In this document: positions 1 through 62,773 of the stretch, piece by piece
Layout of the letters: every line of letters starts with the position of its first letter
How positions within the stretch are numbered: position 1 is the first letter of the stretch
The notes under the pieces: model-generated
What the model was told of the DNA's origin: nothing
Databases searched by the model: none
The model's input: only the letters and a program-made list of their open reading frames with translations
Made by a program: the position numbers and the translations under genes
Assembly: GCA_044359815.1 (NCBI GenBank)
Contig: JBIKLL010000009.1
Coordinates: forward strand, 1-62,773
Length of the DNA: 62,773 nt
From: Pseudobdellovibrionaceae bacterium
GTDB lineage: Bacteria > Bdellovibrionota > Bdellovibrionia > Bdellovibrionales > Bdellovibrionaceae
Reading direction: 5' to 3'

Positions 1-7
1 TTTTATA

Positions 8-113
8 AAATGACTCAACACCAGATATGCCCCGCACGCTCGCTGCATGTGTCTAAAAACAGTAAAAACAAATTACCTTTGCCTTTATGCAATACGAGAG
101 ATGAGCTTGCGGT
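8..113. repeat. Family A palindromic element, right half (cut by window start)
   Basis: 103/106 nt identical to 16437-16542; contains motif Q (aaatgactcaacaccagatatgcc...) and partial motif P' (caatacgagagatgagcttgcgg). Confidence 0.9.
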
Positions 114-221
114 TCGTCCGCAATTTCTTCAGGATGATTTAAATTTTTTTGGCAGATCATGGATTGGCTCTAGATTACTTGATTTTAGTCCTGTTTGTTT
201 ATGTGACACTCAATCCAAAAA

Positions 222-360
222 CTAAGGTTTCTTTTTTTAAGTATCTAATTTCCTTAAAAAGGTCCTCTGCGGAGCCTGGACGGCGGGGGCCTGCCCGAGC
301 AGAGAAGCACGAGCTGTGACCTTTTTAAGGAAATTAGATACTTAAAAAAAGAAACCTTAG
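222..360. repeat. Family C palindromic element, copy 1
   Basis: Perfect 43-bp inverted arms 222-264/318-360 around a 53-nt GC-rich core beginning ctctgcggagcctggacggcgggggc, shared with 16631-16699. Confidence 0.92.
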
Positions 361-520
361 CTCTTGTATTACATGTCCATCCTTAAAAAACTTTTCCTAA
401 AATGATAAAATCTAGAGCTAAGGCCAGGCTCTGTTTAACATAATTCAGCTGAAGAATTCAGGACCTGATTTTTTGGGACAAAGTTCCGTTAAGAAGATGT
501 ATCCACACAGAAAGTTGGTT

Positions 521-2422
521 ATGGACAGTTTTGAAATGGAACTAAAAATTGGATTCTTGGATGAGGCCGCCAGCAGTCTTGCTGAAGTTGAAACGGCTTT
601 TTTATCCTTGGAAACCAATCCCAACGACACTGCTACAATCGATAAAATTTTTCGTTTGGCGCACAATCTGAAAGGCAGTTCCAGAGCTGTGGGTTTTGAT
701 GACATGGGTCACTTTACCCATCAGTTTGAATCATTGCTTTTAAAAGTTAAAAACAAAGAACTGGCAATCACATCTGACATTATGACAGTGTTGTTGGCTT
801 GTAACGATCACTTAAATGAAATGATTGAAACATTAAAAGCCGACATGAATGCCAAAGTAGATTCGTCGGCAGTTTTGGCAATGATTGATGGAATTAAAGA
901 CGGCGTAGCGCCAGCACCGCAACCAGCGGCACCTATTGTTGCAGCTGCAGAAGTTCCACCAGTAGAATTTATCCCTGTCCCAGATGCTCAAGCGTTCGAG
1001 GACGAGGCTGAAGAATCAGCTCAAGAAGACTTAGCGCCAGAAAATGAAAGCACTGATTTTCAGGCTCAACCTGCACAAGCTGCGGGATTCAACGGGGCAT
1101 TGTTTACGCCGGCGAACCAGTCATCAAGTGAACAAAATCAAACATCAGCTAATAGTGCAACTATGCAAACAACAAACCCAGCGATTGCAAATACGACGGT
1201 AAATACGACTGCAAACACGACAGCAAGCGCTGGTTCAGCTCCATCTGCCGTAGCTGAAGAGTCCATCAGAGTGGGTCTAAACAAATTAGAAAAGCTAATA
1301 AATTACATTGGCGAAATGGTGATTCTGCAGGCGGTATTGCGTGAGCAAACGGCCAGCAATCCTTCCCTGTTACTGCGAAAAACTGCGCACCAGATGGATA
1401 AAGTGGTCAAAGAAATTCAAGACATTTCATTGAGCCTCAGAATGGTTCCAATCAAGCCAACTTTTCAGAAAATGCAAAGGATCGTTCGCGATACGGCCAA
1501 AGCATTAAACAAAGAGATTCAACTTGTCACTGTTGGTGAAGACTGCGAACTGGATAAAACAATTCTTGAAAAAATTGGTGATCCATTGGTTCATCTGATC
1601 AGAAATTCCGTAGATCATGGTATTGAAAAAACTGAAGATAGATTAAAATCAGGTAAAAACCCTGCAGGCAAAGTCACTCTGAGTGCAGTTCATCAATCGG
1701 GCCGATTGATGTTAACTGTTCAGGATGACGGAGCGGGCATTGATCCAGAAAGACTCAAGAAAAAAGCCATCGAAAAGGGCATTATCAGACCGAACGCTGT
1801 TTTGTCAGAGCAAGAAGCGGTGAATTTAATTTTTGCACCTGGTTTTTCAACCAAAGAAGTTGTGACAGATGTTTCAGGCCGAGGTGTCGGCATGGATGTG
1901 GTTAAAACAAACATCAGTGCCTTGTCTGGTGAAATCAGCATTGAAACAAAAAAGGGCCAGGGATCGACATTCAAAATTAATTTGCCACTCAGTCTGGCTA
2001 TCATTGATTCCATGGTTTTATCAGTCAATGGCGAACGATTTGCTGTTCCATTAGCCTATGTTCATGAAACAGTTCGGATTGATCCCAAAGATTTTCGCGA
2101 CACCGTGGGAGCTGGCAAATTGATGCTCTTAAGAGGCGAAAACATTCCTTCATATTATTTAGGATCGTTGCTGGGTAAAAAAGTTAAGCCCGAAAGCTGT
2201 CGCATAGCTATTGTGATCAGAGCTGGCGATCAACCCTTTGTATTAATGGTTGATGACATCATTGGACAGTTTGAGATCGTCAGAAAAAAACTGGGCAAAG
2301 AGCTGACCTTTTTAAAAGGGATTTCCGGATCAACAATTCTTGGCGACGGAAAACCAGCATTGATTATAGAACCTACAGATTTAATTAAAACACATCGTCC
2401 TGCTACAGGGAGGGCTGCATGA
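521..2422 (+). CDS. cheA: Chemotaxis histidine kinase CheA
   Basis: Hpt FRLAHNLKGS, HLIRNSVDHGIE, FAPGFST, SGRGVGMDVV, C-terminal CheW-like domain; ATG 521 preferred over TTG 473. Confidence 0.96.
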   Translation: MDSFEMELKIGFLDEAASSLAEVETAFLSLETNPNDTATIDKIFRLAHNLKGSSRAVGFDDMGHFTHQFESLLLKVKNKELAITSDIMTVLLACNDHLNEMIETLKADMNAKVDSSAVLAMIDGIKDGVAPAPQPAAPIVAAAEVPPVEFIPVPDAQAFEDEAEESAQEDLAPENESTDFQAQPAQAAGFNGALFTPANQSSSEQNQTSANSATMQTTNPAIANTTVNTTANTTASAGSAPSAVAEESIRVGLNKLEKLINYIGEMVILQAVLREQTASNPSLLLRKTAHQMDKVVKEIQDISLSLRMVPIKPTFQKMQRIVRDTAKALNKEIQLVTVGEDCELDKTILEKIGDPLVHLIRNSVDHGIEKTEDRLKSGKNPAGKVTLSAVHQSGRLMLTVQDDGAGIDPERLKKKAIEKGIIRPNAVLSEQEAVNLIFAPGFSTKEVVTDVSGRGVGMDVVKTNISALSGEISIETKKGQGSTFKINLPLSLAIIDSMVLSVNGERFAVPLAYVHETVRIDPKDFRDTVGAGKLMLLRGENIPSYYLGSLLGKKVKPESCRIAIVIRAGDQPFVLMVDDIIGQFEIVRKKLGKELTFLKGISGSTILGDGKPALIIEPTDLIKTHRPATGRAA

Positions 2423-2880
2423 GCTCAGATCTTGATCGCTATTTAGCATTTTCATTGGGGGCAGAAGAATATGCCATACCTCTTCTGAAAGTCCGAGAGG
2501 TTATTGCAGTTCCCGAGGTTATGCCAACCCCATATGCTCCATCTCATTTTTTAGGAATTTTTAATTTAAGAGGCCAAGTGATTTCATTGGTCGATCTGCG
2601 ATTGAAATTGGGTATCAAGCCCAAAGAACACTCAGAAACAACAGTGATTATTTTGGACCTTGGTGATTCAGCATTGGCTCTGGTCGTTGATAGCGTTAAC
2701 AGCGTGATCAATCCCGGGGCTGAAGATCTGTCAGATCCCCCCAGTATGGAAAGCACAAAGCAGGTGGGATTTGTCACCCGTGTTTACCGCAAAGAGGGGC
2801 AGTTAATACTGATCTTGGATATAGAAAAAACATTAAATAAAGATGAACGTAACCTTATAACCAAAGCAAAAGCAGCATAG
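2419..2880 (+). CDS. cheW: Chemotaxis adaptor CheW
   Basis: [34 protein letters not shown] overlap with cheA. Confidence 0.95.
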
Positions 2881-2888
2881 GAAACAAT

Positions 2889-5066
2889 ATGAAAAACTTT
2901 AATTTTTCACTAAGAGCAAAAATTCTGAGTTTAACAATAGGTCTTTTGATCGTACTAAACCTGACATTCTTGGGTTTATTTAATTTCATCGATCAGAAAG
3001 AAACTGAGAAAACAAACTTTATGTTTTTATCTCATGCTGAAAAACTGTCAAATTCGATTCAAGCACAGTTTTACGAAAGGTACGGCGATGTCCAAGCTTT
3101 TGCACAGACTGAGGCCGTCAGATCCTTGGATCCAAAGCGAATCGTAAAGTATTTGGATTCCATGGTTCCCACATATGGAATTTATGATTTGATCTTGGTC
3201 GTCGATGCCAACGGTAAATTTGTTTCTTCGAACACAATTGATGTGGCTAAAAAACCAGTTAATCAGGATGTGCTAAAAAATCATAACTTTTCTGAGGAAC
3301 CTTGGTTTAAGGCTGTCAAAGAAGGCAAAACCACAGATGACAAAGAAAACGCTTATGCGGGAACTCATTTTCAAGGTTTATTCAAAGACAATTTGCAAGA
3401 GCTAGCGTTTGGAGAAGCTCGAGTTGCTTCAGGGTTTTCAACAGCCATCAGAAGTGAAGCTGGAGATTTCTTGGGTGTGATCACAAACAGAGCTGGGTCA
3501 CGATGGTTGGACACAGAGTTTGTGAATCTGTACACACAGATGAAAAACGTAAAAGAACCTAGTGCTCGATTGGTATTGCTGGATGGAGCTGGCAATCAAT
3601 TAATTGCTCATGAACCCGAAGCTCAAGGTGGCAAAAACGAAGTCACTTACAATGATAGGTCTTTCACATACAATTATGCCAAAGAGGGATTTGAATTTGC
3701 GCAAAGACTTTTAAAAGACGAAAATTCTTTTGGGAATTTATGGAATCCAGAAGGCAAGCATTTCGAGGTCATCGGTTTTAGCAAAATGATAGGGCCTAAA
3801 TGGCCAAAGATGGTTAATTGGTCAGTGGCGGTTTCAGCTGATGAAACTGATGCTTTTGAAGAGCTGATTTTATCCAGAACTTTGTTTTACAGTCTTAGCG
3901 GTGTGTTTGCCCTGTTGTCAGTGATGTTTACTTTGTGGGTGGCTAACCGAATTTCAAACAGTGTCACTACAATCACTGAAAACGTTAATTCTGAAACTCA
4001 GCGAATAGCCATTGAAACTCAGAAAATAGCAGAATCTTCTGCCGAGCTGTCTTCGGGCGCAACCGAGCAAGCCTCAGCAATACAAGAAACCATGGCAGCT
4101 ATTGATGAAATCAATGCCACCGTTGAAAAGAACGCGGACTCTGCTGAAAGATCAAAACATGTTTCGGCAAAATCCAGAGACGCAGCTGTAGCTGGTAAAC
4201 AAAATGTCGAGGACATGATTCAATCAATTTCACAAATCAGTCATTCCAATGAAACATTGGGCGCTTACATGGCTGAAAACAACAGAAAGCTTTCTGAAAT
4301 CACTGGATTGATCCAAGGGATTGAGGAAAAAACCAAGGTAATTAACGACATCGTTTTTCAAACAAAGCTATTGTCTTTTAACGCTTCTGTTGAGGCCGCC
4401 AGAGCTGGCGAATACGGCAAAGGCTTTGCGGTTGTGGCGGAAGAAGTCGGAAACTTGGCGCAAATGAGCGGTCAAGCAGCAAAAGAGATTTTTACGATCT
4501 TAGGAAACAGTGTTCAAAGAGTTCAATCGATTGTCACTGAAACAAAAACCAGAGTGGACGATTTGATGAACACGGCAAAGTCCAAAGTTCAATTGGGAAC
4601 AATGACTGCCAATAAATGTAAGGATTCATTGGATATAATTTTACAAGATGTCCAAGCTGTGGATGCTCTGGTCACCGAGATCGCTGTCGCCAGTCGCGAA
4701 CAGGCAAAGGGTGTGAGCGAAATTTCTAAAGCTGTTGGTCAGTTAGATCAGGTAACACAACAAAACACTTCTGTGGCTCAAACAAGCGCTTCGACAGTAG
4801 CTCATTTGAACAGTCAAACGACAGAGCTCAGCAGTCTGGTCAAAGATATGTTTACTTTGATAAAGGGTGGCACTGGTGAGGTTAAAATAGAATCGGCACC
4901 AAACAATGTGACTGCTTTCAGGACTAAGCCTCAAGGCAAAGTTGAGGTCCGAAAGACTTCTGCATTTACAGTCAGTAAAAAAGAAAAATCACAGGTCAGT
5001 GTCAAGCAAGCAGCCGGTGGCGAAGCAGTTCCATCTTTTAATGATCCAGGTTTTGAAGACGTTTAG
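2889..5066 (+). CDS. Methyl-accepting chemotaxis protein with Cache-like periplasmic sensor
   Basis: Two TM segments, [30 protein letters not shown] signalling tip, C-terminal GFEDV. Confidence 0.95.
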
Positions 5067-5074
5067 AGGTTTAA

Positions 5075-6889
5075 ATGGCAGAAGCCAATGGTATTTCTCA
5101 GCATGAAATGGAAAAACTGGTAAAAGAGGTTTCAAAAGAAATCTCTGCCAGATCTGGTGTTGTGCTGGGCGAAAAACAATATTCTATGGTTGAAAGCCGC
5201 TTGCGATCACACTTTATAAAAAAAGGCGTGAAAACTGTCGGTGAATTTCAGACCTTGTGGAAAGGGTCCTATGAGATTGAAACCGAAGAGCTTTTGTCAT
5301 TGCTAACGACGCATCATACATTTTTTTTCAGGGAGTTCATTCATTTTGAATACTTAAAAAAGATTTTGCCCAGTCTGGTTGAGAAAGCAAAAAGCCGACC
5401 TGATAAAACAATTCATATCTGGTCGTCGGCTTGCAGTCGCGGTCATGAAGTTTATTCCTTGGCTTGCTTTTTTGAAAACCATTTAAAACATATTGATCCC
5501 ACAATTAAATATAAAATACTGGGAACTGATGTTGACCCCGCCAGTGTTAAATACGCTGAAAACGGTGTTTATCCCTTTCGCGAAGTCAAAGAAATCCCTC
5601 ACACTTATTTGCAAGATTATTGGGTCAGAGGAACCGGAAATATTTCTGACTACGCAAAAATCAAAAAAGGTATTAAACAGAATTGCGAATTTTTGCCTTT
5701 TAATCTGATCACGCCAGGCAAGGAGCTTGCCGGTAAAAAGTTTGATCTGATTTTTTGCAGAAATGTTTATATTTATTTTACCCAAGATCAGATTCGCAAA
5801 AGCACAGACACGCAGTTGAATTATCTGGAAAAAGAAGGCCTGTTCATTATTGGCATTTCTGAATCCCTGCATAATATTTATTCTGAATTAGACACGGTAG
5901 GAACTTCTGTCTATCTCAGAAAATCAGAAATTCATGCTGCAAAACCGGTCGAAACAGCACCTCAGGGTCCACTAAAAGTCTTGTGTGTGGATGACAGTGA
6001 TTCGATTTTAAATTTACTAAAAGTAGTGTTGGGCAGAGATTTGAAATTTAAAATTGTTGGAACGGCTAAGAATGGTTTGTTGGCGCAAGAGTTTTTGAAA
6101 ACCAACAAAGTCGATGTGATTACATTAGATCTGCATATGCCTGAAATGGATGGATTAACTTTCCTAGAAAAAAATATGGGGCCAAATTTACCTCCGGTTT
6201 TAGTGGTGTCTTCGGTTTCCCGTGAAAATATGGAAGTCGCACAAAAAGCTTTAAGACTGGGTGCTAAGGACTATGTTGAAAAACCTGAGTTTTCAAAAAT
6301 CGAACTGAGCGGCGAACAAATCCGCACAAAGCTTAAAACAATAGCGACGGTTAATCAAAAAACGTCAGTTTCAAAAGTCGACATGCAGTTTGCAAAAGTT
6401 TTTGCAATTCCGACACCTGAAAAAATGCTTAGGGTGGTTGTTGGTGGTGAATACGGCGAAAGATTGTTGTCACAATCAATCAGCAGAACCACAGCAAACC
6501 AGCCACCTTTAGTTTGTTATTTGGGCAGCAATTTTTCTGAAGTTTATTCGAGACTCAATCCTGACGAGAAAAAGCTAGTCACCAATGACATGCAACAGTT
6601 GGGATTGGGAAAGATCGTAGTCAGATCAATCTATCAATTTAAAGAAGATTGGCCGAATCTGAGCCGATCAACAAAAATTTCGGTGTTCATGGGGCGATCG
6701 CTGTCAGCAATCGAAATTAACGAACTTAAACTGCCTGGGAAAAGCGGACAATTTGTATTTGATGATGGACTGTTGAATTCGCTTATCCCCGAAGATTTGG
6801 ACAGGGTCTTAAGGGGAGTGCCATTTACCAGTTTCTTTTCGCTATCTGAAGAATACTTTTGCGAAAAAGAAATCAAGGCAGCTGCATGA
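5075..6889 (+). CDS. cheR: CheR methyltransferase fused to a receiver domain and a C-terminal region
   Basis: LTTHHTFFFRE, IWSSACSRGHEVYS, FDLIFCRNVYIYF, then VLCVDDS...LDLHMPEMDG...DYVEKP. Confidence 0.9.
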   Translation: MAEANGISQHEMEKLVKEVSKEISARSGVVLGEKQYSMVESRLRSHFIKKGVKTVGEFQTLWKGSYEIETEELLSLLTTHHTFFFREFIHFEYLKKILPSLVEKAKSRPDKTIHIWSSACSRGHEVYSLACFFENHLKHIDPTIKYKILGTDVDPASVKYAENGVYPFREVKEIPHTYLQDYWVRGTGNISDYAKIKKGIKQNCEFLPFNLITPGKELAGKKFDLIFCRNVYIYFTQDQIRKSTDTQLNYLEKEGLFIIGISESLHNIYSELDTVGTSVYLRKSEIHAAKPVETAPQGPLKVLCVDDSDSILNLLKVVLGRDLKFKIVGTAKNGLLAQEFLKTNKVDVITLDLHMPEMDGLTFLEKNMGPNLPPVLVVSSVSRENMEVAQKALRLGAKDYVEKPEFSKIELSGEQIRTKLKTIATVNQKTSVSKVDMQFAKVFAIPTPEKMLRVVVGGEYGERLLSQSISRTTANQPPLVCYLGSNFSEVYSRLNPDEKKLVTNDMQQLGLGKIVVRSIYQFKEDWPNLSRSTKISVFMGRSLSAIEINELKLPGKSGQFVFDDGLLNSLIPEDLDRVLRGVPFTSFFSLSEEYFCEKEIKAAA

Positions 6890-8292
6890 ATCAAATCTGG
6901 TGGTATTCGTCAAAGCCTGTGCCTTCATTGAATCAAACCAACGCGACATATTTGTGGGTGCAGTTTTCAGAAAAAGATTTTGACCTGTTAGTGATTGAAA
7001 TGGCAGCTTTGAAAGTTGATTCAAGAACCATTTTTAACATGGTTCAAAAACACAGTTTTTTCAAAGGCAGTGTGAAGCTAAAGGTTATCGGCCAGCCTGT
7101 ATTGATTGAAAAAATCGTCACTGAAGCAAAAATCAATAATTACCCCGTATTAACTGCAAAAGAAAAGGTCGGGTCGTTTTTGCTAAAATTTTCCTTGATG
7201 GATGGGCGTATACAAATATCTAGGACTGAAGAATCTGAAAACAAATCTAGCGAAAAAATAAAGGTCTTGATCGTTGACGATTCATCTACTATCAGAAATC
7301 TGTTAACAGTTATTCTGGCTAAAGATCCACAGATTCAGATTGTAGCTGCAGCCTCTCACGCTGGCGAAGTTGAAGCCTTGATTGAAAAATTTCAGCCGCA
7401 AGTTTTAACTGTGGACATTCATATGCCAGAAAAAGACGGCGTCCAGTTGATCAAAGAAATAGTTCCCAAATATAAACTTCCTTGCATTGTGATCAGTTCA
7501 ATCAGCATGGAAGAAGGTCCCAAAATTCTGGAGGCCCTAGAGGCCGGTGCGGTGGATTACTTTCAAAAACCTAGCATGAAAGATCTGGATGTTTTAGCGC
7601 CTGTGATGATTGAAAGAGTCAAATCTGCAGCTATGTCCAAGGTCAAAAGCCAAACAATGGTTGTAAAAACAAAATCCATTGCAGGCAAGCCATTGAATAT
7701 GAATTCTGTGGTATTGATTGGATCATCGACTGGTGGAACCGAGGCTTTAAGAGCTATTTTTGAAAGCATGCCTGCACAGATTCCTCCGATAGTTGTCGTT
7801 CAGCACATTCCACCATTATTTTCTAAGGCCTTGGCCGATCGCCTGAATCAACTGTGTTCTTTCGAGGTAAAAGAGGCCCAGGCTAATGACGAAGTCCTTC
7901 CGAACAGAGTATTGATTGCTCCTGGTGGTAAGCAATTAAAGCTGGTGCAGAAAGGCGCCCGAGTGTTTTGCGAAATCAATGATGATCCCCCTATGAACAG
8001 ACACAAGCCCAGTGTGGATTATATGTTTCAATCAGCGACAAAATTAGTTGGCAAAAATCTGCAGGCCGTGATTTTGACTGGTATGGGAGCTGACGGTGCC
8101 AAGCAAACTAAATCATTGCGAGACATGGGGTATCCAACCATAGCACAAGATAAAGATTCCTGTGTCGTTTTTGGAATGCCCAGGGCTGCCATCGAGCTGG
8201 ATGGGGCCAGTTATGTCCTTACGTTAACAAAGATTTCACAGAAGATTTTGGATCTGGCGGCCGAAGAGTATAAAGAACGAAAGGTGTCATAA
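6886..8292 (+). CDS. cheB: Chemotaxis methylesterase CheB with ~120-aa N-terminal extension
   Basis: REC domain plus IGSSTGGTEAL, VQHIP, HKPSVD, ILTGMGADGA; ATGA overlap at 6886. Confidence 0.93.
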   Translation: MNQIWWYSSKPVPSLNQTNATYLWVQFSEKDFDLLVIEMAALKVDSRTIFNMVQKHSFFKGSVKLKVIGQPVLIEKIVTEAKINNYPVLTAKEKVGSFLLKFSLMDGRIQISRTEESENKSSEKIKVLIVDDSSTIRNLLTVILAKDPQIQIVAAASHAGEVEALIEKFQPQVLTVDIHMPEKDGVQLIKEIVPKYKLPCIVISSISMEEGPKILEALEAGAVDYFQKPSMKDLDVLAPVMIERVKSAAMSKVKSQTMVVKTKSIAGKPLNMNSVVLIGSSTGGTEALRAIFESMPAQIPPIVVVQHIPPLFSKALADRLNQLCSFEVKEAQANDEVLPNRVLIAPGGKQLKLVQKGARVFCEINDDPPMNRHKPSVDYMFQSATKLVGKNLQAVILTGMGADGAKQTKSLRDMGYPTIAQDKDSCVVFGMPRAAIELDGASYVLTLTKISQKILDLAAEEYKERKVS

Positions 8293-8781
8293 ATGTCTCA
8301 AGATCAATCGATTTTACTGGTGGATGATGAAGTTGAGATCACTGAACTGTTGGCGGAAAGCCTTCAAAAGCATTTCAAAAATATTTATCGCGCTGCCAGC
8401 GGCAAAGAAGCCTTAGAGATCGTTACTAAAAATGACGTTTCAATAATTTTGTCAGACATTAATATGCCCGAAATGAACGGTGATGAATTTTTAAGACATC
8501 TACGAGCTAAAGGGCTTTTTTGCCCAATCATATTTCTGACTGCTTACGGTAGCAGGGACAAGGTTTTGGCTGCCATGAGACTGGGTGCTGCTGACGTTTT
8601 GGACAAGCCTTTTGCCTTTGATGATTTATTAAAATCTATTTTTAGAGTGCTAGATATTGAAACCAGAAAATCCAAGGTTCAACAACTAATCAGCGAAGGC
8701 ACTCCCAAAGAACAATTGCATCGTGAACTTAAGATGTTGGGTCTTATGCAATTGGTAAACGAAGCAAAAAAATCAGGATAG
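8293..8781 (+). CDS. Response regulator (receiver domain plus short tail)
   Basis: ILLVDDE, LSDINMPEMNG, IFLTAYG, KPF. Confidence 0.9.
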   Translation: MSQDQSILLVDDEVEITELLAESLQKHFKNIYRAASGKEALEIVTKNDVSIILSDINMPEMNGDEFLRHLRAKGLFCPIIFLTAYGSRDKVLAAMRLGAADVLDKPFAFDDLLKSIFRVLDIETRKSKVQQLISEGTPKEQLHRELKMLGLMQLVNEAKKSG

Positions 8782-8818
8782 TCTTGAAATAGAGCCGCCT
8801 TGCGCTCACTATATTGTT

Positions 8819-9217
8819 ATGGACGATATAGTAAAAGAAAATTTTAAACCAAACGATTATATATTTTTTGAAGGTGATCTGGATTACCATTTTTATATTA
8901 TTGAATCAGGACAGGTTCAGATTTTTACCAAAACCAAAGCTGGGAAAAGGGTAAATATTTTGACCCTAGTGCCTGGCGAATCCTTTGGCGAATTTGCGAT
9001 GCTTTTAAAGCTTCCGCGAAGTGCGTCAGCTCAGGCGTTGACCGAATGTCAGTTAATAAAAGTCACCGAAACTGGATATCAAAAACTGATGGGTGAATTA
9101 CCTGATTGGGCTAGTTGCATGATGAGAAGTTTTGCAACAAGGCTCAGCAATATGAACGCACTTTTAAAGGATTTGCCTCAGTTCATTCCTAAAGGTTCTT
9201 CATCAAACAAAAACTGA
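8819..9217 (+). CDS. Cyclic nucleotide-binding domain protein
   Basis: FYIIESGQV, GESFGEFAML, PRSASAQA. Confidence 0.88.
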   Translation: MDDIVKENFKPNDYIFFEGDLDYHFYIIESGQVQIFTKTKAGKRVNILTLVPGESFGEFAMLLKLPRSASAQALTECQLIKVTETGYQKLMGELPDWASCMMRSFATRLSNMNALLKDLPQFIPKGSSSNKN

Positions 9218-10587
9218 GTCCCAGAGATTGCATCATTTAAATCCTGGATTTGTCGAACATAGTTAAATTTTGCCTTCAGTTGGGGAGATGCTTTGATCGC
9301 TGCTTTACAGGTTTCTGGCACAAAGAAATGATTGAATCCTAATTTTATGCTTTCTTTGATTCTGTCCTCGATAAAACTGATGGCGCGGACTTCACCAGTT
9401 AATCCGATTTCACCCATAAATACGCTTTTGCTAGACACGATTTTTTGTTTATATGCTGAAAGTAAAGCTGCAGATATAGCCAAATCGCTAGACGGATCTT
9501 CCAGTCTCAATCCGCCCACAGCATTGACGTAAATTTCTGTTTTAGACAGGTTAATATGCAAATGTCTTTCAATCACGGCAGCCAACATGTGCAGCCGATT
9601 TATGTCAATGCCGACACTGGTTCTGCGGGGCATGGCCAACTGTGAATCCAGAGTCAGCGCTTGGATTTCACACAGTAGGGGTCTGGAGCCTTCCATCGAA
9701 CAAAACACCACAGAGCCCGCGGTCTTTTGACTGCGTTCTTCCAAAAATAATTCTGAAGGATTGGTGATTTCAAGCAAGCCTAAACCTGACATTTTAAAAA
9801 TTCCTAATTCATTTGTCGGACCAAAACGATTTTTCAATGCCCTGATCAAACGAAACTGATTGATTGAATCACCTTCAAAGGACAATACACAATCAACCAT
9901 GTGTTCTAAAACTTTGGGACCTGCCAGGGATCCATCTTTAGTGATATGCCCAACCAATATTACAGAAATATTTTTTGATTTTGCTAGCTGCAACAGTTTT
10001 GCGGCACAGTCACGTACCTGGCTGACAGAGCCCGGAGCGCTTTCCACGTCGTTTGAATGAATTGTCTGAATGGAATCCACAAATAAAATATGAGGTGATT
10101 CTGAGTCTACCAGATTTAATATCGAAGCCAGAGAGCTTTCGCTGGCTAATAATATCTGAGAACTTTGCACCGACATTCTTTTGGCTCTGGCGGCTGTTTG
10201 GGCAACGCTTTCCTCGCCTGATACATATAAAATTTTTTGTTTCTGCGCTGCCAATCCCTTTGCGACTTGCAATAGCAAAGTGCTTTTACCCACTCCAGGG
10301 GATCCGCCCAACAGCACAAAACTGCCAGGGACTAATCCACCACCTAGGACACGGTCCAATTCGGCAATCTGTGTCGGGGTTCTGGCAAATATTTTTTCCT
10401 CAATACTTTGGTCCAGCGAAAAGGTTACAGGAACAGATTCGTTGGCGACCCAGCCTTTGATTTTGTCTTTAGTCAGCTTTTCTTCAACCAGAGTGTTCCA
10501 CTGTCCACAATCAGAGCATTGGCCAGCCCACTTAGGTCGTTGGGCACCGCAGTTTTGACAAACAAAATTGATTTTCGACTTCGCCAT
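9178..10587 (-). CDS. radA: DNA repair protein RadA/Sms
   Basis: CQNCG...CSDC zinc finger, GGSPGVGKST, KNRFG. Confidence 0.97.
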   Translation of the reverse strand: MAKSKINFVCQNCGAQRPKWAGQCSDCGQWNTLVEEKLTKDKIKGWVANESVPVTFSLDQSIEEKIFARTPTQIAELDRVLGGGLVPGSFVLLGGSPGVGKSTLLLQVAKGLAAQKQKILYVSGEESVAQTAARAKRMSVQSSQILLASESSLASILNLVDSESPHILFVDSIQTIHSNDVESAPGSVSQVRDCAAKLLQLAKSKNISVILVGHITKDGSLAGPKVLEHMVDCVLSFEGDSINQFRLIRALKNRFGPTNELGIFKMSGLGLLEITNPSELFLEERSQKTAGSVVFCSMEGSRPLLCEIQALTLDSQLAMPRRTSVGIDINRLHMLAAVIERHLHINLSKTEIYVNAVGGLRLEDPSSDLAISAALLSAYKQKIVSSKSVFMGEIGLTGEVRAISFIEDRIKESIKLGFNHFFVPETCKAAIKASPQLKAKFNYVRQIQDLNDAISGTQFLFDEEPLGMN

Positions 10588-10648
10588 TTCTCATCGGTAT
10601 CATAAACTTAAACAGGAGCCACTATTTTTTTGCGATAAGGAATTTGCA

Positions 10649-12928
10649 ATGCGCAGGTTAGTTTTGATTCTAGTAGCATCATTGATTTCAGTTTCCGGAA
10701 ACTCACAGAATCCGGATACTTACTTGAATAAGTTTTCCGCAGCCCATCAGGCTTATAATAAAAAAACCTCTGACGCTCTTGAAAAACTGCGCGCCTTGCA
10801 GGGCGAAGAGCATACGCTAAAACCCTATGTTCAGTTTTTTTTGGCGGATCTGTTACTGATGGATCAAAGCAAAAAGGAAAACGTTCAGGAAGCTGAAGCG
10901 CTTTTGGAGCAAGTTGTAAAAATCAAGGCCAACAATCGCTTGGTAAAAGAAAGTGAATTTAAGCTTTCGATTTTGATGAATAAAAAAAATCAATTTGCAC
11001 AAAGCCACAAAATTTTGGTGGGGCTTGAAAAAGAACTTAAAGGTTTAGAGTTGCACCCCAACGTTTTGTATGAACTGGCAATTGCTGAAAAGGGTTTGAT
11101 GCAGCAGCAGCGGTTTTGCCGAGTGATTAAAAAACTGTACGAAAGATACCCGCAGTATGACAAAATTGTTAATTGGACCTTGAATCTGATGGATGATCAA
11201 TTTGAAGGTAAACCCACTAATTGCCCTGTGACAGCACAGGAAAAACGAAATCGCATCAGAACCTGGCAGTTGTCGGGTCTGGGTAAACGGGCAAAGGCCG
11301 AACTGGATTATTTAAAAAGTTCAAAGGGCGACAATGATAAATTTGAGCTGGATAAATTAGAAGTTTATTATTTATTGTCCGAGGGCGAGCCATTAAAGGC
11401 CTTACAGATTATGCTGCCTTACTTTCAAAGCAAAAAAAACAGTCCTGAGTATTTGATGATGTTAGGAAATGTAGCTTCTCGCGCTGGTGAATACCAAGCT
11501 GCAGTGGGTGCCTACTATGGGGCCTACAAGCTGAATCCTAAAGCCAAAGTCGCCAAAGATGGCTTGTTTCAATCGGGATTTATGAGTTATCAGATTCAGG
11601 ATTACGATGGTTCAACACGAAAGTTTCAGGAATTTTTAAAGGTTTACCCTAAATCCAAATTAGCCGCGGATGCAAAATGGCAATTGGCTTGGATTAGCTA
11701 CCTCAAAGCTAATTACAGAAATTCTATAACTGTATTAACCAGCATCGCAAAGTCTTCTCGCTCGGGTGTGAATGAAAGAATCAAATATTGGATTGCCATG
11801 AGTCACCTAAAGCTGGGTGAAACTACCGTCGCTCGAAAAATGTTCGAGGAAATCGCTAATTCAAATATTTTCAGTTACTATGCGATTGCTGCACAAAACA
11901 GATTGCAAAAACTGGTAACCCTCAGTCCCAAAAGTACAATTACCAGATCAATTGCTTCAAATATGAGCCTGGCTAATCGCAATTTGTCTGATACGGTTAT
12001 GCCTATCGAATGGGTTTACGATGATTCAGAGCTGATCAGCGGGGAGACCGTCACCGCCACAGAGGATAGGATTTCCGAAACAGCAGATGAACCCACCGAT
12101 CAAAAATCCATATCACCATTTAACAATGAATTATTCACTGAAAAATTTAATCGAGCCAAATTATTGGTTTCAGCAAATCTTAATGAATGGGCTAAATGGG
12201 AACTGTACGAAATCGAAAAACACACTAGCAGCGCTGAGTATTTAAAAAGCCTTATGGAAATTTATACTTCGATTGGCGTGTACCATCGCAGTGCTTTAAT
12301 AGCCGACCAAGCCTTTGGACCTCTGCGAATGCAGTTAGGGCCTGAAAACGGTAAGATTTATTGGGAGTCTTCATTTCCTAAAGCCTACCAAACAGCTGTG
12401 GAAAAAAGCTCCAAAGATTTTGGAGTTCCTCAAGAGCTGATTTGGGGAATTATGAAAGCTGAGAGTCGTTTTAAGAAAGACGCTGTTTCACCCGTGGGCG
12501 CCTTGGGCCTGATGCAAGTCATGCCTTACACTGGAGAAAAAGTTTCGCATTTACTGAAAGAAAAAAACTTTGATTGGAGAAATTTGCTGAACTCAGATTT
12601 TGCCGTCAGATACGGATCCAGATATTTAAAACGATTAATGGTTAAGTTTGATGAAGCCATTCCTTTAGTTGCTGCGGGCTATAATGCGGGTCCTCACCGA
12701 GTGAAGTCTTGGGTTAAGAGCTTTGGAAACTTGGACATGGATGAATTTATTGAACACATTCCGTTTTTTGAAACCCGTAACTACGTCAAAAAGGTCGTAG
12801 CCTATTCGCACGCGTACAATCAAATGTACTTTAAAAAGAATCAATTCTTGTCAGCGTTGTCATCACCGATTACATTTCGTGTTACTGAACCAGTAATTGC
12901 GAAAGAATCATGGGACGACATCTACTAA
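10649..12928 (+). CDS. slt: Soluble lytic murein transglycosylase with TPR repeats
   Basis: Signal peptide, TPR region, IMKAESRF, GALGLMQVMP, AGYNAGP, ETRNYVKKV. Confidence 0.9.
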   Translation: MRRLVLILVASLISVSGNSQNPDTYLNKFSAAHQAYNKKTSDALEKLRALQGEEHTLKPYVQFFLADLLLMDQSKKENVQEAEALLEQVVKIKANNRLVKESEFKLSILMNKKNQFAQSHKILVGLEKELKGLELHPNVLYELAIAEKGLMQQQRFCRVIKKLYERYPQYDKIVNWTLNLMDDQFEGKPTNCPVTAQEKRNRIRTWQLSGLGKRAKAELDYLKSSKGDNDKFELDKLEVYYLLSEGEPLKALQIMLPYFQSKKNSPEYLMMLGNVASRAGEYQAAVGAYYGAYKLNPKAKVAKDGLFQSGFMSYQIQDYDGSTRKFQEFLKVYPKSKLAADAKWQLAWISYLKANYRNSITVLTSIAKSSRSGVNERIKYWIAMSHLKLGETTVARKMFEEIANSNIFSYYAIAAQNRLQKLVTLSPKSTITRSIASNMSLANRNLSDTVMPIEWVYDDSELISGETVTATEDRISETADEPTDQKSISPFNNELFTEKFNRAKLLVSANLNEWAKWELYEIEKHTSSAEYLKSLMEIYTSIGVYHRSALIADQAFGPLRMQLGPENGKIYWESSFPKAYQTAVEKSSKDFGVPQELIWGIMKAESRFKKDAVSPVGALGLMQVMPYTGEKVSHLLKEKNFDWRNLLNSDFAVRYGSRYLKRLMVKFDEAIPLVAAGYNAGPHRVKSWVKSFGNLDMDEFIEHIPFFETRNYVKKVVAYSHAYNQMYFKKNQFLSALSSPITFRVTEPVIAKESWDDIY

Positions 12929-13833
12929 AAATTGGCTCAAGGCTCGTTCAATTTATTTTGACCGTGTTTTTGCTTTGGAATCTGGGGTTCGTCCTGTTGA
13001 ATGCCCTACCAGGCAGTCCCTTTGCTCAAGAAGCTAATTTAAAACCACAGTTTGAACAGGCTTTAAGGCAGCAGTATGGACTGGGTGCCAGTATTGGCGA
13101 GCGGTATTTTTTGCAGCTTAAAAAATTTCTGCAATTTGATTTTGGGCCTTCTTCCAGTTTCGAGGGTAAAACCGCCAATCAATTAATTGTACAAACATTA
13201 AAAACTTCCTCAACAATTATGTTGTTGGCTTTTGCTCTCAGTATGGTGGCCAGTTTTTTACTGACTATGGGCAGTTATTTTGGAAACCAGCTGATAAAAT
13301 CAACTATTGATTCATTGATGACTGTGGTGTTGTCATTGCCCCAGATTTTTTTAGTGCCCGTGGCTGTTTGGTTTTTTGGCTTTCACCTTAAGATATTTCC
13401 CATCGCTTTTTTGGATTCTGCCATCAGTTATATCCTGCCTGTCACCCTGTTGGCTTTAAGACCTGTATTTGTGCTGTACAGATTTTTAACCGAAGCCATT
13501 CAGAAAACTGAAAAAGAGGCTTATAGCATCAATGCTAAGGCCATGGGATTCTCAAAATCAAAAATATTTTTCAGATTTTTGGTGCCCAATTCGATAAGTG
13601 TATGGGTTCAACATTTAGGCTCAGTGTGGGTGCACTTTTTTTCGGGCACACTTTTGATTGAAATGGTTTTCAGTTACGAGGGCATGGGTTCGCTGCTGGT
13701 TAAAGCCCTGGGCAGCAGGGATTTTACTCTGTCACTGGCCATCATTATTGTGATCGGTACAATGGTCAGTTTGATGCAAATGATTGCTGATTTGATAAAT
13801 TCGTTGGTTGATCCCAGGCTGGATATTTTGTGA
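12910..13833 (+). CDS. Peptide ABC transporter permease, OppB/DppB-like
   Basis: LPGSPF, FDFGPS, AKAMG, IEMVFSYEGMG; multiple TM helices. Confidence 0.85.
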   Translation: MGRHLLKIGSRLVQFILTVFLLWNLGFVLLNALPGSPFAQEANLKPQFEQALRQQYGLGASIGERYFLQLKKFLQFDFGPSSSFEGKTANQLIVQTLKTSSTIMLLAFALSMVASFLLTMGSYFGNQLIKSTIDSLMTVVLSLPQIFLVPVAVWFFGFHLKIFPIAFLDSAISYILPVTLLALRPVFVLYRFLTEAIQKTEKEAYSINAKAMGFSKSKIFFRFLVPNSISVWVQHLGSVWVHFFSGTLLIEMVFSYEGMGSLLVKALGSRDFTLSLAIIIVIGTMVSLMQMIADLINSLVDPRLDIL

Positions 13834-14621
13834 AACGGAATCTGGCGATCAGTTATTTAGTCATTTTATTTTCCGCCGCTTTGGTTGTGCCTGTTTTTTT
13901 TCCTGATTTAGGAACTCATATTGATTTGGATAAAGCTCTTATTTTACCCAGTGGTTCTTATTGGTTTGGCACAGACAGCATGGGCCGCGATTTGGTGTTT
14001 CGGGTGTTAATGGGGGCCCAGACCACAGTTTTTGTCGGAGTGACTTCGGCCCTTATCAGTATTTTTTTGGGCAGTTTGATTGGGATTGGACTTTCATTGA
14101 TGCCAAGGTTTTTAGAGCAAATTTTTTTAAGATTTGTCGAAGTTGTTGATTCGGTTCCTTCTGTGATTTGGGTTTGTTTGTTGTTTGTGTCTTTTTATAA
14201 AGAGGGATCAAGCTTGCTGTTTATGATTGTTGCTATGTTTTCAGTGGGCTGGATTTCCAGCGCGAAAATTTCTCGCATTGCCAGTCATAAAATAATTTCT
14301 GCCCAATATATTGAAGCGGCACAGGCAATGGGTGTGTCCAAGCTCAGATTAATCTTCAAACACATATTTCCAAACATGAAGGAATCGGTGATTTCGATTT
14401 TTTGTTATCAGCTGACCTATTTTTTTATTTTTGATTCAGTTTTATCATTTTACGGATTCGGGATTCAGCCTCCGGGGCTCAGTTGGGGAGTGTTGATTTT
14501 AGATGGTTGGAAATCCATCGCCTTTTATCCCCATTTACTAGTTTGTCCCAGCGCAGTGCTATTTGTAACTATACTGAGTCTAAACATTATAATAAGGTCT
14601 TTAAAAAGGGAGAATCAATGA
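13830..14621 (+). CDS. Peptide ABC transporter permease, OppC/DppC-like
   Basis: WFGTDSMGRD, YIEAAQAMG, HIFPN, SWG. Confidence 0.88.
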   Translation: MKRNLAISYLVILFSAALVVPVFFPDLGTHIDLDKALILPSGSYWFGTDSMGRDLVFRVLMGAQTTVFVGVTSALISIFLGSLIGIGLSLMPRFLEQIFLRFVEVVDSVPSVIWVCLLFVSFYKEGSSLLFMIVAMFSVGWISSAKISRIASHKIISAQYIEAAQAMGVSKLRLIFKHIFPNMKESVISIFCYQLTYFFIFDSVLSFYGFGIQPPGLSWGVLILDGWKSIAFYPHLLVCPSAVLFVTILSLNIIIRSLKRENQ

Positions 14622-14965
14622 AAGCATTTTTATTAATCAACTTGATGAGCATTGTATTGTCTGCGGCAGCATTTTCTCAGACTCGCATTGGGTATTCCGA
14701 CACAGAAGTTTTTGGACAACCCAACATCGCTTTTAGCAGTAAGGGAGTTTATTTTAATTTTGGCGGACCATTTTTTGGAATTCGTAAAGGGTACTATGTT
14801 TATGGTCTCAGTTTCTATCCATCTCTCAGGTACTATGAATCCGACGTATCAGCGACTATAGGTTTTGGTCCCAATATCACTTATGACAATTGGGTTTTTT
14901 CGCTACCGATTTATTATGAAGGCACTGCTGGTTACGGCGCCATTGGTATCGGTAAGAAATTCTAG
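14618..14965 (+). CDS. Small secreted or outer-membrane hypothetical protein
   Basis: Signal peptide, aromatic-rich beta-like strands, C-terminal Phe; ATGA overlap with upstream gene. Confidence 0.65.
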   Translation: MKAFLLINLMSIVLSAAAFSQTRIGYSDTEVFGQPNIAFSSKGVYFNFGGPFFGIRKGYYVYGLSFYPSLRYYESDVSATIGFGPNITYDNWVFSLPIYYEGTAGYGAIGIGKKF

Positions 14966-15204
14966 TTTTTAAAATAAGCTATTTCTGAACCTAAAATGTT
15001 TATCACTTATGGCAGTTCGGCATCGGTAAAAAGGTTTTTTTATACAGTCGTTTTCGCATTTAAAGTTCGTACTTTTGTATTAGGCCTGCCGTTTTTGGTT
15101 CCTGCAATTAGGAAAATTTCAGACTTTTTAAATCTAAGGTCAAGAAATCATTGGTTTTAAAGGGGCCTTCTGGGTGGCCTTAATCTTGTAACCTGTCATA
15201 GGTT

Positions 15205-16251
15205 ATGAAGGAAATCTGTTCTGCATTATTAAAGTCAGCAATGACCCTGATCATTTTGATTGGGTTGGTTGGCAAAGCTCAAGCTTCTGGAAATTCCCAG
15301 TTATCAGCACCCACTGGCTATTCGACTGTTAAACCCAAGTCTTCTGCAGCAAAGGCCTCAGTTGCCAAAAATTCTGAAAGTCTGTTTGCTGAAGTGATTA
15401 AAAAATCTCAGGACAGCCAGACAGATGCTTTAATGATCTATCAAGACGGCCAAGTGGTTTATGATTCGCATAGAATCAATCCCAACATTCCCATCAGTGT
15501 CCAAAGCATTACAAAAAGTCTGATAGCCATTGCGATTTTAAAATTGCTCGAAGATAAAAAAATCCCTAATTTGGATCTGCCGATGTATCATTTTATCCCT
15601 GAATGGTATCAAGACTCTGACAGGCAAAAAATCACCGTTAAAATGTTACTGAATCACACCAGCGGGATTTGTGACTGCGATGGTTTTTTAAAACAACCTG
15701 ATTTTATTCAGTTTGCCAAAAAAGCCCCTTTGCAATTTAAGCCGGGGACCGGATTTTTATACAGCACCGTGGCTGTGGCTTTACTGGAGCGAGTGATCAC
15801 CAGGGTAACCCACGAACCTGCCGAATATTATATCCAACAAAATATTTTATCACCCCTAGATATTTCAGGTGTTGAATGGAACTATGATGAAAACAATCAC
15901 ATTCAAGCAGGTGGTGGGATGTTTGCAAGCCCCCGTGATTTGCTTAAAATCGGTGTGATGTTGGCTAATCAGGGTGTGTATGCACAGCAAAGAATTTTGT
16001 CTGAAGCTTCAGTGAAATTACTGTCTACCAAAAGCCAACCCTTTGAAAACTATGGTTTGTTATTTTGGCTTTATAAATCTGCAGGTTCTGAAAAATCTGA
16101 TGTTTTTGCAGCCAGGGGGTATGGCGGCCAATATATCTTGGTGAACCCTTCAAAAAAACAAGTCATCGTCAGGGTTAAAGACCCCAGAAAAATCAGCACT
16201 CAAAACCTCTCTCAAACCGAGTTCCTAGAGCTCACCCAATTAATGCCCTAG
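15205..16251 (+). CDS. Secreted serine hydrolase, beta-lactamase class C-like family
   Basis: SITK (SxxK), LLNHTSG, FKPGTGFLYS, GYGGQ. Confidence 0.9.
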   Translation: MKEICSALLKSAMTLIILIGLVGKAQASGNSQLSAPTGYSTVKPKSSAAKASVAKNSESLFAEVIKKSQDSQTDALMIYQDGQVVYDSHRINPNIPISVQSITKSLIAIAILKLLEDKKIPNLDLPMYHFIPEWYQDSDRQKITVKMLLNHTSGICDCDGFLKQPDFIQFAKKAPLQFKPGTGFLYSTVAVALLERVITRVTHEPAEYYIQQNILSPLDISGVEWNYDENNHIQAGGGMFASPRDLLKIGVMLANQGVYAQQRILSEASVKLLSTKSQPFENYGLLFWLYKSAGSEKSDVFAARGYGGQYILVNPSKKQVIVRVKDPRKISTQNLSQTEFLELTQLMP

Positions 16252-16294
16252 CCCCACAGTTAATAAATTTTTCCTGCAGGCCAGCTTCGCCGTA

Positions 16295-16542
16295 TCTCTC
16301 GTGTTGCGTAAATACAAAGATAATTTTTTTCACTATTTTTAGACACTCGCTAACGGCCGCGGGCTCATCTCTCGTATTGAGTCATTTAGATTAATCAGTC
16401 TTACGATAAATAAATTATCATAAAACTTATTAATCTAAATGACTCAACACCAGATATGCCCCGCACGCTCGCTGCATGTGTCTAAAAACAGTAAAAACAA
16501 ATTACCTTTGCATTTACGCAATACGAGAGAAGAGCTTGCGGT
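16295..16542. repeat. Family A palindromic element, copy 2
   Basis: Outer arms 16295-16346/16478-16530, motif P 16347-16387, inner stem 16377-16409/16415-16447, motif Q 16437-16477. Confidence 0.92.
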
Positions 16543-16565
16543 CCAGATAACAAATTTTAAATTCA

Positions 16566-16764
16566 GATCTGACTCAATTTTTAGAAGCTAAAATTAGAAA
16601 TCTAAATATTCTATTTTGTTAAAATTGGGCCTCTGCGGAGCCTGGACGGCGGGGGCTTGGCCCGAGCAATGAGATTGGCGATTCGAAATCAAGAGCTGTG
16701 CCCGATTTTAATAAAATAGAATATTTAGATTTCTAATTTTAGTTTCTAAAAATTGAGTCAGATC
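16566..16764. repeat. Family C palindromic element, copy 2
   Basis: 65-bp arms 16566-16630/16700-16764 (62/65 complementary) around core 16631-16699. Confidence 0.92.
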
Positions 16765-16787
16765 CAGGAAAGACTTGATCTGTGGGA

Positions 16788-17888
16788 CTAGACATTGAAT
16801 TTGAAAAACATGATGTCGCCGTCTTTGACGACGTATTCTTTGCCTTCTGATCGGTATTTACCGGCTTCTTTGACAGCTGATTCAGATTTCAGAGCAAACA
16901 GTTCATCGCAGTGATAGGTTTCTGCTCGTATAAAGCCCCTCTCGAAATCAGTGTGAATCACACCGGCTGCTTGAGGCGCTTTGTAACCCTTGCGGATGGT
17001 CCACGCGCGGACTTCTTTTTCACCAGCGGTGAAATAGGTGTATAGGCCTAATAATCTGTAAGCTTCCATTATTAATCGGTGCAAACCAGGTTCTTTAGCG
17101 CCCATAGAATCCAAAAATTCCTTTTGTTCATCAGGCGCCAATTGGGCAATTTCTGCCTCCATCGCCGAACAAATAATTAGAGCCAAATTGTTTTCTTGCT
17201 GAGCTCTTTCAAAAACCTGTTTTGTCCAGGCATTGCCTCCTGATTGAAAATCCGAATCTGAAACATTGCAGGCATACAAAACTGGTTTTGATGTCAGCAA
17301 ATGCAGCTCTTTAACAAAGGGCAATTCATGTTCGTTCGCATCCACGCTCCGGGCTGGCAACCCCTTTGCCAAGGCTTCTTGCAAACGCTTGGTCACATCG
17401 TATTCCATTTTAACTTTGGGTTCAGTGGACGACTTAGCGGTTTTTTCGATGCGCTTTAATTTTTTATCAACAGTATCCAGATCAGCCAACATCAGTTCGG
17501 TATTGATGATTTCCATGTCTCGGACAGGATCGACGCTGCCGTTGACGTGAACAATATTAGGATCATCAAAACATCTGACAACGTGAACAATGGCATCTGT
17601 TTGTCTGATGTGACTTAAAAATTGATTGCCTAAGCCTTCGCCTTGGCTGGCGCCTTTCACAATTCCTGCGATATCGACAAATTCAATAATGCTTGGGATG
17701 GTCTTTTGCGGTTTTATAAAATGAGTGATCTTTTCAAGTCTTTGATCTGGCACATTCACAACCCCCACATTGGGATCAATGGTGCAGAAGGGATAATTGG
17801 CGGCCTCGGCCTTGGCAGAAGTCAATGCATTGAACAACGTGCTCTTACCAACATTCGGCAATCCTACGATACCCACTTGCAGTCCCAT
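16788..17888 (-). CDS. ychF: Redox-regulated ATPase YchF
   Basis: GIVGLPNVGKSTLFNAL, NYPFCTIDPN, YVVKDGD; start at MGLQVG. Confidence 0.97.
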   Translation of the reverse strand: MGLQVGIVGLPNVGKSTLFNALTSAKAEAANYPFCTIDPNVGVVNVPDQRLEKITHFIKPQKTIPSIIEFVDIAGIVKGASQGEGLGNQFLSHIRQTDAIVHVVRCFDDPNIVHVNGSVDPVRDMEIINTELMLADLDTVDKKLKRIEKTAKSSTEPKVKMEYDVTKRLQEALAKGLPARSVDANEHELPFVKELHLLTSKPVLYACNVSDSDFQSGGNAWTKQVFERAQQENNLALIICSAMEAEIAQLAPDEQKEFLDSMGAKEPGLHRLIMEAYRLLGLYTYFTAGEKEVRAWTIRKGYKAPQAAGVIHTDFERGFIRAETYHCDELFALKSESAVKEAGKYRSEGKEYVVKDGDIMFFKFNV

Positions 17889-17913
17889 TTGTGCTCCTTC
17901 GCAGTTATAAAAA

Positions 17914-18477
17914 TCAGGTGTTAAATTTAGTCGAAGCGGCTGAAAGGCCCTCAAAAATAAAGCACTCAATCGCATCGGTGGCAAGGTTCAAAAAATCTGT
18001 CAGATTAGATTGCTCATTTTCAGGAAATTTCTGTAACACATAATCAGCTATTTGAAATTCTGGATTTGTGGGTCTGCCAATACCCATTCGCAAACGACTG
18101 TAGTCTTGGGTTCCCAACAATTCATTGATGCTTTTAATCCCATTGTTCCCAGCGGCCCCACGGTTTTTTGCAAAACGGGTTTTGCCAAAGGGCAGTTCGA
18201 TTTCATCATGAACCACTAGCAATTTATCCAATTCAACTTTGTAGTAATTGATAACTTCTGAAACGCTTTCCCCAGATTTATTCATGTAGGTCAGCGGTTT
18301 TAACAAAATGACTTCTTGGTCATCAATTTTGTTTTTGCAAAAGAGCCCCTTGTGGGACTCTTGCCATTTCTTGATCTGCATGCTTTCGGCAAACATATCC
18401 AAGGCCAAAAAACCTACATTATGCCTTGTAAAAGCATATTTGGGACCCGGATTGCCTAAACCAACTATCAGATACAA
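17914..18477 (-). CDS. pth: Peptidyl-tRNA hydrolase
   Basis: LIVGLGNPG, TRHNVGF, KPLTYMNKSG. Confidence 0.97.
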   Translation of the reverse strand: MYLIVGLGNPGPKYAFTRHNVGFLALDMFAESMQIKKWQESHKGLFCKNKIDDQEVILLKPLTYMNKSGESVSEVINYYKVELDKLLVVHDEIELPFGKTRFAKNRGAAGNNGIKSINELLGTQDYSRLRMGIGRPTNPEFQIADYVLQKFPENEQSNLTDFLNLATDAIECFIFEGLSAASTKFNT

Positions 18478-19212
18478 TTATTTCTTGTCTTCTTTTTTAG
18501 CTTCAGGTTTTGCACCAGCGGCAGGAGCAGCAGCACCTGGTTTAGCACCAGCAGCAGCGCCCGGAGCGGCGGCACCAGCAGCAGCGGCAGCATCTGGAGT
18601 CGCAGCAGCGGCGGCGTCACCAGTAGCAGCAGTAGCTGTTGTAGTAAGAGATTCCTCTTCAAACAGATTCACAACCGCAATTGTTGTCTGCGGGGTTGAA
18701 AGCAATTTCACACCTGCAGGGATTGTCAAATCAGACACGTGAAGAGCATCGCCAACACCTAAATGAGAAATATCAGCAGAGAAGTTTTCTGGGATTTCCG
18801 TTGGTAAACATTCAACCTCAACGGTTCTGTTAACCACGTTTAACAAACCACCTTCAGCCAGACCCAACGGCTTACCTGACAATTTAACCTCAACAAAAAC
18901 GCGAACGGCTTTTTTCAGATCCAATGCAAACAAATCTACATGCAATGGGATTCTGGTAACTGGATGAACATTGACGTCTTTCATCAAGACAACAACGTTG
19001 TTCAGTTCTGAATCTGGGCTTTTAAGGTTAAACAAAGCATTGTCATATTGAGAGACATTGAATTTTTTAACGGAATTTTCATCGATCAGAATATTTTTAT
19101 TTTTAACTGAACCATAAACCACTGCTGGAATTTTGCGGCTGCGGCGAAAAGCGCGGCTGTTGTGTTTTCCTATTTCACGAGCTTCAACTGTTAAATCAAA
19201 TCGCTGAGACAT
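18478..19212 (-). CDS. rplY: 50S ribosomal protein L25/Ctc
   Basis: IPAVVYG, HPVTRIPLHVD; prs-rplY-pth synteny; Ala-rich tail. Confidence 0.95.
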   Translation of the reverse strand: MSQRFDLTVEAREIGKHNSRAFRRSRKIPAVVYGSVKNKNILIDENSVKKFNVSQYDNALFNLKSPDSELNNVVVLMKDVNVHPVTRIPLHVDLFALDLKKAVRVFVEVKLSGKPLGLAEGGLLNVVNRTVEVECLPTEIPENFSADISHLGVGDALHVSDLTIPAGVKLLSTPQTTIAVVNLFEEESLTTTATAATGDAAAAATPDAAAAAGAAAPGAAAGAKPGAAAPAAGAKPEAKKEDKK

Positions 19213-19235
19213 AAATCGTATCCTTTCATGCTAAT

Positions 19236-20183
19236 TTACAAATCAAATAATGAACTTACCGAGTCTTTGCCGTGTATGCGTTTTATGGCTTCGGCTAAAA
19301 CTGTCGCAATTGAAATCACTTCGATCTTTCCACTGGCTTTGGCGGTCTCGCTCAGGGGAATGGTATCGGTTACCCAAACCTTTTCGATCTTACTTTCAAT
19401 CAAACGACTGACTGCTGGACCGGAAAGCAAAGGATGCGTCGCAACGGCGAACACCTTTTTTGCACCATTTTTATAAAGACTGTCAACAGCTTGTGTAAGA
19501 GTGCCTCCAGTATCAATCATATCGTCAACAATGATGGCTATTTTGCCTTCGACCTCACCGATCAAATGCAAAGCCTTGGCTTCGTTGGGGCCTGATCGTC
19601 TTTTATCGATTATGGCCAACGAACAATCGATTCTTTTGGCGAAGGCTCGGGTCCGTTCGACCCCGCCAGCATCAGGACTCACCGCAACAAAGGCTTCGCC
19701 TGAGCCAAATTTTTCCTTCCAAGCACGGGCCAGGGTAGGAATGGCGAACAAATGATCCACAGGAACATTGAAAAATCCCTGAATCTGAGCCGCATGCAAA
19801 TCGATCGACACAACCCGAGTGGCACCCGCTGTGGTCAGCAAATCGGCCATAAGCTTGGCTGATATGGGTGCCCTGGGGGCGACCTTTCGATCCTGCCGAG
19901 CATATCCATAATAGGGAATCACCGCTGTGATGGATTCTGCCGAAGCTCTTCTGAGGGCATCGATTAAAATAAACAGTTCCATGTAGTTTTGATTTACAGG
20001 TGGGCATGTGCTCTGAACGACAAAAACATCACGGCCACGAACGCTTTCGTGAATTTCAACCTGAACCTCACCATCTGCAAATGCGCTCAATTGACAAAAG
20101 CCCAGTTCGATACCGGACTCTTTGGCAATTTTTTGTGCCAGATGGGGATTTGAATTTCCTGAAAAGATTTTTAGACCGCTCAC
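19236..20183 (-). CDS. prs: Ribose-phosphate pyrophosphokinase
   Basis: PYYGYARQDRK, DLHAAQIQGFF, VDDMIDTGGT. Confidence 0.98.
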   Translation of the reverse strand: MSGLKIFSGNSNPHLAQKIAKESGIELGFCQLSAFADGEVQVEIHESVRGRDVFVVQSTCPPVNQNYMELFILIDALRRASAESITAVIPYYGYARQDRKVAPRAPISAKLMADLLTTAGATRVVSIDLHAAQIQGFFNVPVDHLFAIPTLARAWKEKFGSGEAFVAVSPDAGGVERTRAFAKRIDCSLAIIDKRRSGPNEAKALHLIGEVEGKIAIIVDDMIDTGGTLTQAVDSLYKNGAKKVFAVATHPLLSGPAVSRLIESKIEKVWVTDTIPLSETAKASGKIEVISIATVLAEAIKRIHGKDSVSSLFDL

Positions 20184-20296
20184 CGCCCAAAGGTTTAGCG
20201 AAGATTGATAGGTTTTACAATATTTTTGGCTTGAATAAGTCCGGAATCTTTTGGTCCAACTTTAAAGTTAGTAACTCGACGCCGTAAAATATAAAT

Positions 20297-20671
20297 ATGA
20301 AACTAAAACTGCGTCAATATCAGCACAACGATTGTAAAATTCTGGAATGGCAGGGGCGAGTCGACAGCTTTACTAAATCTGAATTTGAAAAACAATTGCA
20401 TGAGGCCGTTGCCGAAGGGGTCCTAAAGATCGCCATTGATATGAAGGGGATTGAATTTATCGCTCTGCCGACAATCAGTCTGTTGGTTAAGACCAAGCAA
20501 AAATTAAAACTGGCCGGTGGCGATTTGTTTATCCTGCAACCATCACCTAATATTTTAAAACACCTTAGGGTTTACACAGGCCCTTTTGAATTAGCGATTT
20601 TTAAAAATTTTAAAGATTTTGAAAAGGGTGAGCCTCTAGAATCTAGAGTTGAGCATTCATTTTTTGAATAA
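20297..20671 (+). CDS. STAS domain protein (anti-anti-sigma-like)
   Basis: GRVD...IDMKGIEFI...GGDL pattern and typical size. Confidence 0.8.
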   Translation: MKLKLRQYQHNDCKILEWQGRVDSFTKSEFEKQLHEAVAEGVLKIAIDMKGIEFIALPTISLLVKTKQKLKLAGGDLFILQPSPNILKHLRVYTGPFELAIFKNFKDFEKGEPLESRVEHSFFE

Positions 20672-21239
20672 ACTGATTAAGCGCAAGCCGCCTGTGAGAA
20701 TGTTGATTTTTAAATCCATCCCCAAGCTCTGCCAAAGTTTTGGTTTCACCGTTGGGAACAAACACGGGGTCGTAACCAAATCCATGCAGACCAGAAGGTG
20801 TTTTAGAAATTTGACCTGAAAGCTTGCCTTCAAAAACAAATTCCTGATTGTCCTTAGCTAGGATCACCAACTGACACACAAAATGGGCCACGCGATTCAT
20901 TGGACTGCGGATTTGCAGCATCTTTAATAATTTTGCGACGTTTTCATTGTCGGAAGCTTTGTCGCCAGCGTATCTGGCAGAATGGATTCCGGGCAGGCCA
21001 CCCAAACCATCAACAACTAGTCCCGAGTCCTCGGCTAAAACCCAATCGTCTTTTTTAAGGGCTTTAAGGCTTTTGGCCTTAATCCTGGCGTTGTCCAAGA
21101 ATGTTTTACCGTTTTCAGGTGGGCTTGAATAAGTATTCAGTTCAGCTAAATCATGCAGTTCAAAGGGGGCTTTTTGCAGGATGATTTTGATTTCTGCCAA
21201 TTTGCCTTTGTTTGTTGTGGCTATCCAAAGTTTATCCAT
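20643..21239 (-). CDS. rdgB: Non-canonical purine NTP pyrophosphatase
   Basis: IATTNKGK, EDSGL, PGIHSARY, GFGYDPVF, SHR. Confidence 0.96.
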   Translation of the reverse strand: MDKLWIATTNKGKLAEIKIILQKAPFELHDLAELNTYSSPPENGKTFLDNARIKAKSLKALKKDDWVLAEDSGLVVDGLGGLPGIHSARYAGDKASDNENVAKLLKMLQIRSPMNRVAHFVCQLVILAKDNQEFVFEGKLSGQISKTPSGLHGFGYDPVFVPNGETKTLAELGDGFKNQHSHRRLALNQFIQKMNAQL

Positions 21240-21250
21240 ACAGATTGTTT

Positions 21251-21973
21251 TCAGCGAAGGTTTAAAATTCTGGAAACATGCTCTGACTGAATGGCAAACA
21301 GCTTTTCGCAACCAGAACGAGCGACTTCGATCATCGAAATAAATTGTTCTTGTGTGAAAGGCGATTTTTCGGCTGTGCCTTGAACCTCGATAAATTCGCC
21401 TTTATTGGTCATCACCACATTCATGTCTGTGCCGATGCTAGAGTCTTCGTTAAAATCCAGATCCAGCAAAGCCACTCCGTTTTGCAGACCCACGCTGATA
21501 GCTGATACATATTGGATCAAAGGCATTTTTTTAATTTCAGAAACAGCCAGCAGTTTTTCACAGGCTAACGCCAGGGCAACAAAACCACCAGTGATGGCAG
21601 CTGTTCTGGTGCCGCCGTCAGCTTGAATCACGTCACAATCCACTGTGATTTGTTTTTCGCCTAGGGCTTTCAAATCAACAGCGGCCCTGAGGCTGCGTCC
21701 AATCAGTCTGGAAATTTCCATTGTGCGCCCACTGGTGGATGCTTTATCCCGTTTTATCCTTTGGTGAGTGCTTCTGGGTAGCATTCCGTATTCGGCAGTG
21801 ACCCAGCCTGAGCCTGAACCCTGCAACCATTTAGGCGCTTGGGTTTCATAGCTGGCTGTGCACAGAACCTTGGTAGCGCCAAATTCGACCATGGCGCTGC
21901 CTTCGGCATAGCTTGAAACATTAGGTGTGATAAGAACTTTTCTGAGGTCTGAGTTTTTTCGATCTTTACGCAT
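21251..21973 (-). CDS. rph: Ribonuclease PH
   Basis: EISRLIGRSLR, DCDVIQADGGTRTAAITG, EVQGTAE. Confidence 0.97.
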   Translation of the reverse strand: MRKDRKNSDLRKVLITPNVSSYAEGSAMVEFGATKVLCTASYETQAPKWLQGSGSGWVTAEYGMLPRSTHQRIKRDKASTSGRTMEISRLIGRSLRAAVDLKALGEKQITVDCDVIQADGGTRTAAITGGFVALALACEKLLAVSEIKKMPLIQYVSAISVGLQNGVALLDLDFNEDSSIGTDMNVVMTNKGEFIEVQGTAEKSPFTQEQFISMIEVARSGCEKLFAIQSEHVSRILNLR

Positions 21974-21982
21974 GGCTGGGGA

Positions 21983-22732
21983 CTATAGACCTGCCAGTCT
22001 TTGGTTGTCCACCATTTCCTTAAATTGCAAAATGCCCATGTATAATCGCTTTGCGATTTCTTTTTGATAATCTTTTGTGTTTAATTTTTCCGCTTCTTTG
22101 GGATTAGAGATAAATCCAAGCTCAATTAAAATGCTGGGCATCTTTGCGCGACTGACTACATAAAATGGTGCCTGTCTGATGTTAACCTGCGAGGTCGAGC
22201 TCTGCTGCCAGATTTCAGCCATCTTGCGGGATAAACGGTGCGACGTTCTGACGGCATGTTGTTTTTTAAGATCAGCAATGATGGCTTGAACTTCTGATTG
22301 TTTGCTGATTTCTGAATTGTTTTTTTCTTTTACAGATAAATTATGGTTTTCCAATGATGCCAAATACTGCATTTCCTCATCTGTTTCAGCTTGGCTCTGA
22401 AAGTAAAACTCGACACCTTTGGCTTTACGGGTGCTTTCAGAATTGGCGTGCAGGCTGATAAACAAATCAGCGTTGTTGGACTCGGCAATTTGCACCCTTG
22501 TTTTAAGCGAACGGGTTTGATTTTTGTCGCGGGTTAAAATCAGATGCAAACGGTTATCGCTTTTGGTGACCTCGCGCAGTTCCAGGGCCACGGATAATAC
22601 CAGATCAGCCTCTTTCAGGTCATTTTTAACGGCGCCGTTGTCGATGCCGCCATGGCCAGGGTCAATGACGACCTTTAAAGGTTTGGCAAAGCTATTGGCT
22701 GCAATCAGCAGTAAAGGAATAATCCATTTCAT
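21983..22732 (-). CDS. N-acetylmuramoyl-L-alanine amidase (Amidase_3)
   Basis: VVIDPGHGG, FISLHAN, PSILIELGFISN. Confidence 0.93.
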   Translation of the reverse strand: MKWIIPLLLIAANSFAKPLKVVIDPGHGGIDNGAVKNDLKEADLVLSVALELREVTKSDNRLHLILTRDKNQTRSLKTRVQIAESNNADLFISLHANSESTRKAKGVEFYFQSQAETDEEMQYLASLENHNLSVKEKNNSEISKQSEVQAIIADLKKQHAVRTSHRLSRKMAEIWQQSSTSQVNIRQAPFYVVSRAKMPSILIELGFISNPKEAEKLNTKDYQKEIAKRLYMGILQFKEMVDNQRLAGL

Positions 22733-22775
22733 AGTTTGATTTTAGACTTAAAGGGCGATGATTTTCAGTCCAGAT

Positions 22776-22831
22776 AAAAAAAAAGCGACCTGGTTGGGGG
22801 GTAGGGGACCAGGCCGCTATGGGGGGGTATC
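22776..22831 (-). ncRNA. Candidate C-rich small RNA or leader ending in an intrinsic terminator
   Basis: Minus strand reads gata-C7-at-agcggcctggt-cccctacccccca-accaggtcgct-T8, just downstream of a sigma54-type promoter. Confidence 0.6.
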
Positions 22832-22840
22832 TTTAGGTAG

Positions 22841-22856
22841 AGCAATCTAAGGGCCA
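22841..22856 (-). promoter_or_regulatory. Sigma54-type -24/-12 promoter
   Basis: Minus strand TGGCCCTTAGATTGCT (GG-N10-GC). Confidence 0.6.
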
Positions 22857-23079
22857 GGTTTTGTGATTTTTCTAAAGTCTATTAGATCGACAGAAAATTC
22901 TGAAATTGAATATGTGAATTTCTAGGCGTGATTTAAGTCTGAGTGTAATGACCAACTTTTCTACAGGGGCGCCAAAACGGGTCTTTTTTTTTAAAAATCT
23001 TTGGCTCATTATGAGACTGAGTGTTTTCTGAAGTCCCATCATCCACTTATACTGTTAGCAGAACAAGAAAGAGGTATGT

Positions 23080-24387
23080 ATGAACATCCTTACTTATATG
23101 AATCACAAGTTTTTAGTCAGAGCGATTGGACTGGTTGGGTTTGCGTTAACACCCATTATAGTCGAAAAAGCTTGGGCCGTTGATTCAATAGAAGTTGAAG
23201 AAGCCATGGCTGATTCAGAAGCCATCCAGGCTGAGGCCAAGGAAGCCCGCAAACGTTCTGAATCAGAAAGAGCTCGTAAAGAGCGAATCAGAGCACAGAC
23301 ATCTAATGCTGTGGCGTCTGCCAGAGCTTCTGAAGAAAGAGCCAAGGCTGAATTGTCTAGAGCTGAAGCTGAAGCTGCAAAACACAAAGCAGAATCAGAA
23401 GAGTATGCTCGTCAGGCTAAATTGGCTGAAGAAAAGCAAGTTCAAGCCACTAAACAATTAGCACTATATAAAGAGAAGTTGGATCGCACTAAGGAGCTTA
23501 GGCAAGCTGCTATTGAAAGAAAAAATCTTTCAGAAAAATCTTTGCAGGGATTGCAGGATAAACTGAGAGGCTTAGATGAAGAAGCTAAAAGATCAAAAGC
23601 TGAAGCTGATGATGTAGCAAAGTCTGCTCAAGAATTGAAAAATCAAGAGCAAACAATGACCGCACAGGTTGAGCGCAGAAAAGCTGAATTGGCAAAAACT
23701 CAGATGATGAACCAAGCTCAAATTGAAAGATCAAGAGCCGAAATGGCAAAGGCTGATGCATTAAAAGCACGAAGCCAAGTTGAGCTGGAAAAAATCAAAA
23801 ACGCCGAAGAAAAAAGCAATCAAGAGCTAGAGACTATCAATCGTGAGCTGGCTAAGATGCAAAAAGAAGCTGACTCAATCAGAAATCAAACTGAAGTTGA
23901 GCGTAAAAAATTGGCTGATCTGAAGCGTGAAGAAGAAAAATCAAGATCACGCATTGGTGAAACCAAAGAAAACAATGAGCGCGAAAGAAACAACAACGCA
24001 AAAGAGTTGGCAACATTGAATATGGAAAATGCCAGACTGAAAAAGTCCATTGCTGATCAAGAATCAGAATTGCAACGAACTGAAAATGATTTAAAGAGAT
24101 TGCAAGATGAAATCAGCAAGGCCAAAGAAGAAAGAAAACGTCTGCAAGGTGCTGATGAATCAATCAAAAACAAGATTGATTCACGAGGCTTAGAGCTGGA
24201 AACAGCTAAGGCTACCTTGGAAGCAGAGAAAATGAATATCGAAACTCAAAGGCTAAAGCTTGAAACTGCGGCTTTAAAAAGAAGCCGTACAAACACTGAG
24301 CTGAAAGAGCGTGCTGCAAACACAGCTGGCTTAAACGACAAGGTCGAAAAAAAAGCAGCTCTGAATCCAAAAACAAAAAAGCGATAA
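23080..24387 (+). CDS. Exported or membrane-anchored long coiled-coil protein
   Basis: N-terminal hydrophobic segment then ~400 aa of E/K/A/R-rich heptads. Confidence 0.8.
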   Translation: MNILTYMNHKFLVRAIGLVGFALTPIIVEKAWAVDSIEVEEAMADSEAIQAEAKEARKRSESERARKERIRAQTSNAVASARASEERAKAELSRAEAEAAKHKAESEEYARQAKLAEEKQVQATKQLALYKEKLDRTKELRQAAIERKNLSEKSLQGLQDKLRGLDEEAKRSKAEADDVAKSAQELKNQEQTMTAQVERRKAELAKTQMMNQAQIERSRAEMAKADALKARSQVELEKIKNAEEKSNQELETINRELAKMQKEADSIRNQTEVERKKLADLKREEEKSRSRIGETKENNERERNNNAKELATLNMENARLKKSIADQESELQRTENDLKRLQDEISKAKEERKRLQGADESIKNKIDSRGLELETAKATLEAEKMNIETQRLKLETAALKRSRTNTELKERAANTAGLNDKVEKKAALNPKTKKR

Positions 24388-24395
24388 AACCTAAA

Positions 24396-24531
24396 TAACC
24401 GAAAAGAGACCGTACGACTTTTTCTGTCTACGGTGCGAAAAAAGCCAAACGATGATTAAAAAAGTTAATCGTTTGGTTTTTTTATTTTTCGCACCGTAGA
24501 CAGAAAAAGTCGTACGGTCTCTTTTCGGTTA
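24396..24531. repeat. Family B palindromic element, coreless short copy
   Basis: Perfect 47-bp arms 24396-24442/24485-24531 with aaaagagaccgta...tttttctgtctac; small inner stem 24445-24453/24468-24476. Confidence 0.92.
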
Positions 24532-25854
24532 GGCGGCTTTGAGGCTGTTGGCGATTTTTCGAAATGTGCCGGTGGGATAATTAGGCAGCTGTGTGGACAG
24601 ATATTTTTCGATTTCAATCTTACCCTCTGATTGCATGTACAGATGGACGACTTCCTCGGCAATGATAAATATCGCCGCCAGCGGGGCTATGGAAGCTGAA
24701 TTAAGCCCTCTGGGAAAGCCCTTGCCCTCGGCGTCTTCGTGGTGCTGAGTGATGATGGTAAAAACATCCTGAGGGACCTCTTGCATATTCATGACCATCT
24801 CGCCCGCGGCATAGGGGTGATTTTTAATCCGGTCAAAATCCAAAGCGCTTAGTTTATCGCGAAACATGTTTAATTGAGCCTTATTGCGGATCAATGCGAA
24901 CTCTGGTTTTGGCAATGCGATGTCGTGTAAAAAAGACGCCAGAATTAATTTATGAAAAGTCGATTCACTGGGCCAGTTCAGTTTCAAAGCTATGCAGCAG
25001 GCTACCTGCGCTGTCATTACGCTGTGACTGGAAACCAAGTTTTTATTCTTAAGCAGTTTATCAAACACCAAGCTTGAAAGCTTAGGGGATTTGCCAATGG
25101 CCTTCAGTGTGGCCTTGACCGATGACTGAGTGATTTCCATCACCTGAGGTGAAAAGCCAAAAGTATTAGTCAGACTTAAAACGGCATCTTGAGCTTCGGA
25201 AACCACATTCAAAACTTCTTTGGGATCGTCGTCTGTGCTTGAGTGAGCCAACCGATCCAGGTCTTCTTGCAGTTTGGACATAAAACTGTGGGCCTCTGAT
25301 TTGTGAACATATAAATACTCGAGCTTTTTAACATGCCAGATTTTATTCAAGTCATCCTTGGTAAACAAAGTGCCCTTTTTGAATAGCTTTACGTATTTGT
25401 GTTCGCCCAGTTTTAAATAAATGTCGCCCATCAAGGGTACAATCCTGAGCAGCAACGAAATGTGAATCCTGCAGTAAAATCCGTCCACCTGAACACGCAG
25501 GTCCTCGGGGCTAAAGTTTTTTTGCACTAACGACATTAATTTAGAGGGTTCATCACCCACGGTCATTTCGCCAATCAGATTTAATCCATTGTTCACGCTG
25601 GCCACGCTCAGATTTTTGCGACCAATAAAAATCATCGGAGTTCTGATTTGGTTTGAGGCTATGAACTTAAATAAATTATTAGACTGTTCGCAATCACCCG
25701 CCACAATCAGTTTGGGAGCTTCTTCGGATTTAATTTGTAACAAAGCTTTTTCCAGACTGTGCTCTTGGTGAATATGAAAACCCAATTGGCTTTCCAGCCA
25801 AAAAGCAAAAGATTTTAAACTGTCAGTTTCAGAATGAAATAGTAATACACGCAT
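24529..25854 (-). CDS. HD-GYP-like phosphohydrolase with degenerate N-terminal receiver-like region
   Basis: FLHDIA, HP, HHEDAEGKGFP. Confidence 0.8.
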   Translation of the reverse strand: MRVLLFHSETDSLKSFAFWLESQLGFHIHQEHSLEKALLQIKSEEAPKLIVAGDCEQSNNLFKFIASNQIRTPMIFIGRKNLSVASVNNGLNLIGEMTVGDEPSKLMSLVQKNFSPEDLRVQVDGFYCRIHISLLLRIVPLMGDIYLKLGEHKYVKLFKKGTLFTKDDLNKIWHVKKLEYLYVHKSEAHSFMSKLQEDLDRLAHSSTDDDPKEVLNVVSEAQDAVLSLTNTFGFSPQVMEITQSSVKATLKAIGKSPKLSSLVFDKLLKNKNLVSSHSVMTAQVACCIALKLNWPSESTFHKLILASFLHDIALPKPEFALIRNKAQLNMFRDKLSALDFDRIKNHPYAAGEMVMNMQEVPQDVFTIITQHHEDAEGKGFPRGLNSASIAPLAAIFIIAEEVVHLYMQSEGKIEIEKYLSTQLPNYPTGTFRKIANSLKAA

Positions 25855-25871
25855 TCATAAATGCTTCGGCA

Positions 25872-26969
25872 TTAAGTTAAAACTTTTTGATAGGCTAAGT
25901 GCGTTGGGTAAGCGAACTCTACCTTAATCTCTCGAGCTAAATCCAAGATCCCAGCCAAAATGGATTGTTGAATGACCAGCTCATCCGAAAGGCTGGTGAC
26001 CTTGATATGACAAACGACCAGAATCTGAATGGCAAAATCACCTAAATTGTTCAGTGAAACGGTGATGTCATCAGGGACGACTTCGGCCCTTTGTTTAAGG
26101 TCGTAACGGATACGGCTTATAAACTCTTCCAATTTTTCCTTGGGGGTTTCATAGGTCACACCCAAAACATGTCTGATCCTGCGGGCAGGTCGTGCGCCCA
26201 AGTTGTCGATTTTTTCTTTGGCCATCATGGCGTTGGGGATGGAAACCACAGATCCATAACCGGTACGAATGCGGGTTGATCTGAATCCTACATCCTCAAC
26301 AATGCCCTCGGTGTCGCCCACTCGAACCAAATCACCGACCTGAAAGGGTCTGTCCAAAATAATTGTGATTGAGCCAAACACATTAGCAGCCGTGTCTTGA
26401 GCGGCCAAGGCGATGGCCAAGCCGCCAATGCCCAAGCCTGCAATGATTGAAAATACATTGAAGCCAAAATTTTGCAAAACCAACAGCAATCCCACAATAA
26501 CAACACCAGCTTTTAGGGTTTTGTTAATAAAAGGAGCCAATTGATCATCAAGAGTGTTTTCAGTTTTTGCTACGACTTCGGTAAGGACTTTGCCAAAGGC
26601 ATCGGCCGATTGATAAGCCAATTGGATAAAGTTAAAGGAAAAAACGACCTTAACCATGGTAAACAAAAAATCATGAATGGAATCTGGGTAACCAACAGCA
26701 TTGATTGTGATGATCCAAAAAAATCCAGTAAACACCCATGACAATGGGTCTTGTAAATCCTGTGATAAAAAATAATATGCAAATCTGTGAACCTTGTTTT
26801 CAGACTGAGCTGATTTTTTAATACTCAGAATGATTTTCCTGAAAATCCTTCGAACAAATAAACCCAAAACCAATGCGGCGATTATGGTAAGCCATTTCCA
26901 ATTCGGAATAATAAACAAGGTCTGTTCAAAAACAGTTGTTAGATTTGACCCGTCCACAAAAGAGCCCAC
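25872..26969 (-). CDS. mscS: Small-conductance mechanosensitive channel family protein
   Basis: AGLGIGGLAIALAAQD, DRPFQVGD, GFRSTRIRT, FAYPT. Confidence 0.92.
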   Translation of the reverse strand: MGSFVDGSNLTTVFEQTLFIIPNWKWLTIIAALVLGLFVRRIFRKIILSIKKSAQSENKVHRFAYYFLSQDLQDPLSWVFTGFFWIITINAVGYPDSIHDFLFTMVKVVFSFNFIQLAYQSADAFGKVLTEVVAKTENTLDDQLAPFINKTLKAGVVIVGLLLVLQNFGFNVFSIIAGLGIGGLAIALAAQDTAANVFGSITIILDRPFQVGDLVRVGDTEGIVEDVGFRSTRIRTGYGSVVSIPNAMMAKEKIDNLGARPARRIRHVLGVTYETPKEKLEEFISRIRYDLKQRAEVVPDDITVSLNNLGDFAIQILVVCHIKVTSLSDELVIQQSILAGILDLAREIKVEFAYPTHLAYQKVLT

Positions 26970-27718
26970 AGTAATCCTCCGATCAGTATTCGGTAATATC
27001 CAAATGGTTTTAATCCAAATTGGTTCAAGATGTTGATAAAGAACTTAATCGCCAAAACCGCCACAACAAATGAAATCAGCATTCCCACCAGGCAAAAATT
27101 TAAAAACTGCATATCAAATTGCGAAAAAGCCTCGATGGATTTTACGGCTGAAGCTCCAGCCAGTGTGGGCACTGCCAGAAAAAAACTAAATTCTGTGGAA
27201 TCTTTTTTGTTCAGTCCCACAGCCATGGCGCCAATAATGGTAGCGGCAGCTCTGGAAACCCCTGGTATAAATGCCAAACATTGAAACAGCCCAATAATAA
27301 TGCAACTGGTAAGTGTCAGGCTGTTGATGGTTTTGGTTTTAGTTTTATCTTCAGGAAAAATTTTGTCTATAAACAGCAAAAACACTCCACCCAATAGCAA
27401 CGTCGTGGCAACCACGGCGGTACTGCCTAAAATCAGGTCAATATTTTTTTTAACGATAAGGCCAATCACGGCAGCCGGTAAAAAGGCTATCAGCAGCCTT
27501 TTGTAAAATTCGAAATTCCATTTGAATTTTTCAGAATACATAAACAGCACGGCCAAAATGGCGCCCAGTTGAATGATTATATTAAAGCTTTTAACAGCTT
27601 GCTGCTCGCTGATGCCAAAAAAAGCGCTGGTGATAATCAGATGTCCCGTTGAGGAAATCGGTAAATATTCGGTTAATCCCTCTACGATTGATAAAACGAT
27701 GACTTCAGTCCAATTCAT
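26939..27718 (-). CDS. uppP: Undecaprenyl-diphosphate phosphatase
   Basis: VEGLTEYLPISSTGH, PGVSR, EFSFFLAVP. Confidence 0.96.
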   Translation of the reverse strand: MNWTEVIVLSIVEGLTEYLPISSTGHLIITSAFFGISEQQAVKSFNIIIQLGAILAVLFMYSEKFKWNFEFYKRLLIAFLPAAVIGLIVKKNIDLILGSTAVVATTLLLGGVFLLFIDKIFPEDKTKTKTINSLTLTSCIIIGLFQCLAFIPGVSRAAATIIGAMAVGLNKKDSTEFSFFLAVPTLAGASAVKSIEAFSQFDMQFLNFCLVGMLISFVVAVLAIKFFINILNQFGLKPFGYYRILIGGLLWALLWTGQI

Positions 27719-27832
27719 GTGTGGTTATTCCAATTCAAGCAATGTGCAGAGTCAATTGCAGAATTTTGCTGATTGAATCAGAAATTTGCTTTTTAATTTC
27801 GGCACCACCAAAGGAAATGGGGGATTTTGCGT

Positions 27833-29446
27833 ATGAAGCGCTTTGTAGAGATTTTTCTGAAACATTCTGCGTTAATAGCTTTTTGTTTTTTAGCGTTAAC
27901 ATTATTTTTAACCACCACAGTTCAAGCTGAAGTTTTTTTGGTAAAATACAAAAGTACTGAAGGCATTGTCAGTATTCAAAATTCAGGTGCACAAATATTA
28001 GAGGTTCACAGGCCTGGTAAACTGGCCAAGGTTTATTTCGACGATCAGGTTTTAGTGCAAAGCTATTTAGCGTTGAGCAAAGATAAAAACGTTGAATACA
28101 TAGTACCCAATACAAAAGTTTATTCGTACGCAAGGCCAGTGTGGTTTGATGCCATAGAGGGGATTTTTAAAAACCCTTCGCAAACCGAGGCATTTTTTGC
28201 CAGGTCTCAGTGGGCAATTGATAAAGTTCAGGCCAAAGAAGCTTGGCAAAAAGCTGGCAACAAAGGTTCCAGTAAAATCACTGTGGCTGTGATTGATACC
28301 GGTGTGGATTACAATCATGTGGCACTCAGAGCTAATATGGTTTCTGGTTATGATTTTATTGGTAAAGATTCTGATCCCATGGATGTGACTGGTCCCAATA
28401 ATCCTGGTCATGGCACTCACTGTGCGGGTGTTGTTGGAGCAACTGGGGTTTCTGATTCGACTTTTGGGATTTCGCCAGAAGTCAGAATCATGCCGCTAAG
28501 ATTTTTAGGCAGCAACGGGGGTGGTGATACAATGGACGGAGTTAAAGCCATTGATTATGCCATCAGCAAAAAAGTTCAGGTTATTTCTGCCAGCTGGGGC
28601 AGCAAACAAACGCCAGATAAAGCCCGTCCTATCATTGAAGCTGTTCAGAGAGCTCAAAACGCCGGCATCGTGTTTGTGGCAGCTGCAGGCAATGATGGCA
28701 AGGACAGTGATATTGCAAATTTTTTTCCGGCCAATGTGGCGACTATAAATGTAGCCGCCAGTGATTCGGCGGATGACAGGCCCTATTGGTCAAATTATGG
28801 CCGTAAAAATGTTCATGTAGCCGCACCGGGTGCTGAAATTATCAGTACCTTGCCAGGAAATGCCTACGGCAATCTGGATGGAACATCTATGGCAGCGCCT
28901 TTGGTGTCGGGGTTGGTGGCCTTTTTGTTGGCTCAGGATCCGTCGTTAAAACCTTCACAGGTAAAAGCAATCATCGAAGCCAGTGGTGATAAAGCAAATA
29001 TCAGAACTGCCTGCAAATGCAGAGTGAATGTTTTAAAGGCAACCGAAATTGTCACAGGTAAATTGCTAGCGATTGAGCCCGCCGTGGGCAGTTTGCCCGT
29101 TGATGGTAAAATGAAGTTTAACAATATATATGGAAAGCCTCCGTTTAAATATTCTGTCAGCAATGATCAATTAGCTTCGATCGATGATTCTGGAAATCTG
29201 ACTGCAAAATCAAATGGCGAAGTTCAGGTTATTGTTACAGACAGCAGTGGGGCCAATGCGCGCACTCAGAACATAATATTGGGAGCGGGTGGTGGCACTA
29301 ATCCTCCACAAGATCCACCTAAGCCTCCAAATGACCCGCCTAACGACCCGCCAGATGAACCAGATCCAGAAAAATGTCCCTTTCAAAATCCCAGAGCTTG
29401 TGAGTACGCCTGCAAAATAGATCCAACTTTGCGGTGGTGTAAGTAG
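27833..29446 (+). CDS. Secreted subtilisin-like S8 protease with Ig-like domain, Pro-rich linker and Cys-rich tail
   Basis: VIDTG, GHGTHCAG, AAGN, GTSMAAP. Confidence 0.95.
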   Translation: MKRFVEIFLKHSALIAFCFLALTLFLTTTVQAEVFLVKYKSTEGIVSIQNSGAQILEVHRPGKLAKVYFDDQVLVQSYLALSKDKNVEYIVPNTKVYSYARPVWFDAIEGIFKNPSQTEAFFARSQWAIDKVQAKEAWQKAGNKGSSKITVAVIDTGVDYNHVALRANMVSGYDFIGKDSDPMDVTGPNNPGHGTHCAGVVGATGVSDSTFGISPEVRIMPLRFLGSNGGGDTMDGVKAIDYAISKKVQVISASWGSKQTPDKARPIIEAVQRAQNAGIVFVAAAGNDGKDSDIANFFPANVATINVAASDSADDRPYWSNYGRKNVHVAAPGAEIISTLPGNAYGNLDGTSMAAPLVSGLVAFLLAQDPSLKPSQVKAIIEASGDKANIRTACKCRVNVLKATEIVTGKLLAIEPAVGSLPVDGKMKFNNIYGKPPFKYSVSNDQLASIDDSGNLTAKSNGEVQVIVTDSSGANARTQNIILGAGGGTNPPQDPPKPPNDPPNDPPDEPDPEKCPFQNPRACEYACKIDPTLRWCK

Positions 29447-29560
29447 TTGGAATTTCATGGATGAGCAAAAACAAATATTTTCGAACAAGGAGTTAAGTTC
29501 TGAAAATAAAATCTAAAAAATTCAAATTAATAACAAGGTGTCTTTTTGATTCCACACCTT

Positions 29561-29576
29561 TGGCAAGTAAGTTGCT
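29561..29576 (+). promoter_or_regulatory. Sigma54-type -24/-12 promoter
   Basis: TGGCAAGTAAGTTGCT about 60 nt upstream of ATG 29635. Confidence 0.65.
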
Positions 29577-29634
29577 TTACATGTCTGCGAGTGTGAATTC
29601 AAAAAATAACAAACAAACCAACCAAGGGGGAAAA

Positions 29635-30231
29635 ATGAAAAAACTTTTACTAACAGCGATGACGGTGTTGATGGCTGTGGCAGCTCAAGCTGATGATGAC
29701 ATTAGATTGGGTGAACCAAAATACGGCGGCACAGGATGTCCTGCAGGTTCAGCAGCTGTGGCTCTGAGTCCTGATCAAAAGGAACTGAGCGTTCTGTTTG
29801 ATTCTTACACTTTGCAAGCTGGTGGAAGCAGTCCATCAACTATCGACAGAAAAAACTGTCAGTTAGCGATTCCAGTGCGTGTGCCACAAGGCTATTCTGT
29901 GTCTTTCTTTCAGGTCGACTACAGAGGATTTAACTCGTTACCCAGAAATGCTTACAGCAAATTGGACGTAACATATTTCTTTGCAGGATCAAGAGGCGTG
30001 AGAGCTCCTACAAAAATGTTCCGTGGTCCATTAGAAGGCAATTACCTGACTACAGACAATTTATTGGCTGAAGCAGTTGTGTGGAGCCGATGTGGTGATG
30101 ACACAATCTTAAGACTGAACACTGCAATGTTTTTGTCTAACAATACCAGCAGAGATGCATTATCGACTGTAGACTCAATCGATTTATCTTCTGGTTTGAT
30201 TTACAAAATCCAATGGAGACGTTGCAGCTAA
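29635..30231 (+). CDS. Secreted DUF4360-family protein
   Basis: YGGTGCPAGS, RKNCQL, VDYRGF, WSRCG, QWRRC; G-rich SD before ATG. Confidence 0.85.
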   Translation: MKKLLLTAMTVLMAVAAQADDDIRLGEPKYGGTGCPAGSAAVALSPDQKELSVLFDSYTLQAGGSSPSTIDRKNCQLAIPVRVPQGYSVSFFQVDYRGFNSLPRNAYSKLDVTYFFAGSRGVRAPTKMFRGPLEGNYLTTDNLLAEAVVWSRCGDDTILRLNTAMFLSNNTSRDALSTVDSIDLSSGLIYKIQWRRCS

Positions 30232-30267
30232 TTATTTTTGATTCTTAAACAAATCTAAAAATATCGG

Positions 30268-30296
30268 AAGGCTGGGGTGACCCGGCCTTTTGTTTT
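30268..30296 (+). terminator. Rho-independent terminator
   Basis: aaggctggg-gtga-cccggcctt followed by a T-rich run. Confidence 0.8.
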
Positions 30297-30851
30297 ATCA
30301 AACGCAAATTGGCAAAATGATTTTTCGGTAAAATTCAATATTTAAAATATAGGTCCCTAAATTCCACTCCTTGTGAACACATTTGCGAGCGCGCATGGCA
30401 TATCTGGTGTTGAGGCATAATTTAAAAGCGCAATTTGTAACTGAATCTGATTTGCTTTTCTGAGTCCAGAATTTGTATTTTTAAATATGGTTATATTTTT
30501 TATACCTTGTGAATACTTGCTAACGGCCGCAAGCTCATCTCTCGTATTGAGTCATTTGGATTAAATAGGTTTATGATTAATTATCATAAACCTATTTAAT
30601 CCAAATGACTCAGCACCAGATATGCCATGCGCGCTCGCAAATGTATTCACAAGGTATAAAAAATATAACCATATTTAAAAATACAAATTCTGGACTCAGA
30701 AAATAACCCTTGATTGATTAATTGTTTTTAAGCTGATGACTCAATACGAGAGATGAGCTTGCGGCCGTTAGCAAGTGTTCACAAGGAGTGGAATTTAGGG
30801 ACCTAAATTTTGAATTTTACCGAAAAATTATTTTGTCAGTTTGCGTTTGAT
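30297..30851. repeat. Family A composite: outer element (Q'...P') containing an inner element of opposite orientation
   Basis: Outer arms 30297-30342/30806-30851 (4 mismatches) and perfect 30350-30380/30775-30805; Q' 30381-30418; P' 30736-30774. Confidence 0.92.
30456..30703. repeat. Family A inner element (P...Q)
   Basis: Perfect 61-bp arms 30456-30516/30643-30703; perfect 30-bp inner stem 30548-30577/30583-30612. Confidence 0.93.
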
Positions 30852-31457
30852 CACGACGAACAAAAACTCACCCAGCATGTAGGCAAACATCATCAGGATC
30901 AGGCCTGCAGTTTTTAAAAAAGCCCATGCGACGGATGACCAGGTGTAAGCAGCCCAAGTGGCGATGCCCGCTTGGATGATAAAAAATATTCCTAATCTGA
31001 AATTAATCCCATTCAATAGCTGGATGGCTTCAGGTGCCATATTTTGATTTTGTTTTTTTGCCAACTCAAGCAATAAAGGCTTTTTTAGCAAGCTGGATCC
31101 AATCAATAGCCCTGCAAAAATTATTTCAAACAGCGCAAGTTGCAATTTAAACCAAATCCCGTCTTGTAAATAGATTGAAACCAATCCCAGCAATACAATC
31201 AATGCATTCATTCCCCAGGTAATGGCTGAAACCTTTTGGTATCTGATTCTTTCGTAAATGATTTCAGCAATGCCGACGATCAATGCCGCCACTGTTCCCC
31301 AAACGACCCCGTAATATTCTTCAATAAATGTAAATAACAGAACAGGAGTCAGCAGAAATAAAAACTGCCATTTGTTGGTTTGGTTTCGGGATCCATTTTT
31401 TGTCAGACTGTCGGTACTAGGATTGAGCTTTCCGTTAGGGTTGTTAGCTGAACTCAA
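30828..31457 (-). CDS. Intracellular septation protein A (IspZ/YciB)-like membrane protein; start uncertain
   Basis: TM helices, DGIWFKL, KKPLL, WAFLK. Confidence 0.7.
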   Translation of the reverse strand: MSSANNPNGKLNPSTDSLTKNGSRNQTNKWQFLFLLTPVLLFTFIEEYYGVVWGTVAALIVGIAEIIYERIRYQKVSAITWGMNALIVLLGLVSIYLQDGIWFKLQLALFEIIFAGLLIGSSLLKKPLLLELAKKQNQNMAPEAIQLLNGINFRLGIFFIIQAGIATWAAYTWSSVAWAFLKTAGLILMMFAYMLGEFLFVVIKRKLTK

Positions 31458-32769
31458 CCAAGGTCCCTTTGCCAACGGCAGAATGCTGGTTTTCCTGTAA
31501 TGCCCATTTGCCATTGATTAAAACTGAATGCACTTGGCCGGTCACATTCATGCCATCATACGGGGTCCAACCACTTTTGGTTTTCATATCACTGTTTGAA
31601 ATCACAAATTGTTTTTTTAAATCAACAATTGTTAAATCTGCATCCATGCCCTCGGCTATGCGGCCTTTGCTCAGGCAGCCAAAAGTTTTTCTGGGGCCTT
31701 CGCCTACCAGCTCGACAAATCTGAGTAAGCTTAATTTTTTGTTGTGCACATGATTGAGCATAATCGGAACTAGGGTTTGCGCCCCTGGCATTCCCGATGG
31801 CGAGGTTGGATAGGGTTTTTGTTTTTCGCTCAGTAAATGAGGGGCATGATCTGAACCCAGCACATCAACAGTGCCATCAGTAACAGCTTTCCACAAAAAT
31901 TCCAGATGGCGTTTGTCTCTAATGGGTGGATTTTGTTGTGCCAATGTCCCCAGGCGTTCGTAGCATTCAGGCCCTGAAAAGGTTAAAAACTGGGGCAAAA
32001 TTTCGACTGTGGCTAAGTCCTTTTGGCCTTTTAAAAAATCCATTTCTTCAGCACTGGAAATATGCAGGACGTGGACAAAATGTTTGTGTTTTCTGGCCAG
32101 GGCCATCAGTCTTTTGGTTGATGACAGTGCGGATTCTTCATTGCGCCAAAGACTGTGAGTTGCAACATTTTTACTGTCAATCGCCAGTTGCTTGCGAGTT
32201 CTCAGGATGTATTCATCCTCAGAGTGAACGATGATCCGTCTTTTGGTGTGAGTCAGAATCTGTTCCAGTGTTTTGTCGTCTTCAACCAATAAAGTTCCGG
32301 TTGAGCTTCCCATAAATATCTTTACACCGGGGCAGCCTTTCATGGTTTCCAGTTCGGACAACTGTTGTATGTTTTCAGATCCGCCACCAATAAAAAACGC
32401 ATAATTAACCCATGCAGAATTTTTAGCTGATGCAATTTTATTTAAAAATTCTTGTTTGTTTGTGGTGGGTGGAATGGTGTTTGGCATTTCAAAAATGCTG
32501 GTAACACCTCCGTATAAGGCTGACAGCATTCCTGAACTTAAATCTTCTTTGTGGGTCATGCCCGGTTCACGAAAATGCACTTGGCTGTCAATTACACCTG
32601 GCAAAACCGTCAGATGAGTTGCATCCATTTCGTGATTGGCTTTAATCTGATCCGAGGAAACTTTGCTGATTTTGTCCCTGGTGATGGCAATGTTAACTCT
32701 ACTTTGGACAAGCTGGCTACCATTCCAAACAACGGCTTCTGCATTTTTGATCACTAAATCGTAGTTCAT
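31444..32769 (-). CDS. pyrC: Dihydroorotase
   Basis: LPGVIDSQVHFREPG, EMPNT, GSDHAPH, GWTPYDG. Confidence 0.92.
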   Translation of the reverse strand: MNYDLVIKNAEAVVWNGSQLVQSRVNIAITRDKISKVSSDQIKANHEMDATHLTVLPGVIDSQVHFREPGMTHKEDLSSGMLSALYGGVTSIFEMPNTIPPTTNKQEFLNKIASAKNSAWVNYAFFIGGGSENIQQLSELETMKGCPGVKIFMGSSTGTLLVEDDKTLEQILTHTKRRIIVHSEDEYILRTRKQLAIDSKNVATHSLWRNEESALSSTKRLMALARKHKHFVHVLHISSAEEMDFLKGQKDLATVEILPQFLTFSGPECYERLGTLAQQNPPIRDKRHLEFLWKAVTDGTVDVLGSDHAPHLLSEKQKPYPTSPSGMPGAQTLVPIMLNHVHNKKLSLLRFVELVGEGPRKTFGCLSKGRIAEGMDADLTIVDLKKQFVISNSDMKTKSGWTPYDGMNVTGQVHSVLINGKWALQENQHSAVGKGTLVEFS

Positions 32770-32856
32770 AAATTTATTTGTACCTATTGAATCGATCTAG
32801 GTCTAGCTGGCATATTGACCCAAAGCAATGTCCACTGAGACAATTTTAATACGAAC

Positions 32857-33918
32857 ATGTCTGTGGATTCACTGCTGAAATTCATTTTTAACCACAACAC
32901 TGCCATTATTGAGGTGTTGATTGCGCTGACCGCCTTGGCGGCCTTATTTTTATCCTTCAGATCTTTTATGACTCAGGATACTGGCGGTGGGGATTTTTCA
33001 AAGCTTGAAGAAACTTTGAAAAAGCTCTTAGAAAAAGCTGGCACAGTGACTGCCAAGGCTCCGGTTGGGGCTTCTGCCGCGGCGCCGAGTTCTGAAAGCG
33101 GAAATCTGCTGGCTGAAATTTCGACCCTCAAAACAGAGCTTGAAGACAAAAAGAAAATGATCGATGAAATTCAAAAATCTGCTGAAGGCGGTAAGGGCGC
33201 TGGTGCTGGAATTTCGCCCGAAGAAAAATCAAAACTGGAAGCTAAAATAAAAGAGCTTGAAGGCAAGCTGTCAGAATACGAAATCATCAGTGAGGACATC
33301 GCTGATTTATCAAAATACAAAGAACAAAATGTTAAATTAAAAGCTGAACTGGAAGATCTGAAGAAAAATCAAACAGCAGCGCCAGCGGCCGCACCTGCAC
33401 CAGTGGCACCAGCACCGGTGGCACCCGCACCAGCACCAGTTTCTGCGCCTGCGGAAGCTCAGCCACCAGCGGCTGCCCCTGAGCCCGTAGCTGCGGCGCC
33501 TGTTCAACCTGCCGCCGCGAGCCCTGCTCCTGCTGCTCAGGCGACAGATGCTGGCAGTGTGGTCGACGATGATTTAATGAAAGAGTTCGCTGCTGCCGTT
33601 GAAAATCAGAAAAAAACTGAATCAGAACAAAAGGCAGCTCCCGCTCCAGCCGCAGTTGCGGCTCCAGCAGCTGCGCCAGCCGCAGAACCAGTGGGTGAAA
33701 TTGATCTAGGCGCTATGGATGTTGATAAAATGGCCGCAGAGGCTGCTAAAATCACAGACACCTCTGGACCAGAGATTTCGTTTGAAGAGGCCGTTGGCAC
33801 AAATTTGAACGAAGACAAATTGTTAGCTGAAGCTTCTGGGATGGAAGGCACTAGTTTGGCCGAGGAAAAAAAGCTTTTAGGTCAGTTTGAAGATTACGTT
33901 AAAAAAAACCAAACTTAG
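32857..33918 (+). CDS. Membrane-anchored coiled-coil, Pro/Ala-rich hypothetical protein
   Basis: N-terminal TM, coiled coil, APAP low-complexity linker, acidic tail. Confidence 0.75.
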   Translation: MSVDSLLKFIFNHNTAIIEVLIALTALAALFLSFRSFMTQDTGGGDFSKLEETLKKLLEKAGTVTAKAPVGASAAAPSSESGNLLAEISTLKTELEDKKKMIDEIQKSAEGGKGAGAGISPEEKSKLEAKIKELEGKLSEYEIISEDIADLSKYKEQNVKLKAELEDLKKNQTAAPAAAPAPVAPAPVAPAPAPVSAPAEAQPPAAAPEPVAAAPVQPAAASPAPAAQATDAGSVVDDDLMKEFAAAVENQKKTESEQKAAPAPAAVAAPAAAPAAEPVGEIDLGAMDVDKMAAEAAKITDTSGPEISFEEAVGTNLNEDKLLAEASGMEGTSLAEEKKLLGQFEDYVKKNQT

Positions 33919-33928
33919 AAAGTTTAAA

Positions 33929-34510
33929 ATGAAACCATTCACGGCATTGTTTTGGGGAATCTTTTGCTTGGCCATCAACGCTCAAGCGGCTTTTAAAAAA
34001 ACCACTGATCTGACGTTGATGCAATCAAATAAATACGAAGACATTTTGTCAGTAGCCAATGACAAAACCATCGAATACGAAACCCGATGGAAGGCTGTTA
34101 TGCAGCTGGCGGACTCAAGCCCCACGCGGGCCATCACTGATTTAAAAGAATTTTTGTCTGGAAAGGAATGGTTTATCCGCAGTGCCGCTATGACAGCCCT
34201 GAATGAAATTAACCCCTCAGAAGGCAAGTCTGCCGCTTTAAAATTGTTGTCTGACCGGGCCCTGGTAGTCAGGTCAGCCGCCGTGCAGGTGCTGGAGTCT
34301 CATATTGATACACAGGTGCGATCAAGACTTTGGCAGGAAATGGCGGCATCCTATAATTTCAGAAAAAAGCAAAGCTTATGGGTCAGGGGGCAGATCCTGA
34401 GTTTACTGTCGCAAAAGCCTTTACCCAGCGAAAAAAAGCAGTTTGAGAATCTGAAATCAGATTCAGACAAAAGGGTTTCTGCCGTCGCCAGCGGTGTAAT
34501 CCTAAAATGA
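33929..34510 (+). CDS. Secreted HEAT-repeat protein
   Basis: Signal peptide; WFIRSAAM, DRALVVRSAAV, LWVRGQ repeats. Confidence 0.8.
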   Translation: MKPFTALFWGIFCLAINAQAAFKKTTDLTLMQSNKYEDILSVANDKTIEYETRWKAVMQLADSSPTRAITDLKEFLSGKEWFIRSAAMTALNEINPSEGKSAALKLLSDRALVVRSAAVQVLESHIDTQVRSRLWQEMAASYNFRKKQSLWVRGQILSLLSQKPLPSEKKQFENLKSDSDKRVSAVASGVILK

Positions 34511-34639
34511 AACACTAAAATTTGTCTTAATATTGGACGCAGTCAAAGCTGTGGACAATTTTTTGTCTTCAAATAAAAGCAAATCACAAACAAGCCAGCA
34601 CGACCTATGCAATGACTTATCATCACAGGGGGAAAAGCT

Positions 34640-35188
34640 GTGACGTTAACTCAATCTGCCACGTTGTTTGCTGTGTTTTTAGTTGTCCTGCAATACCAAA
34701 ACTGTTCCCGAATCAATCCAGCTATACTGAGTAAGCCATCCTTCAGTGCAACGGATGGAATCATAGAATCATCTGCAGGCAGATCCATAGCCTCCAACAA
34801 AATTGAACAATTAAATTCAACTGAAAAAGCACGTTTTGAAAGCGAATGCACAGATCCGCATAAACCAAATTTCAGCAATGTGATGGAGCTAAAAGACATG
34901 GACGGGATTTTTACCGCCTTTGCCGATCATTTTTCAAATATCACTAACATGGGTGGAACCTTGGTTTTAAAGGCTACTGAACCGGGGGCACAGATTGATC
35001 AGATTGCAGAATTTGGTGGAAAGCTGGTGCTGTGTGGATTTAATGTCAAGAACATCGAAAACACAAATGGCAAAATTGTCGTCGTTGATGGCAAAATCGA
35101 AAATCTAAAAAATCACGAAGGCAATATTGTATTGGTGCGAAGTCATTTAATGGCTGCCAACAAGCTGAAAGGCCTGGTCTTAAAATAA
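34640..35188 (+). CDS. Exported lipoprotein-like hypothetical protein
   Basis: Hydrophobic leader ending YQNCS; repeated ...GxLVL beta strands; G-rich SD. Confidence 0.7.
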   Translation: MTLTQSATLFAVFLVVLQYQNCSRINPAILSKPSFSATDGIIESSAGRSIASNKIEQLNSTEKARFESECTDPHKPNFSNVMELKDMDGIFTAFADHFSNITNMGGTLVLKATEPGAQIDQIAEFGGKLVLCGFNVKNIENTNGKIVVVDGKIENLKNHEGNIVLVRSHLMAANKLKGLVLK

Positions 35189-35216
35189 CTTTTCAAATCA
35201 ATCAGGTCTTGTTCTA

Positions 35217-35783
35217 ATGAATCAGATGGGATTGCTGCAAGAATTTGCCAAAAAAAATCAAAAAACTTATGAAGCTCTGAAACTGATTTTAATCGTTGGT
35301 GCTTTGGTTTATCTGTTTGAGTTGTCAAAGGACCTGTTTGACTACACTCAGGTGAACGGTTTTTTTGTGGGGCTATTGGTTTTTGGTATTTATTTGTTTG
35401 TGATGAATCCAATCCAGAAATTTGGGCTCAGTTATCAGGCCGAAACTGGGATTTTTGTGATTACGACAACAGTTTTTGTACTGTACTTTTTTATAACGGT
35501 TCTATATCCCCGAGTTTTGGCTGAAGAGGAAGCCAATGCGCCTTGCGGTGCCAACACTATGGAATTTCGATGTTATAATATGTCGAAAGGTGCCTGCAAA
35601 TCGGCCTGGGAATACTATGAAAGCGGCTGCAAGGCCGAGGCTGAAACAAATCGAGCAGCACCCACCAAACTGGTTGGCGGAGGAGTCAAGAAATGCGTGC
35701 ACAGAAATTTTGCTAAGCACATGGCCTTCAACCAGCGCCTTGATCAACCCGGTTGCAGATCCTTTGTTGAATCCCTCAGATAA
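35217..35783 (+). CDS. Membrane protein with Cys-rich C-terminal domain
   Basis: Three TM segments, six Cys in the C-terminal domain. Confidence 0.7.
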   Translation: MNQMGLLQEFAKKNQKTYEALKLILIVGALVYLFELSKDLFDYTQVNGFFVGLLVFGIYLFVMNPIQKFGLSYQAETGIFVITTTVFVLYFFITVLYPRVLAEEEANAPCGANTMEFRCYNMSKGACKSAWEYYESGCKAEAETNRAAPTKLVGGGVKKCVHRNFAKHMAFNQRLDQPGCRSFVESLR

Positions 35784-35791
35784 ATAAAAAA

Positions 35792-37261
35792 CTAATTTCT
35801 AAGATCCACAAATCTTTTGCGAATCAGTGAAGAGGCAAAATCAAAAATCAACACCACTGACAATATCAGAACCAAAATGGCAAAAACTGAAGGGAAGTCC
35901 CGCCACTCTAGACTTTGCACTAAATCTTGACCTATGCCACCGGCCCCAACCAGGCCCAGAAGCGATGCTGATCTGACATTGTATTCAAGCATAAACACAA
36001 AGGCTGAAATCATTAAGGGTCTTGTCATCGGTAATACCGAAAAATAAAGGGCCTGCCAGCGGCTAGCGCCAAATTGCCTGAGGGATGAAAAAGGTTTTTG
36101 CTCCATATCCTCGAAGCCTTCATAAATCCATTTACTGAGGTAACCAACGGTGTAAACAGAAAGCGCTGCAATCCCTGCCACTGTGCCCAGTCCCAATCCA
36201 GCAACAAAAAGCATCGCCCATACCAACGAGGGAATGCTTCTGAGCATGACCAACAGAAAACGGAAAGGAACAGATATAAATTTCGGAAAAAAACTGTACG
36301 CAGCTAAAAAACTGAGTGGCAAAGCGATCAGAAAACCAAAAAATGTACCCAGAAATGCCATTTGCAAAGTCAGTAAAAGTCTTTCAAGAAGAAACCACCA
36401 TGACACCTGTTGAAGGCTTGCTGGTGAATGAATAAATAGTTTCTGAAAAAAACTCAGAACCTCGTTGCCTGCGTTTTCAGAATTAAAGCCCTCCAAAGAC
36501 AGAAAGTTTATGCATAACACTGCAAAAATAAATACTCCCACAAAAAGCGCAGTTTCCCACGGGCCACTGTGTTTCAAAATTGAGAGGGGTTTTTGTTTTT
36601 GCTCAGTAAGGCCTTGTTGACCCAGAAAAACCCTTCCGTCATGGATGCTCCAGGTTTCATTAAAGTATTTATTTACGACGGCAAGATTGTGGGTTGATAG
36701 CAGCAAACAGAATCCATATTTTTTTTGGATTTTGCAAATGTAGTCCATAATTTCAGTGGTCGTGGAGTGGTCCAAACTGCTAAAGGGCTCATCCGCTAAA
36801 AGCACTTCTGGCTTAGCCATCAGGGCTCGAGCAATCGCAACCCTTTGCTTTTGACCGCCTGACAAGGTTGAAACAGGTTGATCAATAACAGAGTTCAGAC
36901 CAAAATCTTCAGCCAACGATTTAGCCTCTTGCAAAATTTGTGGTGAAAAGTGAAGACTGTGGGCGGGTATTCTGCCCAGTGCGCCCATCAAGATATTTTC
37001 TAAACAAGTTTTTTCAATAACCAAATGCAGTTCCTGATGAATGAAGGCTACTTTTGATGTTCTGAGCAGTTCTTGGGAATCTGGCAGATCTAAAAGGCCA
37101 CCGAAAATTTTTAACAGTGTTGATTTGCCACCACCGGAGGGGCCTACTAAAGCAATGGCCAAACCTGCGGTCAGTTTGAGCGCTGGGCAACTCAAAGAAA
37201 AATGTGAGCTTTTTCCGTAATTAAAAACAAATCCTTCTGTCTGAAGAAGGATCCTGCTCAT
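35792..37261 (-). CDS. Fused phosphonate/phosphite-type ABC ATPase and permease (PhnC-PhnE)
   Basis: GPSGGGKST, LSGGQKQRVAIAR, LADEP, then RSIPSLVWA, EYNVRSASLLGLVGAGGIG. Confidence 0.88.
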   Translation of the reverse strand: MSRILLQTEGFVFNYGKSSHFSLSCPALKLTAGLAIALVGPSGGGKSTLLKIFGGLLDLPDSQELLRTSKVAFIHQELHLVIEKTCLENILMGALGRIPAHSLHFSPQILQEAKSLAEDFGLNSVIDQPVSTLSGGQKQRVAIARALMAKPEVLLADEPFSSLDHSTTTEIMDYICKIQKKYGFCLLLSTHNLAVVNKYFNETWSIHDGRVFLGQQGLTEQKQKPLSILKHSGPWETALFVGVFIFAVLCINFLSLEGFNSENAGNEVLSFFQKLFIHSPASLQQVSWWFLLERLLLTLQMAFLGTFFGFLIALPLSFLAAYSFFPKFISVPFRFLLVMLRSIPSLVWAMLFVAGLGLGTVAGIAALSVYTVGYLSKWIYEGFEDMEQKPFSSLRQFGASRWQALYFSVLPMTRPLMISAFVFMLEYNVRSASLLGLVGAGGIGQDLVQSLEWRDFPSVFAILVLILSVVLIFDFASSLIRKRFVDLRN

Positions 37262-38145
37262 TTGACAAAGGTTTTCGCATCAAGCCCGGTGTCTTTGAGC
37301 GCCTGTCGTGTCTTGACAATATGGTTTTCAGTATCTGCAGGAGCTATCAATTCGGCAGCACCATAAACACTGGACAGCATCTGACCCTGTTGTTGAGACA
37401 GTTTCATCAACGCAGCTTGGATTTTGGTTTTTAATTGTTTGGACAAATCAGATCTGACAGCAATCAAATGTGTCGGCACTCCAGAGTTTCTTTTTAAGAT
37501 TCTAATTTGATTGCGCTGTTCTTTGGTGCCATACAAATCGGCCTTTACGCCTTCAATCACATAGTCACTAAAGGCAGCGGCGTCGGCTTGACCGCTGACC
37601 ACTGCTTGTAAGGCTTTATCGTAACCGCCTGCATACAAAATCTGAGAAAAATATTTATCTGCCTGTTGATAGTCGGAAACTTGTTTTTCTTGGACCAATA
37701 ATGCCAATGGCATCAGGTATCCAGAGGTGCTTGTTTGAGAAGTGAAGGCCATCTTTTTGCCTTTTAGTTCTGTGACTTCTTTGATGGGACTGTCTTTGCG
37801 AACAACTAACAGTGAATCGTAATCTGTGCGGCCATTTCTTTTTTCAACTGCAATGATTTCAACAGGGGCTTCTTTCTTTGCCAATATATAAGGAAGTGAA
37901 TCCATGTAGGCGACTTGGACTTTGTTTGAAATCAAAGCCTGCACACTGGCTCCGTAGGACATCGGAATCATAACTTCTACTTTGACTCCGATTTCTTTAG
38001 ACAGAAAATCTGCGACCTGTTTTGCTTGGGTTTGCAGTTCTTCTGGAGCTTTTTGCTTCTGAAAACTAAACATCAGAGTTTCTGGGTCTTTGGCAAAACA
38101 CAAGCTACCAAAAAGTGCTATCATCATTGCTGCAAGGTAACGCAT
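37258..38145 (-). CDS. phnD: Phosphate/phosphite/phosphonate ABC substrate-binding protein
   Basis: Signal peptide, STSGYLMP, VVSGQADAA; adjacent to the phnC-phnE fusion. Confidence 0.85.
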   Translation of the reverse strand: MRYLAAMMIALFGSLCFAKDPETLMFSFQKQKAPEELQTQAKQVADFLSKEIGVKVEVMIPMSYGASVQALISNKVQVAYMDSLPYILAKKEAPVEIIAVEKRNGRTDYDSLLVVRKDSPIKEVTELKGKKMAFTSQTSTSGYLMPLALLVQEKQVSDYQQADKYFSQILYAGGYDKALQAVVSGQADAAAFSDYVIEGVKADLYGTKEQRNQIRILKRNSGVPTHLIAVRSDLSKQLKTKIQAALMKLSQQQGQMLSSVYGAAELIAPADTENHIVKTRQALKDTGLDAKTFVK

Positions 38146-38267
38146 AATTAAATCCGCCTGTAATGAGTTTCCCGAAGCTATAACTAATGTACCGGCAATT
38201 GGTAAAGGAAGATCCTGCAAAGCCCAGCAAATGAAAATCTAATGAAAACCCTTGGTTCTGATTTTGG

Positions 38268-38807
38268 TTATTTATAGTCTTTCTTGCGCATAATTGATTC
38301 TGTATAAGCAAGCATTAAAGAGCTCAGTAAGAACACAACGTGGATGATTACCTGCCACATAATCTGATCACCGGCTTTTTCTTTAATATTAATGAAAGAT
38401 TTCAGTAAATGAATTCCCGAGATACCAACCAAAGCGGTTGCAAGTTTGACCTTCAGAGTTCCAGCATCAATTTTTTCTAACCAGTCTGGTTTGTCAGGGT
38501 GGTTGGTAAGATCAATCCGACTGACAAAGGTTGCATAGCCCCCAATGATCACCATGATTAGTAAATTCGCCACCATGGTGATGTCCACCAAAGTCAGAAC
38601 CCCCAACATCAACATTTCCTCAGTGATCGTCTGAACTGTTGCTACCAAATGAATCAGTTCCACCAGAAATTTGTAGGCATACAATACCCCAGCAACAATT
38701 AGTCCTGCGTAAAGAGGGGCTTGAAACCAACGGCTGGCAAAAATAATTCCCTCAAAAAAACCTTCAATTTTCTTGTGGGTGCTCGTATTTGATTTGGTAT
38801 TTGTCAT
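38268..38807 (-). CDS. YqhA/UPF0114 family membrane protein
   Basis: IFASRWFQAPLY, ANLLIMVIIGGY, LKVKL, SGIHLLKSF. Confidence 0.9.
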   Translation of the reverse strand: MTNTKSNTSTHKKIEGFFEGIIFASRWFQAPLYAGLIVAGVLYAYKFLVELIHLVATVQTITEEMLMLGVLTLVDITMVANLLIMVIIGGYATFVSRIDLTNHPDKPDWLEKIDAGTLKVKLATALVGISGIHLLKSFINIKEKAGDQIMWQVIIHVVFLLSSLMLAYTESIMRKKDYK

Positions 38808-39054
38808 GGGGCAGTTTTCTCCGATTGGTTGGTTGCTGGCTTGGGCTTACTTCTGCCACAGCCTATCCAGCCAAGCAAGCTTTTGGATTGTGTCACAACC
38901 GTTGATGCATTTTGTTTTTCTGAGATTTAGGAGGGACAAAAAGGGGTCTTTTCAGAGGGGAAAACTGTAATCCTTATGCCCGCGACTGTGTCAGCGCCAA
39001 TTAAAATTCAGTGGCAGCAGTCATTGATTTTGCACAGCTGTACAGTGGTGATTT

Positions 39055-40392
39055 ATGACACTGATTGGATTATGGCTTTTTATTTATATTCAGTATAAGC
39101 ACTTGCCCCTGGCCGCGGCGGCAGAGGTTGCTGTGCCTGTTGGTCAATCGCAGAGTCAATCCCAGCAGATCACTGAAATCAACAATGCAGACCTGGAATC
39201 CATTGGTCCTTTGTTGTTTCAAGGCAGAACTAATTATTGTTATTCGTATGTGGCGGCGGATTTGATCAGTCAAGAATTAGGCGAACGGGTTTCGCCGGCG
39301 CAATTGGCGCTGACCTATCAGACATTTAATTATCAAAAAAATAAGCACGATACCACTGGCGAAATTGCTCTAAAGGGCAATGGGGGATCAGCAACCAGAG
39401 TCATTGAAATGATTCGCAATAGGGGATTTTGCAAGGACAGTGATCAGTATTCAAGATATTTTCAAACATGGATCGAAAAGCCCAAAAAATTTGCCTTACC
39501 AGATCCCCAGATTCCACCTGTGCAATTCAGAGCCAGAGTTTTTGAAAATGTCAGAGTGTTAGTTTCAAATAAAAATTATTTACGGCAGGTTGATCATCTG
39601 GGAACAGATTGTCGGATTTTAAACTTTGCAAAAAGCAACAACAAGTCTGCAGCTATTTATGAAACCTATTATCAATGTGCAAGCTTGCTTAAAAGCCATG
39701 ATGACCAAAGCCGGTCTGCGGGTACCCAACATCAAGGGGTAAAATTAATCGGGCCTGTGCCTTGGTTTGAAGGTGATTCGCAAGCGGGTGGCAGAGTGTG
39801 GCAATCAGGTCATTACATTGTGATGCCGGAGTCGCAGGATTTGCAGAGTCTTTTGCAGCAGGATTTACCAGAGCCTTTTAAGGGTTACACTTTGATTCAA
39901 ATAAACAGCAGCGGGGCTGGTCGACAAATTGCCAGCGTCACAGAGTCAGATGACGAAGCTGTTGGCATTTACACTCCATTTAAGGCAGTGGGATCGCGCA
40001 AAAATAGAGGTTCAGATTATTTTCCGGATAATGGCCAGGTTGGCAAATACAGTATGTTAGTGAATTCTTGTCAGCAAAAACTGTGGTTACCAGAAACAGT
40101 AAAAATAAATTTAAAATGTGATTTTGCAAAGCAAGGATCCCTGCAGACACACAACTCAGATTCTATTTTAGGAAATTTAGACAGATTGTTGGAATCAGGA
40201 AAAATCGTGGGATTTAGCCACAAAGCTACCGAGATGAATCACATCATCACAGTGATTGGCCGCAAATGTTCAGGGTCAAAACCCAGTGACTGTGTGTATA
40301 CGGTCAGAAATTCAGCCCAACCCAACGAAAAATTTAAAACCGCAGAATTCATTCTGCAAAAAGGCCTTTGCCTGTCCTGGCTGCAAAAGTGA
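39055..40392 (+). CDS. Putative papain-fold cysteine peptidase
   Basis: QGRTNYCYSY, HIITVIGR and VRNS match Gln/Cys/His/Asn of C1-like peptidases. Confidence 0.65.
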   Translation: MTLIGLWLFIYIQYKHLPLAAAAEVAVPVGQSQSQSQQITEINNADLESIGPLLFQGRTNYCYSYVAADLISQELGERVSPAQLALTYQTFNYQKNKHDTTGEIALKGNGGSATRVIEMIRNRGFCKDSDQYSRYFQTWIEKPKKFALPDPQIPPVQFRARVFENVRVLVSNKNYLRQVDHLGTDCRILNFAKSNNKSAAIYETYYQCASLLKSHDDQSRSAGTQHQGVKLIGPVPWFEGDSQAGGRVWQSGHYIVMPESQDLQSLLQQDLPEPFKGYTLIQINSSGAGRQIASVTESDDEAVGIYTPFKAVGSRKNRGSDYFPDNGQVGKYSMLVNSCQQKLWLPETVKINLKCDFAKQGSLQTHNSDSILGNLDRLLESGKIVGFSHKATEMNHIITVIGRKCSGSKPSDCVYTVRNSAQPNEKFKTAEFILQKGLCLSWLQK

Positions 40393-40696
40393 CCGTATTA
40401 CTTTTTCTGTCTACAGCGCAGAATTGAAATCGAAAACCTAGAAAACCAAAATGCCACTTATAAATCTAATTTTACTTTGCAATCTTAAAAACTCAAACAG
40501 CGGGCGCAAAGCTGCGCGCATTTAAGTGCTGAAAGCATGTAAGTCATCCGCGCAGCTTCGCGTCCGAACTCGTTTTTAAAACTGCAAAGTAAAATTAGAT
40601 TTATAAGTGGCAACTTGGTTTTTTAATCTTTAAGACTTTTTATTCTGCGCTGTAGACAGAAAAAGTAATACGGTCACTTTTGACGGTCACTTTTGC
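40384..40696. repeat. Family B palindromic element, full copy
   Basis: Perfect 41-bp terminal IR 40384-40424/40642-40682, perfect 30-bp middle arms 40452-40481/40583-40612, core 40480-40584, 13-nt terminal duplication 40683-40695. Confidence 0.93.
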
Positions 40697-41403
40697 GACA
40701 GAAATTCTTTTTCGATTTTTAATAAGCCCAAGGCAATGGATTGGCTTAAGGCCGCTATTTTTGCAGAATTGGCGCTGTTTGGTTTTTCACAAACAGGTTC
40801 GATTTCAACCACGGATTTTTGAAACTCATCTAATGCGGGATGTAGCTCTGTTGCAAAAGCCGATTGTGATCTTTCCAGAAAATATCCCAGACTCCAGGCG
40901 GTTTCACCAAATTTGGACAGCAAATAACAACGTTCATAGTCTGAACTGGTTGATTCAGTCACTGCAGACAGTTTTTCAACAATCGAATGCAGGATTGATA
41001 ATTTTAAATCTTTATACAGCAGCCAGCCCAAGACTCCCTTTAAACTGGCGATTTTAAATCCGCAAGAGGCAACGTAAATTTCGTCATTGTGAAAGATGCC
41101 CTCGTTGATCGGACTATCCAAATAAATTGGAGTCGTCATCGAAAATTGTTTTCCCTCAGAATTAAAATAATAAACGACCTGACTGAATGCAAAAATCACT
41201 TGGATGTTAAGCCCTGGTACAGCCTGATCCCAATTGATAACGGAACTTTGTTTAAAAACATTTATTTCTTCAGTGTGTTTTGCGATCACCTGGTGTTCTT
41301 GTGAGCTGTCTTTGGATCTTTTTTGCAATTCGCAAACAATCGAATCCTGGCCCAATGAAAATTCACCCATCAGCAGAATGATCAAAACTAAAATACTTTT
41401 CAT
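40687..41403 (-). CDS. Secreted hypothetical protein
   Basis: Signal peptide MKSILVLIILL, G-rich SD; no recognised motif. Confidence 0.7.
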   Translation of the reverse strand: MKSILVLIILLMGEFSLGQDSIVCELQKRSKDSSQEHQVIAKHTEEINVFKQSSVINWDQAVPGLNIQVIFAFSQVVYYFNSEGKQFSMTTPIYLDSPINEGIFHNDEIYVASCGFKIASLKGVLGWLLYKDLKLSILHSIVEKLSAVTESTSSDYERCYLLSKFGETAWSLGYFLERSQSAFATELHPALDEFQKSVVEIEPVCEKPNSANSAKIAALSQSIALGLLKIEKEFLSQK

Positions 41404-41419
41404 TTTTATGTCCCCTTGA

Positions 41420-41773
41420 TTAAGCTTTTTTAACAAATTCTGATTTTAAATTAATCGAGCCAATCCCATCAATTTTACAAGCGATATCATGTCCATCGCC
41501 ACCGTCGGCCAATCTGATGTTTTTAACTTTAGTGCCGACCTTCACCACAGATGATGAGCCTTTGATTTTAAGTTCTTTGACGACGGTGACAGAATCCCCA
41601 GTGGCCAAAACATTTCCGAAGGCATCTTTGATAACACTGGAATCAATGCCAGCGGAGGCATCTGATTGGGATGCGGGTGAATCTGTCCATTCGTTAAAGC
41701 ATTCGGGGCAGGTCCATAAATCGCGGTCTTGGTAAATATTGGGGCTTTGGCATTTGGGGCATTTGCTAGGCAT
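41420..41773 (-). CDS. yjdM: PhnA/YjdM zinc-ribbon protein
   Basis: CPKC...[34 protein letters not shown]. Confidence 0.93.
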
Positions 41774-41859
41774 CAGGAAAGCCTACTCAAAAATGGCCTG
41801 AATAAAAAGAACTGAGTTTCAATTACGCTCTGTAGTCAGGATAGCTGACACAGTCTTGT

Positions 41860-42528
41860 TTAAGGGGCAACCTCCAGCCAGATTTCATTGCGCCTTAAAA
41901 ACCATAACTGAAAGGGTGAATTAAACCTGGCTAAAATAGGTTCTCCGACGGTTTTAATATTTTGTTTTAATAGCTCGGCAGTGAACGCAGATAGTTTTTC
42001 GTTGTAACGACTTTCAGACCATGAACCAGAATAGCTATAAACCGCGACCTTGCGTGCAGGAATTGTTCGCAATTGAACCCTGGAATCGTTGGGCGATGGC
42101 AGGGTTTCCATGGTATAGCCCTCTGGCATAGTAAACTGAACCAGTTGTCCTTTGGCATCTTTGCTTTGGCTCACGGGTGCTGTCATCGCGATTTTTTCTG
42201 AACCCGCAGTTTGTGATACAGGGGCAGTCATCGCAATTTTAGTTTTTGATTTGTTATTGCCAAAAATATAATCGGCTAAAATCCTGAAAGCTTTATTGCC
42301 GGCGTCTTCAAAATTTGCATCAACCAAGGTTTCGGCAACTATGGTTGGGCCATAAAAACGAATTTCAATATTTTCATATTTTTTTTCAACGGTGTATTTG
42401 GGTTCTTCGACAGCCATGGCGCCTCCTGAAAACATTGTTAGCAACACAAGCACGACCCATTTGCTGTGCGACCGTGTCCAGTCCCAACACGGATAGCTGT
42501 TTGTCCTCCAAAAATCTGGCTTAAGCAA
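41860..42528 (-). CDS. SOUL heme-binding protein; start uncertain
   Basis: AFRILADYIFGNN, KIAMTAPV twice, FLRRNEI. Confidence 0.92.
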   Translation of the reverse strand: MLKPDFWRTNSYPCWDWTRSHSKWVVLVLLTMFSGGAMAVEEPKYTVEKKYENIEIRFYGPTIVAETLVDANFEDAGNKAFRILADYIFGNNKSKTKIAMTAPVSQTAGSEKIAMTAPVSQSKDAKGQLVQFTMPEGYTMETLPSPNDSRVQLRTIPARKVAVYSYSGSWSESRYNEKLSAFTAELLKQNIKTVGEPILARFNSPFQLWFLRRNEIWLEVAP

Positions 42529-42949
42529 AGTGCAACTCCATTTTCAGTTCAGTTTTTACAGAATTCAGAATAAATCCAGATTTGAAGGCTTTGTCGGCAA
42601 TTGTTTTGACTCTGTCGGGACTTTCACAGCCTTCAATCACTACATGCAGCAGGCATATTTTCATGACGGGTTTTTTTGACTCGTCCAAATCGGTGATAAG
42701 TTCTGTTTTGACCCCTAAATGTTTAAAGCTGATTTTTGATTTTTCTGCATAGACCTTAAAGGTCGCAATAAAACAACTGGTCAGCGCCTGAGCAAACAGG
42801 TCCTCTGGTGACAGAGCCCCGCCGGGGCCTTCAAATTCTGTCGGTACAGCACAGTTTGTGGTGAAATTTTGGCTTTCGATCTGCCAGCCAGAATTAATTC
42901 CTTGATGGGATTCGGCCTTTGCAAAAAATGAAATGGGATATTTAATCAT
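42521..42949 (-). CDS. OsmC/Ohr family protein
   Basis: PTEFEGPG, SPEDLF, SCFIAT, ILNSVK. Confidence 0.85.
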   Translation of the reverse strand: MIKYPISFFAKAESHQGINSGWQIESQNFTTNCAVPTEFEGPGGALSPEDLFAQALTSCFIATFKVYAEKSKISFKHLGVKTELITDLDESKKPVMKICLLHVVIEGCESPDRVKTIADKAFKSGFILNSVKTELKMELHFA

Positions 42950-43343
42950 GTTTGATCTCACAGTAGGGGCTATTGGAACAATCAGCTTTCCGTCTGGGCA
43001 AATAGGGTCTGATCACAACAAAAAATTTGTAACCGGCTTCCAATATAGAGCGCACAGATTTTCTGTCGGACAATCGATGCAAAAACTGATATCTGGGAAG
43101 CTCTTTCCAAATCGCACGAAAGGCATCCACGCCCTGGCGAAGGACTCCATCTGTGTCCCGCACATGCATCACCTTGTGGGCCAGAAAGGGGTCGATCCCA
43201 TGGTCCTCGGCCTTGAAATCAGCCTGAGTGATGTCCACAAACTCAAATTTATTTGCGCCAGTCTGTTTGCGGTAATGATTGATTTCGGTCGAGCAGGCGA
43301 TGCAAAGTCCATCGTAATAAATTGCTCCTGTTTGCAGATTCAT
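42942..43343 (-). CDS. DCC1-like thiol-disulfide oxidoreductase (DUF393)
   Basis: YYDGLCIAC, GVDAFRAIW. Confidence 0.88.
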   Translation of the reverse strand: MNLQTGAIYYDGLCIACSTEINHYRKQTGANKFEFVDITQADFKAEDHGIDPFLAHKVMHVRDTDGVLRQGVDAFRAIWKELPRYQFLHRLSDRKSVRSILEAGYKFFVVIRPYLPRRKADCSNSPYCEIKHD

Positions 43344-43355
43344 ATTGCACCTCCG

Positions 43356-43383
43356 ATATAGTTCATAGTAGTATGAACTATAT
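43356..43383. promoter_or_regulatory. Palindromic operator between divergent genes
   Basis: atatagttcata-gtag-tatgaactatat, a perfect 12-bp inverted repeat. Confidence 0.75.
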
Positions 43384-43858
43384 GAAAAAGCAAGTTTTAA
43401 ATCAGGTAAATGCTCTGGCGGACGGTGTGGGACAGTTTATACGCTACTGGGGCTTTCGTAAAATCCACGGCCAGATCTGGGCTCTGGTTTATTTATCCAG
43501 CGAGCCACTGTCTGGTATTGAGATGGGTCAAACCCTTGGTGTTTCAAAAGCACTGATAAGTCCTGCGCTAAAAGAGCTTGAGGCCGAGGGGCTTATCAAG
43601 CAGATTCCAAGCGAAAATGCCAAAACCAAAAGATACATCGCAGAAGAAGACGTCATGGCAATCATCCATGGGGTTTTAAAGCGAAGGGAAATTCCGATGC
43701 TGCTGAAGATCCAAAAAAGCTATGATGTCTTGGCCCAAAAAGCCGTGCCGGGGGATGGAATAGATCTGAACCGGATGCAAAGTGTGGGGTTGATGATCCA
43801 GATGGCGCAACTGGGTTTGGTTGGTTTATTGGATTCTGAAAACCTGTGGGGTGATTGA
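43373..43858 (+). CDS. GbsR/MarR-like wHTH transcriptional regulator (start 43373 or 43382)
   Basis: WGFRKIHGQIWALVYLS, LGVSKALISPALKEL. Confidence 0.85.
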   Translation: MNYMKKQVLNQVNALADGVGQFIRYWGFRKIHGQIWALVYLSSEPLSGIEMGQTLGVSKALISPALKELEAEGLIKQIPSENAKTKRYIAEEDVMAIIHGVLKRREIPMLLKIQKSYDVLAQKAVPGDGIDLNRMQSVGLMIQMAQLGLVGLLDSENLWGD

Positions 43859-43912
43859 GTCATGCAAACAAGCAAAAAAACAAAGTTTAAAAAAATAAAA
43901 GGCGAATTTAAA

Positions 43913-44176
43913 ATGGACAATACTGCGTATCAAGTAGGCGACAAAGTTCAGTGGAAATGGCTGGGGCGACCAATTGTTGGAACTGTTGAACAGATTTTTA
44001 CGGACACAGTTATTCAAGAAATCAAAGGCAAACAGATCAAACGAAAAGGCTCGCAGGACAATCCGGCTTATCTGGTAAAATCCGCAGCCGGAAATCTGGC
44101 CCTTAAATTACAATCTGAGCTTGTGCCATCAAGCACAAATCACCCTGCTTCCGTGGTTCCGAAAATGTTCAGCTGA
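43913..44176 (+). CDS. HVA1/DUF2945-like small protein
   Basis: GDKVQWKW, KRKGSQDNPAYLVKS. Confidence 0.8.
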   Translation: MDNTAYQVGDKVQWKWLGRPIVGTVEQIFTDTVIQEIKGKQIKRKGSQDNPAYLVKSAAGNLALKLQSELVPSSTNHPASVVPKMFS

Positions 44177-44257
44177 CAGCACAGGTCCAGATCTTTGGGC
44201 GAATCCTATTCTTTTTAAATATAATTTAATAATGTTATAAAAAAAGAGGAGTTTTTT

Positions 44258-44656
44258 ATGAGGATATTAGTGTTTTTGGTTGCTTTTGCTTTTTGTGGAA
44301 CTGTGTTTGCTCAAATCCCATCTGATTGTCAAAAATGTCTGTCTGAGTGCCCCCATGATTCAAAAGATTTAAAACCCTGTGATCGCGGTTGCAAAAATCT
44401 ATGTTCAGATGAACAAGTAGCTGAATGGAACAATGTTCAGGTTGAAAAAAATAAAACCAAGAAATGTTACGAATGCATGTCTGAGTGTCCACATAAAACC
44501 AAAGATCTAAAGTCATGCGATAAAGGTTGTGCTGATGACTGTGATCGTGATTCGTTGGTCGGCGCGTTTGCAAAGCTAAATGGTGATTTTAAAAAATGCT
44601 CAGACTCCAGCGGGAAAAAAACAAAAGACAAAATCAGTAAGGGTGTTAAGCAGTAA
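44258..44656 (+). CDS. Small secreted Cys-rich protein with an internal duplication
   Basis: AGGAG SD, signal peptide, two CxxCxSECPHxxKDLKxCDxGCxxxC units. Confidence 0.75.
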   Translation: MRILVFLVAFAFCGTVFAQIPSDCQKCLSECPHDSKDLKPCDRGCKNLCSDEQVAEWNNVQVEKNKTKKCYECMSECPHKTKDLKSCDKGCADDCDRDSLVGAFAKLNGDFKKCSDSSGKKTKDKISKGVKQ

Positions 44657-44674
44657 CAAACTGTCTGGTTACAT

Positions 44675-47191
44675 TTAAAAGTATTGTGTTTCATCAATGA
44701 TCCATCGCATGTTTCGATCTTCGTCTTTTCCTAATTTAAGCAGTACATCTTGAATTATTGGATCTTGCGAGTTGCTGGCTCTGAGTGCTCTGGTGGCAAT
44801 ACTGCTAATATTTAAGTCCGCATCATATACTCGTGAAAGCAAAGCTTTCAGTATTCTTGGGTCTTGCGATTTTCTATTTCCAAGTGTTTTGGTTGCTGAA
44901 AAGCGAATGTATTGATGGGGATCCTTTGTCGAAATAAGCAGAGCTTCCAAAACTCTTGGATCTCGCGAATTTGAAATTGCCATGGATCTGAGTGCTGCTA
45001 ATCTTACTTCGTTATCACTATCTATCATCGCATCAAGCAGAGCTTCGATTATTCTAGAATCTTGTGATTTCCATTCTCCAAGAAATATTATTGCGTTCCT
45101 GCGAACAACACGTTCACTTTTATCTTTGAATGCAACAAGCATTGCCTCCAAAACCCTTGGATCCTGCGATTTGCTATTTCCAAGTATCCAGCATGCTTGC
45201 ACTCGGTTGGTTCCATCTCTATCCTTCATCGCCACCAGCAAAGCGTCCATAACTCTTGGATGTTCGGTTCCAAATGCGCCAAGTCCTACGATGGCCATAA
45301 AGCGATCTTGTGGTAAATTGCCTTTCGCAATAGCCAGCAGGGCTTCCAATACTCTTGTGTCTTGAAATTTGATTTCTCCGATTGCTCTTAATGCCGTCGC
45401 GCGAACAATGCCGTCGCTATCTTTAGTTGCATCGAGCATTGCCTCAAACACTCTTGGGTCCTGTGATTTGCTATTCCTAAGTTCATTGGTAGCCGTCTCT
45501 CGAACACGATCACTATAATCCTTCATCGCAGCTAGAAACACTTCCATAACACTGTCGTTTAAAATGATAAACTCACTCAGCAGACGCAATGCTCTTACTT
45601 GGGTTTGCTGGGTTTTTGAATAATCGTAACTACGGCCAGAAGTCTTTATCAGATCAACAAATCTTGTCCTGCTTGAAAAATTTGATTTTCTCTTTTGGGC
45701 ACTTGGATTTCCGCCAAGAGCTAAATTTTTTAAAAGATCGATATCTTCAGGATGCTCATTAAGCCGTTGCTTAATAATCCCGTCGATTCTGGGATCTCGG
45801 CCATATCCAAAACCCTCGATATTGCCATTGATTTCGTATATAAATTCAATTTCTTGATGACTGAGGGGCTTTTGGTTTTTGTGCTTTTTCTCAATGGCTG
45901 TCAGCATTTTCATATCGGCATCTTTTTTTAAATAGATTTTTCCCTCATTTCCAAAATCCTTTAATTTATCTTTTAAAATATTTGTTTTCGCAATTTCACC
46001 ATCAAGCTCTTGTGACCGTTCAACACCCCGAATTTCTCCGATTTTTGTATTTTCCATTCGGATCGCGATGCGTGGATGTGCGGGTTCCCCGGTAACATCG
46101 TTGCTATAATAAACATAAAAATCACCACGCATCAGCTGCGATTCCGCTGTTGCTGTCCCTGCCGTGCACCAACCTGTGCCCCTATTGGCCAGGGAATCCT
46201 CTAGCGGTTTGGGATCAGATCCCATCGGATATTTTACCCAATGGCCAGTGGTGATGGATTTATCAAAATGCTGACTAGGAAGCTGTTTGATCGCGTGGGC
46301 ATACCAATGCCCAAACTGCGCTTTGTTTTTAATGATATTGATCAATTGAGGACCTTCAGTTTGTTTTAACGTATTTTTATCCAAGGCTTCTGCAGCCCAA
46401 TCAACAACATTGGCTAAGGCCTCAATTTGCTTTAACGTATCTTTATCCAAGGCTTTTACAACCCAATCAACAACATTGGCTAAGGCCTCACGATTTAAAT
46501 CCGGAAAGGCCGCCACTGTGTCATTTGTACGCTTAGCAAAGCTGCCTTTTTCTTTATCGAATTTTCCTAATTTAACAACTCCACTGATGATCCAAACTTT
46601 CGTCCACACAGGGTACATACTTGAATCGGACGACAGCAAATAATCAATCCAGGGGGTTAATGAATCTATTTGTTCCTTTTGATGCATCCTTAATAACTGA
46701 TCGATAGCCTCTTTGGTGACAGTGATATCACCGTGTCCGCGTTCACGAGCGATTTGCTTTTGCAGTTCAATGTATTTTTCTGGTAATTCCTGGATGATAT
46801 AGGGGGCGATCATGGACTTTGTGATCTGCTCGCGCTTTTGATCATTCTTGCTCACTCGTGGATAAATGTAATTTAAATAGTCGATGTATTTTTGGAAAGC
46901 CGTCAACGGATCAGCTTCCCTTTTGCCAGAGGCATTTGCTGCAACTTCGACAACTTTTTTTTCGCTGATCAGCTTTGGGCTGGTTTCAAATAAAAACCTT
47001 GCCTGGTCCCTGTTGGTGCCCTCGGCAAATGCCCCATGGCATTTACTGAGTTGGGTTTGCGCGACCACTGGTGATCCCAGACCTAATAAAATCACAACCT
47101 GTGACATTGTGACCAAAATTGTTCGACACCTGTTATTTAACAACAAATTAAACCTCAGTAAAATGAATCTAAACCATGCTAAAACGCTCAA
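44675..47191 (-). CDS. Large hypothetical protein: conserved 'GTGWCTAG' domain plus C-terminal HEAT repeats
   Basis: GTGWCTAG...FYVYYS...PRIAIRM...EIRG; about eight SQDPRVLEAL...D.D..VR repeats. Confidence 0.75.
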   Translation of the reverse strand: MSVLAWFRFILLRFNLLLNNRCRTILVTMSQVVILLGLGSPVVAQTQLSKCHGAFAEGTNRDQARFLFETSPKLISEKKVVEVAANASGKREADPLTAFQKYIDYLNYIYPRVSKNDQKREQITKSMIAPYIIQELPEKYIELQKQIARERGHGDITVTKEAIDQLLRMHQKEQIDSLTPWIDYLLSSDSSMYPVWTKVWIISGVVKLGKFDKEKGSFAKRTNDTVAAFPDLNREALANVVDWVVKALDKDTLKQIEALANVVDWAAEALDKNTLKQTEGPQLINIIKNKAQFGHWYAHAIKQLPSQHFDKSITTGHWVKYPMGSDPKPLEDSLANRGTGWCTAGTATAESQLMRGDFYVYYSNDVTGEPAHPRIAIRMENTKIGEIRGVERSQELDGEIAKTNILKDKLKDFGNEGKIYLKKDADMKMLTAIEKKHKNQKPLSHQEIEFIYEINGNIEGFGYGRDPRIDGIIKQRLNEHPEDIDLLKNLALGGNPSAQKRKSNFSSRTRFVDLIKTSGRSYDYSKTQQTQVRALRLLSEFIILNDSVMEVFLAAMKDYSDRVRETATNELRNSKSQDPRVFEAMLDATKDSDGIVRATALRAIGEIKFQDTRVLEALLAIAKGNLPQDRFMAIVGLGAFGTEHPRVMDALLVAMKDRDGTNRVQACWILGNSKSQDPRVLEAMLVAFKDKSERVVRRNAIIFLGEWKSQDSRIIEALLDAMIDSDNEVRLAALRSMAISNSRDPRVLEALLISTKDPHQYIRFSATKTLGNRKSQDPRILKALLSRVYDADLNISSIATRALRASNSQDPIIQDVLLKLGKDEDRNMRWIIDETQYF

Positions 47192-47416
47192 TGATTTTTA
47201 GTTGCAACAACCTTACTACCAAAGCTTGCTGCCCCATCATTTTCACCTCGCTTTGAAAGATCTGCTGTAATTGGGATTCAGCTGATTAAGTTTTTGTCAC
47301 TGGCTGGCGGGTTTTGTTACTGACAGTGGGTGGATTCAATCGGTGCAGGTCATAGGGGTTTTAAGGGTCTTATATCCACCTCAACTCAGCATCCTGATTG
47401 CACCTGTACTGTCCTT

Positions 47417-49741
47417 ATGAAAAACTTAATATTCACTTTAGCGTCCCTTATATTTGCGTTTTCAGTTACAACTTTAGCCTCTGGCCAAGATCCTATGGCA
47501 GACCGGGCACAGCTGGTCGGTGAAAATTCACTGTATATCACCGAAGCCCAAGCCCAATCCATGCTGCAAAAACTGCGGACCCAATACCAGGTTTCAATCT
47601 CTGCAGATAAAGGCGCAGAAGCGTTTTTAACCAATGACCTGATTTATTTTTTGTATGATTTCTTTACTCAGGCAAAGCCTAAAAACCCTTTGCAAATAGT
47701 GGTTTCAAGATTAGCAACCGTTAAACTGGTGAGTTTTAACCAAGCGACATCGCAGATTGTTTTGTCAGCCAGCGCAGGGGATAATCTGTTTGCCACACGC
47801 CTTAAAAAAGAAGCTCGGGCCAAGGGCATTGATTTGATGTCAGAAACTGTTGAAATGCAGCTTTCGTATTCAAACGAATTGTTAAAACAGCTTTTTACGG
47901 TTTTGGATTTTAATACCAAAACAAATTTTATTGAAAGCTATTTTAAGGTTAATATCAAACCCATCGATAATACTTTTGTTGAATTTCGTGACCGAGAGCT
48001 TAATCAATTGTTTTCAGCAACAGTTGATATCCCAACCCACAGTCGCAAAGAAATGAAAATCAAACACATCAACCGCATGCTGTATGGTTTAGCAAAATTC
48101 AAAGGCGGCGGGAATGTGCTGGCAGAATACAACAAGGTCTTAGAGCAAATCAGAGTTTACGAAGCAAATTTTGAAATCAGCACTAATTTTGGAGAAGACA
48201 CCTACGCCCACGAGCTCTGCCATGCCTTATCAGCCGGCATGAATACCAAAATCAGAGATCAGTTTTATGCAATATCATGGGTGTTGGATGCAAATAACAA
48301 ATGGGAATCAAAGCCTGGTGACAGTCAGTTTGTCACCGAATATTCAACCGAATCAGCAGAAGAAGATTTTGCAGAATCTTGCGGGGCCTACATTGTCTCT
48401 GGCAAAGCTTTAAATTTTAAAGCACCTGCAAAGTACAAATTCTTAAAAGACAAGGTTTTCAGAGGCATCGAATTCAGCGATGTTTTTAATTCTTTGATTT
48501 CAGCTAACATTAAAGCCATTTTGCCCGAGGACAAGCTGCCACCCAGTATGTCCCTGCCAATTGATAAAACCTTTAAGGTTTATATTTACGAAACCAAGAC
48601 CAACGAGCTTGCCGTAGAAGTTGAAGCTTTTGGGCTGACTGACGATGTCAGTGGAATCAAGGACGTCACTGTGTTTATTGGCAAAAAATTAGATAGTCGT
48701 TTTTTAATCACGCTTAAAAAATCCGCTGGATCAAAAAGATATTTTGGTCGAAAGGTAATCGCTTTTTCTGAGGCGCCGGACGATTTTACTATCAATTCGG
48801 CTTTCTTGGAAGACGTTGCAACCAACAAGGCCTATATTCAGGTTGGTAAATTGTTTGTCCCAGCAAAGCACATTCAGGACAAAATCAACCAACATAAATC
48901 TAAGTCTGCAAGACCCGACATTAAGTTTGATTTTACCAAGGTTAAAATAAATTCAGTCCCCACTGACCAGGGCACAGTTTCGGCAGTAGAGGTTCCCATC
49001 AAACATACAGAATTGTTTGAAACAATAGTTTTTACCTTTGTAAGTCTGAAGGACAAATCAAATATTTCATTTCAAACCAGCCACAGAAAATTGTTATCAT
49101 CTGAAGTCAGTAAAAATATTTTATCCAAAGACGGGCAGAATATTAAAATCAACACTATTATACCTGCTGAAGTCCCGACTGGGGATTATGAGCTCAGTTA
49201 CGTAGGATATTATCATATGATAAAATTATCTGATGATGTGTTGCCGCCAGTGTGGACGTATCAGTTTAATAATTCTCAAATTTTTAAGTTCCAACCTGAG
49301 CCTAATTTGGTGATTCGCCACGTGGGCACTAAGGTCAAAAAAACCAATCCAGAAATCAATGCTAACAACCTAAAAATAAAATCCAAGGAAAACAATGATG
49401 GTACCGTTACAGTCAGAATAAAAGTTCCCGTCAGCAATGTCACAATGGGTGAAATCAAAGGATCAATCAAAGTCAAAGGGCCAGATGGCAGAACATTTAA
49501 CGGCACTGCCAGTTCAATCAATACTGATGGCACAATTGATTTTGATGTTCAGCTTCCACCACATTTTACGGGTGGTACATACAGTGTCGAATCCATCGAG
49601 GTCCAAGAGTTTCCAGTCATCCAGCAAGAAGATGTCGAGACACCCCGTGAAGGTGATTACCCCTTTGGCAAGACCGAGCAAATCCTGAAAGAGCGCTCGA
49701 TCAACCGCGAAATCAAAATCGAAGGACCCAAGCTGTACTAA
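47417..49741 (+). CDS. Large secreted protein with putative zinc metallopeptidase domain
   Basis: Signal peptide, YAHELCH (HExxH), FVTEYS...EDFAES, beta-rich C-terminal domains. Confidence 0.75.
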   Translation: MKNLIFTLASLIFAFSVTTLASGQDPMADRAQLVGENSLYITEAQAQSMLQKLRTQYQVSISADKGAEAFLTNDLIYFLYDFFTQAKPKNPLQIVVSRLATVKLVSFNQATSQIVLSASAGDNLFATRLKKEARAKGIDLMSETVEMQLSYSNELLKQLFTVLDFNTKTNFIESYFKVNIKPIDNTFVEFRDRELNQLFSATVDIPTHSRKEMKIKHINRMLYGLAKFKGGGNVLAEYNKVLEQIRVYEANFEISTNFGEDTYAHELCHALSAGMNTKIRDQFYAISWVLDANNKWESKPGDSQFVTEYSTESAEEDFAESCGAYIVSGKALNFKAPAKYKFLKDKVFRGIEFSDVFNSLISANIKAILPEDKLPPSMSLPIDKTFKVYIYETKTNELAVEVEAFGLTDDVSGIKDVTVFIGKKLDSRFLITLKKSAGSKRYFGRKVIAFSEAPDDFTINSAFLEDVATNKAYIQVGKLFVPAKHIQDKINQHKSKSARPDIKFDFTKVKINSVPTDQGTVSAVEVPIKHTELFETIVFTFVSLKDKSNISFQTSHRKLLSSEVSKNILSKDGQNIKINTIIPAEVPTGDYELSYVGYYHMIKLSDDVLPPVWTYQFNNSQIFKFQPEPNLVIRHVGTKVKKTNPEINANNLKIKSKENNDGTVTVRIKVPVSNVTMGEIKGSIKVKGPDGRTFNGTASSINTDGTIDFDVQLPPHFTGGTYSVESIEVQEFPVIQQEDVETPREGDYPFGKTEQILKERSINREIKIEGPKLY

Positions 49742-49745
49742 CCCT

Positions 49746-50103
49746 CAAAAAGAGACCGCAAAAAGAGACCGTACAGCTTTTTCTGTCTACAGAGCGCAAT
49801 AATAAAAAACTGAAAAGCCATAATTCTGTTTATAAAAATAATCTATATTCACAGTTTTAAAAACGAGTTCGGACGTTAAGCTGCGCGGATGATTTACATT
49901 CTTTGATTACATAAATGCGTGCAGCTTTACGCCCGCTGTTTGAGTTTTTAAGATTGTGAATATAGATTATTTTTATAAACGGAATTATGGCTTTTCGGGG
50001 TTGTTGTTTTATTATTGCGCTCTGTAGACAGAAAAAGCTGCACGGTCTCTTTTTGCGCTGTAGACAGAAAAAGCTGCACGGTCTCTTTTTCGGTCTATTT
50101 TTG
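49746..50103. repeat. Family B palindromic element, full copy with core inverted relative to the 40.4 kb copy
   Basis: Terminal IR ~49759-49807/50007-50055, middle arms 49812-49853/49955-49996, core 49852-49956 (95/105 identical to reverse complement of 40480-40584), terminal tandem duplications. Confidence 0.93.
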
Positions 50104-51471
50104 CTTTTGTAGGTAGCGGCGAAACGAATTCATCACAATCAGATGAGCCTTGGCCTGAGTGTAGACATAAACGTACCAGGGCAGCATGGGCTGATAATCA
50201 TGAATGGCAGCCAATACGTATTTGCGATTCAAGACAACCCGAAACTCTAAGCGACCGCGGTTTTCAGCATGTACTAAAAATCCTTTGACTATGTACAACA
50301 GCTGTCTGTCAGCATTGCTGCGATCTGTATTTAGCTTTAACTCAATCAAGACCACCTTGGATCCAAAAATACAAAATGCCAATGAAGAACCAAAAATTTG
50401 AACTTTTAAAAATGGAGTCAAGTATCTGGGAAGCCATTCAAAATATTGGGCCTTGACCCAATCAGCATTTTTACCCTGGGGTAAGGGTAATCGCTGCACT
50501 GATCGAACGGTCTTGGATCGAGCCCGAAATTGAAACAGCGACCTGGCTGAGTAGGTTTTGACGGAAACGCCCTCTAATAATTCTTTGTAGCTTTTATTAT
50601 CAGAGCCTTTTAAAAGTTGACGGTCTTTGCGCGCCACCATTTCGTGTTCCAAGGATTCCACCAAGGGGTAAACCAGATCTTTGGGGGTTCCTGTGATCAA
50701 GCACACCCACATTCTGGACAGTGTTGGAGTAAAAAAGGGCACGGTAAAAAAGAATCTTTTCACACCCAATCGTTCTGCGGTTTCCCTCATCATTTGCAAA
50801 TAGGTAATGGGTTCGCATCCCGCCAAATCATAGATTTTACCGATGCATTCATTATTGAGTGATGCTTCTGTCAGCGAAGTCAGCACTGTTTCCAGATCAA
50901 CAGGTGTATTCAGTGTCTGCGTCCAGGCTGGGCAAATCATAATCGGTAATCTTTTGACCAGCTTCAACAAAATCTGAAACGATGATCCACCGGGCCCCAA
51001 AATCAACCCAGCTCGAAAAACTGTCATCGGAAGCTTAAACTGTGCAAAGGTTTCCTCAACCTCAAGCCGGCTTTGTAAATGCAACGATAAATTTTTGTCC
51101 TGTGGAACGATGCCACCTAAATAGATCAATTGCTTTAAATTGATTTTGCTTAAGGCTCTGGCAAAATTATCAGCCAAAATTAAATCATAATCAGCAAAAG
51201 ATCCTTGATCCAGATTGGCAGTAGGCCCCATCGAATGAACCAGATACAGCGCCAAATCAGCAGATTCTGGTAATGCCGTCTCAATGGATTTTAATGAAAA
51301 CAAATCGCAGGCCTTCCATTGAACGCGGGGATCGTCTGTCATTTGTTGGCTGCGTGACAGTGCAGTGATCGTGGCATTGGGAAATTTCTGTAACAATTTT
51401 GGAATAACTGCTTTGCCTATGTACCCGCTGGCTCCGGCAATAATAATTTTTGTGGCATTGGGATTCAACAT
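50095..51471 (-). CDS. NAD(P)-binding epimerase/SDR protein, YbjT-like
   Basis: IIIAGASGYIG, YLVHSM, HLQSRLEVE. Confidence 0.88.
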   Translation of the reverse strand: MLNPNATKIIIAGASGYIGKAVIPKLLQKFPNATITALSRSQQMTDDPRVQWKACDLFSLKSIETALPESADLALYLVHSMGPTANLDQGSFADYDLILADNFARALSKINLKQLIYLGGIVPQDKNLSLHLQSRLEVEETFAQFKLPMTVFRAGLILGPGGSSFQILLKLVKRLPIMICPAWTQTLNTPVDLETVLTSLTEASLNNECIGKIYDLAGCEPITYLQMMRETAERLGVKRFFFTVPFFTPTLSRMWVCLITGTPKDLVYPLVESLEHEMVARKDRQLLKGSDNKSYKELLEGVSVKTYSARSLFQFRARSKTVRSVQRLPLPQGKNADWVKAQYFEWLPRYLTPFLKVQIFGSSLAFCIFGSKVVLIELKLNTDRSNADRQLLYIVKGFLVHAENRGRLEFRVVLNRKYVLAAIHDYQPMLPWYVYVYTQAKAHLIVMNSFRRYLQKQK

Positions 51472-51620
51472 AACAAGCGATCCTGACAATAATATAATAA
51501 TAAAATCATCGCACGGCTTAGGTGGCCATACAATTTATAAATTCTAATATCCAGCACCAAGCATTTAATTTGCTAACAGCCCTAAAAATCACTAACCTTT
51601 TAGTCGATCAAAGGATCTTT

Positions 51621-53051
51621 ATGAATATTGTAATCAGAGGTTATTTGTGTTTGTTTTTTTGGGTTGCCGTCGGGTTTCCTTTAACAGTTAATGCCTTCAC
51701 TGAAAAAGATTTTGAAAATCTGGTTCGCGCTGATAACGTAGAAATCAAAGCTCTCTACGACAGATTCGAAGCCTTAAAATCAAATCAAGAGGAAGCCGAA
51801 CTTATTTATGGCTGGCAGGCAGTGGGCGGATTAAATTCCAGAATGGATAAACGTCCTTCGGATGATCCTAATTTTACCTATGACTCAATAAAAACCACGG
51901 GTGTTCAGTTTGGATTGCAAAAAGCATTCAGCTTTGGTTTGGAAAGCAAGTTGTCATTGAATTCCACACAAACTGAAATCACAAACGGCAACGCGGGTTC
52001 TGGTAATTTTGATTCGAAAATTTGGGAAACTCAGCCTACTTTGGATTTAAAACTGCCATTGCTATCAGGTGGCTTTGGCAGAAAGATTCGGGCAGAGTAT
52101 CAATCAGAAGTTTTTCGTAAAAGACTAGCGGCCTTGGAAGCTGAATCCCTCTATGACAGCAAAATGAACGAGGCCAAGATTTTGTTGTGGTCGACCATTT
52201 TACAAAAAGAACAATTGGCATCACAAACCGAGACCTTGAATCGCATTCAAAAAATCTATCAAATCGTCAGCAGAAAAGCCGCTCTAAACCTGGAGGCCTC
52301 GTCAAATTTTTTACAAACCAGATCTGCTTTAGAGTCCGCTGAATTGGATTTAAAAAACGCACAACTGAAATACAGTCAGTTGGAACGACTGCTAAATTTA
52401 GTTCTTAAAAAAATAAATGGCATTCAAGTGCCAAAATATGATTTCAATAAATTTAGAAAAGTTGATTTAAAAAACTATGCTCACAAGGTCACTCCAGAGC
52501 AAAAAATGATGAGCATTTCTGAGGATCTGCAAAATCAAACAGCTATTGCCGTACAAGAGATGAATCGCTCGCGATTGGATTTGGTAGCCTCGCTGGCAGT
52601 CAGTGGGCAAGACCGGGACTGGAATGAATCTTACAATCAATCGCGCAATGGACGATATCCAACTCAGTTTTTTGGCATTCAGTGGGTAATTCCTTTTGAT
52701 CAGGGCATTACCTCCCGAGCCATTCATCGTCAGGAAATCATTTCTAAAGCAGCTCTGGCAAAGCAGCAATATCTGCAGACTGAACAGAAACAAGCTTTGT
52801 TGAACGACCTTGTCGATCAAGTAAATCAAATGGTCGATATGCTGTCGTTGAATCTGCGCCTGGAAAAAACTCAGGGCGAAAAATTAAAAAACGAAAGACA
52901 GCTTTTAAACCAGGGTCGGTCATCGATTTACCAGGTTTTACAATTTGAGCTGGATTTAGCCAGAGCTCAAGCAGGAAAATTTTTATTAGCGCTGGAATTA
53001 GAAAAGGCCTACCAACAATTGGCCCAGTATAGGTATGAATCTTATGAATAA
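51621..53051 (+). CDS. TolC-family outer membrane protein
   Basis: Signal peptide, helical repeats, GRSSIYQVLQFE; directly upstream of an RND gene. Confidence 0.82.
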   Translation: MNIVIRGYLCLFFWVAVGFPLTVNAFTEKDFENLVRADNVEIKALYDRFEALKSNQEEAELIYGWQAVGGLNSRMDKRPSDDPNFTYDSIKTTGVQFGLQKAFSFGLESKLSLNSTQTEITNGNAGSGNFDSKIWETQPTLDLKLPLLSGGFGRKIRAEYQSEVFRKRLAALEAESLYDSKMNEAKILLWSTILQKEQLASQTETLNRIQKIYQIVSRKAALNLEASSNFLQTRSALESAELDLKNAQLKYSQLERLLNLVLKKINGIQVPKYDFNKFRKVDLKNYAHKVTPEQKMMSISEDLQNQTAIAVQEMNRSRLDLVASLAVSGQDRDWNESYNQSRNGRYPTQFFGIQWVIPFDQGITSRAIHRQEIISKAALAKQQYLQTEQKQALLNDLVDQVNQMVDMLSLNLRLEKTQGEKLKNERQLLNQGRSSIYQVLQFELDLARAQAGKFLLALELEKAYQQLAQYRYESYE

Positions 53052-56000
53052 TATTTTTGCTTTTTTTGTCCACAACTGGAAGTTTTCATTTTTAACCACA
53101 GCATTTATTTTTATTGTGGGGATATTGAGCTTCAATTTGCTTCAGCGCGAATCCTATCCCCCGGTTAATTTTGCGGTGGTTTCCGTCACCACAGTTTTTC
53201 CAGGAGCTTCACCCGAAGAGGTCCAAGACAAAGTCACACAGACTATCGAAGAAGAGCTTCGCGGAATAGCTGGCATCAAAGACGTCCGTTCAGTTTCGCA
53301 GAGTGATTTAAGCGATATCACAGTCAGGATTGATATCGACGGCATAGATTCAGATGAAGTTGTTTCAGATATCCAAAAAGCCGTCCAGCGTGCCACCGGA
53401 AAGCTGCCCCCAGAGGTCACCGATGCTCCGCTGGTTATGGAGGTTGATGCCAAGGAAATTCCAGTTCTGGAATTAGCACTGATAGGTGATAACAAAGATC
53501 GCAGACGTGATATTTTAGCAGACCAGTTGCAAGACGAAATCGAAGACGTAAAAGGGGTTTCTTCGGTGCGGTTAAGCGGTTATTTGGACCGTGAGCTGCA
53601 GGTTTTGTTGGATCAAAAAAAACTGCGATCCTACGGCATTGGTTTGGCAGAGGTTTTTTCGGCGTTATCACAGCAAATTAAAAACGTCCCTTCGGGTTAT
53701 ATTGACGACCGCGAAACAATCAGCTTGGTCCGTGTGTTTGGCAAGAAAGTTAAGATTGCTGATCTAGAAAACGTAATTGTTCGATCAAACGATGCGGGCC
53801 AGACGGTGCAAATCCGTGACATCGGCCGTGTGGTTGATGCGGGTAAAAAGCCCACGCTGCTTGCGCGTATAAACGGTGAGGAAGCCACTATTTTGGTGAC
53901 TACCAAAAAAGCAGATGCCGATGCTTTAAAAGTTTTGGATGAGGTTGATAAAAGGGTTGCCCAATTTGAAAAGACCCTAGAAAAGTCCCACAAAATTTTA
54001 GTCTACAATGACGAAGGCGCCCGCATTCGCAATCGATTGGATATTGTCACATTTAATGCTCTGTCTGGTATGGCCATAGTTTTGATGGTTCTGTTTATAT
54101 TTTTACCTGGCAAGGCAGGATTGCTGAGCAGTTTGAGTTTGCCTATTTGCGGTGTTGCCACTGTGGCCGTGATGGTATTTTTAGGTGCGAACTTTAACAT
54201 CATCACCATGATTGCTTTAATTATATGTTTGGGAAATCTGGTGGATAATTCGGTCGTGATTTCTGAAAACTACACCAGCCTTATCGAAAATGGGATGTCT
54301 GGTTCCGAGGCCGCTATCAAGTCAGCTAGGCAGTTTGTGATTCCTTTCACGGCGTCGACCATCACAATTATTTCGGCATTCATACCCATGCTGGTCACTA
54401 AGGGGGTGATGGGGCAGTTTATCAAATGGATTCCTGTGGTGGTCACCATTGCCCTGACGATCAGTTTGATTGAATCACTGACTTTATTACCGGCTCGGTT
54501 GCAGTTTTTAAAACCCAGGGCTAAAAAAGTTTCCGCAGCAGACTGGTTTGTTAAAGTCGAAAATAAATTTCAGAATTTGATCCGGTGGACCCTTGAACGT
54601 AAATACCTGACTGTCATTTCGTTAACGGGTTTGATTTTTTCTGGAGTTTTTGTCACAGCGATGTTTAATCGTTTTGAGCTTTTTCCGGCTGACGGGGTTG
54701 AATATTACGTCGCCAGATTTGAAGCCAAACCTGATACAAGTATTTATCGAACGGATCAATTGGCGGCTCAGGTTTCAAAATCTGTTTTGGCTGTAATGGA
54801 TCCAGAGGTTGTTCAATCAGTGATTGCCCGCACGGGTGTATCGCAAACTGATCCCGCAGATCCCAGAACAAAGGTTGGCACTAATGTGGGGATTATTTTG
54901 GTAGCTATAAAACCAGATAAAGCTCCAGATCTGAGTGTGAAAAAAACTCTGGCGACACTGAAAGAAATTAAAAAACCAGATGAGCTAGAAAAATTAACCT
55001 TTGAGCCCATTGAGTCCGGCCCACCCATTGGTAAGCCGCTGACGATGACATTACGTTCATCAGATTATCAGCAGCTCAGTGAAGCCCGCCACGCGATGCT
55101 GGCAGAGCTTGCTAAGGTTCAAGGATTAATTGACCTTGAGGACGACGAGCAAACCACCGGTGATGAGTTTTTGTTTGATCCCAACGACGAGGCCCGTGCC
55201 TACGCCGGTCTATCAACGGATCAGATTGGATTAAATCTCAGAACGGCTTTAGAGGGCTCGACAGCTGCCAGGTTGACAGAGTTTGGGAAAGATTTTGATT
55301 TGGTAATACGTTTTGATGAAACCAGCCGAAACAACATCGATGATTTAAAAAAAGTCGAAGTTTTAACTCCCAAGGGAAATTTGATCCCATTGACATCATT
55401 AGGGCAGTTTACAAAAGGGCAGGCTCCAAAAACCAAAAAGAAATTCGAATATAAAAATTCAATCACCATTACCTCAGAAGTCGATAACGTAAATGTGACC
55501 TCGCAATCGGCCAATGATTTAGCTCGGGATATTTTTTTAAAGATGAGCGACAAATACCCATTAGTGAGTGCGATTTTTGGTGGTGAAGAAGAAAGCACAA
55601 ACGAATCACTACAGTCATTGCAGATTGCTTTGATTCTGGCGCTTTTTGGAATTTTTGCGACCTTGGTTTTTACTTTTGGCAGCTATTCACAATCGATTTT
55701 AGTTTTGTCGACAATTCCGCTGGGATTGGTTGGAGTGTTTTATTCATTCACCGTCATCAGCAGACCGTTAAGTTTTTTAGCATTTATCGGAGTGGTGGGA
55801 TTAACAGGAGTGGTCATAAACTCTGCCATTATTTTGGTGGATTATATTCGTGAATTGCAGGCTCAAAGGGGAGCTCAGGTCAGTCTGAAAGAGCTTCTGA
55901 TTGAAGCTTCTGGCAAAAGACTCCGTGCGGTTTTAGCCACTGGATTGACGACAGTCGTAGGATTGCTGCCCACAGCATTTGGGTTGGGTGGTTACGACGC

Positions 56001-56133
56001 TATTTTAGTTGATATTACTTTGGCGCTTTCGTGGGGCATGATCATAGGCACAATTTTAACTTTGATTTGGATTCCCGCAGGTTTTTTAATACTCAGTGAT
56101 CTTAAAAAACTGATTCTTTCGAAAGTCATGTGA
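53035..56133 (+). CDS. RND efflux transporter, AcrB/AcrD/AcrF family
   Basis: FPGASPEEV, LVDNSVVISEN, GVVINSAIILVD, RLRAVLAT; 1032 aa. Confidence 0.93.
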   Translation: MNLMNNIFAFFVHNWKFSFLTTAFIFIVGILSFNLLQRESYPPVNFAVVSVTTVFPGASPEEVQDKVTQTIEEELRGIAGIKDVRSVSQSDLSDITVRIDIDGIDSDEVVSDIQKAVQRATGKLPPEVTDAPLVMEVDAKEIPVLELALIGDNKDRRRDILADQLQDEIEDVKGVSSVRLSGYLDRELQVLLDQKKLRSYGIGLAEVFSALSQQIKNVPSGYIDDRETISLVRVFGKKVKIADLENVIVRSNDAGQTVQIRDIGRVVDAGKKPTLLARINGEEATILVTTKKADADALKVLDEVDKRVAQFEKTLEKSHKILVYNDEGARIRNRLDIVTFNALSGMAIVLMVLFIFLPGKAGLLSSLSLPICGVATVAVMVFLGANFNIITMIALIICLGNLVDNSVVISENYTSLIENGMSGSEAAIKSARQFVIPFTASTITIISAFIPMLVTKGVMGQFIKWIPVVVTIALTISLIESLTLLPARLQFLKPRAKKVSAADWFVKVENKFQNLIRWTLERKYLTVISLTGLIFSGVFVTAMFNRFELFPADGVEYYVARFEAKPDTSIYRTDQLAAQVSKSVLAVMDPEVVQSVIARTGVSQTDPADPRTKVGTNVGIILVAIKPDKAPDLSVKKTLATLKEIKKPDELEKLTFEPIESGPPIGKPLTMTLRSSDYQQLSEARHAMLAELAKVQGLIDLEDDEQTTGDEFLFDPNDEARAYAGLSTDQIGLNLRTALEGSTAARLTEFGKDFDLVIRFDETSRNNIDDLKKVEVLTPKGNLIPLTSLGQFTKGQAPKTKKKFEYKNSITITSEVDNVNVTSQSANDLARDIFLKMSDKYPLVSAIFGGEEESTNESLQSLQIALILALFGIFATLVFTFGSYSQSILVLSTIPLGLVGVFYSFTVISRPLSFLAFIGVVGLTGVVINSAIILVDYIRELQAQRGAQVSLKELLIEASGKRLRAVLATGLTTVVGLLPTAFGLGGYDAILVDITLALSWGMIIGTILTLIWIPAGFLILSDLKKLILSKVM

Positions 56134-56184
56134 CTGTGTGCGAATTTGCGACATTTTCAAGTGAATTTCAAAATAATCAATTTT

Positions 56185-57993
56185 TTAGGTTTCAATGGTT
56201 TCATATTTATAAACAAAGGGAGAATTAGTCAGAATACCGTCACAAATCACGTCTAATCCTTTGTCAACGCCTTGTTTTAATTCACTAAGTGAATCTAATT
56301 TAACTTCAAAAGGCATCTTTTTTCCATCTGATAATGGTACAAAACACTCAATTGGAATCATTCTCCGAAAAAAGAAATGGAAAGCATATTTCTGAGCTAA
56401 ATCAATTTCATGATCAGATAATCTATTCTTTTTTAGAGGAAGTGAATCAAGTATTCTATAATATTCCTCGGCAGAATTGGCATCTAAAGTTAATCCTTTG
56501 TTCTTTATCCAAGCTTCTCCAGCTACAATTACTGGGATTCCTCGGCTAGTCAGTTCAACTCCTGTCTTAGTTCCATAGATAATTACAGAATTGCAAAGTT
56601 CCATTGAAGAATAGGTGCTGATTTCGCTCTCAGGACCAATTACGAAAATATTTTTGGGTAAAACTTTATAATGCTTTTTCAATTCATTAACAACATTTTG
56701 ACGTGATGGTGTCATTCCTCTGATTTCAGCAGGATGAACTCTTATTAATAGTTGCAAATCAGGGCGCTTCGAAAAGTAGTCAATTGTTTTAATTAACCAA
56801 TCAAGCATACTGCTAAACGCATTTTTAGGGTAATGAAGCTGGGCATCCCAAATTACGTTTGTTAACAAACCAACAATTGGCTTATTTAAATCGATATTAG
56901 TTTCTTTAACTAATAAATTTTTTTCGGAATTTGGTTCGTTGTGAAACCAAATCCAGTCTTTTTTCCCTTGAGTCCTGTCATTAAGGTACTCCACTGTTTG
57001 TTGTTTTAGTTTACTTGAGAAATTTATACGGGCCCATTGCTCAATATCTTCATTCATTAATGTATGGTGATAGGTATTATCATGTGAAAAAATAAAACAT
57101 TTTTTTCGATATGCTGGGTTCCAATTTACGACTCTTACTTCGTGTTTTCTACAGACTTCTCCTACAATGCCTTGAGGAATGTAAATACCATGATGAAATA
57201 CCGCAACATCGTATTTTTTCTGAATCATTAAATTCTTTGTGGCAAAATAAGTTTGAAGTGCTGACTCAAAGTATTTTCTAAGTATTTGCACATAGCCTTC
57301 TTCAAAAGATGCGTCACCCATTGCAAAATATCGCAGACAACCGGCATAAGCATGTTCACCCAGACTGCAGCCTTCGAACTGAAAATTTCGTATTTCTTCT
57401 AACTTAACTTCACAAGCTAGTTTTTTGCTAAGTTCGAGTTCCTCTTTTGAAATGTGGTCAGAAATATCAATTACATTTAATCCTAAATCCGAAAAAACAG
57501 TCCTAAATTTTTTGCATTTCAAACAGTTTGACGGATGATTTTTCCATTCTTCGGAAGGTATGTCTTTCCAATCTTTAATGTTTTTTATTTTTAAGTTTAA
57601 GCAGGCGGAAAGCATTCCTTGGCAAACTAAAATGTCTACGTTGGCTCCTCGCAGTGTAAGCGCCGCAGCAAGTAAGCTTTCGACAACTGAGCCATTATGA
57701 TATCCGACCAAATTATTTGCTATCAAAACTTTTTTTTGATTGGGTCGATTGCTTTTTAGAAGAGCTGAATTCCATAAATCACCGTCTTTTGCGATTAATT
57801 CCCTCCAAGGAGGAGTTCGTGGGTCATTTACGATACCTTTAGGGTTATTTTCTTTGGTACCCTGAGGCTTCTTCTGGATGCTCCTAGTTATCAAGTGTTG
57901 ATTTTTTTTATAGTTTAAGCTCGAGCAATAAATTCTATCTTTAACAGATTTAAGTTTGATTCTCAGTCGCTTTAGAACTTGATTTATGTCCAA
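56185..57993 (-). CDS. Capsule polysaccharide biosynthesis/export-like protein
   Basis: TNVIWDA, IRVHPAE, YGTKTGVEL, PVIVAG (GT-B/KpsS-like). Confidence 0.75.
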   Translation of the reverse strand: MDINQVLKRLRIKLKSVKDRIYCSSLNYKKNQHLITRSIQKKPQGTKENNPKGIVNDPRTPPWRELIAKDGDLWNSALLKSNRPNQKKVLIANNLVGYHNGSVVESLLAAALTLRGANVDILVCQGMLSACLNLKIKNIKDWKDIPSEEWKNHPSNCLKCKKFRTVFSDLGLNVIDISDHISKEELELSKKLACEVKLEEIRNFQFEGCSLGEHAYAGCLRYFAMGDASFEEGYVQILRKYFESALQTYFATKNLMIQKKYDVAVFHHGIYIPQGIVGEVCRKHEVRVVNWNPAYRKKCFIFSHDNTYHHTLMNEDIEQWARINFSSKLKQQTVEYLNDRTQGKKDWIWFHNEPNSEKNLLVKETNIDLNKPIVGLLTNVIWDAQLHYPKNAFSSMLDWLIKTIDYFSKRPDLQLLIRVHPAEIRGMTPSRQNVVNELKKHYKVLPKNIFVIGPESEISTYSSMELCNSVIIYGTKTGVELTSRGIPVIVAGEAWIKNKGLTLDANSAEEYYRILDSLPLKKNRLSDHEIDLAQKYAFHFFFRRMIPIECFVPLSDGKKMPFEVKLDSLSELKQGVDKGLDVICDGILTNSPFVYKYETIET

Positions 57994-58074
57994 TTAATTC
58001 ACCTATTGATTTGAGCATTTTATTATACTAATCATTAGAGTGAAAACAAACCATTTCTTTATAGTGCTAAATTC

Positions 58075-59196
58075 TTGGTAAGGGAAGATTTTTTGGATGC
58101 TCAGGGTTTAACTTTTTTGACAGTGCTATACAATTGCGACGAACTTTTTGAGACTAACGTTGAAATTCTTTGTAAGTTGAATCCAAATTGTAAGATCAAC
58201 TGGATACTGGTCAAAAATGATGGACATGATTTTTTTGATATTAATTTAAAGCTCGATAGATTTAGAAATCAGATAAATTTTAAGTTTATACAAGGCCACC
58301 CTAATTTTTTTACACCTTTTGATGAAGGAAGCTATCATCATGCAGCAGGTATACATTTCGGTTTATTAGAGGTTTCCACAAGATTTTTAGTCATTGTTGA
58401 TCCTGATTTTTATGTGGTAAGGCCGAATTGGATTAACGAATTAATTAATCATATGGGACAAAATAATCTGTCTTTCTTCGGTTCGGTTTGGGACATTACT
58501 AATCGAGCCAAGCAACATGATTTTCCATCTGTGCACTTTATGGCTATTGACCTCAATAATATTCCAATTTACACCTTAGACTTTACACCCATTCTCAATA
58601 AATCCGCGCATATTCGTTCGATCGCTAACAATATAAAAGCAAAAATGCTTGATCTGAAATCAAGGGGTTTTATCACCATATCTAATTATTTATTTATCTT
58701 CATACTAATATTAAAGCGAAAGTGCAGCTTTGATACAGGATACAGGATCAGAAAATTATTTTATCGAAAAAGTGCATTTAAGCAGAATTATGAATTATTA
58801 AAATTTGTCCCGCACCCATTATTTATTGGAATATTAGAAAAAACTAGGAAAGTATTTCCCAGGTTTTTGAAAAACTGGCTTCCAGGATTTTTGGGATTAA
58901 TTCCTAACAAAATGACTAATAAGTCAGGATTTATCAGGAAAGTAGATCCAATTTTTTATAAGAATAATTGTTGGGAAGAGTTTAGATTTGGTAAGGATCC
59001 ATTTGCCTTCCATTGCAGAAGAGTTATTAACAGTTTTAGAGGGACGCTAGACAATACCGAAATGCCAATGCACCTCAAGGCGCGAAATCTGAGTCAAAAG
59101 ATCGTAAAACAGTATTTCAATATTGATATAGCAGAAAAAACAACTGACTTGAGAATTGAAAATGAAGGTCACAATAATGTCGTTTTTCATAAATAA
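58075..59196 (+). CDS. Glycosyltransferase family 2-like protein
   Basis: TVLYN, LVKND, SYHHAAGI, IVDPDF (DxD). Confidence 0.6.
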   Translation: MVREDFLDAQGLTFLTVLYNCDELFETNVEILCKLNPNCKINWILVKNDGHDFFDINLKLDRFRNQINFKFIQGHPNFFTPFDEGSYHHAAGIHFGLLEVSTRFLVIVDPDFYVVRPNWINELINHMGQNNLSFFGSVWDITNRAKQHDFPSVHFMAIDLNNIPIYTLDFTPILNKSAHIRSIANNIKAKMLDLKSRGFITISNYLFIFILILKRKCSFDTGYRIRKLFYRKSAFKQNYELLKFVPHPLFIGILEKTRKVFPRFLKNWLPGFLGLIPNKMTNKSGFIRKVDPIFYKNNCWEEFRFGKDPFAFHCRRVINSFRGTLDNTEMPMHLKARNLSQKIVKQYFNIDIAEKTTDLRIENEGHNNVVFHK

Positions 59197-60436
59197 ATTA
59201 AAGAATTTAACAATTTCTGTTTTGGTGTTTTTTAAAATCGATCCTTATAAGTTCAGGCATGATTATTTGATGACTGAAAATGGTAGAGCCAAGCTGTTTA
59301 TTCGCAACAGGTATAAAACAACAGAAGAGTTTCAAAAGCGGAATATCGAAGTGGTTCATCTAGTACCTGAATCGGCGGCACGGCCTGAGCTTGTTTTTCA
59401 TGGGTCGAACAAAGATATAAAAAACAGGACAGAGTTTTTTAATGAAAAAAAAATTAATACTTCGCTAGTTCAGCTTCCTAGAGTTGAAAACAGGATGATT
59501 GAAGTTATAAAGATAATTGATGATGAGTTTGCTCTTTTTAGCAATGCAAAATGCGTAATAGTGGATATCCCCGGATCTTATCCGAAACTAATAAAGTTTT
59601 TAAAAATGAGATTTAAAACATTGAAAGTAGTATTTCGGTCCCATAATGCAGAGTTTTTTCACAAGTTAGATTGGTTGTTTTCCTTCAAAAAAGGCATCTT
59701 CACTCGATTAACACTTTTAAAATTAGCACTAATGGCCTTATACAAAGATAGACTTATTTTAAAATACGCTGATTCGGTGTGGCCAATTTCACCTTGGGAT
59801 ACGTACTTTTATTGGAACAAATTTGCGAAGAATTTTAAAGAGTTAAAAAAGGTGATTTATGTTCCATACTTTTATCCGGACCGTCTCGAGGAGTATATAA
59901 TACCTGAAATAAAACAGAAGAGTAACAAATTAGTCTGTCTAGGTATGGCTAATCAAAGGTCAGTTATGCTTGAGTCTTCTTTGAATACATTTAGCAAAAT
60001 GGTAGATACCTTAAGTTCAGAAAGCGAGACGCTAAAGGAATGGAAGTTTTGTTACACGGGAAGTGAACCACAGTCTTTTCAGATGTCCTCAAGGATTGAG
60101 TCATTAGGAACTCTTTACAACCCATTTGATGCAATTTCTGATGCTAAAGGAATAATAATACCTTCTGATTTGGGTAGGGGATTTAAGACTAAAATCTTAG
60201 AAGCCATAATTTGTAATGTATATGTGATATTGCCTGAAAAAGTGTATTCAAGATTGCCTATTGAAATACTGCCTTACTGCATTTCGCTCCCTAATTACGA
60301 GAGTCATAATTTTATTTTAGCATTAGAAAAATTAAATAAGCCATTTCCTGAAAAAATTAATATTAACTCCTACATGAGAAAACTTGCTTACAGAAATATG
60401 ACAGAGTTTTGTCATAAGGAAGCCGGGATAGTATGA
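59156..60436 (+). CDS. Glycosyltransferase-like protein (GT-B)
   Basis: RSHNAE, GRGFKTKILEA. Confidence 0.65.
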   Translation: MKMKVTIMSFFINKLKNLTISVLVFFKIDPYKFRHDYLMTENGRAKLFIRNRYKTTEEFQKRNIEVVHLVPESAARPELVFHGSNKDIKNRTEFFNEKKINTSLVQLPRVENRMIEVIKIIDDEFALFSNAKCVIVDIPGSYPKLIKFLKMRFKTLKVVFRSHNAEFFHKLDWLFSFKKGIFTRLTLLKLALMALYKDRLILKYADSVWPISPWDTYFYWNKFAKNFKELKKVIYVPYFYPDRLEEYIIPEIKQKSNKLVCLGMANQRSVMLESSLNTFSKMVDTLSSESETLKEWKFCYTGSEPQSFQMSSRIESLGTLYNPFDAISDAKGIIIPSDLGRGFKTKILEAIICNVYVILPEKVYSRLPIEILPYCISLPNYESHNFILALEKLNKPFPEKININSYMRKLAYRNMTEFCHKEAGIV

Positions 60437-61599
60437 AAAAATATTTTATAAAATTATTTGAAGATGTCGTTTTCAAATTTATTAGTCCCTATTTTGATCT
60501 TTTAAATAAAAAGTTTACGAAGTCTTTTTTAAAGATTGAAGACTCGTTGAGTCTTAATAACAGACTGCTTTTGAAAAATCAGAATGCGATTTTGAATGCC
60601 ATCCTAAAGCTTGAAAAAATGGAATCAAAAATAAATCTTAAGTTTGAAACTTTTGAGAGACTTGGTAAAGATCCCAATAGTGTCAAGTCCCCAGGTTTTG
60701 ATCAGTATTTATCGGATTTTTTCGAAATTGCAGATCTTAGAATTTTTGATATTGGTGGAAGGGGGGGGCCGTTATCGTTTTTTAAGCAATTTTCAAAGTT
60801 TTGTAATTTAATATTATGTGATGCCGACAAGACTGCTGCTGAGGAAATGCAAAAAGATGAAGTCTTACAAGGAAGTTGGAAATCAGTAAAAATTTTACCT
60901 CATGCCATTGGGAATCCTTTAAGGAAAACCCTCTATTTGACTAATCAACCAGGTCTTAGTTCTCAGTTGCCACCCAATGGTGAAGTCTTTAAGACTTATT
61001 TAAATTCAAATGAATGGCACGTAAGAGAAGAGGTCGTAGTAAATGTAAAATCGCTTGATGATTCATTGACTGAAGAGGTTGATTTTTTAAAAATAGATAC
61101 ACAAGGAACTGAACTTGAAATATTAAAATCTGGATTAAGCAGAGTTCTGCCGAATTGCTTAATGATTTACTGTGAGATCACCTACATAAAGTTATATCAA
61201 GATATGTATTCTTATCCTGAGTTTTTGTTATTTATGGAAGAAAATGGATTCGAAATTTTGGATATTAAGAGAACTTCCTCAAAGCGTTTGAACGAAGACA
61301 ATCTCTATTCAAAAAGAGAATTCAGTTGGTCTCATACATTATTTATAAAAAAAGATTTTAGCGGATTAAATGAAATTAAACTTAAAAAGTTGATATGTTT
61401 ATTAGTAAGTTTGGAATATTTTGACTACGCCAGCTATTTGGCGCGAAATTTTTTAAAACAAGAGTCTTTCAAAGAACTATTGGAGTCTATAAAAAATTAT
61501 TCAAAGGCTTTCAATATCGTATTGCAGAAATCAATGAACAGTTGGGAATACAGCAAGGTTTCAAGAAATCAGCTTAAAGACCGAGATTTCGAAAGATGA
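60433..61599 (+). CDS. FkbM family methyltransferase
   Basis: FDIGGRGG, VDFLKIDTQGTELEILK. Confidence 0.88.
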   Translation: MKKYFIKLFEDVVFKFISPYFDLLNKKFTKSFLKIEDSLSLNNRLLLKNQNAILNAILKLEKMESKINLKFETFERLGKDPNSVKSPGFDQYLSDFFEIADLRIFDIGGRGGPLSFFKQFSKFCNLILCDADKTAAEEMQKDEVLQGSWKSVKILPHAIGNPLRKTLYLTNQPGLSSQLPPNGEVFKTYLNSNEWHVREEVVVNVKSLDDSLTEEVDFLKIDTQGTELEILKSGLSRVLPNCLMIYCEITYIKLYQDMYSYPEFLLFMEENGFEILDIKRTSSKRLNEDNLYSKREFSWSHTLFIKKDFSGLNEIKLKKLICLLVSLEYFDYASYLARNFLKQESFKELLESIKNYSKAFNIVLQKSMNSWEYSKVSRNQLKDRDFER

Positions 61600-61608
61600 G
61601 AATTTTGA

Positions 61609-62169
61609 ATGCAAAAATATTTTAAGAAAAAATATGGTTTGAAAAAGCTTATAGTTTATTTGAATAACCATATTATTTCTCGAATTATTTTTTCAAGTGT
61701 CCGTAATTTTTGGTTTAAATATTTTTTGCGAATTGAATTGGGAGCGAAATCATCTATACTTACTGATTTTAAAGTATCCACTGTTGGAAACATAAAAATT
61801 GGTAAAAATTCAGTAATCAATAATTCATGCAGGTTTGACAATAGATTCCCGATTAAAATTGGTAACAATGTTTCCATATCTTATGGAACTCACATTCTAA
61901 CAAAAGGGCATCTGCCTGATGATCCCTTGTTTAAAACATTTGGTAAAGCTGTAGTGATCGAGGATTACGCTTGGATATGTACGAATTCAATTATATTGCC
62001 CGGGGTAAATGTTGGAAAAGGCGCAGTAGTATTGACCGGTTCAGTGGTCACAAAAAATGTTGAACCCTATTCAATTGTTGGTGGCAATCCCGCAAAAATC
62101 ATTAAATCCAGGTCAAAAAATTTGGAGTATAATTTGAATTACGATGCATGGGTGCCCTTTTGGGGCTGA
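61609..62169 (+). CDS. Hexapeptide-repeat O-acyltransferase
   Basis: VVIEDYAWI, ILPGVNVGKGAVV, VGGNPAKIIK. Confidence 0.9.
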   Translation: MQKYFKKKYGLKKLIVYLNNHIISRIIFSSVRNFWFKYFLRIELGAKSSILTDFKVSTVGNIKIGKNSVINNSCRFDNRFPIKIGNNVSISYGTHILTKGHLPDDPLFKTFGKAVVIEDYAWICTNSIILPGVNVGKGAVVLTGSVVTKNVEPYSIVGGNPAKIIKSRSKNLEYNLNYDAWVPFWG

Positions 62170-62243
62170 AAGTAAGCTTTTAATTTTAAATTGAAGATCA
62201 ATCCAAATAATCAGTTGATCCAGATTTTTATTATAAACTAATT

Positions 62244-62773
62244 TTAGGATTTTCCTAACTTTTTTGTACCGACGTAATGACGATAGAAACTAGGATTATC
62301 ACTGATTTTTTTCTTTTGTGTTTCAGGTTTTACCGATTCTAAAAGATTTAACTCAGAACTATTAAGCAATAGTTTCCTTAGTTTATTCTTTAAGAGGTTA
62401 CCTTGTTTAGAATTAAAATAACTCTGAATGGGGCGTGCCCAAGTTGGTACCCACGGTAATGGGTGCTTAGATTTTAATGTAGGTTTCTCAGTTTTTTTAG
62501 TGATCACATCTGTATATTGACTGTTTTCAAGAACTGTCACTTTCTCTAAATTAAAATGTCTACTCAAACATTCACTAACACTGGATATTTCATTATTGTG
62601 TTTAGATTTTTCTCTGTTATGGCTATAAATCCATTCGGCATTGCATTCTGCAGCTCTTTTTGCGTAACCAATCACTTGGTCACTAGTCATTTCCTGAAAC
62701 GATACCATATTACAGGCCAAGTTGATTTTAAAAGGATCCATTTCAGAAAACAATTCTCGAGGTATAAAGACAA
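62244..62773 (-). CDS. Putative sugar O-methyltransferase, 3' part only
   Basis: INLACNMVSFQEM...Y...YSHNR motif; ORF runs toward the window edge. Confidence 0.55.
   Translation of the reverse strand, partial: VFIPRELFSEMDPFKINLACNMVSFQEMTSDQVIGYAKRAAECNAEWIYSHNREKSKHNNEISSVSECLSRHFNLEKVTVLENSQYTDVITKKTEKPTLKSKHPLPWVPTWARPIQSYFNSKQGNLLKNKLRKLLLNSSELNLLESVKPETQKKKISDNPSFYRHYVGTKKLGKS

Follow-up and report, generated by a model that had tools for sequence, protein, structure and literature searches.

Analysis of the window, that is, the whole 62,773-nt stretch of DNA examined here from a lake-water Bdellovibrio-like genome, revealed 16 inverted-repeat pairs at six loci. The pairs, located by a repeat search, are 25 to 65 nt long and 80 to 100% complementary, and they bear out the long hairpins that the first-pass annotation had placed at six loci. 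Five of the six loci are positioned between convergent genes. The motifs that make up the repeats were assigned to families A, B (motifs B1 and B2), C, and D, and their positions are given in Table 1.

Table 1. Palindromic elements of the window and their component parts
Feature	Position	Core strand	Parts and properties
Six inverted-repeat loci (repeat search)	164-421, 16295-16764, 24396-24531, 30369-30786, 40384-40682, 49757-50090		
B-type element, truncated, at contig edge	10-125		B2 10-46; B1-like piece 90-112
C element	164-421		Outer weak inverted repeat 164-188/397-421; AT-rich arms 205-264/318-377
C core of the 164-421 element	265-317	+	Short-type, 53 nt; fold -13.6 kcal/mol
B-type locus	16295-16541		Outer inverted repeat 16295-16330/16495-16530 enclosing a simple B unit
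Simple B unit within 16295-16541			B1 16349-16394; AT-rich apical hairpin 16366-16409/16415-16458; inverted B2
C element	16566-16764	+	Long-type core 16631-16699; 65-nt arms 16566-16630/16700-16764, 95% complementary
A-type REPIN	24396-24531		Inverted A (REP) motifs 24396-24442 and 24485-24531, 100% complementary
Composite B element	30369-30786		Inverted B unit whose apex holds another B unit
First half of 30369-30786			B2 30369-30418; arm 30456-30504; B1 30505-30555; apical hairpin 30556-30604
Second half of 30369-30786			Inverted B2 30605-30654; arm 30655-30703; inverted B1 30736-30786
A-D composite	40384-40682	+	A motifs 40384-40429/40637-40682; AT-rich arms 40439-40492/40572-40625; D core 40493-40571
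A-D composite	49746-50103		A motifs 49757-49807/50007-50057; extra tandem A 50058-50090
Inner part of 49746-50103		-	Arms 49812-49864/49944-49996; D core 49865-49943

In the truncated element at the contig edge, positions 23 to 45 of the B1 query matched window positions 112 to 90 at 100%, and the B2 motif (C20:10-46) is entered as a contig-end locus in the B motif listing. The unit at C20:16349-16475 has the architecture B1+ B2- and was aligned among 12 simple B units. The inner B unit of the composite B element folds at -47.6 and -53.3 kcal/mol (z, -12.5 and -13.8). The A-type REPIN is a "+-" A pair with a 64-nt spacer and a DNA fold of -66.8 kcal/mol; the 42 nt between its motifs form a hairpin that is specific to this copy and contains runs of A and of T, and the single REP forms a bulged hairpin. 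The A motifs of the first A-D composite are separated by 237 nt, and its D core folds with z values of -4.0 and -4.4. The D core of the second composite matches it in reverse at 87%. A consensus scan placed a canonical terminator at 30265-30292, ahead of the composite B element. The totals of this terminator and promoter scan were close to shuffle expectation, and its loop limit blinds it to the elements described here.

Motif families and their distribution

In a k-mer census of the genome, no fewer than 246 palindromes had arms of at least 30 nt. The palindrome count was taken from this census; a BLAST-based palindrome detector drops alignments across the center. In a shuffle control run with the BLAST-based detector, which recovers only 4 of the window pairs, 0 pairs were obtained in each of 10 near-dinucleotide-preserving shuffles. 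Motif searches of the genome permitting up to 20% substitutions yielded 53 matches for A, 129 for B1, 88 for B2, 46 for C, and 19 and 18 for D. The GC-rich motifs recognized in the window are therefore common to many copies genome-wide. Complete elements of the same build were present in independent metagenome assemblies, which indicates that they are not assembly artefacts. The grouping into three families proposed from the window gave way to four, because the earlier family A combines the A motif (REP) with a distinct D core situated between A pairs.

No C-core match was found in the 40 related genomes searched. In public genomes, the C-core pattern returned 17 single matches in genomes judged unrelated by their record titles. 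A search of sequence runs returned 24 lake-water DNA runs, with no RNA run among the matches listed.

Family A and the RAYT gene on contig C8

Family A is an ordinary REP/REPIN family, in which two inverted REP hairpins of approximately 35 nt enclose a variable spacer. The genome contains 22 "+-" A pairs, comprising 8 with spacers of 56 to 106 nt, 13 with spacers of 213 to 314 nt, and 1 that encloses the gene for a RAYT, a REP-associated tyrosine transposase (TnpA-REP). The eight short-spacer pairs fold at -36 to -67 kcal/mol. As inverted doublets, the A pairs show the conserved ends and the less conserved, hairpin-forming middle of REPINs. The single A hairpin, with a 9-bp stem, one bulge, and a 7-nt loop, folds at -5.5 kcal/mol (z, -0.84), no better than shuffles.

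A profile search of the genome with PF01797 revealed nine matches. The best one (C8:9768-10106; 34.8 bits, cut-off 23) lies in an open reading frame of 211 amino acids (C8:9505-10140), designated RAYT-1. Comparison with the NCBIfam model REP_Tyr_transpos (NF047646) gave an E value of 3.2e-20 at 72.5 bits, below the curated cut-off of 80. The translation, read by eye, contains NHFHLL as a putative HUH motif and YIYQNP with a putative catalytic tyrosine. Inverted A motifs bracket the gene at a distance of 756 nt, and the downstream motif overlaps the stop codon. Among 11 Y1-like genes, RAYT-1 is the only one with a genome-recurrent flanking inverted repeat (48 matches), and it is single copy, having no close paralog. 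The statement of the first-pass annotation that no enzyme gene is evident thus holds for the window and not for the genome, since a RAYT gene lies on another contig. The search for RAYT genes between family motifs, which the annotation had proposed, succeeded for A, and this RAYT gene flanked by inverted A motifs supports the suggested non-autonomous mobile system of the REPIN/RAYT type. The bracketed RAYT, a Y1 HUH tyrosine transposase, is probably family A's own enzyme.

Family A resembles the REP/REPIN-RAYT systems, or REPtrons, of Escherichia coli, Pseudomonas fluorescens SBW25, and Stenotrophomonas in its short imperfect hairpins, inverted doublets, and less conserved folding spacer, and in having the same repeats on either side of a single RAYT gene. 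Both also have an extragenic position, copy numbers in the tens, and compensatory changes in the hairpin. According to a published account, spacers of REPINs show lower conservation than the REPs, and compensatory changes on opposite sides of the hairpin occur often (PMC3116915). Published work also reports that REPs are cleaved in vitro and that putative excision products exist, while dissemination is poorly understood (PMC3116915, PMC8266576). A possible difference from REPtrons, whose REPs are short palindromes with the tetranucleotide GTAG ahead of them, concerns this GTAG, which lies inside the 5' half of the predicted stem in the A motif of the 24396 copy and not 5' of the stem. Inspection by eye of the window's B1, C, and D motifs revealed no GTAG.

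E. coli BIMEs combine REP types with conserved linker motifs, and the linkers carry IHF sites. The A-D composites are similar to E. coli BIMEs in being mosaics in which inverted REPs enclose a second conserved motif. They differ in that the inner D part forms a long palindrome around a conserved core that belongs to it, and in that 3 of the 17 listed D elements lack an A motif on both sides, which the other 14 have. BIMEs have been described as y-z1/y-z2 mosaics (PMC8266576).

The genome encodes ten further RAYT-like genes. They make up a second RAYT-like family with eight copies at 86 to 100% identity and two at 35%, which is not single copy, whereas RAYTs are described as single copy (PMC5581495). 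The complete relative G029 has 17 RAYT-like copies. The annotation had suggested looking for such genes flanked by cores; none flanked by B, C, or D cores was found, in which respect these families also differ from REPtrons. The Y1 genes have no B, C, or D motif within 600 nt, and within 4 kb of nine Y1 genes the only such motif is one armless C core beside one gene. No genome-recurrent inverted repeat flanks the other Y1-like genes, and the assumption that each Y1 paralog sits beside its own repeat was rejected on these grounds. We infer that families B, C, and D are mobilized by Y1 enzymes. The way in which REPINs spread has yet to be settled, and the present genome allows a natural comparison inside a single cell, in which a textbook REPIN and its RAYT occur beside at least three families of reverse layout and ten RAYT-like genes without known substrate.

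Arms and cores of families B, C, and D

The layout of B, C, and D is the reverse of that of a REPIN and sets them apart from the REPtrons: a conserved, structured, asymmetric GC-rich center is flanked by diverged AT-rich arms. The elements are palindromes of approximately 150 to 250 bp with arms of 40 to 70 nt. The arms are 83 to 88% AT, compared with approximately 60% in the flanks. Of 89 B loci, among them those at contig ends, 37 had a B1+ B2+ B1- B2- build or a three-motif form of it. The outer AT-rich arms of B appeared fairly well conserved by eye in the first 45 of 76 rows.

In 38 C copies, arm identity was 0.974 within a copy and 0.626 between copies, against a shuffled/composition baseline of 0.473, and the cores were 0.875 identical between copies. 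The left arm was nearest to its own right arm in 37 of the 38. The first 10 nt of the arm beside the core are clearly conserved (0.67 versus a null of 0.43), positions 11 to 40 are weakly conserved (0.60 to 0.66 versus 0.55 to 0.60), and beyond 50 nt from the core, between-copy identity equals the shuffled null. The claim that arms are near-perfect within a copy is therefore confirmed. Between copies, the arms differ but are not unrelated: C arms are partly conserved near the core and B outer arms fairly so. When five window arms were searched separately by blastn-short (E, 1e-3), as the annotation had advised, four matched only themselves and their own partner, and the fifth gave three additional short matches. 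For 17 D copies, arm identity was 0.927 within and 0.716 between copies, and 16 of the 17 left arms were nearest to their own right arm.

Correia elements of Neisseria and ERIC are palindromic, 100 to 250 bp long, and carry conserved terminal inverted repeats and target-site duplications. The elements of this genome share with these MITEs the length of 100 to 250 bp, the long hairpin, the intergenic and non-coding location, and the many copies, but the C termini are not conserved, and the inspected junctions revealed no direct repeats or target duplication at the palindrome ends. A classical, DDE-derived MITE was rejected because the C arm ends are at the shuffled null and the inspected junctions contain no direct repeats. 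Integron attC sites, which form cassette arrays beside an IntI integrase and have conserved R and L boxes at their ends, were rejected as well: the elements are dispersed singly between convergent genes, their ends are not conserved, and the genome contains only two PF00589 genes.

Comparison of 12 related C pairs bears on how the arms stay matched. Differences between related copies occupied 130 mirrored columns and a further 26 mirrored columns with gaps, compared with 45 single-arm columns, and internal indels of 1, 2, and 7 nt were mirrored. These mirrored differences, indels included, point to templated copying from arm to arm rather than to compensation of the RNA type, and they support the homogenization of arms by copying that the annotation had offered as one possibility. 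The two arms of a C element thus evolve in concert. In D, mirrored (75) and single-arm (70) columns were about equally common. In E. coli, quasipalindrome template-switch mutagenesis makes imperfect inverted repeats perfect during replication and creates mutational hotspots at short quasipalindromes. This process likewise re-copies one arm from the other and would yield mirrored substitutions and indels like those in C; to our knowledge, it has not been recognized as a long-term keeper of 50-nt arm families. The mirrored changes show that long hairpin arms can stay matched by copying and not by selection on each base pair, which bears on the persistence of palindromes in bacterial chromosomes.

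The other possibility offered, that arms are created locally from the flank, was not supported. The nearest copies share the whole palindrome, and the composition of the arms is unlike that of the flanks, which indicates that they are not copied flank. The C101 and C104 copies, for example, are 89.8% alike over 176 nt, with the match ending near the palindrome ends. The inherited unit in C is therefore probably the whole palindrome, arms and core together.

The C core contains covarying pairs (TA 19/CG 13 and GC 29/AT 3), and only 11 of 704 pairing cells are non-Watson-Crick. Covarying stems, as well as the high fold stability of the D core and of the B unit, would also suit a structured RNA family (small RNAs or 3'-end elements) with a long stem and a conserved multi-helix tip under RNA-level selection. 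The same applies to the A runs and T runs that flank the cores like two-way terminators, and to the G.T cells among the 11 exceptions, 5 on the plus strand versus 1 on the minus strand.

The orientation of the cores was not biased with respect to local GC skew (15 versus 16 for C and 7 versus 9 for D). Replication-coupled Y1 transposition would predict a bias. Since inversion between the arms could turn the core around and erase it, the comparison is uninformative.

Element turnover and competing explanations

At three orthologous sites, sister taxa carry different C elements, and at a fourth site one taxon carries C and the other B. These differences at the same sites indicate turnover. The annotation had proposed a comparison of orthologous loci for empty sites, and among three "empty" sites no true pre-insertion site was recovered. 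The apparent empty site of C27 is a clear scar, left by a deletion at a short direct repeat, and retains arm pieces. Because this scar is clear, the simplest reading of the "empty" sites of C116 and C73, which retain an arm end, is that they are scars too, with the direction of the change unpolarized. An origin of the arms as copies of coding ends was considered and rejected: two of the "empty" sites lie in non-coding DNA, and overlaps with the ends of open reading frames, of up to 22 nt, are likewise unpolarized.

Taken as a full explanation, the six loci are, on balance, probably copies of small mobile DNA hairpins that are non-autonomous, fall into several families, and are of the REP/REPIN kind. 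The elements would lodge where convergent genes leave dead space, frequently at the apex of a second element, and slippage deletion would often remove them. The core would be kept by selection, most likely for recognition by a single-strand-DNA enzyme, while the arms would need only to pair. The arms would stay matched by repeated re-copying of one from the other, whether by a hairpin template switch in replication, by arm-to-arm gene conversion, or by repair of a folded single-strand intermediate. A more specific version appears unlikely to us. It holds that B, C, and D belong to a class of mobile DNA whose defining trait is shape and not end sequence, in which a Y1 enzyme, perhaps a RAYT-like paralog, would recognize the structured GC-rich cap, the limits would be set by the end of the stem, and the stem would be re-templated from one arm at each move, so that half of the arm pair is inherited. 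If true, such a class would explain the conserved caps, the drifting yet matched arms, the mirrored indels, and the apex stacking.

Half-element or fold-back transposition, in which one arm and the core are transferred and the second arm is copied from the first (or from the flank) at each insertion, would produce copies that are born as perfect palindromes. The mirrored substitutions and indels and the very high complementarity within copies despite deep divergence between copies agree with it. So do the element-less alleles at two sites, which retain 15 to 19 nt corresponding to the outer end of one arm, and an orthologous pair in which the arms match in L047 and the left arm of the G000 copy does not match. 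We regard this mechanism as rather unlikely: C27 is a clear deletion scar at a short direct repeat, the same reading is the simplest for the other two sites, the arms are far richer in AT than the flanks, and template switching in place explains the same counts without new transposition chemistry.

Mobility of the core alone, with the GC-rich core inserting into the single-stranded apex of existing hairpins (terminators or older palindromes) and the arms being the target, is distinctly unlikely. Apex nesting was seen, with B in B at 30369-30786, D between A pairs, and C inside outer palindromes. Furthermore, three copies with identical 54-nt cores have arms that are only 67 to 69% alike, and C2:43 and C52:6761 have near-identical arms yet short-type and long-type cores. 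Against this reading, long AT-rich palindromes without a core are rare, as only 30 of the 246 centers have loops shorter than 30 nt; by eye, these 30 are mostly B apical hairpins, a further two being a C-like palindrome that lacks a core and a deletion scar. In the nearest C copies, arms and core are shared jointly, the 10 nt beside the core are family specific, and core identity correlates with arm identity (rho, 0.23; reached by 0 of 500 permutations).

The preferred reading, that of mobile hairpins, was also weighed against structural or regulatory DNA sites kept by the host (protein-binding cruciforms or two-way terminators), which are no longer mobile and whose cores are conserved for host benefit. 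The position between convergent genes in the window, together with 3' gene ends on both sides of approximately 21 of 38 C copies (our own count from the table), would fit such sites, as would one orthologous left arm that is 59/60 identical while its flanks are 90% alike. Presence/absence and different elements at the same site among close relatives, the lack of any in the 40 related genomes searched, the deletion scars (one clear, two as the simplest reading), and the cognate transposase of family A make them very improbable.

A structured RNA family, the alternative named in the annotation, is weakened further and is the least probable reading: the 159 arm mismatches include 44 G.T/T.G and 38 C.A/A.C and thus no wobble strand bias, independent compensation would hardly produce the mirrored indels, which reach 7 nt, cores occur in both orientations, a canonical terminator precedes the composite B element, the element at a given site differs between sister taxa, and Rfam 15 gave 0 matches over the whole window at the gathering score. 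At E values of up to 1, the loci at 16250-16800 and 40370-40700 matched only plant and animal microRNA precursors and other families, at 15 to 45 bits compared with gathering scores of 40 to 195.

Logan contigs of four runs covering 30200-50150 break at the elements, and no empty site was readable in them, since all joints have a short side (21 to 46 nt) that possibly derives from other copies. In the genome itself, 35 of the 89 B loci are located at contig ends. These repeats therefore break assemblies, which is relevant to assembling and binning such predators from lake metagenomes.

Palindromic families in the window and genome

A repeat search of the window (contig C20 of a 2.95-Mb assembly with 125 contigs) revealed 16 inverted-repeat pairs of 25 to 65 nt across the six loci where the first-pass annotation had reported long hairpins. 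All six loci were inspected at the sequence level; the palindromes are real and exceed chance. At five of them, the neighbouring ORFs converge and face the element with their 3' ends; the remaining one lies at the start of the contig and precedes a CheA-like gene. The annotation had described three palindromic families; by sequence the motifs fall into four (A, B, C, and D). Each D core in the window is flanked by its own AT-rich arms of 53 to 54 nt, all inside an A pair. Family B is made of B1 and B2, two GC-rich motifs that are related to each other. In a B unit of about 150 nt, B1 forms an imperfect stem with B2 in inverted orientation, and an AT-rich apical hairpin lies between them. At one locus, a B unit is nested in the apex of another, inverted B unit. 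An Rfam search of the window and of two of its loci, proposed in the first-pass annotation, yielded no family matches.

Coordinates of the motifs, genes, and further features (positions without a contig or locus name refer to the window)
Feature	Position	Description
Family A	24396/24531, 40384/40682, 49757/50057	~35-nt motif, inverted pairs
Family B	30369-30786	nested B units
Family C	265-317	53-nt core, 60-65-nt arms
Family C	16631-16699	69-nt core, 60-65-nt arms
Family D	40493-40571	79-nt core
Family D	49865-49943	79-nt core, reverse copy
Intrinsic terminator	30265-30292	12-bp stem with 7 G-C pairs, then T run
Low-GC window end	56001-62773	GC drops from about 0.42 to 0.31-0.34 over last 7 kb
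Second RAYT-like family (outside window)	C23:201-821, C48:48177-48797, C56:2969-3616, C47:11964-12584, C49:93331-93951, C100:633-1253, C125:2378-2998, C8:23373-24056	roughly 206-aa protein
Coreless palindrome	C58:44884-44978	AT-rich, 46-nt arms, 3-nt loop
Inverting tandem repeat	C30:21611-21674	6-nt unit reversing polarity midway
Tandem C cores	C105:28881/29064	
C copy with mismatched arms	C85:28594	
Gene length difference	L039:1560-2340 vs C73:20534	780 nt extra in sister taxon, ORF 570 aa vs 137 aa

Allowing up to 20% substitutions, 53 A, 129 B1, 88 B2, and 46 C motifs were counted genome-wide, and the two halves of the D core were found 19 and 18 times. A k-mer census revealed 246 palindrome centres with arms of at least 30 nt, of which 105 carry B motifs, 58 the C core, 23 the D core (10 of these with A), and 9 A only. 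Among the 45 listed of the other 51 are apices of B units as well as additional families resembling B or D. Thirty-five of the 89 B loci are located at contig ends, and thus B repeats contribute to the fragmentation of the assembly.

A canonical intrinsic terminator is positioned directly after a DUF4360 gene, ahead of the B element. At this site at least, the element therefore lies behind the gene's own terminator and does not take that role. The low-GC end of the window suggests a compositionally foreign gene block. Elsewhere in the genome, one palindrome has C-like arms and no core, the only clear case seen, and represents a bare carrier or what a deletion left behind. A 6-nt tandem repeat scores as a perfect palindrome because its polarity reverses midway.

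RAYT-like genes

The first-pass annotation had noted no enzyme gene in the window and proposed a search for a RAYT gene (REP-associated tyrosine transposase) flanked by cores. Such a gene was found for family A, on contig C8 outside the window, and none was linked to B, C, or D. Searching the genome with the PF01797 profile yielded nine matches, the best of which is a 211-aa ORF on C8. Its translation, read by eye, contains an HUH motif and a YxxxNP-type tyrosine motif, and it matched the NCBIfam REP-associated tyrosine transposase with an E value of 3.2e-20, under the curated cut-off. The gene is bracketed by inverted A motifs, the downstream one overlapping the stop codon, and among the Y1-like genes it alone is flanked by an inverted repeat with further copies across the genome. 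On these two findings, family A behaves as a REPIN-RAYT system in the main tests and represents this known kind, with its enzyme gene found. The spacers of eight short A doublets vary and fold, and those of REPINs are described as likewise variable and folding (PMC3116915).

Eight further RAYT-like genes, 86 to 100% identical to the query copy, form a second family, with two more distant paralogs in the same genome. This family has 426 homologs at an E value of 1e-5 or better; one source names them RayT, and many come from metagenome bins of Bdellovibrionales and Oligoflexia. Of the 41 genomes searched (this genome included), 21 contain the family, with up to 17 matches in a single relative. 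Analysis of the gene neighbourhoods in this genome linked no member to B, C, or D motifs; what lies upstream of these genes instead is short tandem repeats. Upstream sequence shared by the eight paralogs is limited to about 60 nt, and before or after several of them are long microsatellite-like arrays with a repeat unit that varies by copy (8, 4, or 7 nt).

Arm matching within and between copies

Arms were said to match within a copy and to differ between copies, which holds in a softened form. Among 38 C copies with arms of at least 45 nt, the inner 45 nt were 97.4% complementary within one copy, and the own right arm was the closest match for 37 of the 38 left arms. Arms of different copies were 62.6% alike compared to 47.3% for shuffled arms and are thus not wholly unrelated; the cores were 87.5% alike over the first 36 nt. 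Within-copy identity remained at 0.97 out to 40 nt from the core and had faded by 70 nt. Between-copy identity was clearly above the null only in the first 10 nt (0.67 vs 0.43) and not above it beyond 50 nt. The C arms are 83 to 88% AT, and the flanks about 60%. D arms follow the same pattern more weakly (0.927 within and 0.716 between copies; cores 0.868). In B units the outer arms show better conservation, and they are similar to some C arms.

The nearest C copies, on C101 and C104, share 89.8% identity across 176 nt, extending 56 to 65 nt to each side of the core, and the correlation between core and arm identity is weak but firm (rho 0.23, reached by 0 of 500 permutations). These results indicate that core and arms of C move together. 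The family is old, and its closest pair differs by 10%; 30 distinct sequences were found among 32 cores. The fold of the core comprises a closing stem that bears two small hairpins, with a third hairpin alongside. Two pairs covary cleanly (TA 19/CG 13 and GC 29/AT 3), and 11 of 704 cells are non-Watson-Crick. C and D cores revealed no orientation bias relative to GC skew.

Alignment of the four arms in each of 12 pairs of related C copies revealed 130 columns in which the copies differed and both arms of each copy agreed, 26 such columns involving gaps, 45 with a difference in a single arm, and 1 with a consistent left-versus-right difference. Internal indels of 1, 2, and 7 nt are among the mirrored changes. 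Two independent events under selection for pairing would hardly yield a mirrored indel, which is expected from copying arm to arm. Selection on one RNA strand is argued against by the 159 mismatches among 2742 paired arm positions, which showed no strand preference (44 G.T/T.G vs 38 C.A/A.C). Taken together, the mirrored substitutions and indels and the unbiased mismatches are read as the result of templated copying of DNA that keeps the arms matched, either in place or during a move.

Orthologous sites in relatives

Lake-water metagenomes contain DNA near-identical to this genome. A 22-nt C-core pattern, run against metagenome contigs, matched at 28 loci, of which 11 were true C elements of the same build with flanks 83 to 97% identical to this genome; the other 17 were GC-rich DNA (GC 0.55 to 0.77) without arms. 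A search of 40 related genomes did not recover the C core. Across a species-wide collection of genomes the pattern matched 17 times, once per genome, in genomes unrelated as judged by title only.

Three orthologous sites carry a C element with quite different arms in both genomes (sister-taxon loci L041, L058, and L050 vs C43, C92, and C14), and one of them differs in core type too. At a fourth, L063 has two tandem C elements and this genome a B element. Comparison of these sites shows turnover of elements at shared positions. The arms are not hypermutating, as shared elements have arms conserved as well as the flanks or better: the left arm of L044 and C114 was identical at 59 of 60 positions (manual count), and one orthologous right arm differed at about 3 of 50 (read from the alignment). 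The C copy on C85 has mismatched arms, its ortholog L047 matching ones, and by eye the left arm of the C85 copy looks like one typical of C, as found in another copy. Recombination between neighbouring C cores would give such a chimera, which the C85 copy probably is; C cores occur in tandem in L063 and on C105.

Three sites filled in the relative are "empty" in this genome. At C27, the whole left arm remains together with the outermost 20 nt of the right arm, joined at a 5-nt direct repeat; this site is a deletion scar. The C116 and C73 alleles keep 15 to 19 nt of one arm end with a 7- to 12-nt direct repeat at the joint, and the simplest reading after C27 is that they are also scars, of unpolarised direction. 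These two sites give no evidence that arms are copied from the flanks; local creation of the arms had been proposed in the first-pass annotation.

B, C, D, and related families are a variant of the REPIN kind in which the conserved and variable parts change places. This variant is marked by elements nested in apices, by turnover at shared sites, and by arms that clearly evolve in concert through copying. On C73, compared with L039, the sister taxon has additional sequence inside one gene, which may reflect an internal deletion in this genome or an extra domain in the relative.

Follow-up and report, generated by a model that had tools for sequence, protein, structure and literature searches.

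Two long-hairpin intergenic repeats with a common GC-rich centre and paired changes in their arms in a contig of a Pseudobdellovibrionaceae bacterium

REP elements carry a 5′ GTAG-type signature and are targeted by IS1397 and ISPpu9. REPINs are mobilised by a cognate RAYT encoded in the genome; their hairpin base consists of a conserved inverted pair of REP units, the middle is variable, and the copy number is in the tens to hundreds per genome. PMC3116915 describes how, in the less conserved middle, compensatory changes, said to be “common”, preserve the hairpin, and PMC3184786 reports a bias of REP elements for sites between convergent genes, the REP elements of P. syringae being located near convergent 3′ ends. 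MITEs and the ERIC, Correia and bcr1 elements are about 100–300 bp in size, AT-rich, non-coding, intergenic and able to fold back. What defines a MITE is the conservation of its terminal inverted repeats from copy to copy, together with direct target duplications. For bcr1, a double-stranded structure kept through compensatory base-pair changes is mentioned in PMC3184786. Regarding the processes that act on arms, template-switch mutations extend arm identity in short quasi-palindromes of yeast (PMC3820800), and gene conversion between inverted-repeat arms was described for long inverted repeats in C. elegans (PMC1803023).

The two hairpins described here, referred to as Family C (copies 1 and 2, at loci 1 and 2), were found in contig JBIKLL010000009.1 of an uncultured Pseudobdellovibrionaceae bacterium, whose 62,773 nucleotides were analysed as a whole and are called the window below. 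Each of them belongs to a pair of paralogous long-hairpin intergenic repeats of about 190–260 bp, joined to a block of 106 nt (Table 1). The initial annotation, made from the sequence alone, had pointed to a feature which is real, non-random and rightly located, and which it over-interpreted. The REPIN is the closest precedent: both are non-coding intergenic hairpin repeats with GC-rich conserved modules, arranged in mosaic clusters, and in Family C the variable arms also keep their pairing by compensatory changes (22 of 65 pairs). They differ in layout, as what is conserved in Family C is one non-palindromic centre, and what varies is the 65-bp arms, with no inverted REP units at the base. 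Two copies are present in the 62.8 kb of the window. The resemblance to MITEs lies in the small size, the fold-back structure, the absence of coding capacity, the AT-rich arms (25–28% GC) and the intergenic position of all loci. In contrast to the conserved terminal repeats of MITEs, the arms are only 54% identical between copies, and inspection by eye revealed no target-site duplication at either copy, the GATC present on both sides of copy 2 belonging to the palindrome. Stems that are perfect yet differ between the copies would be explained by a process at the DNA level that equalises the two arms, such as quasi-palindrome correction or gene conversion of one arm by the other. The class is an already known one, that of intergenic palindromic mosaic repeats, of which the arms evolving together make a notably clean case here.

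Table 1. Position of the hairpins, the upstream block and the related palindromes in the window.
Feature	Position	Strand	Remarks
Outer degenerate 5′ pairing layer, copy 1	164–188		partner 397–421; 25 nt, 80% complementary
5′ arm, hairpin copy 1	205–264		inner 43 nt (222–264) perfect
3′ arm, hairpin copy 1	318–377		pairs with 205–264
Outer degenerate 3′ pairing layer, copy 1	397–421		partner of 164–188
GC-rich asymmetric centre (“core”), copy 1	265–317	+	53 nt, 72% GC
5′ arm, hairpin copy 2	16566–16630		65 nt, 95% complementary
3′ arm, hairpin copy 2	16700–16764		partner of 16566–16630
GC-rich centre, copy 2	16631–16699	+	69 nt, 61% GC
Conserved 106-nt block before hairpin copy 1	8–113	+	97% identical to 16437–16542
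Second copy of the 106-nt block	16437–16542	+	right arm of W plus 12 nt
Variable linker, copy 1	114–204	+	114–168 without counterpart in copy 2; 169–193 aligns loosely with 16543–16567 (MAFFT)
“W” palindrome adjoining copy 2	16295–16530		centre near 16412
Q box, left arm of W	16328–16385	−	box alignment
P box, right arm of W	from 16439		box alignment
Giant palindrome, 555 bp	30297–30851		carries 4 P/Q boxes
Family 2 foldback	40384–40682		conserved base, AT-rich neck, 79-nt GC-rich head
Family 2 foldback, inverted	49757–50057		opposite orientation to the 40384–40682 member
Family 2 coreless relative	24396–24531		short central hairpin between T runs

Arms and centre of the two hairpins

The stem lengths given in the initial annotation were confirmed: copy 1 showed 43 perfect base pairs (222–264 with 318–360) and copy 2 paired over 65 nt (16566–16630 with 16700–16764) with three mismatches. 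The stem of copy 1 actually reaches 60 nt when complementarity is allowed to fall to 90% (205–264/318–377). The view that these stems are unrelated did not survive their alignment. Anchored on the core and compared without gaps, the arms agreed at 35 of 65 positions, as colinear diverged homologues do, against 19.9 ± 3.6 positions in shuffled sequences, and none of 20,000 shuffles gave a value as high. The agreement was specific to one register, with 32 matches out of 60 at register 0 and 12–26 at the 24 other registers, and the identity dropped to background outside the 65 nt. Four other AT-rich necks, taken as controls, gave 13–20 matches (three over 60 positions, one over 47). A global alignment of the arms with free ends detected no signal (score of 4.0 versus 3.0 ± 1.8, with 661 of 2000 shuffles being as good) because of its low power, and it is superseded by the anchored test. 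When the arms and the linker were compared with the window, nothing longer than 12–15 nt was found except the partner of each arm. By this alignment, the two hairpins are copies of one ancestral hairpin; two copies with arms aligning as diverged homologues is precisely the outcome which the initial annotation had named as contrary to its own reading, and it was the one observed within the window.

The divergence of the arms, estimated from the anchored identity, amounted to about 0.76 substitutions per site, with almost no pairing lost. Thirty of the 65 pairs were unchanged and 22 had changed on both sides, being Watson–Crick in both copies. Three further pairs involved G-U, in copy 2 only, and ten, situated in the outer part, were paired in copy 2 and mismatched in copy 1. 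Since copy 1 is also mismatched at one of the three G-U positions, its unpaired positions amount to 11. RNAalifold found changes on both sides in 24 of 66 pairs on the plus strand and in 23 of 63 on the minus strand, all of them in the arms. Flips from A-T to T-A, for which no wobble intermediate exists, made up 13 of the 22 double changes; such flips are the most visible change in an AT-rich stem whatever the mechanism. G-U pairs were distributed without strand bias across the 12 long stems of the window, whose 607 pairs comprised 569 Watson–Crick pairs, 13 G-U on the plus strand, 14 G-U on the minus strand and 11 others. The three mismatches of copy 2 were G-U on the plus strand, and four of the six of copy 1 were G-U on the minus strand. 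Stepwise selection on an RNA made from one strand would leave wobbles on that strand, so that the lack of bias reads as upkeep at the DNA level. This is not decisive, since strict Watson–Crick pairing would be maintained as well if both convergent transcripts relied on the hairpin.

The centres are GC-rich, in contrast to the arms (28% and 25% GC in copies 1 and 2, respectively) and to the window (41%). The identity of 26 nt previously noticed at their beginning (265–290 and 16631–16656, both on the plus strand) was found to be free of mismatches, and the exact identity between the two cores is longer, spanning 28 nt (263–290). Only these two matches to the 26-mer existed in the window at up to three mismatches, and none of 100 shuffles gave two. 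As annotated, the cores then continue in both copies with GCCCGAGCA, which is separated from the 28-nt run by one substitution and one 1-nt indel, followed by a variable piece (9 nt versus 24 nt) and by GAGCTGTG. The heads are flanked by A4–5 on the 5′ side and T4–5 on the 3′ side, which makes a T run on either strand. At the rate of change of the arms, an identical run of 28 nt would have a probability of about 0.54^28 = 3e-8, and the centre is therefore either constrained in sequence or recently homogenised. Of the initial proposal of a conserved loop on an interchangeable stem, the first half stands, as the centre has an identical run of 28 nt where the arms differ at 46% of their positions and is thus conserved to a far greater degree, and the second half falls with the homology of the stems.

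The core was compared, in both orientations, with the P/Q boxes and with the head and base of family 2 described below, and no score exceeded that of shuffles; by this comparison the centre is unrelated to the other GC-rich modules of the contig. A covariance model of the two cores, each taken with 20 bp of its stem, was run against the window without filters. It revealed no third copy in the window, the two training copies scoring 137 and 112 bits, and its remaining matches were other AT-rich hairpins, alike in score on both strands.

The upstream block and the other palindromic repeats

A block of 106 nt, overlooked in the initial annotation, precedes both hairpins, at 91 nt from the arm at locus 1 and 23 nt at locus 2, and 103 of its 106 positions are the same at the two loci. 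At locus 1, where it is cut by the contig start, it opens with a “P box” (from about position 10), which an AT-rich spacer separates from half a “Q box”, the first one (87–113). The P and Q boxes measure about 50 nt, are GC-rich, about 70% alike, and both begin with ATGACTCA. Seven boxes could be aligned: one at locus 1, two at locus 2 and four in the giant palindrome. In all three complete palindromes a P box on one arm is mirrored by a Q box on the other, and this opposition of P to Q creates a heterologous patch of about 19 nt within an otherwise well-paired stem. The best partners in the giant palindrome are not the mirrored ones, as P− and P+ are 94% complementary at a distance of 186 nt and Q− and Q+ 98% at a distance of 180 nt, forming two interleaved doublets. 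Such inverted doublets, 94–98% complementary and 180–186 nt apart, constitute an additional likeness to REPINs. The necks of W and of the other P/Q palindromes are specific to their locus and 89–100% self-complementary. The right end of the giant palindrome (30804–30851) overlaps the 3′ end of an ispA-like gene (stop at 30828), and a canonical terminator-like hairpin (30265–30292, 12 pairs followed by a T run) is found just after the DUF4360 gene, 4 nt before this palindrome. The motif TGACTCAA was present 12 times in the window, for 2.8 expected, and none of 100 shuffles had as many. Seven of the 12 occurrences coincided with the start of a box or with an outer end of hairpin copy 2, and a motif resembling it is all that the outer ends of the two hairpin copies have in common. 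The families may have in it a common motif for junction or recognition.

An open reading frame in the block (MTQHQ...) was considered as a coding sequence and rejected, as the two copies differ in it at three sites, each with an amino-acid replacement, and a stop codon occurs early in the homologous Q box. Used as a protein query, this spurious frame matched six metagenomic ORFs at 69–92% identity on contigs of 503–3037 bp, and in the alignment of eight sequences 22 of the first 24 residues were invariant. A profile of the eight sequences retrieved five representatives, three of which were already known, one being a further truncated copy and one a weak match (P0129, E 1.4e-4). The latter, a predicted protein of 207 aa, is a tandem array of four 53-aa units; another organism may have a related tandem repeat in its DNA, of which this would be the translation. 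The recurrence of the block translation in short metagenomic contigs indicates that the block is a repeat present in multiple copies and in multiple genomes. Examined by eye, the tails of four or five of these ORFs appear to run into a full Q box and one into P-Q-P; on this by-eye reading, the block at loci 1 and 2 would represent a P/Q array that breaks off within the Q-box hairpin, where the Family C hairpin has been joined on. No clear translation of the core was seen by eye in the tails, that of P0123, rich in G/P/R, being ambiguous. Like the centre, the block, including its AT-rich spacer, is either constrained or recently homogenised: its near-identity and that of the centre, beside arms at 54%, could result from recent gene conversion between the loci instead of function.

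A second family of foldbacks consists of two members in opposite orientations and a coreless relative. Its base is conserved over 46–51 nt, with a partial tandem duplication at 50001–50089, and so is its 79-nt GC-rich head. In the neck, 36 of 54 positions were identical (0 of 20,000 shuffles as high) and 14 pairs had undergone double changes, the neck being still paired. The same build is therefore met in three families, and a GC-rich conserved piece set in AT-rich self-complementary DNA is a rule of this contig, not a peculiarity of Family C.

The gene content of the window is chromosome-like (che operon, radA, ychF-pth-rplY-prs), and the window looks like ordinary chromosome. No transposase, reverse transcriptase or Cas domain was detected in its 52 ORFs of at least 120 aa, and the same 52 ORFs of the window were devoid of a RAYT domain. 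The identity of YchF to other proteins was at most 86%, its named relatives being from Pseudobdellovibrio, Bdellovibrionaceae or Oligoflexia MAGs. Hairpin copy 1 is at the contig start, upstream of the cheA operon, and not visibly at a 3′ end; the 3′ arm of copy 2 lies 24 nt from the ychF stop codon (16788, minus strand). At least seven long hairpins were counted inside the contig, in intergenic spacers, one of them overlapping a gene 3′ end by 24 nt. Palindromic repeat elements occupied all five convergent (3′-3′) spacers of more than 100 nt in the window, and a long inverted repeat was present in none of the 11 other spacers of that size. Accordingly, all fully seen element loci (n = 5) were between convergent genes. 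Family C and the P/Q family are parts of a nested palindromic repeat mosaic which fills the 3′-3′ spacers. The contig begins about 9 nt before the 106-nt block, and the assemblies of this lineage are probably broken by these repeats, related block ORFs being found on contigs of 0.5–3 kb.

A 20-mer of the core was searched in 185,579 species genomes and gave 21 loci with nothing alike beyond the 20-mer; all were in genomes of 64–76% GC, which makes them chance matches. Family C was thus not found in these genomes at the level of an exact 20-mer. With blastn in “distant” mode, both loci had no match in phages, nor did locus 2 in plasmids. No account of these repeats was found in the literature on Bdellovibrio-like bacteria or in that on hairpins with a conserved loop and a variable stem.

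Possible origin and role of the element

We propose, giving it about an even chance, that the element is a fold-back DNA repeat of the REPIN/BIME/MITE kind whose arms are held complementary by correction within the element and whose centre is a sequence-specific site. Observed directly are that the arms are homologous and have changed in pairs, that centre and block are conserved, that the build recurs and that the elements lie in 3′-3′ spacers; DNA-level correction, a protein handle and mobility are what we infer. In this model, the arms of each copy would be kept Watson–Crick by correcting one arm against the other at the DNA level, by way of an intrastrand hairpin or a cruciform, or through a template switch, in the manner of quasi-palindrome correction or of gene conversion between the two arms. 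Arms corrected in this manner would drift in sequence without loss of pairing. The GC-rich centre, being non-palindromic, would have no partner for correction, and would have stayed unchanged because it carries sequence-specific information. Most likely it would be the recognition site of a protein spreading or maintaining the family, following the logic of REP/RAYT or MITE/transposase. As a side effect, the palindrome of 2 × 65 bp would gain from the centre an asymmetric spacer of 53–69 nt. A role as a hairpin at the mRNA 3′ end of the flanking convergent genes would be secondary, if any.

Such a role could on the other hand be the primary one, the element acting at the RNA level as a bidirectional terminator or a 3′-end protective hairpin for convergent genes, with both transcripts needing the stem. 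The short distance between copy 2 and the ychF stop codon, the convergent genes around all five fully seen loci, the T run available on either strand next to the heads and the coreless relative of family 2, a short hairpin between T runs, fit this explanation, and PMC3184786 describes a pneumococcal element, SPRITE, with a terminator-like motif and a bias for convergent-gene 3′ ends. We nevertheless consider it unlikely. Intrinsic terminators combine a G+C-rich stem and a short loop with an immediately adjoining U run, at the 3′ end of a gene. A terminator consensus scan called neither hairpin, the “loop” of 53–69 nt would be closed by just four G-C-rich pairs ahead of the T run, stems of 43–65 bp far exceed the needs of a terminator, and copy 1 is upstream of an operon. 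Stems of such a length are, as RNA, expected substrates of RNase III. In addition, the canonical terminator located 4 nt before the giant palindrome implies that the palindrome is unneeded for termination there. It is also conceivable, with a probability that we place clearly lower, that the core is a tiny mobile insertion into the exact centres of pre-existing, unrelated host palindromes. Once the core is removed, both sites do read as perfect palindromic centres (GGTC/GACC and GGGC/GCCC), and PMC12288879 reports P. putida copies of ISPpu9 inserted in REP sequences. However, the arms are homologous in one register relative to the core, and since the linker and the upstream block are common as well, the whole unit was duplicated and not the core alone. 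The core itself showed neither a target duplication nor terminal repeats.

Slimmer still is the chance that we give to the reading of the initial annotation, a structured non-coding RNA with a stem free to vary in sequence and a loop that serves for recognition, as a CsrA/RsmA site, or for catalysis, as a ribozyme. It draws on the much better conservation of the centre relative to the arms, and on the mini-hairpin GCC-UGGAC-GGC, which places a GGA in a small hairpin loop as in CsrA/RsmA RNAs and which was present in the minimum-energy fold of copy 1 and in the consensus of the minus strand. CsrA/RsmA-binding RNAs usually need many GGA sites. Each core has two, only one of them in the mini-hairpin loop, and that in some folds only. 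No Rfam family reached its gathering score over the whole window, and at E-values up to 10 (in 1–500 and 16250–16800) there was no Csr/Rsm and no ribozyme family. The sub-threshold matches in these two intervals were mostly generic long-hairpin models, chiefly microRNA precursors, with a few weak sRNA, lncRNA and cis-regulatory models, all far below the cut-offs; at the E-value level on four stretches, nearly all matches were again generic hairpin models under the cut-off. Three of the four core folds tested were no better than shuffles (z-scores of fold energy of −0.96 and +0.35 on the plus strand, −2.27 and +0.40 on the minus strand). RNAalifold applied to the two copies showed no covariation inside the core, and every predicted core pair was invariant, which is evidence neither for nor against a catalytic module. 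The lack of strand preference of the G-U pairs also goes against an RNA selected as such. In sum, nothing shows that the GC-rich centre is a CsrA site or a ribozyme. A retron partner was sought too, since in retrons the non-coding RNA adjoins a reverse transcriptase gene: the genes downstream are cheA for copy 1 and ychF for copy 2, and the window contains no reverse transcriptase domain. A further reading, which we regard as highly improbable, is that the element is transcribed into a long-hairpin RNA, or extruded as a hairpin of single-stranded DNA, whose conserved GC-rich apical module is gripped by a dedicated protein, with the fast-changing, perfectly paired arms as a payload of free sequence. 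If true, the arms could for instance be the source of variable small duplex RNAs, and bacteria would have here their counterpart of a hairpin cassette with “constant loop, programmable stem”, the three families being versions of one such system. The least probable explanation, to which we give hardly any weight, is a fold-back chimera produced during metagenomic assembly. Copy 1 is indeed at the very start of what seems to be a whole metagenomic contig; against this, at least seven long hairpins are inside the contig, in intergenic spacers apart from the one overlap with a gene 3′ end, and no assembler could generate the paired changes that distinguish the members of a family.

If the reading as a corrected fold-back DNA repeat is right, Family C provides a clean natural example of palindrome arms evolving together beside a centre and a block that have hardly changed, with “structure kept” separated from “sequence kept” inside 200 bp, and the centre would be the part to test for a binding protein. 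No long-standing question is opened by this finding. On the practical side, the repeats probably break the metagenomic assemblies of a little-studied predatory lineage and yield spurious small ORFs.

Coding repeats of the contig

Repeats of another nature were present inside genes. GC-rich repeats coding for Ala/Pro were located at 18512–18613 and 33373–33687. The first is in the gene of the ribosomal protein L25/Ctc, where the frame on the minus strand gives a long C-terminal tail rich in A/P/G/K, and the similar Ala/Pro repeat is in an ORF (32857–33918) without Pfam match. A gene of 838 aa with HEAT repeats (44675–47191, minus strand) showed a tandem periodicity of 99 nt (44738–45553) and, at 46356–46487, a tandem duplication of 66 nt in exact register, with 91% identity.

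Follow-up and report, generated by a model that had tools for sequence, protein, structure and literature searches.

How does a long palindrome keep, in copy after copy, two segments of its arms that pair with each other only in part? The question is raised by an intergenic repeat, Family A, near 16.3 kb in a 62,773-nt stretch of DNA (referred to here as the window), which is contig C20 of a 2.95-Mb assembly (125 contigs, 41% G+C, rated 91% complete) of an uncultured Bdellovibrionaceae bacterium whose DNA is found in at least 24 lake-water metagenome runs. The copy is flanked by two convergent genes, which code for a protein with a beta-lactamase fold (15205-16251, plus strand) and for the GTPase YchF (16788-17984, minus strand); the latter shares 78% identity with YchF from a Pseudobdellovibrio genome.

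The copy at 16.3 kb and its relatives in the window

A preliminary description of the window had proposed the layout outer stem, module P, inner stem-loop, module Q, outer stem. All of these parts are present in the sequence at 16291-16541, and the strings given for P and Q match this copy as well as another one at 30.5 kb. With q and p denoting the reverse complements of Q and P, respectively, the features are as follows.

16291-16346, plus strand: outer left arm, whole (sequence reading)
16291-16313, plus strand: end of the outer left arm; what is left of the outer q module, truncated and P-like; pairs with 16516-16541 (36-copy alignment)
16314-16346, plus strand: left spacer arm, near-invariant among the main nested copies (alignments)
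16347-16385, plus strand: module P, type 1 (GCGGG state) (sequence, unit alignment)
16386-16438, plus strand: inner stem-loop of the 51-nt class, hypervariable across copies, with arms that remain complementary (consensus fold, covariation)
16439-16472, plus strand: module Q, type 1 (CCCCGC state), a diverged reverse complement of P (sequence, unit alignment)
16473-16541, plus strand: outer right arm, whole (sequence reading)
16473-16515, plus strand: right spacer arm; pairs with 16314-16346 (alignments, DNA fold)
16516-16541, plus strand: end of the outer right arm, a truncated p (reverse complement of P, type 2) (repeat finder, alignment)
1-113, plus strand: a further nested copy of which, owing to the start of the contig, only the right half (Q, spacer, p) is present; 97% identical to 16437-16542
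30297-30851, plus strand: complete nested copy of the second composite type (repeat finder)
30297-30380 and 30775-30851, plus strand: outer arms of the 30.5-kb copy (repeat finder)
30381-30418 (q), 30517-30555 (P), 30556-30604 (hairpin), 30605-30642 (Q) and 30736-30774 (p), plus strand: inner parts of the 30.5-kb copy (repeat finder)

The outer ends of the 16.3-kb copy had been recognized as partial module copies, and indeed 16516-16541 matches the reverse complement of P, while 16291-16313 is P/q-like. This copy is not the archetype, since canonical copies extend on both sides with a full q and a full p; in the alignment of 36 near-full copies, the left-arm position of the canonical ones is occupied by a full q and an additional arm of about 65-85 nt. 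Judged from this alignment, the 16.3-kb copy is a truncated, worn member of a larger element. Truncation of its outer q and p, together with the P-like character of the left remnant, explains the clean outer stem that had been described.

Two candidate products of the locus were rejected. An open reading frame (ORF) of 50 codons starts at the ATG of Q (16439-16591); a ribosome-binding site was not seen by eye, and the frame would be broken by the 13-nt insertion variants of Q. A search of the window against Rfam 15 gave no match at the gathering score, and thus no known RNA family; the below-threshold matches were generic microRNA-precursor hairpins only.

Copy number and architecture in the genome

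A BLAST search with the element against its own genome yielded 227 matches, which merge into 93 loci, a number well beyond chance expectation. As 24 of these loci touch a contig end, the repeat breaks the assembly, and the number of 93 is a lower bound. Most of the 36 near-full-length loci extend to the left with a full q and to the right with a full p, and past q and p most of them carry an additional palindromic arm on each side. Searching the whole genome for the cores of P and Q (up to two mismatches) revealed 268 modules in 99 clusters, 37 of which lie within 300 nt of a contig end. Twelve clusters consist of P-Q alone, three are odd, and 35 show the order q-P-Q-p or its reverse complement, the remainder being partial or single-module clusters. 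In these 35 clusters one unit is nested in another in the opposite direction, which bears out the recursive structure suggested for the 16.3-kb copy.

The basic, simple P-Q unit comprises an arm, P, a variable hairpin, Q and a second arm. In the nested form, which is the commonest, a simple element contains a second, oppositely directed unit at its centre (q-P-hairpin-Q-p), so that either strand presents one P/Q bubble of each polarity. Two nested types occur: the copy at 16.3 kb represents the one with short conserved spacers, and that at 30.5 kb the one that encloses an entire simple element. Measured over 45 complete loci, the full palindrome spans a median of 405 nt (range 204-599). The arms beyond the outer modules vary in length from 48 to 164 nt and are locus-specific, yet palindromic within each locus. 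At the 45 palindrome boundaries, where no empty site defines the ends, neither a common end nor a target-site direct repeat was observed. A role of the hairpin arms as guides was considered and rejected, as 12-nt words from the arms occur essentially only in the units themselves.

Constant modules and variable stems

P and q align over their full length at about 70% identity (by eye), and on the basis of this similarity P and Q are taken to be diverged inverted versions of one module of about 38 nt. Both are nearly fixed. The 17-nt core of P is exact in 115 of the 137 genome matches found at up to three mismatches, and one of two exact 31-nt versions of P is present in 44 of the 53 P-hairpin-Q units. 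Q has two or three main forms and an optional 13-nt insertion (5 of 53 units), which by eye forms a small stem-loop. With so little variation in P and Q, every copy has the same mismatches between them, as had been proposed. The hairpin between P and Q, by contrast, occurs in 46 variants in the 53 units. Across 30 nested copies of the main type, next to no variation is seen in q, P, Q, p and the two spacers, whereas the central hairpin and the outer arms vary. For a member of the known class of bacterial palindromic repeats, Family A thus has two mismatched arm motifs of unusual constancy. Neither P and Q nor their complements showed any tendency to fold on their own (-2.3 to -3.3 kcal/mol; z-scores of -0.03 to +1.26 versus shuffled sequences).

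A 255-nt stretch of the window is predicted to fold as a single long hairpin, with an energy as DNA of -67.4 kcal/mol, compared to -21.5 ± 3.6 kcal/mol for shuffled sequences (z = -12.9; 0 of 200 shuffles as good). The corresponding energies as RNA are -108.7 kcal/mol for the plus strand and -144.2 kcal/mol for the minus strand.

Covariation was analyzed in a gap-free alignment of those 25 of the 53 units that have the 51-nt hairpin. The RNAalifold consensus comprises 43 pairs, with 97.8% of the cells paired. It confirms the partial complementarity of P and Q, in the form of 19 pairs (columns 8-34 with 98-125) with fixed unpaired columns between them. Sixteen of the 43 pairs have changed on both sides, as compared to 9.1 ± 1.2 in shuffled alignments (0 of 500 reach 16) and to at most 6 covarying pairs in controls with slid partner columns. 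The covariance analysis over copies thus found that the mismatches do not vary at random and that covariation is significant. The preliminary description had located this covariation in P and Q themselves, which was right only in part. The states of the two modules are associated without exception in 48 units, GG occurring with CCCCGC in 36 units and AA with CCATGC in 12, with no cross-combinations. Nevertheless, 10 of the 13 pairs in the GC-rich part of P/Q never vary and a single one covaries (column 15 with 116; G-C in 18 copies, A-U in 7); it has two states, which may go back to a single event. The junction contributes another two covarying pairs (A-U 19, U-A 6; U-A 24, C-G 1). The strong signal resides in the inner hairpin, with 13 covarying pairs, some of which show three or four pair types, and in the outer arms.

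The changes are almost exclusively double, with 86 double-changed cells versus 3 that are changed on one side, and G-T or G-U intermediates are nearly absent. Structured RNAs commonly show G-U intermediates. The near-absence of one-sided changes and of intermediates suggests that, at the DNA level, one arm serves as the template for the other, and it fits such copying better than slow compensation of the kind seen in RNA. Outer arms that are locus-specific and yet palindromic, and that vary in length without a common end, likewise fit arm-to-arm copying. In 29 of 30 nested copies, the strand reading P-q-p-Q forms the RNA of higher stability; G-U pairs occur on both strands, 254 versus 179 in total. 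As the nested copies share ancestry and both strands carry G-U pairs, a strand preference was not concluded.

Placement at the 3' ends of genes

Placement was determined with our own crude set of ORF calls, with a minimum of 110 codons. Of the 51 loci that could be classed, none lies inside a called ORF; 33 are situated between convergent, 15 between tandem and 3 between divergent genes. Convergent gaps account for 410 of the 2476 gaps of the genome, and the enrichment of the loci in such gaps is pronounced (binomial p = 2e-14). The palindrome starts at a median distance of 8 nt past the stop codon. At 27 of 73 gene 3' ends a palindrome arm reaches into the final bases of the ORF, at several loci symmetrically on both sides. 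No ordinary terminator was detected in 16252-16787, the interval between the two genes that flank the 16.3-kb copy; in three of the seven relatives examined (L019, L026, L029) an ordinary terminator hairpin was seen by eye after ychF. The orientation of the element relative to the flanking genes looks random (7 to 5, from a hand tally of nested copies in tandem gene contexts).

At several convergent pairs the arms overlap the last 5-17 nt of both ORFs symmetrically; examples are C2:870-1307, C6:20965-21563, C62:1937-2253 and C124:63799-64229. Such symmetric overlap of both ORF ends would mean that the repeat may supply both stop codons together with the last codons.

A related strain and the distribution of Family A

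Scanning metagenomes for the P motif retrieved eight contigs, all from one assembly. Their unique flanks match eight loci of the present genome at 86-95% identity (best flank alignments), indicating that they come from a closely related strain. All eight orthologous loci are occupied by the element in both strains; there is thus no sign of recent movement in this sample, which is biased, as the contigs were chosen by their P motif. Inspection by eye of two pairs with the same orientation (L013/C87 and L015/C113) showed hardly any difference in the interior apart from the hairpin; in the flank immediately adjoining L015/C113, about 1 base in 10 differs. These comparisons suggest that the sequences of P, Q and the spacers are constrained, or that a biased exchange preserves them.

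There are also structural differences within the eight pairs. The interior has the opposite orientation in three pairs, deletions around the centre or at one end are seen in three, a different hairpin in two, the other nested type in the same shell in one, and a difference in the 13-nt insertion in one. Within the present genome, all four gametes occur at 21 of 21 polymorphic site pairs among 30 nested copies. Short-read contigs from four metagenomes (DNA data only) break inside the repeat, and the repeat parts of metagenome contigs sum to a depth of 250-1350, as compared to about 8 in the flanks. Since the identical stretches on either side of the hairpin approach the short-read length and contigs break in the repeat, the four-gamete, inversion and hairpin-swap signals may in part be assembly artefacts. 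Three results fit within one read and do not depend on the assembly: that the hairpin arms pair, that the states of P and Q are associated, and that each outer arm adjoins its unique flank.

Beyond this pair of strains, a BLAST search of 40 relatives with the core gave no convincing match, the one hit being a 46-nt alignment at 80% identity (E = 9.6e-5), and none of 100 additional genomes from the same family was matched by a covariance model (R1). A genome contig collection lacked the P motif, and a viral contig collection lacked both the P and the Q motif. As far as these sequence searches reach, Family A appears to be restricted to one lineage. A narrow search of the Bdellovibrio literature on repetitive extragenic palindromic sequences found no description of Family A, and earlier publication is possible. 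Family A combines a high copy number with placement at gene 3' ends, near-invariant P, Q and spacers beside hypervariable but complementary stems, and lineage restriction.

Candidate enzymes and permissive background

The genome contains one RAYT-like gene (contig C8, 9504-10136), whose best match is NF047646 (REP-associated tyrosine transposase; 72.5 bits, cut-off 80). It is flanked on both sides by a repeat family different from Family A; as the assembly is 91% complete, a second RAYT gene could be missing. The flanking repeat belongs to a third family, which is represented in the window at 24396-24531, 40384-40694 and 49748-50090 and whose module forms a bulged stem-loop. The presence of the same module on both sides of the RAYT-like gene corresponds to the classical REP/REPIN-RAYT arrangement. 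The copies of this third family at 40.4 and 49.8 kb enclose long inner palindromes.

Genes on contigs C23, C48, C56, C47, C49, C100, C125 and C8 encode eight close paralogues (87-93% identity to the query copy) of a Y1/HUH-like protein of 204 aa that contains an HLH motif. No conserved non-coding ends and no adjoining Family A copy were found for these genes and, lacking conserved ends, they do not look like insertion sequences. Sets of such Y1-like genes are present in 20 of the 40 relatives, in up to 17 copies, and none of these relatives has a convincing Family A match. Models for IS110, IS630-type DDE_3 and DDE_Tnp_1 had no match in the genome, which has a single rve match (contig C40), with no repeat beside it, and two tyrosine recombinase matches. 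Among the ORFs of eight small contigs bounded by the repeat, no transposase was seen by eye. Y1/HUH enzymes are the only candidate class seen in the genome, and no cognate protein is linked to Family A.

SbcCD is a nuclease that cuts long hairpins. SbcD was not found in the present genome, and in the order (this genome and the 40 relatives) a match over the model cut-off was obtained in 1 of 41 genomes; for SbcC there was a weak match, confined to the N-terminus. The clade may therefore lack the hairpin nuclease that limits long palindromes, and its apparent absence may explain why palindromes of such length are tolerated.

Comparison with known palindromic repeats

REPINs are doublets of REP sequences which form hairpins and are associated with RAYT transposases, and the part of Bertels & Rainey 2011 (PMC3116915) available to us describes compensatory changes in their spacers. 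Family A likewise has two conserved inverted modules and a less conserved spacer whose sides change in step (97.8% paired, 16 covarying pairs); it would also form a long hairpin in single-stranded DNA or RNA, and it is extragenic, present in high copy number and confined to one lineage. It differs in that P and Q are not the same sequence inverted but two fixed, diverged versions, that they do not fold alone whereas REPs fold as imperfect palindromes, that the element is about four to five times longer and nested, and that the RAYT-like gene is flanked by the third repeat family rather than by Family A. From E. coli, the available portion of Ton-Hoang et al. 2012 (PMC3333891) reports that TnpA-REP binds single-stranded REP, needs the conserved mismatch in the stem and recombines parts of BIMEs, which are mosaics of y and z REPs and in whose conserved linker IHF binds. 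The likeness to BIMEs is one of architecture only: both are mosaics of two related module types in inverse orientation with variable linkers, and by analogy an enzyme that recombines mosaic parts could create variability like that in Family A. Unlike REPs in BIMEs, the modules of Family A have no internal hairpin and no definable GTAG-like foot, their order is same-same-inverse-inverse (q P Q p) and not strictly alternating, and whole elements are long palindromes that reach the stop codons.

Replication can copy one arm of an imperfect inverted repeat onto the other by template switching at quasi-palindromes, as outlined in the part of PMC7202029 that was available. Such switching would produce double changes without intermediates and extend palindromes outward, both of which resemble the situation in Family A. 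It is, though, a mutational mechanism and not an element family, and on its own it would erase the P/Q asymmetry, which persists in 53 units.

The Correia/NEMIS and ERIC elements are non-coding palindromic repeats of 100-150 bp which reside in transcribed intergenic DNA, can fold in RNA, have larger forms that arose by internal insertions, and possess defined ends and a TA duplication. For Family A neither ends nor a duplication were found, and its conserved part is internal. It also departs from MITEs, which have fixed ends with terminal inverted repeats: its arms measure 48-164 nt with locus-specific outermost parts, and in the incomplete genome no parent insertion sequence with matching ends was found. 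In contrast to integron attC sites, the copies are single and located between ordinary convergent chromosomal genes rather than in cassette arrays. Family A has the architecture of known bacterial palindromic repeats, yet it is not a REPIN, a BIME or a MITE in the strict sense, since its modules are not hairpins, no RAYT gene is flanked by it, and fixed ends, a duplication and a parent element were not found.

Possible origin and role

The explanation that we favour as a whole, and which we think could equally well be right or wrong, is that Family A is a lineage-specific, non-coding interspersed palindromic repeat akin to BIMEs, REPINs and MITEs, in which P and Q form a selected recognition bubble. 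Selection would keep the two modules as a sequence-specific, deliberately imperfect bubble, to be read on folded single-stranded DNA by a trans-acting protein, with Y1/HUH enzymes as the candidate class. The element would have spread into hairpin-prone intergenic DNA at gene 3' ends, its own apex included. Its stems would stay perfect through copying of one arm from the other, as in template switching at quasi-palindromes; the same copying may extend them out to the stop codons, and exchange between copies may shuffle the hairpins. Besides the copy number, placement, constraint and pairing described above, this reading draws on the precedent of TnpA-REP (PMC3333891) and on the spacer changes of REPINs (PMC3116915), as far as the available parts of both papers go, and on the presence of a RAYT-like and eight Y1-like genes. 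Against it stand the lack of a cognate protein linked to Family A, modules that do not fold by themselves as REPs do, fixed ends and target duplications that were looked for and not found, orthologous loci without a sign of recent movement in a sample biased by its P motif, a seemingly random orientation, and recombination signals that may in part be assembly artefacts. A secondary role for the host as 3'-end hairpins is possible and compatible with this reading.

The main rival, which we regard as somewhat unlikely, turns that secondary role into the primary one. Family A copies would be RNA 3'-end modules adopted by the host, serving the two convergent transcripts as bidirectional terminators or as stabilising hairpins, and either strand of the nested form would fold into the same structure. 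Much of the placement data agrees with it, namely the 33 of 51 classed loci between convergent ORFs, the palindromes that run almost from stop codon to stop codon and overlap 27 of 73 gene 3' ends, and the lack of an ordinary terminator in 16252-16787, with one seen by eye after ychF in three of seven relatives. So do the conserved arms with an A run before and a T run after the stem, the high predicted stability of both strands as RNA (-189 and -203 kcal/mol), the interior that is conserved between lineages, and the free orientation, as a symmetric function allows. However, tolerated insertion also predicts placement at 3' ends. The covariation lacks the G-U intermediates usual in RNA (3 one-sided versus 86 double-changed cells), canonical terminators do not take the form of a 400-nt hairpin whose base is AT-rich, and the invariance of P, Q and the AT-rich spacers exceeds what a mere hairpin needs. 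The invariance of P and Q, irrespective of pairing, would suit double-stranded binding sites for a nucleoid or topology protein, with P and Q as half-sites and palindromy as incidental, in the manner of BIMEs for IHF and gyrase; the binding of IHF in the conserved BIME linker, described in the available part of PMC3333891, is a precedent. We consider this very unlikely, as a duplex site does not require the strict complementarity that the stems between and around the modules keep (97.8% of cells paired), the P and Q states covary, and there is no candidate protein.

The long inverted arms, the high copy number and the intergenic location would also be expected of an ordinary MITE, i.e., a non-autonomous element derived from a DDE insertion sequence, with long inverted repeats at its ends and a parent that would be missing from the incomplete assembly. 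In a genome that is 91% complete in 125 contigs, with 24 loci touching contig ends, insertion sequences could indeed be unassembled. Such an origin is nonetheless distinctly unlikely, given that the conserved parts are internal and the outermost arms variable, that arm length ranges from 48 to 164 nt with no duplication or common end seen, and that DDE_3, DDE_Tnp_1 and IS110 had no match, the sole rve match (C40) being without a repeat beside it. We give hardly any credence to a site-specific inversion switch, in which q/Q and P/p would serve as exact interleaved inverted repeats and a recombinase would flip the segments. The interleaved order q-P-Q-p and the interior inverted between strains in three of eight orthologous pairs speak in its favour. 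Yet the flipped segment is non-coding and nearly palindromic, so that a flip changes almost nothing; the products expected from inversion at q/Q or P/p are not among the observed module orders, inversions can stem from recombination of the long arms or from assembly ambiguity, and the genome has only two tyrosine recombinase matches.

Parts of these readings can be combined in a bolder one, which we judge unlikely. Family A would then be neither a REPIN nor a MITE but a self-maintaining population of palindromes, of a new kind, which spreads into hairpin apices, its own among them, and grows outward by arm copying to the stop codons. P and Q would be two deliberately unlike arms that selection holds constant as a strand-marking bubble for a putative single-strand-specific protein, the host would rely on the elements as 3'-end structures between convergent genes, and they would be tolerated for lack of SbcCD.

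In model bacteria, a palindrome of some 400 nt is unstable; the present genome retains about 90 such elements, which occupy the interval from one stop codon to the next. One genome contrasts constant modules with stems that change freely and yet stay paired, a natural test of how imperfect palindromes remain imperfect, and of whether "compensatory" changes taken as evidence of RNA structure can arise by DNA copying alone. Should the P/Q bubble have a protein reader, this protein would be a new partner in the recognition of single strands; should it have none, Family A still cautions searches for RNA genes that rely on covariation.

Other repeats in the window

A second palindromic repeat family, with a GC-rich conserved centre and AT-rich arms of 60-65 nt, is located at 16566-16764 and 205-377 of the window. 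BLAST detected about 55 loci of this family genome-wide, and it has no Rfam match above threshold. By eye it adjoins Family A at no fewer than four places, twice in the window and on contigs C46 and C111. Three further stretches of the window are repetitive in other ways. Positions 44738-45553 comprise 6-7 repeated units with a period of 99-102 nt and 60-78% identity, probably part of a gene for a repeat-domain protein, and a 66-nt tandem duplication (91% identity) occupies 46356-46487. GCA/GCG-rich periodic stretches are present at 18512-18613 and 33373-33687; the former lies inside the ORF 18478-19212, which matches ribosomal protein L25/TL5, and probably encodes an Ala/Pro-rich tail.
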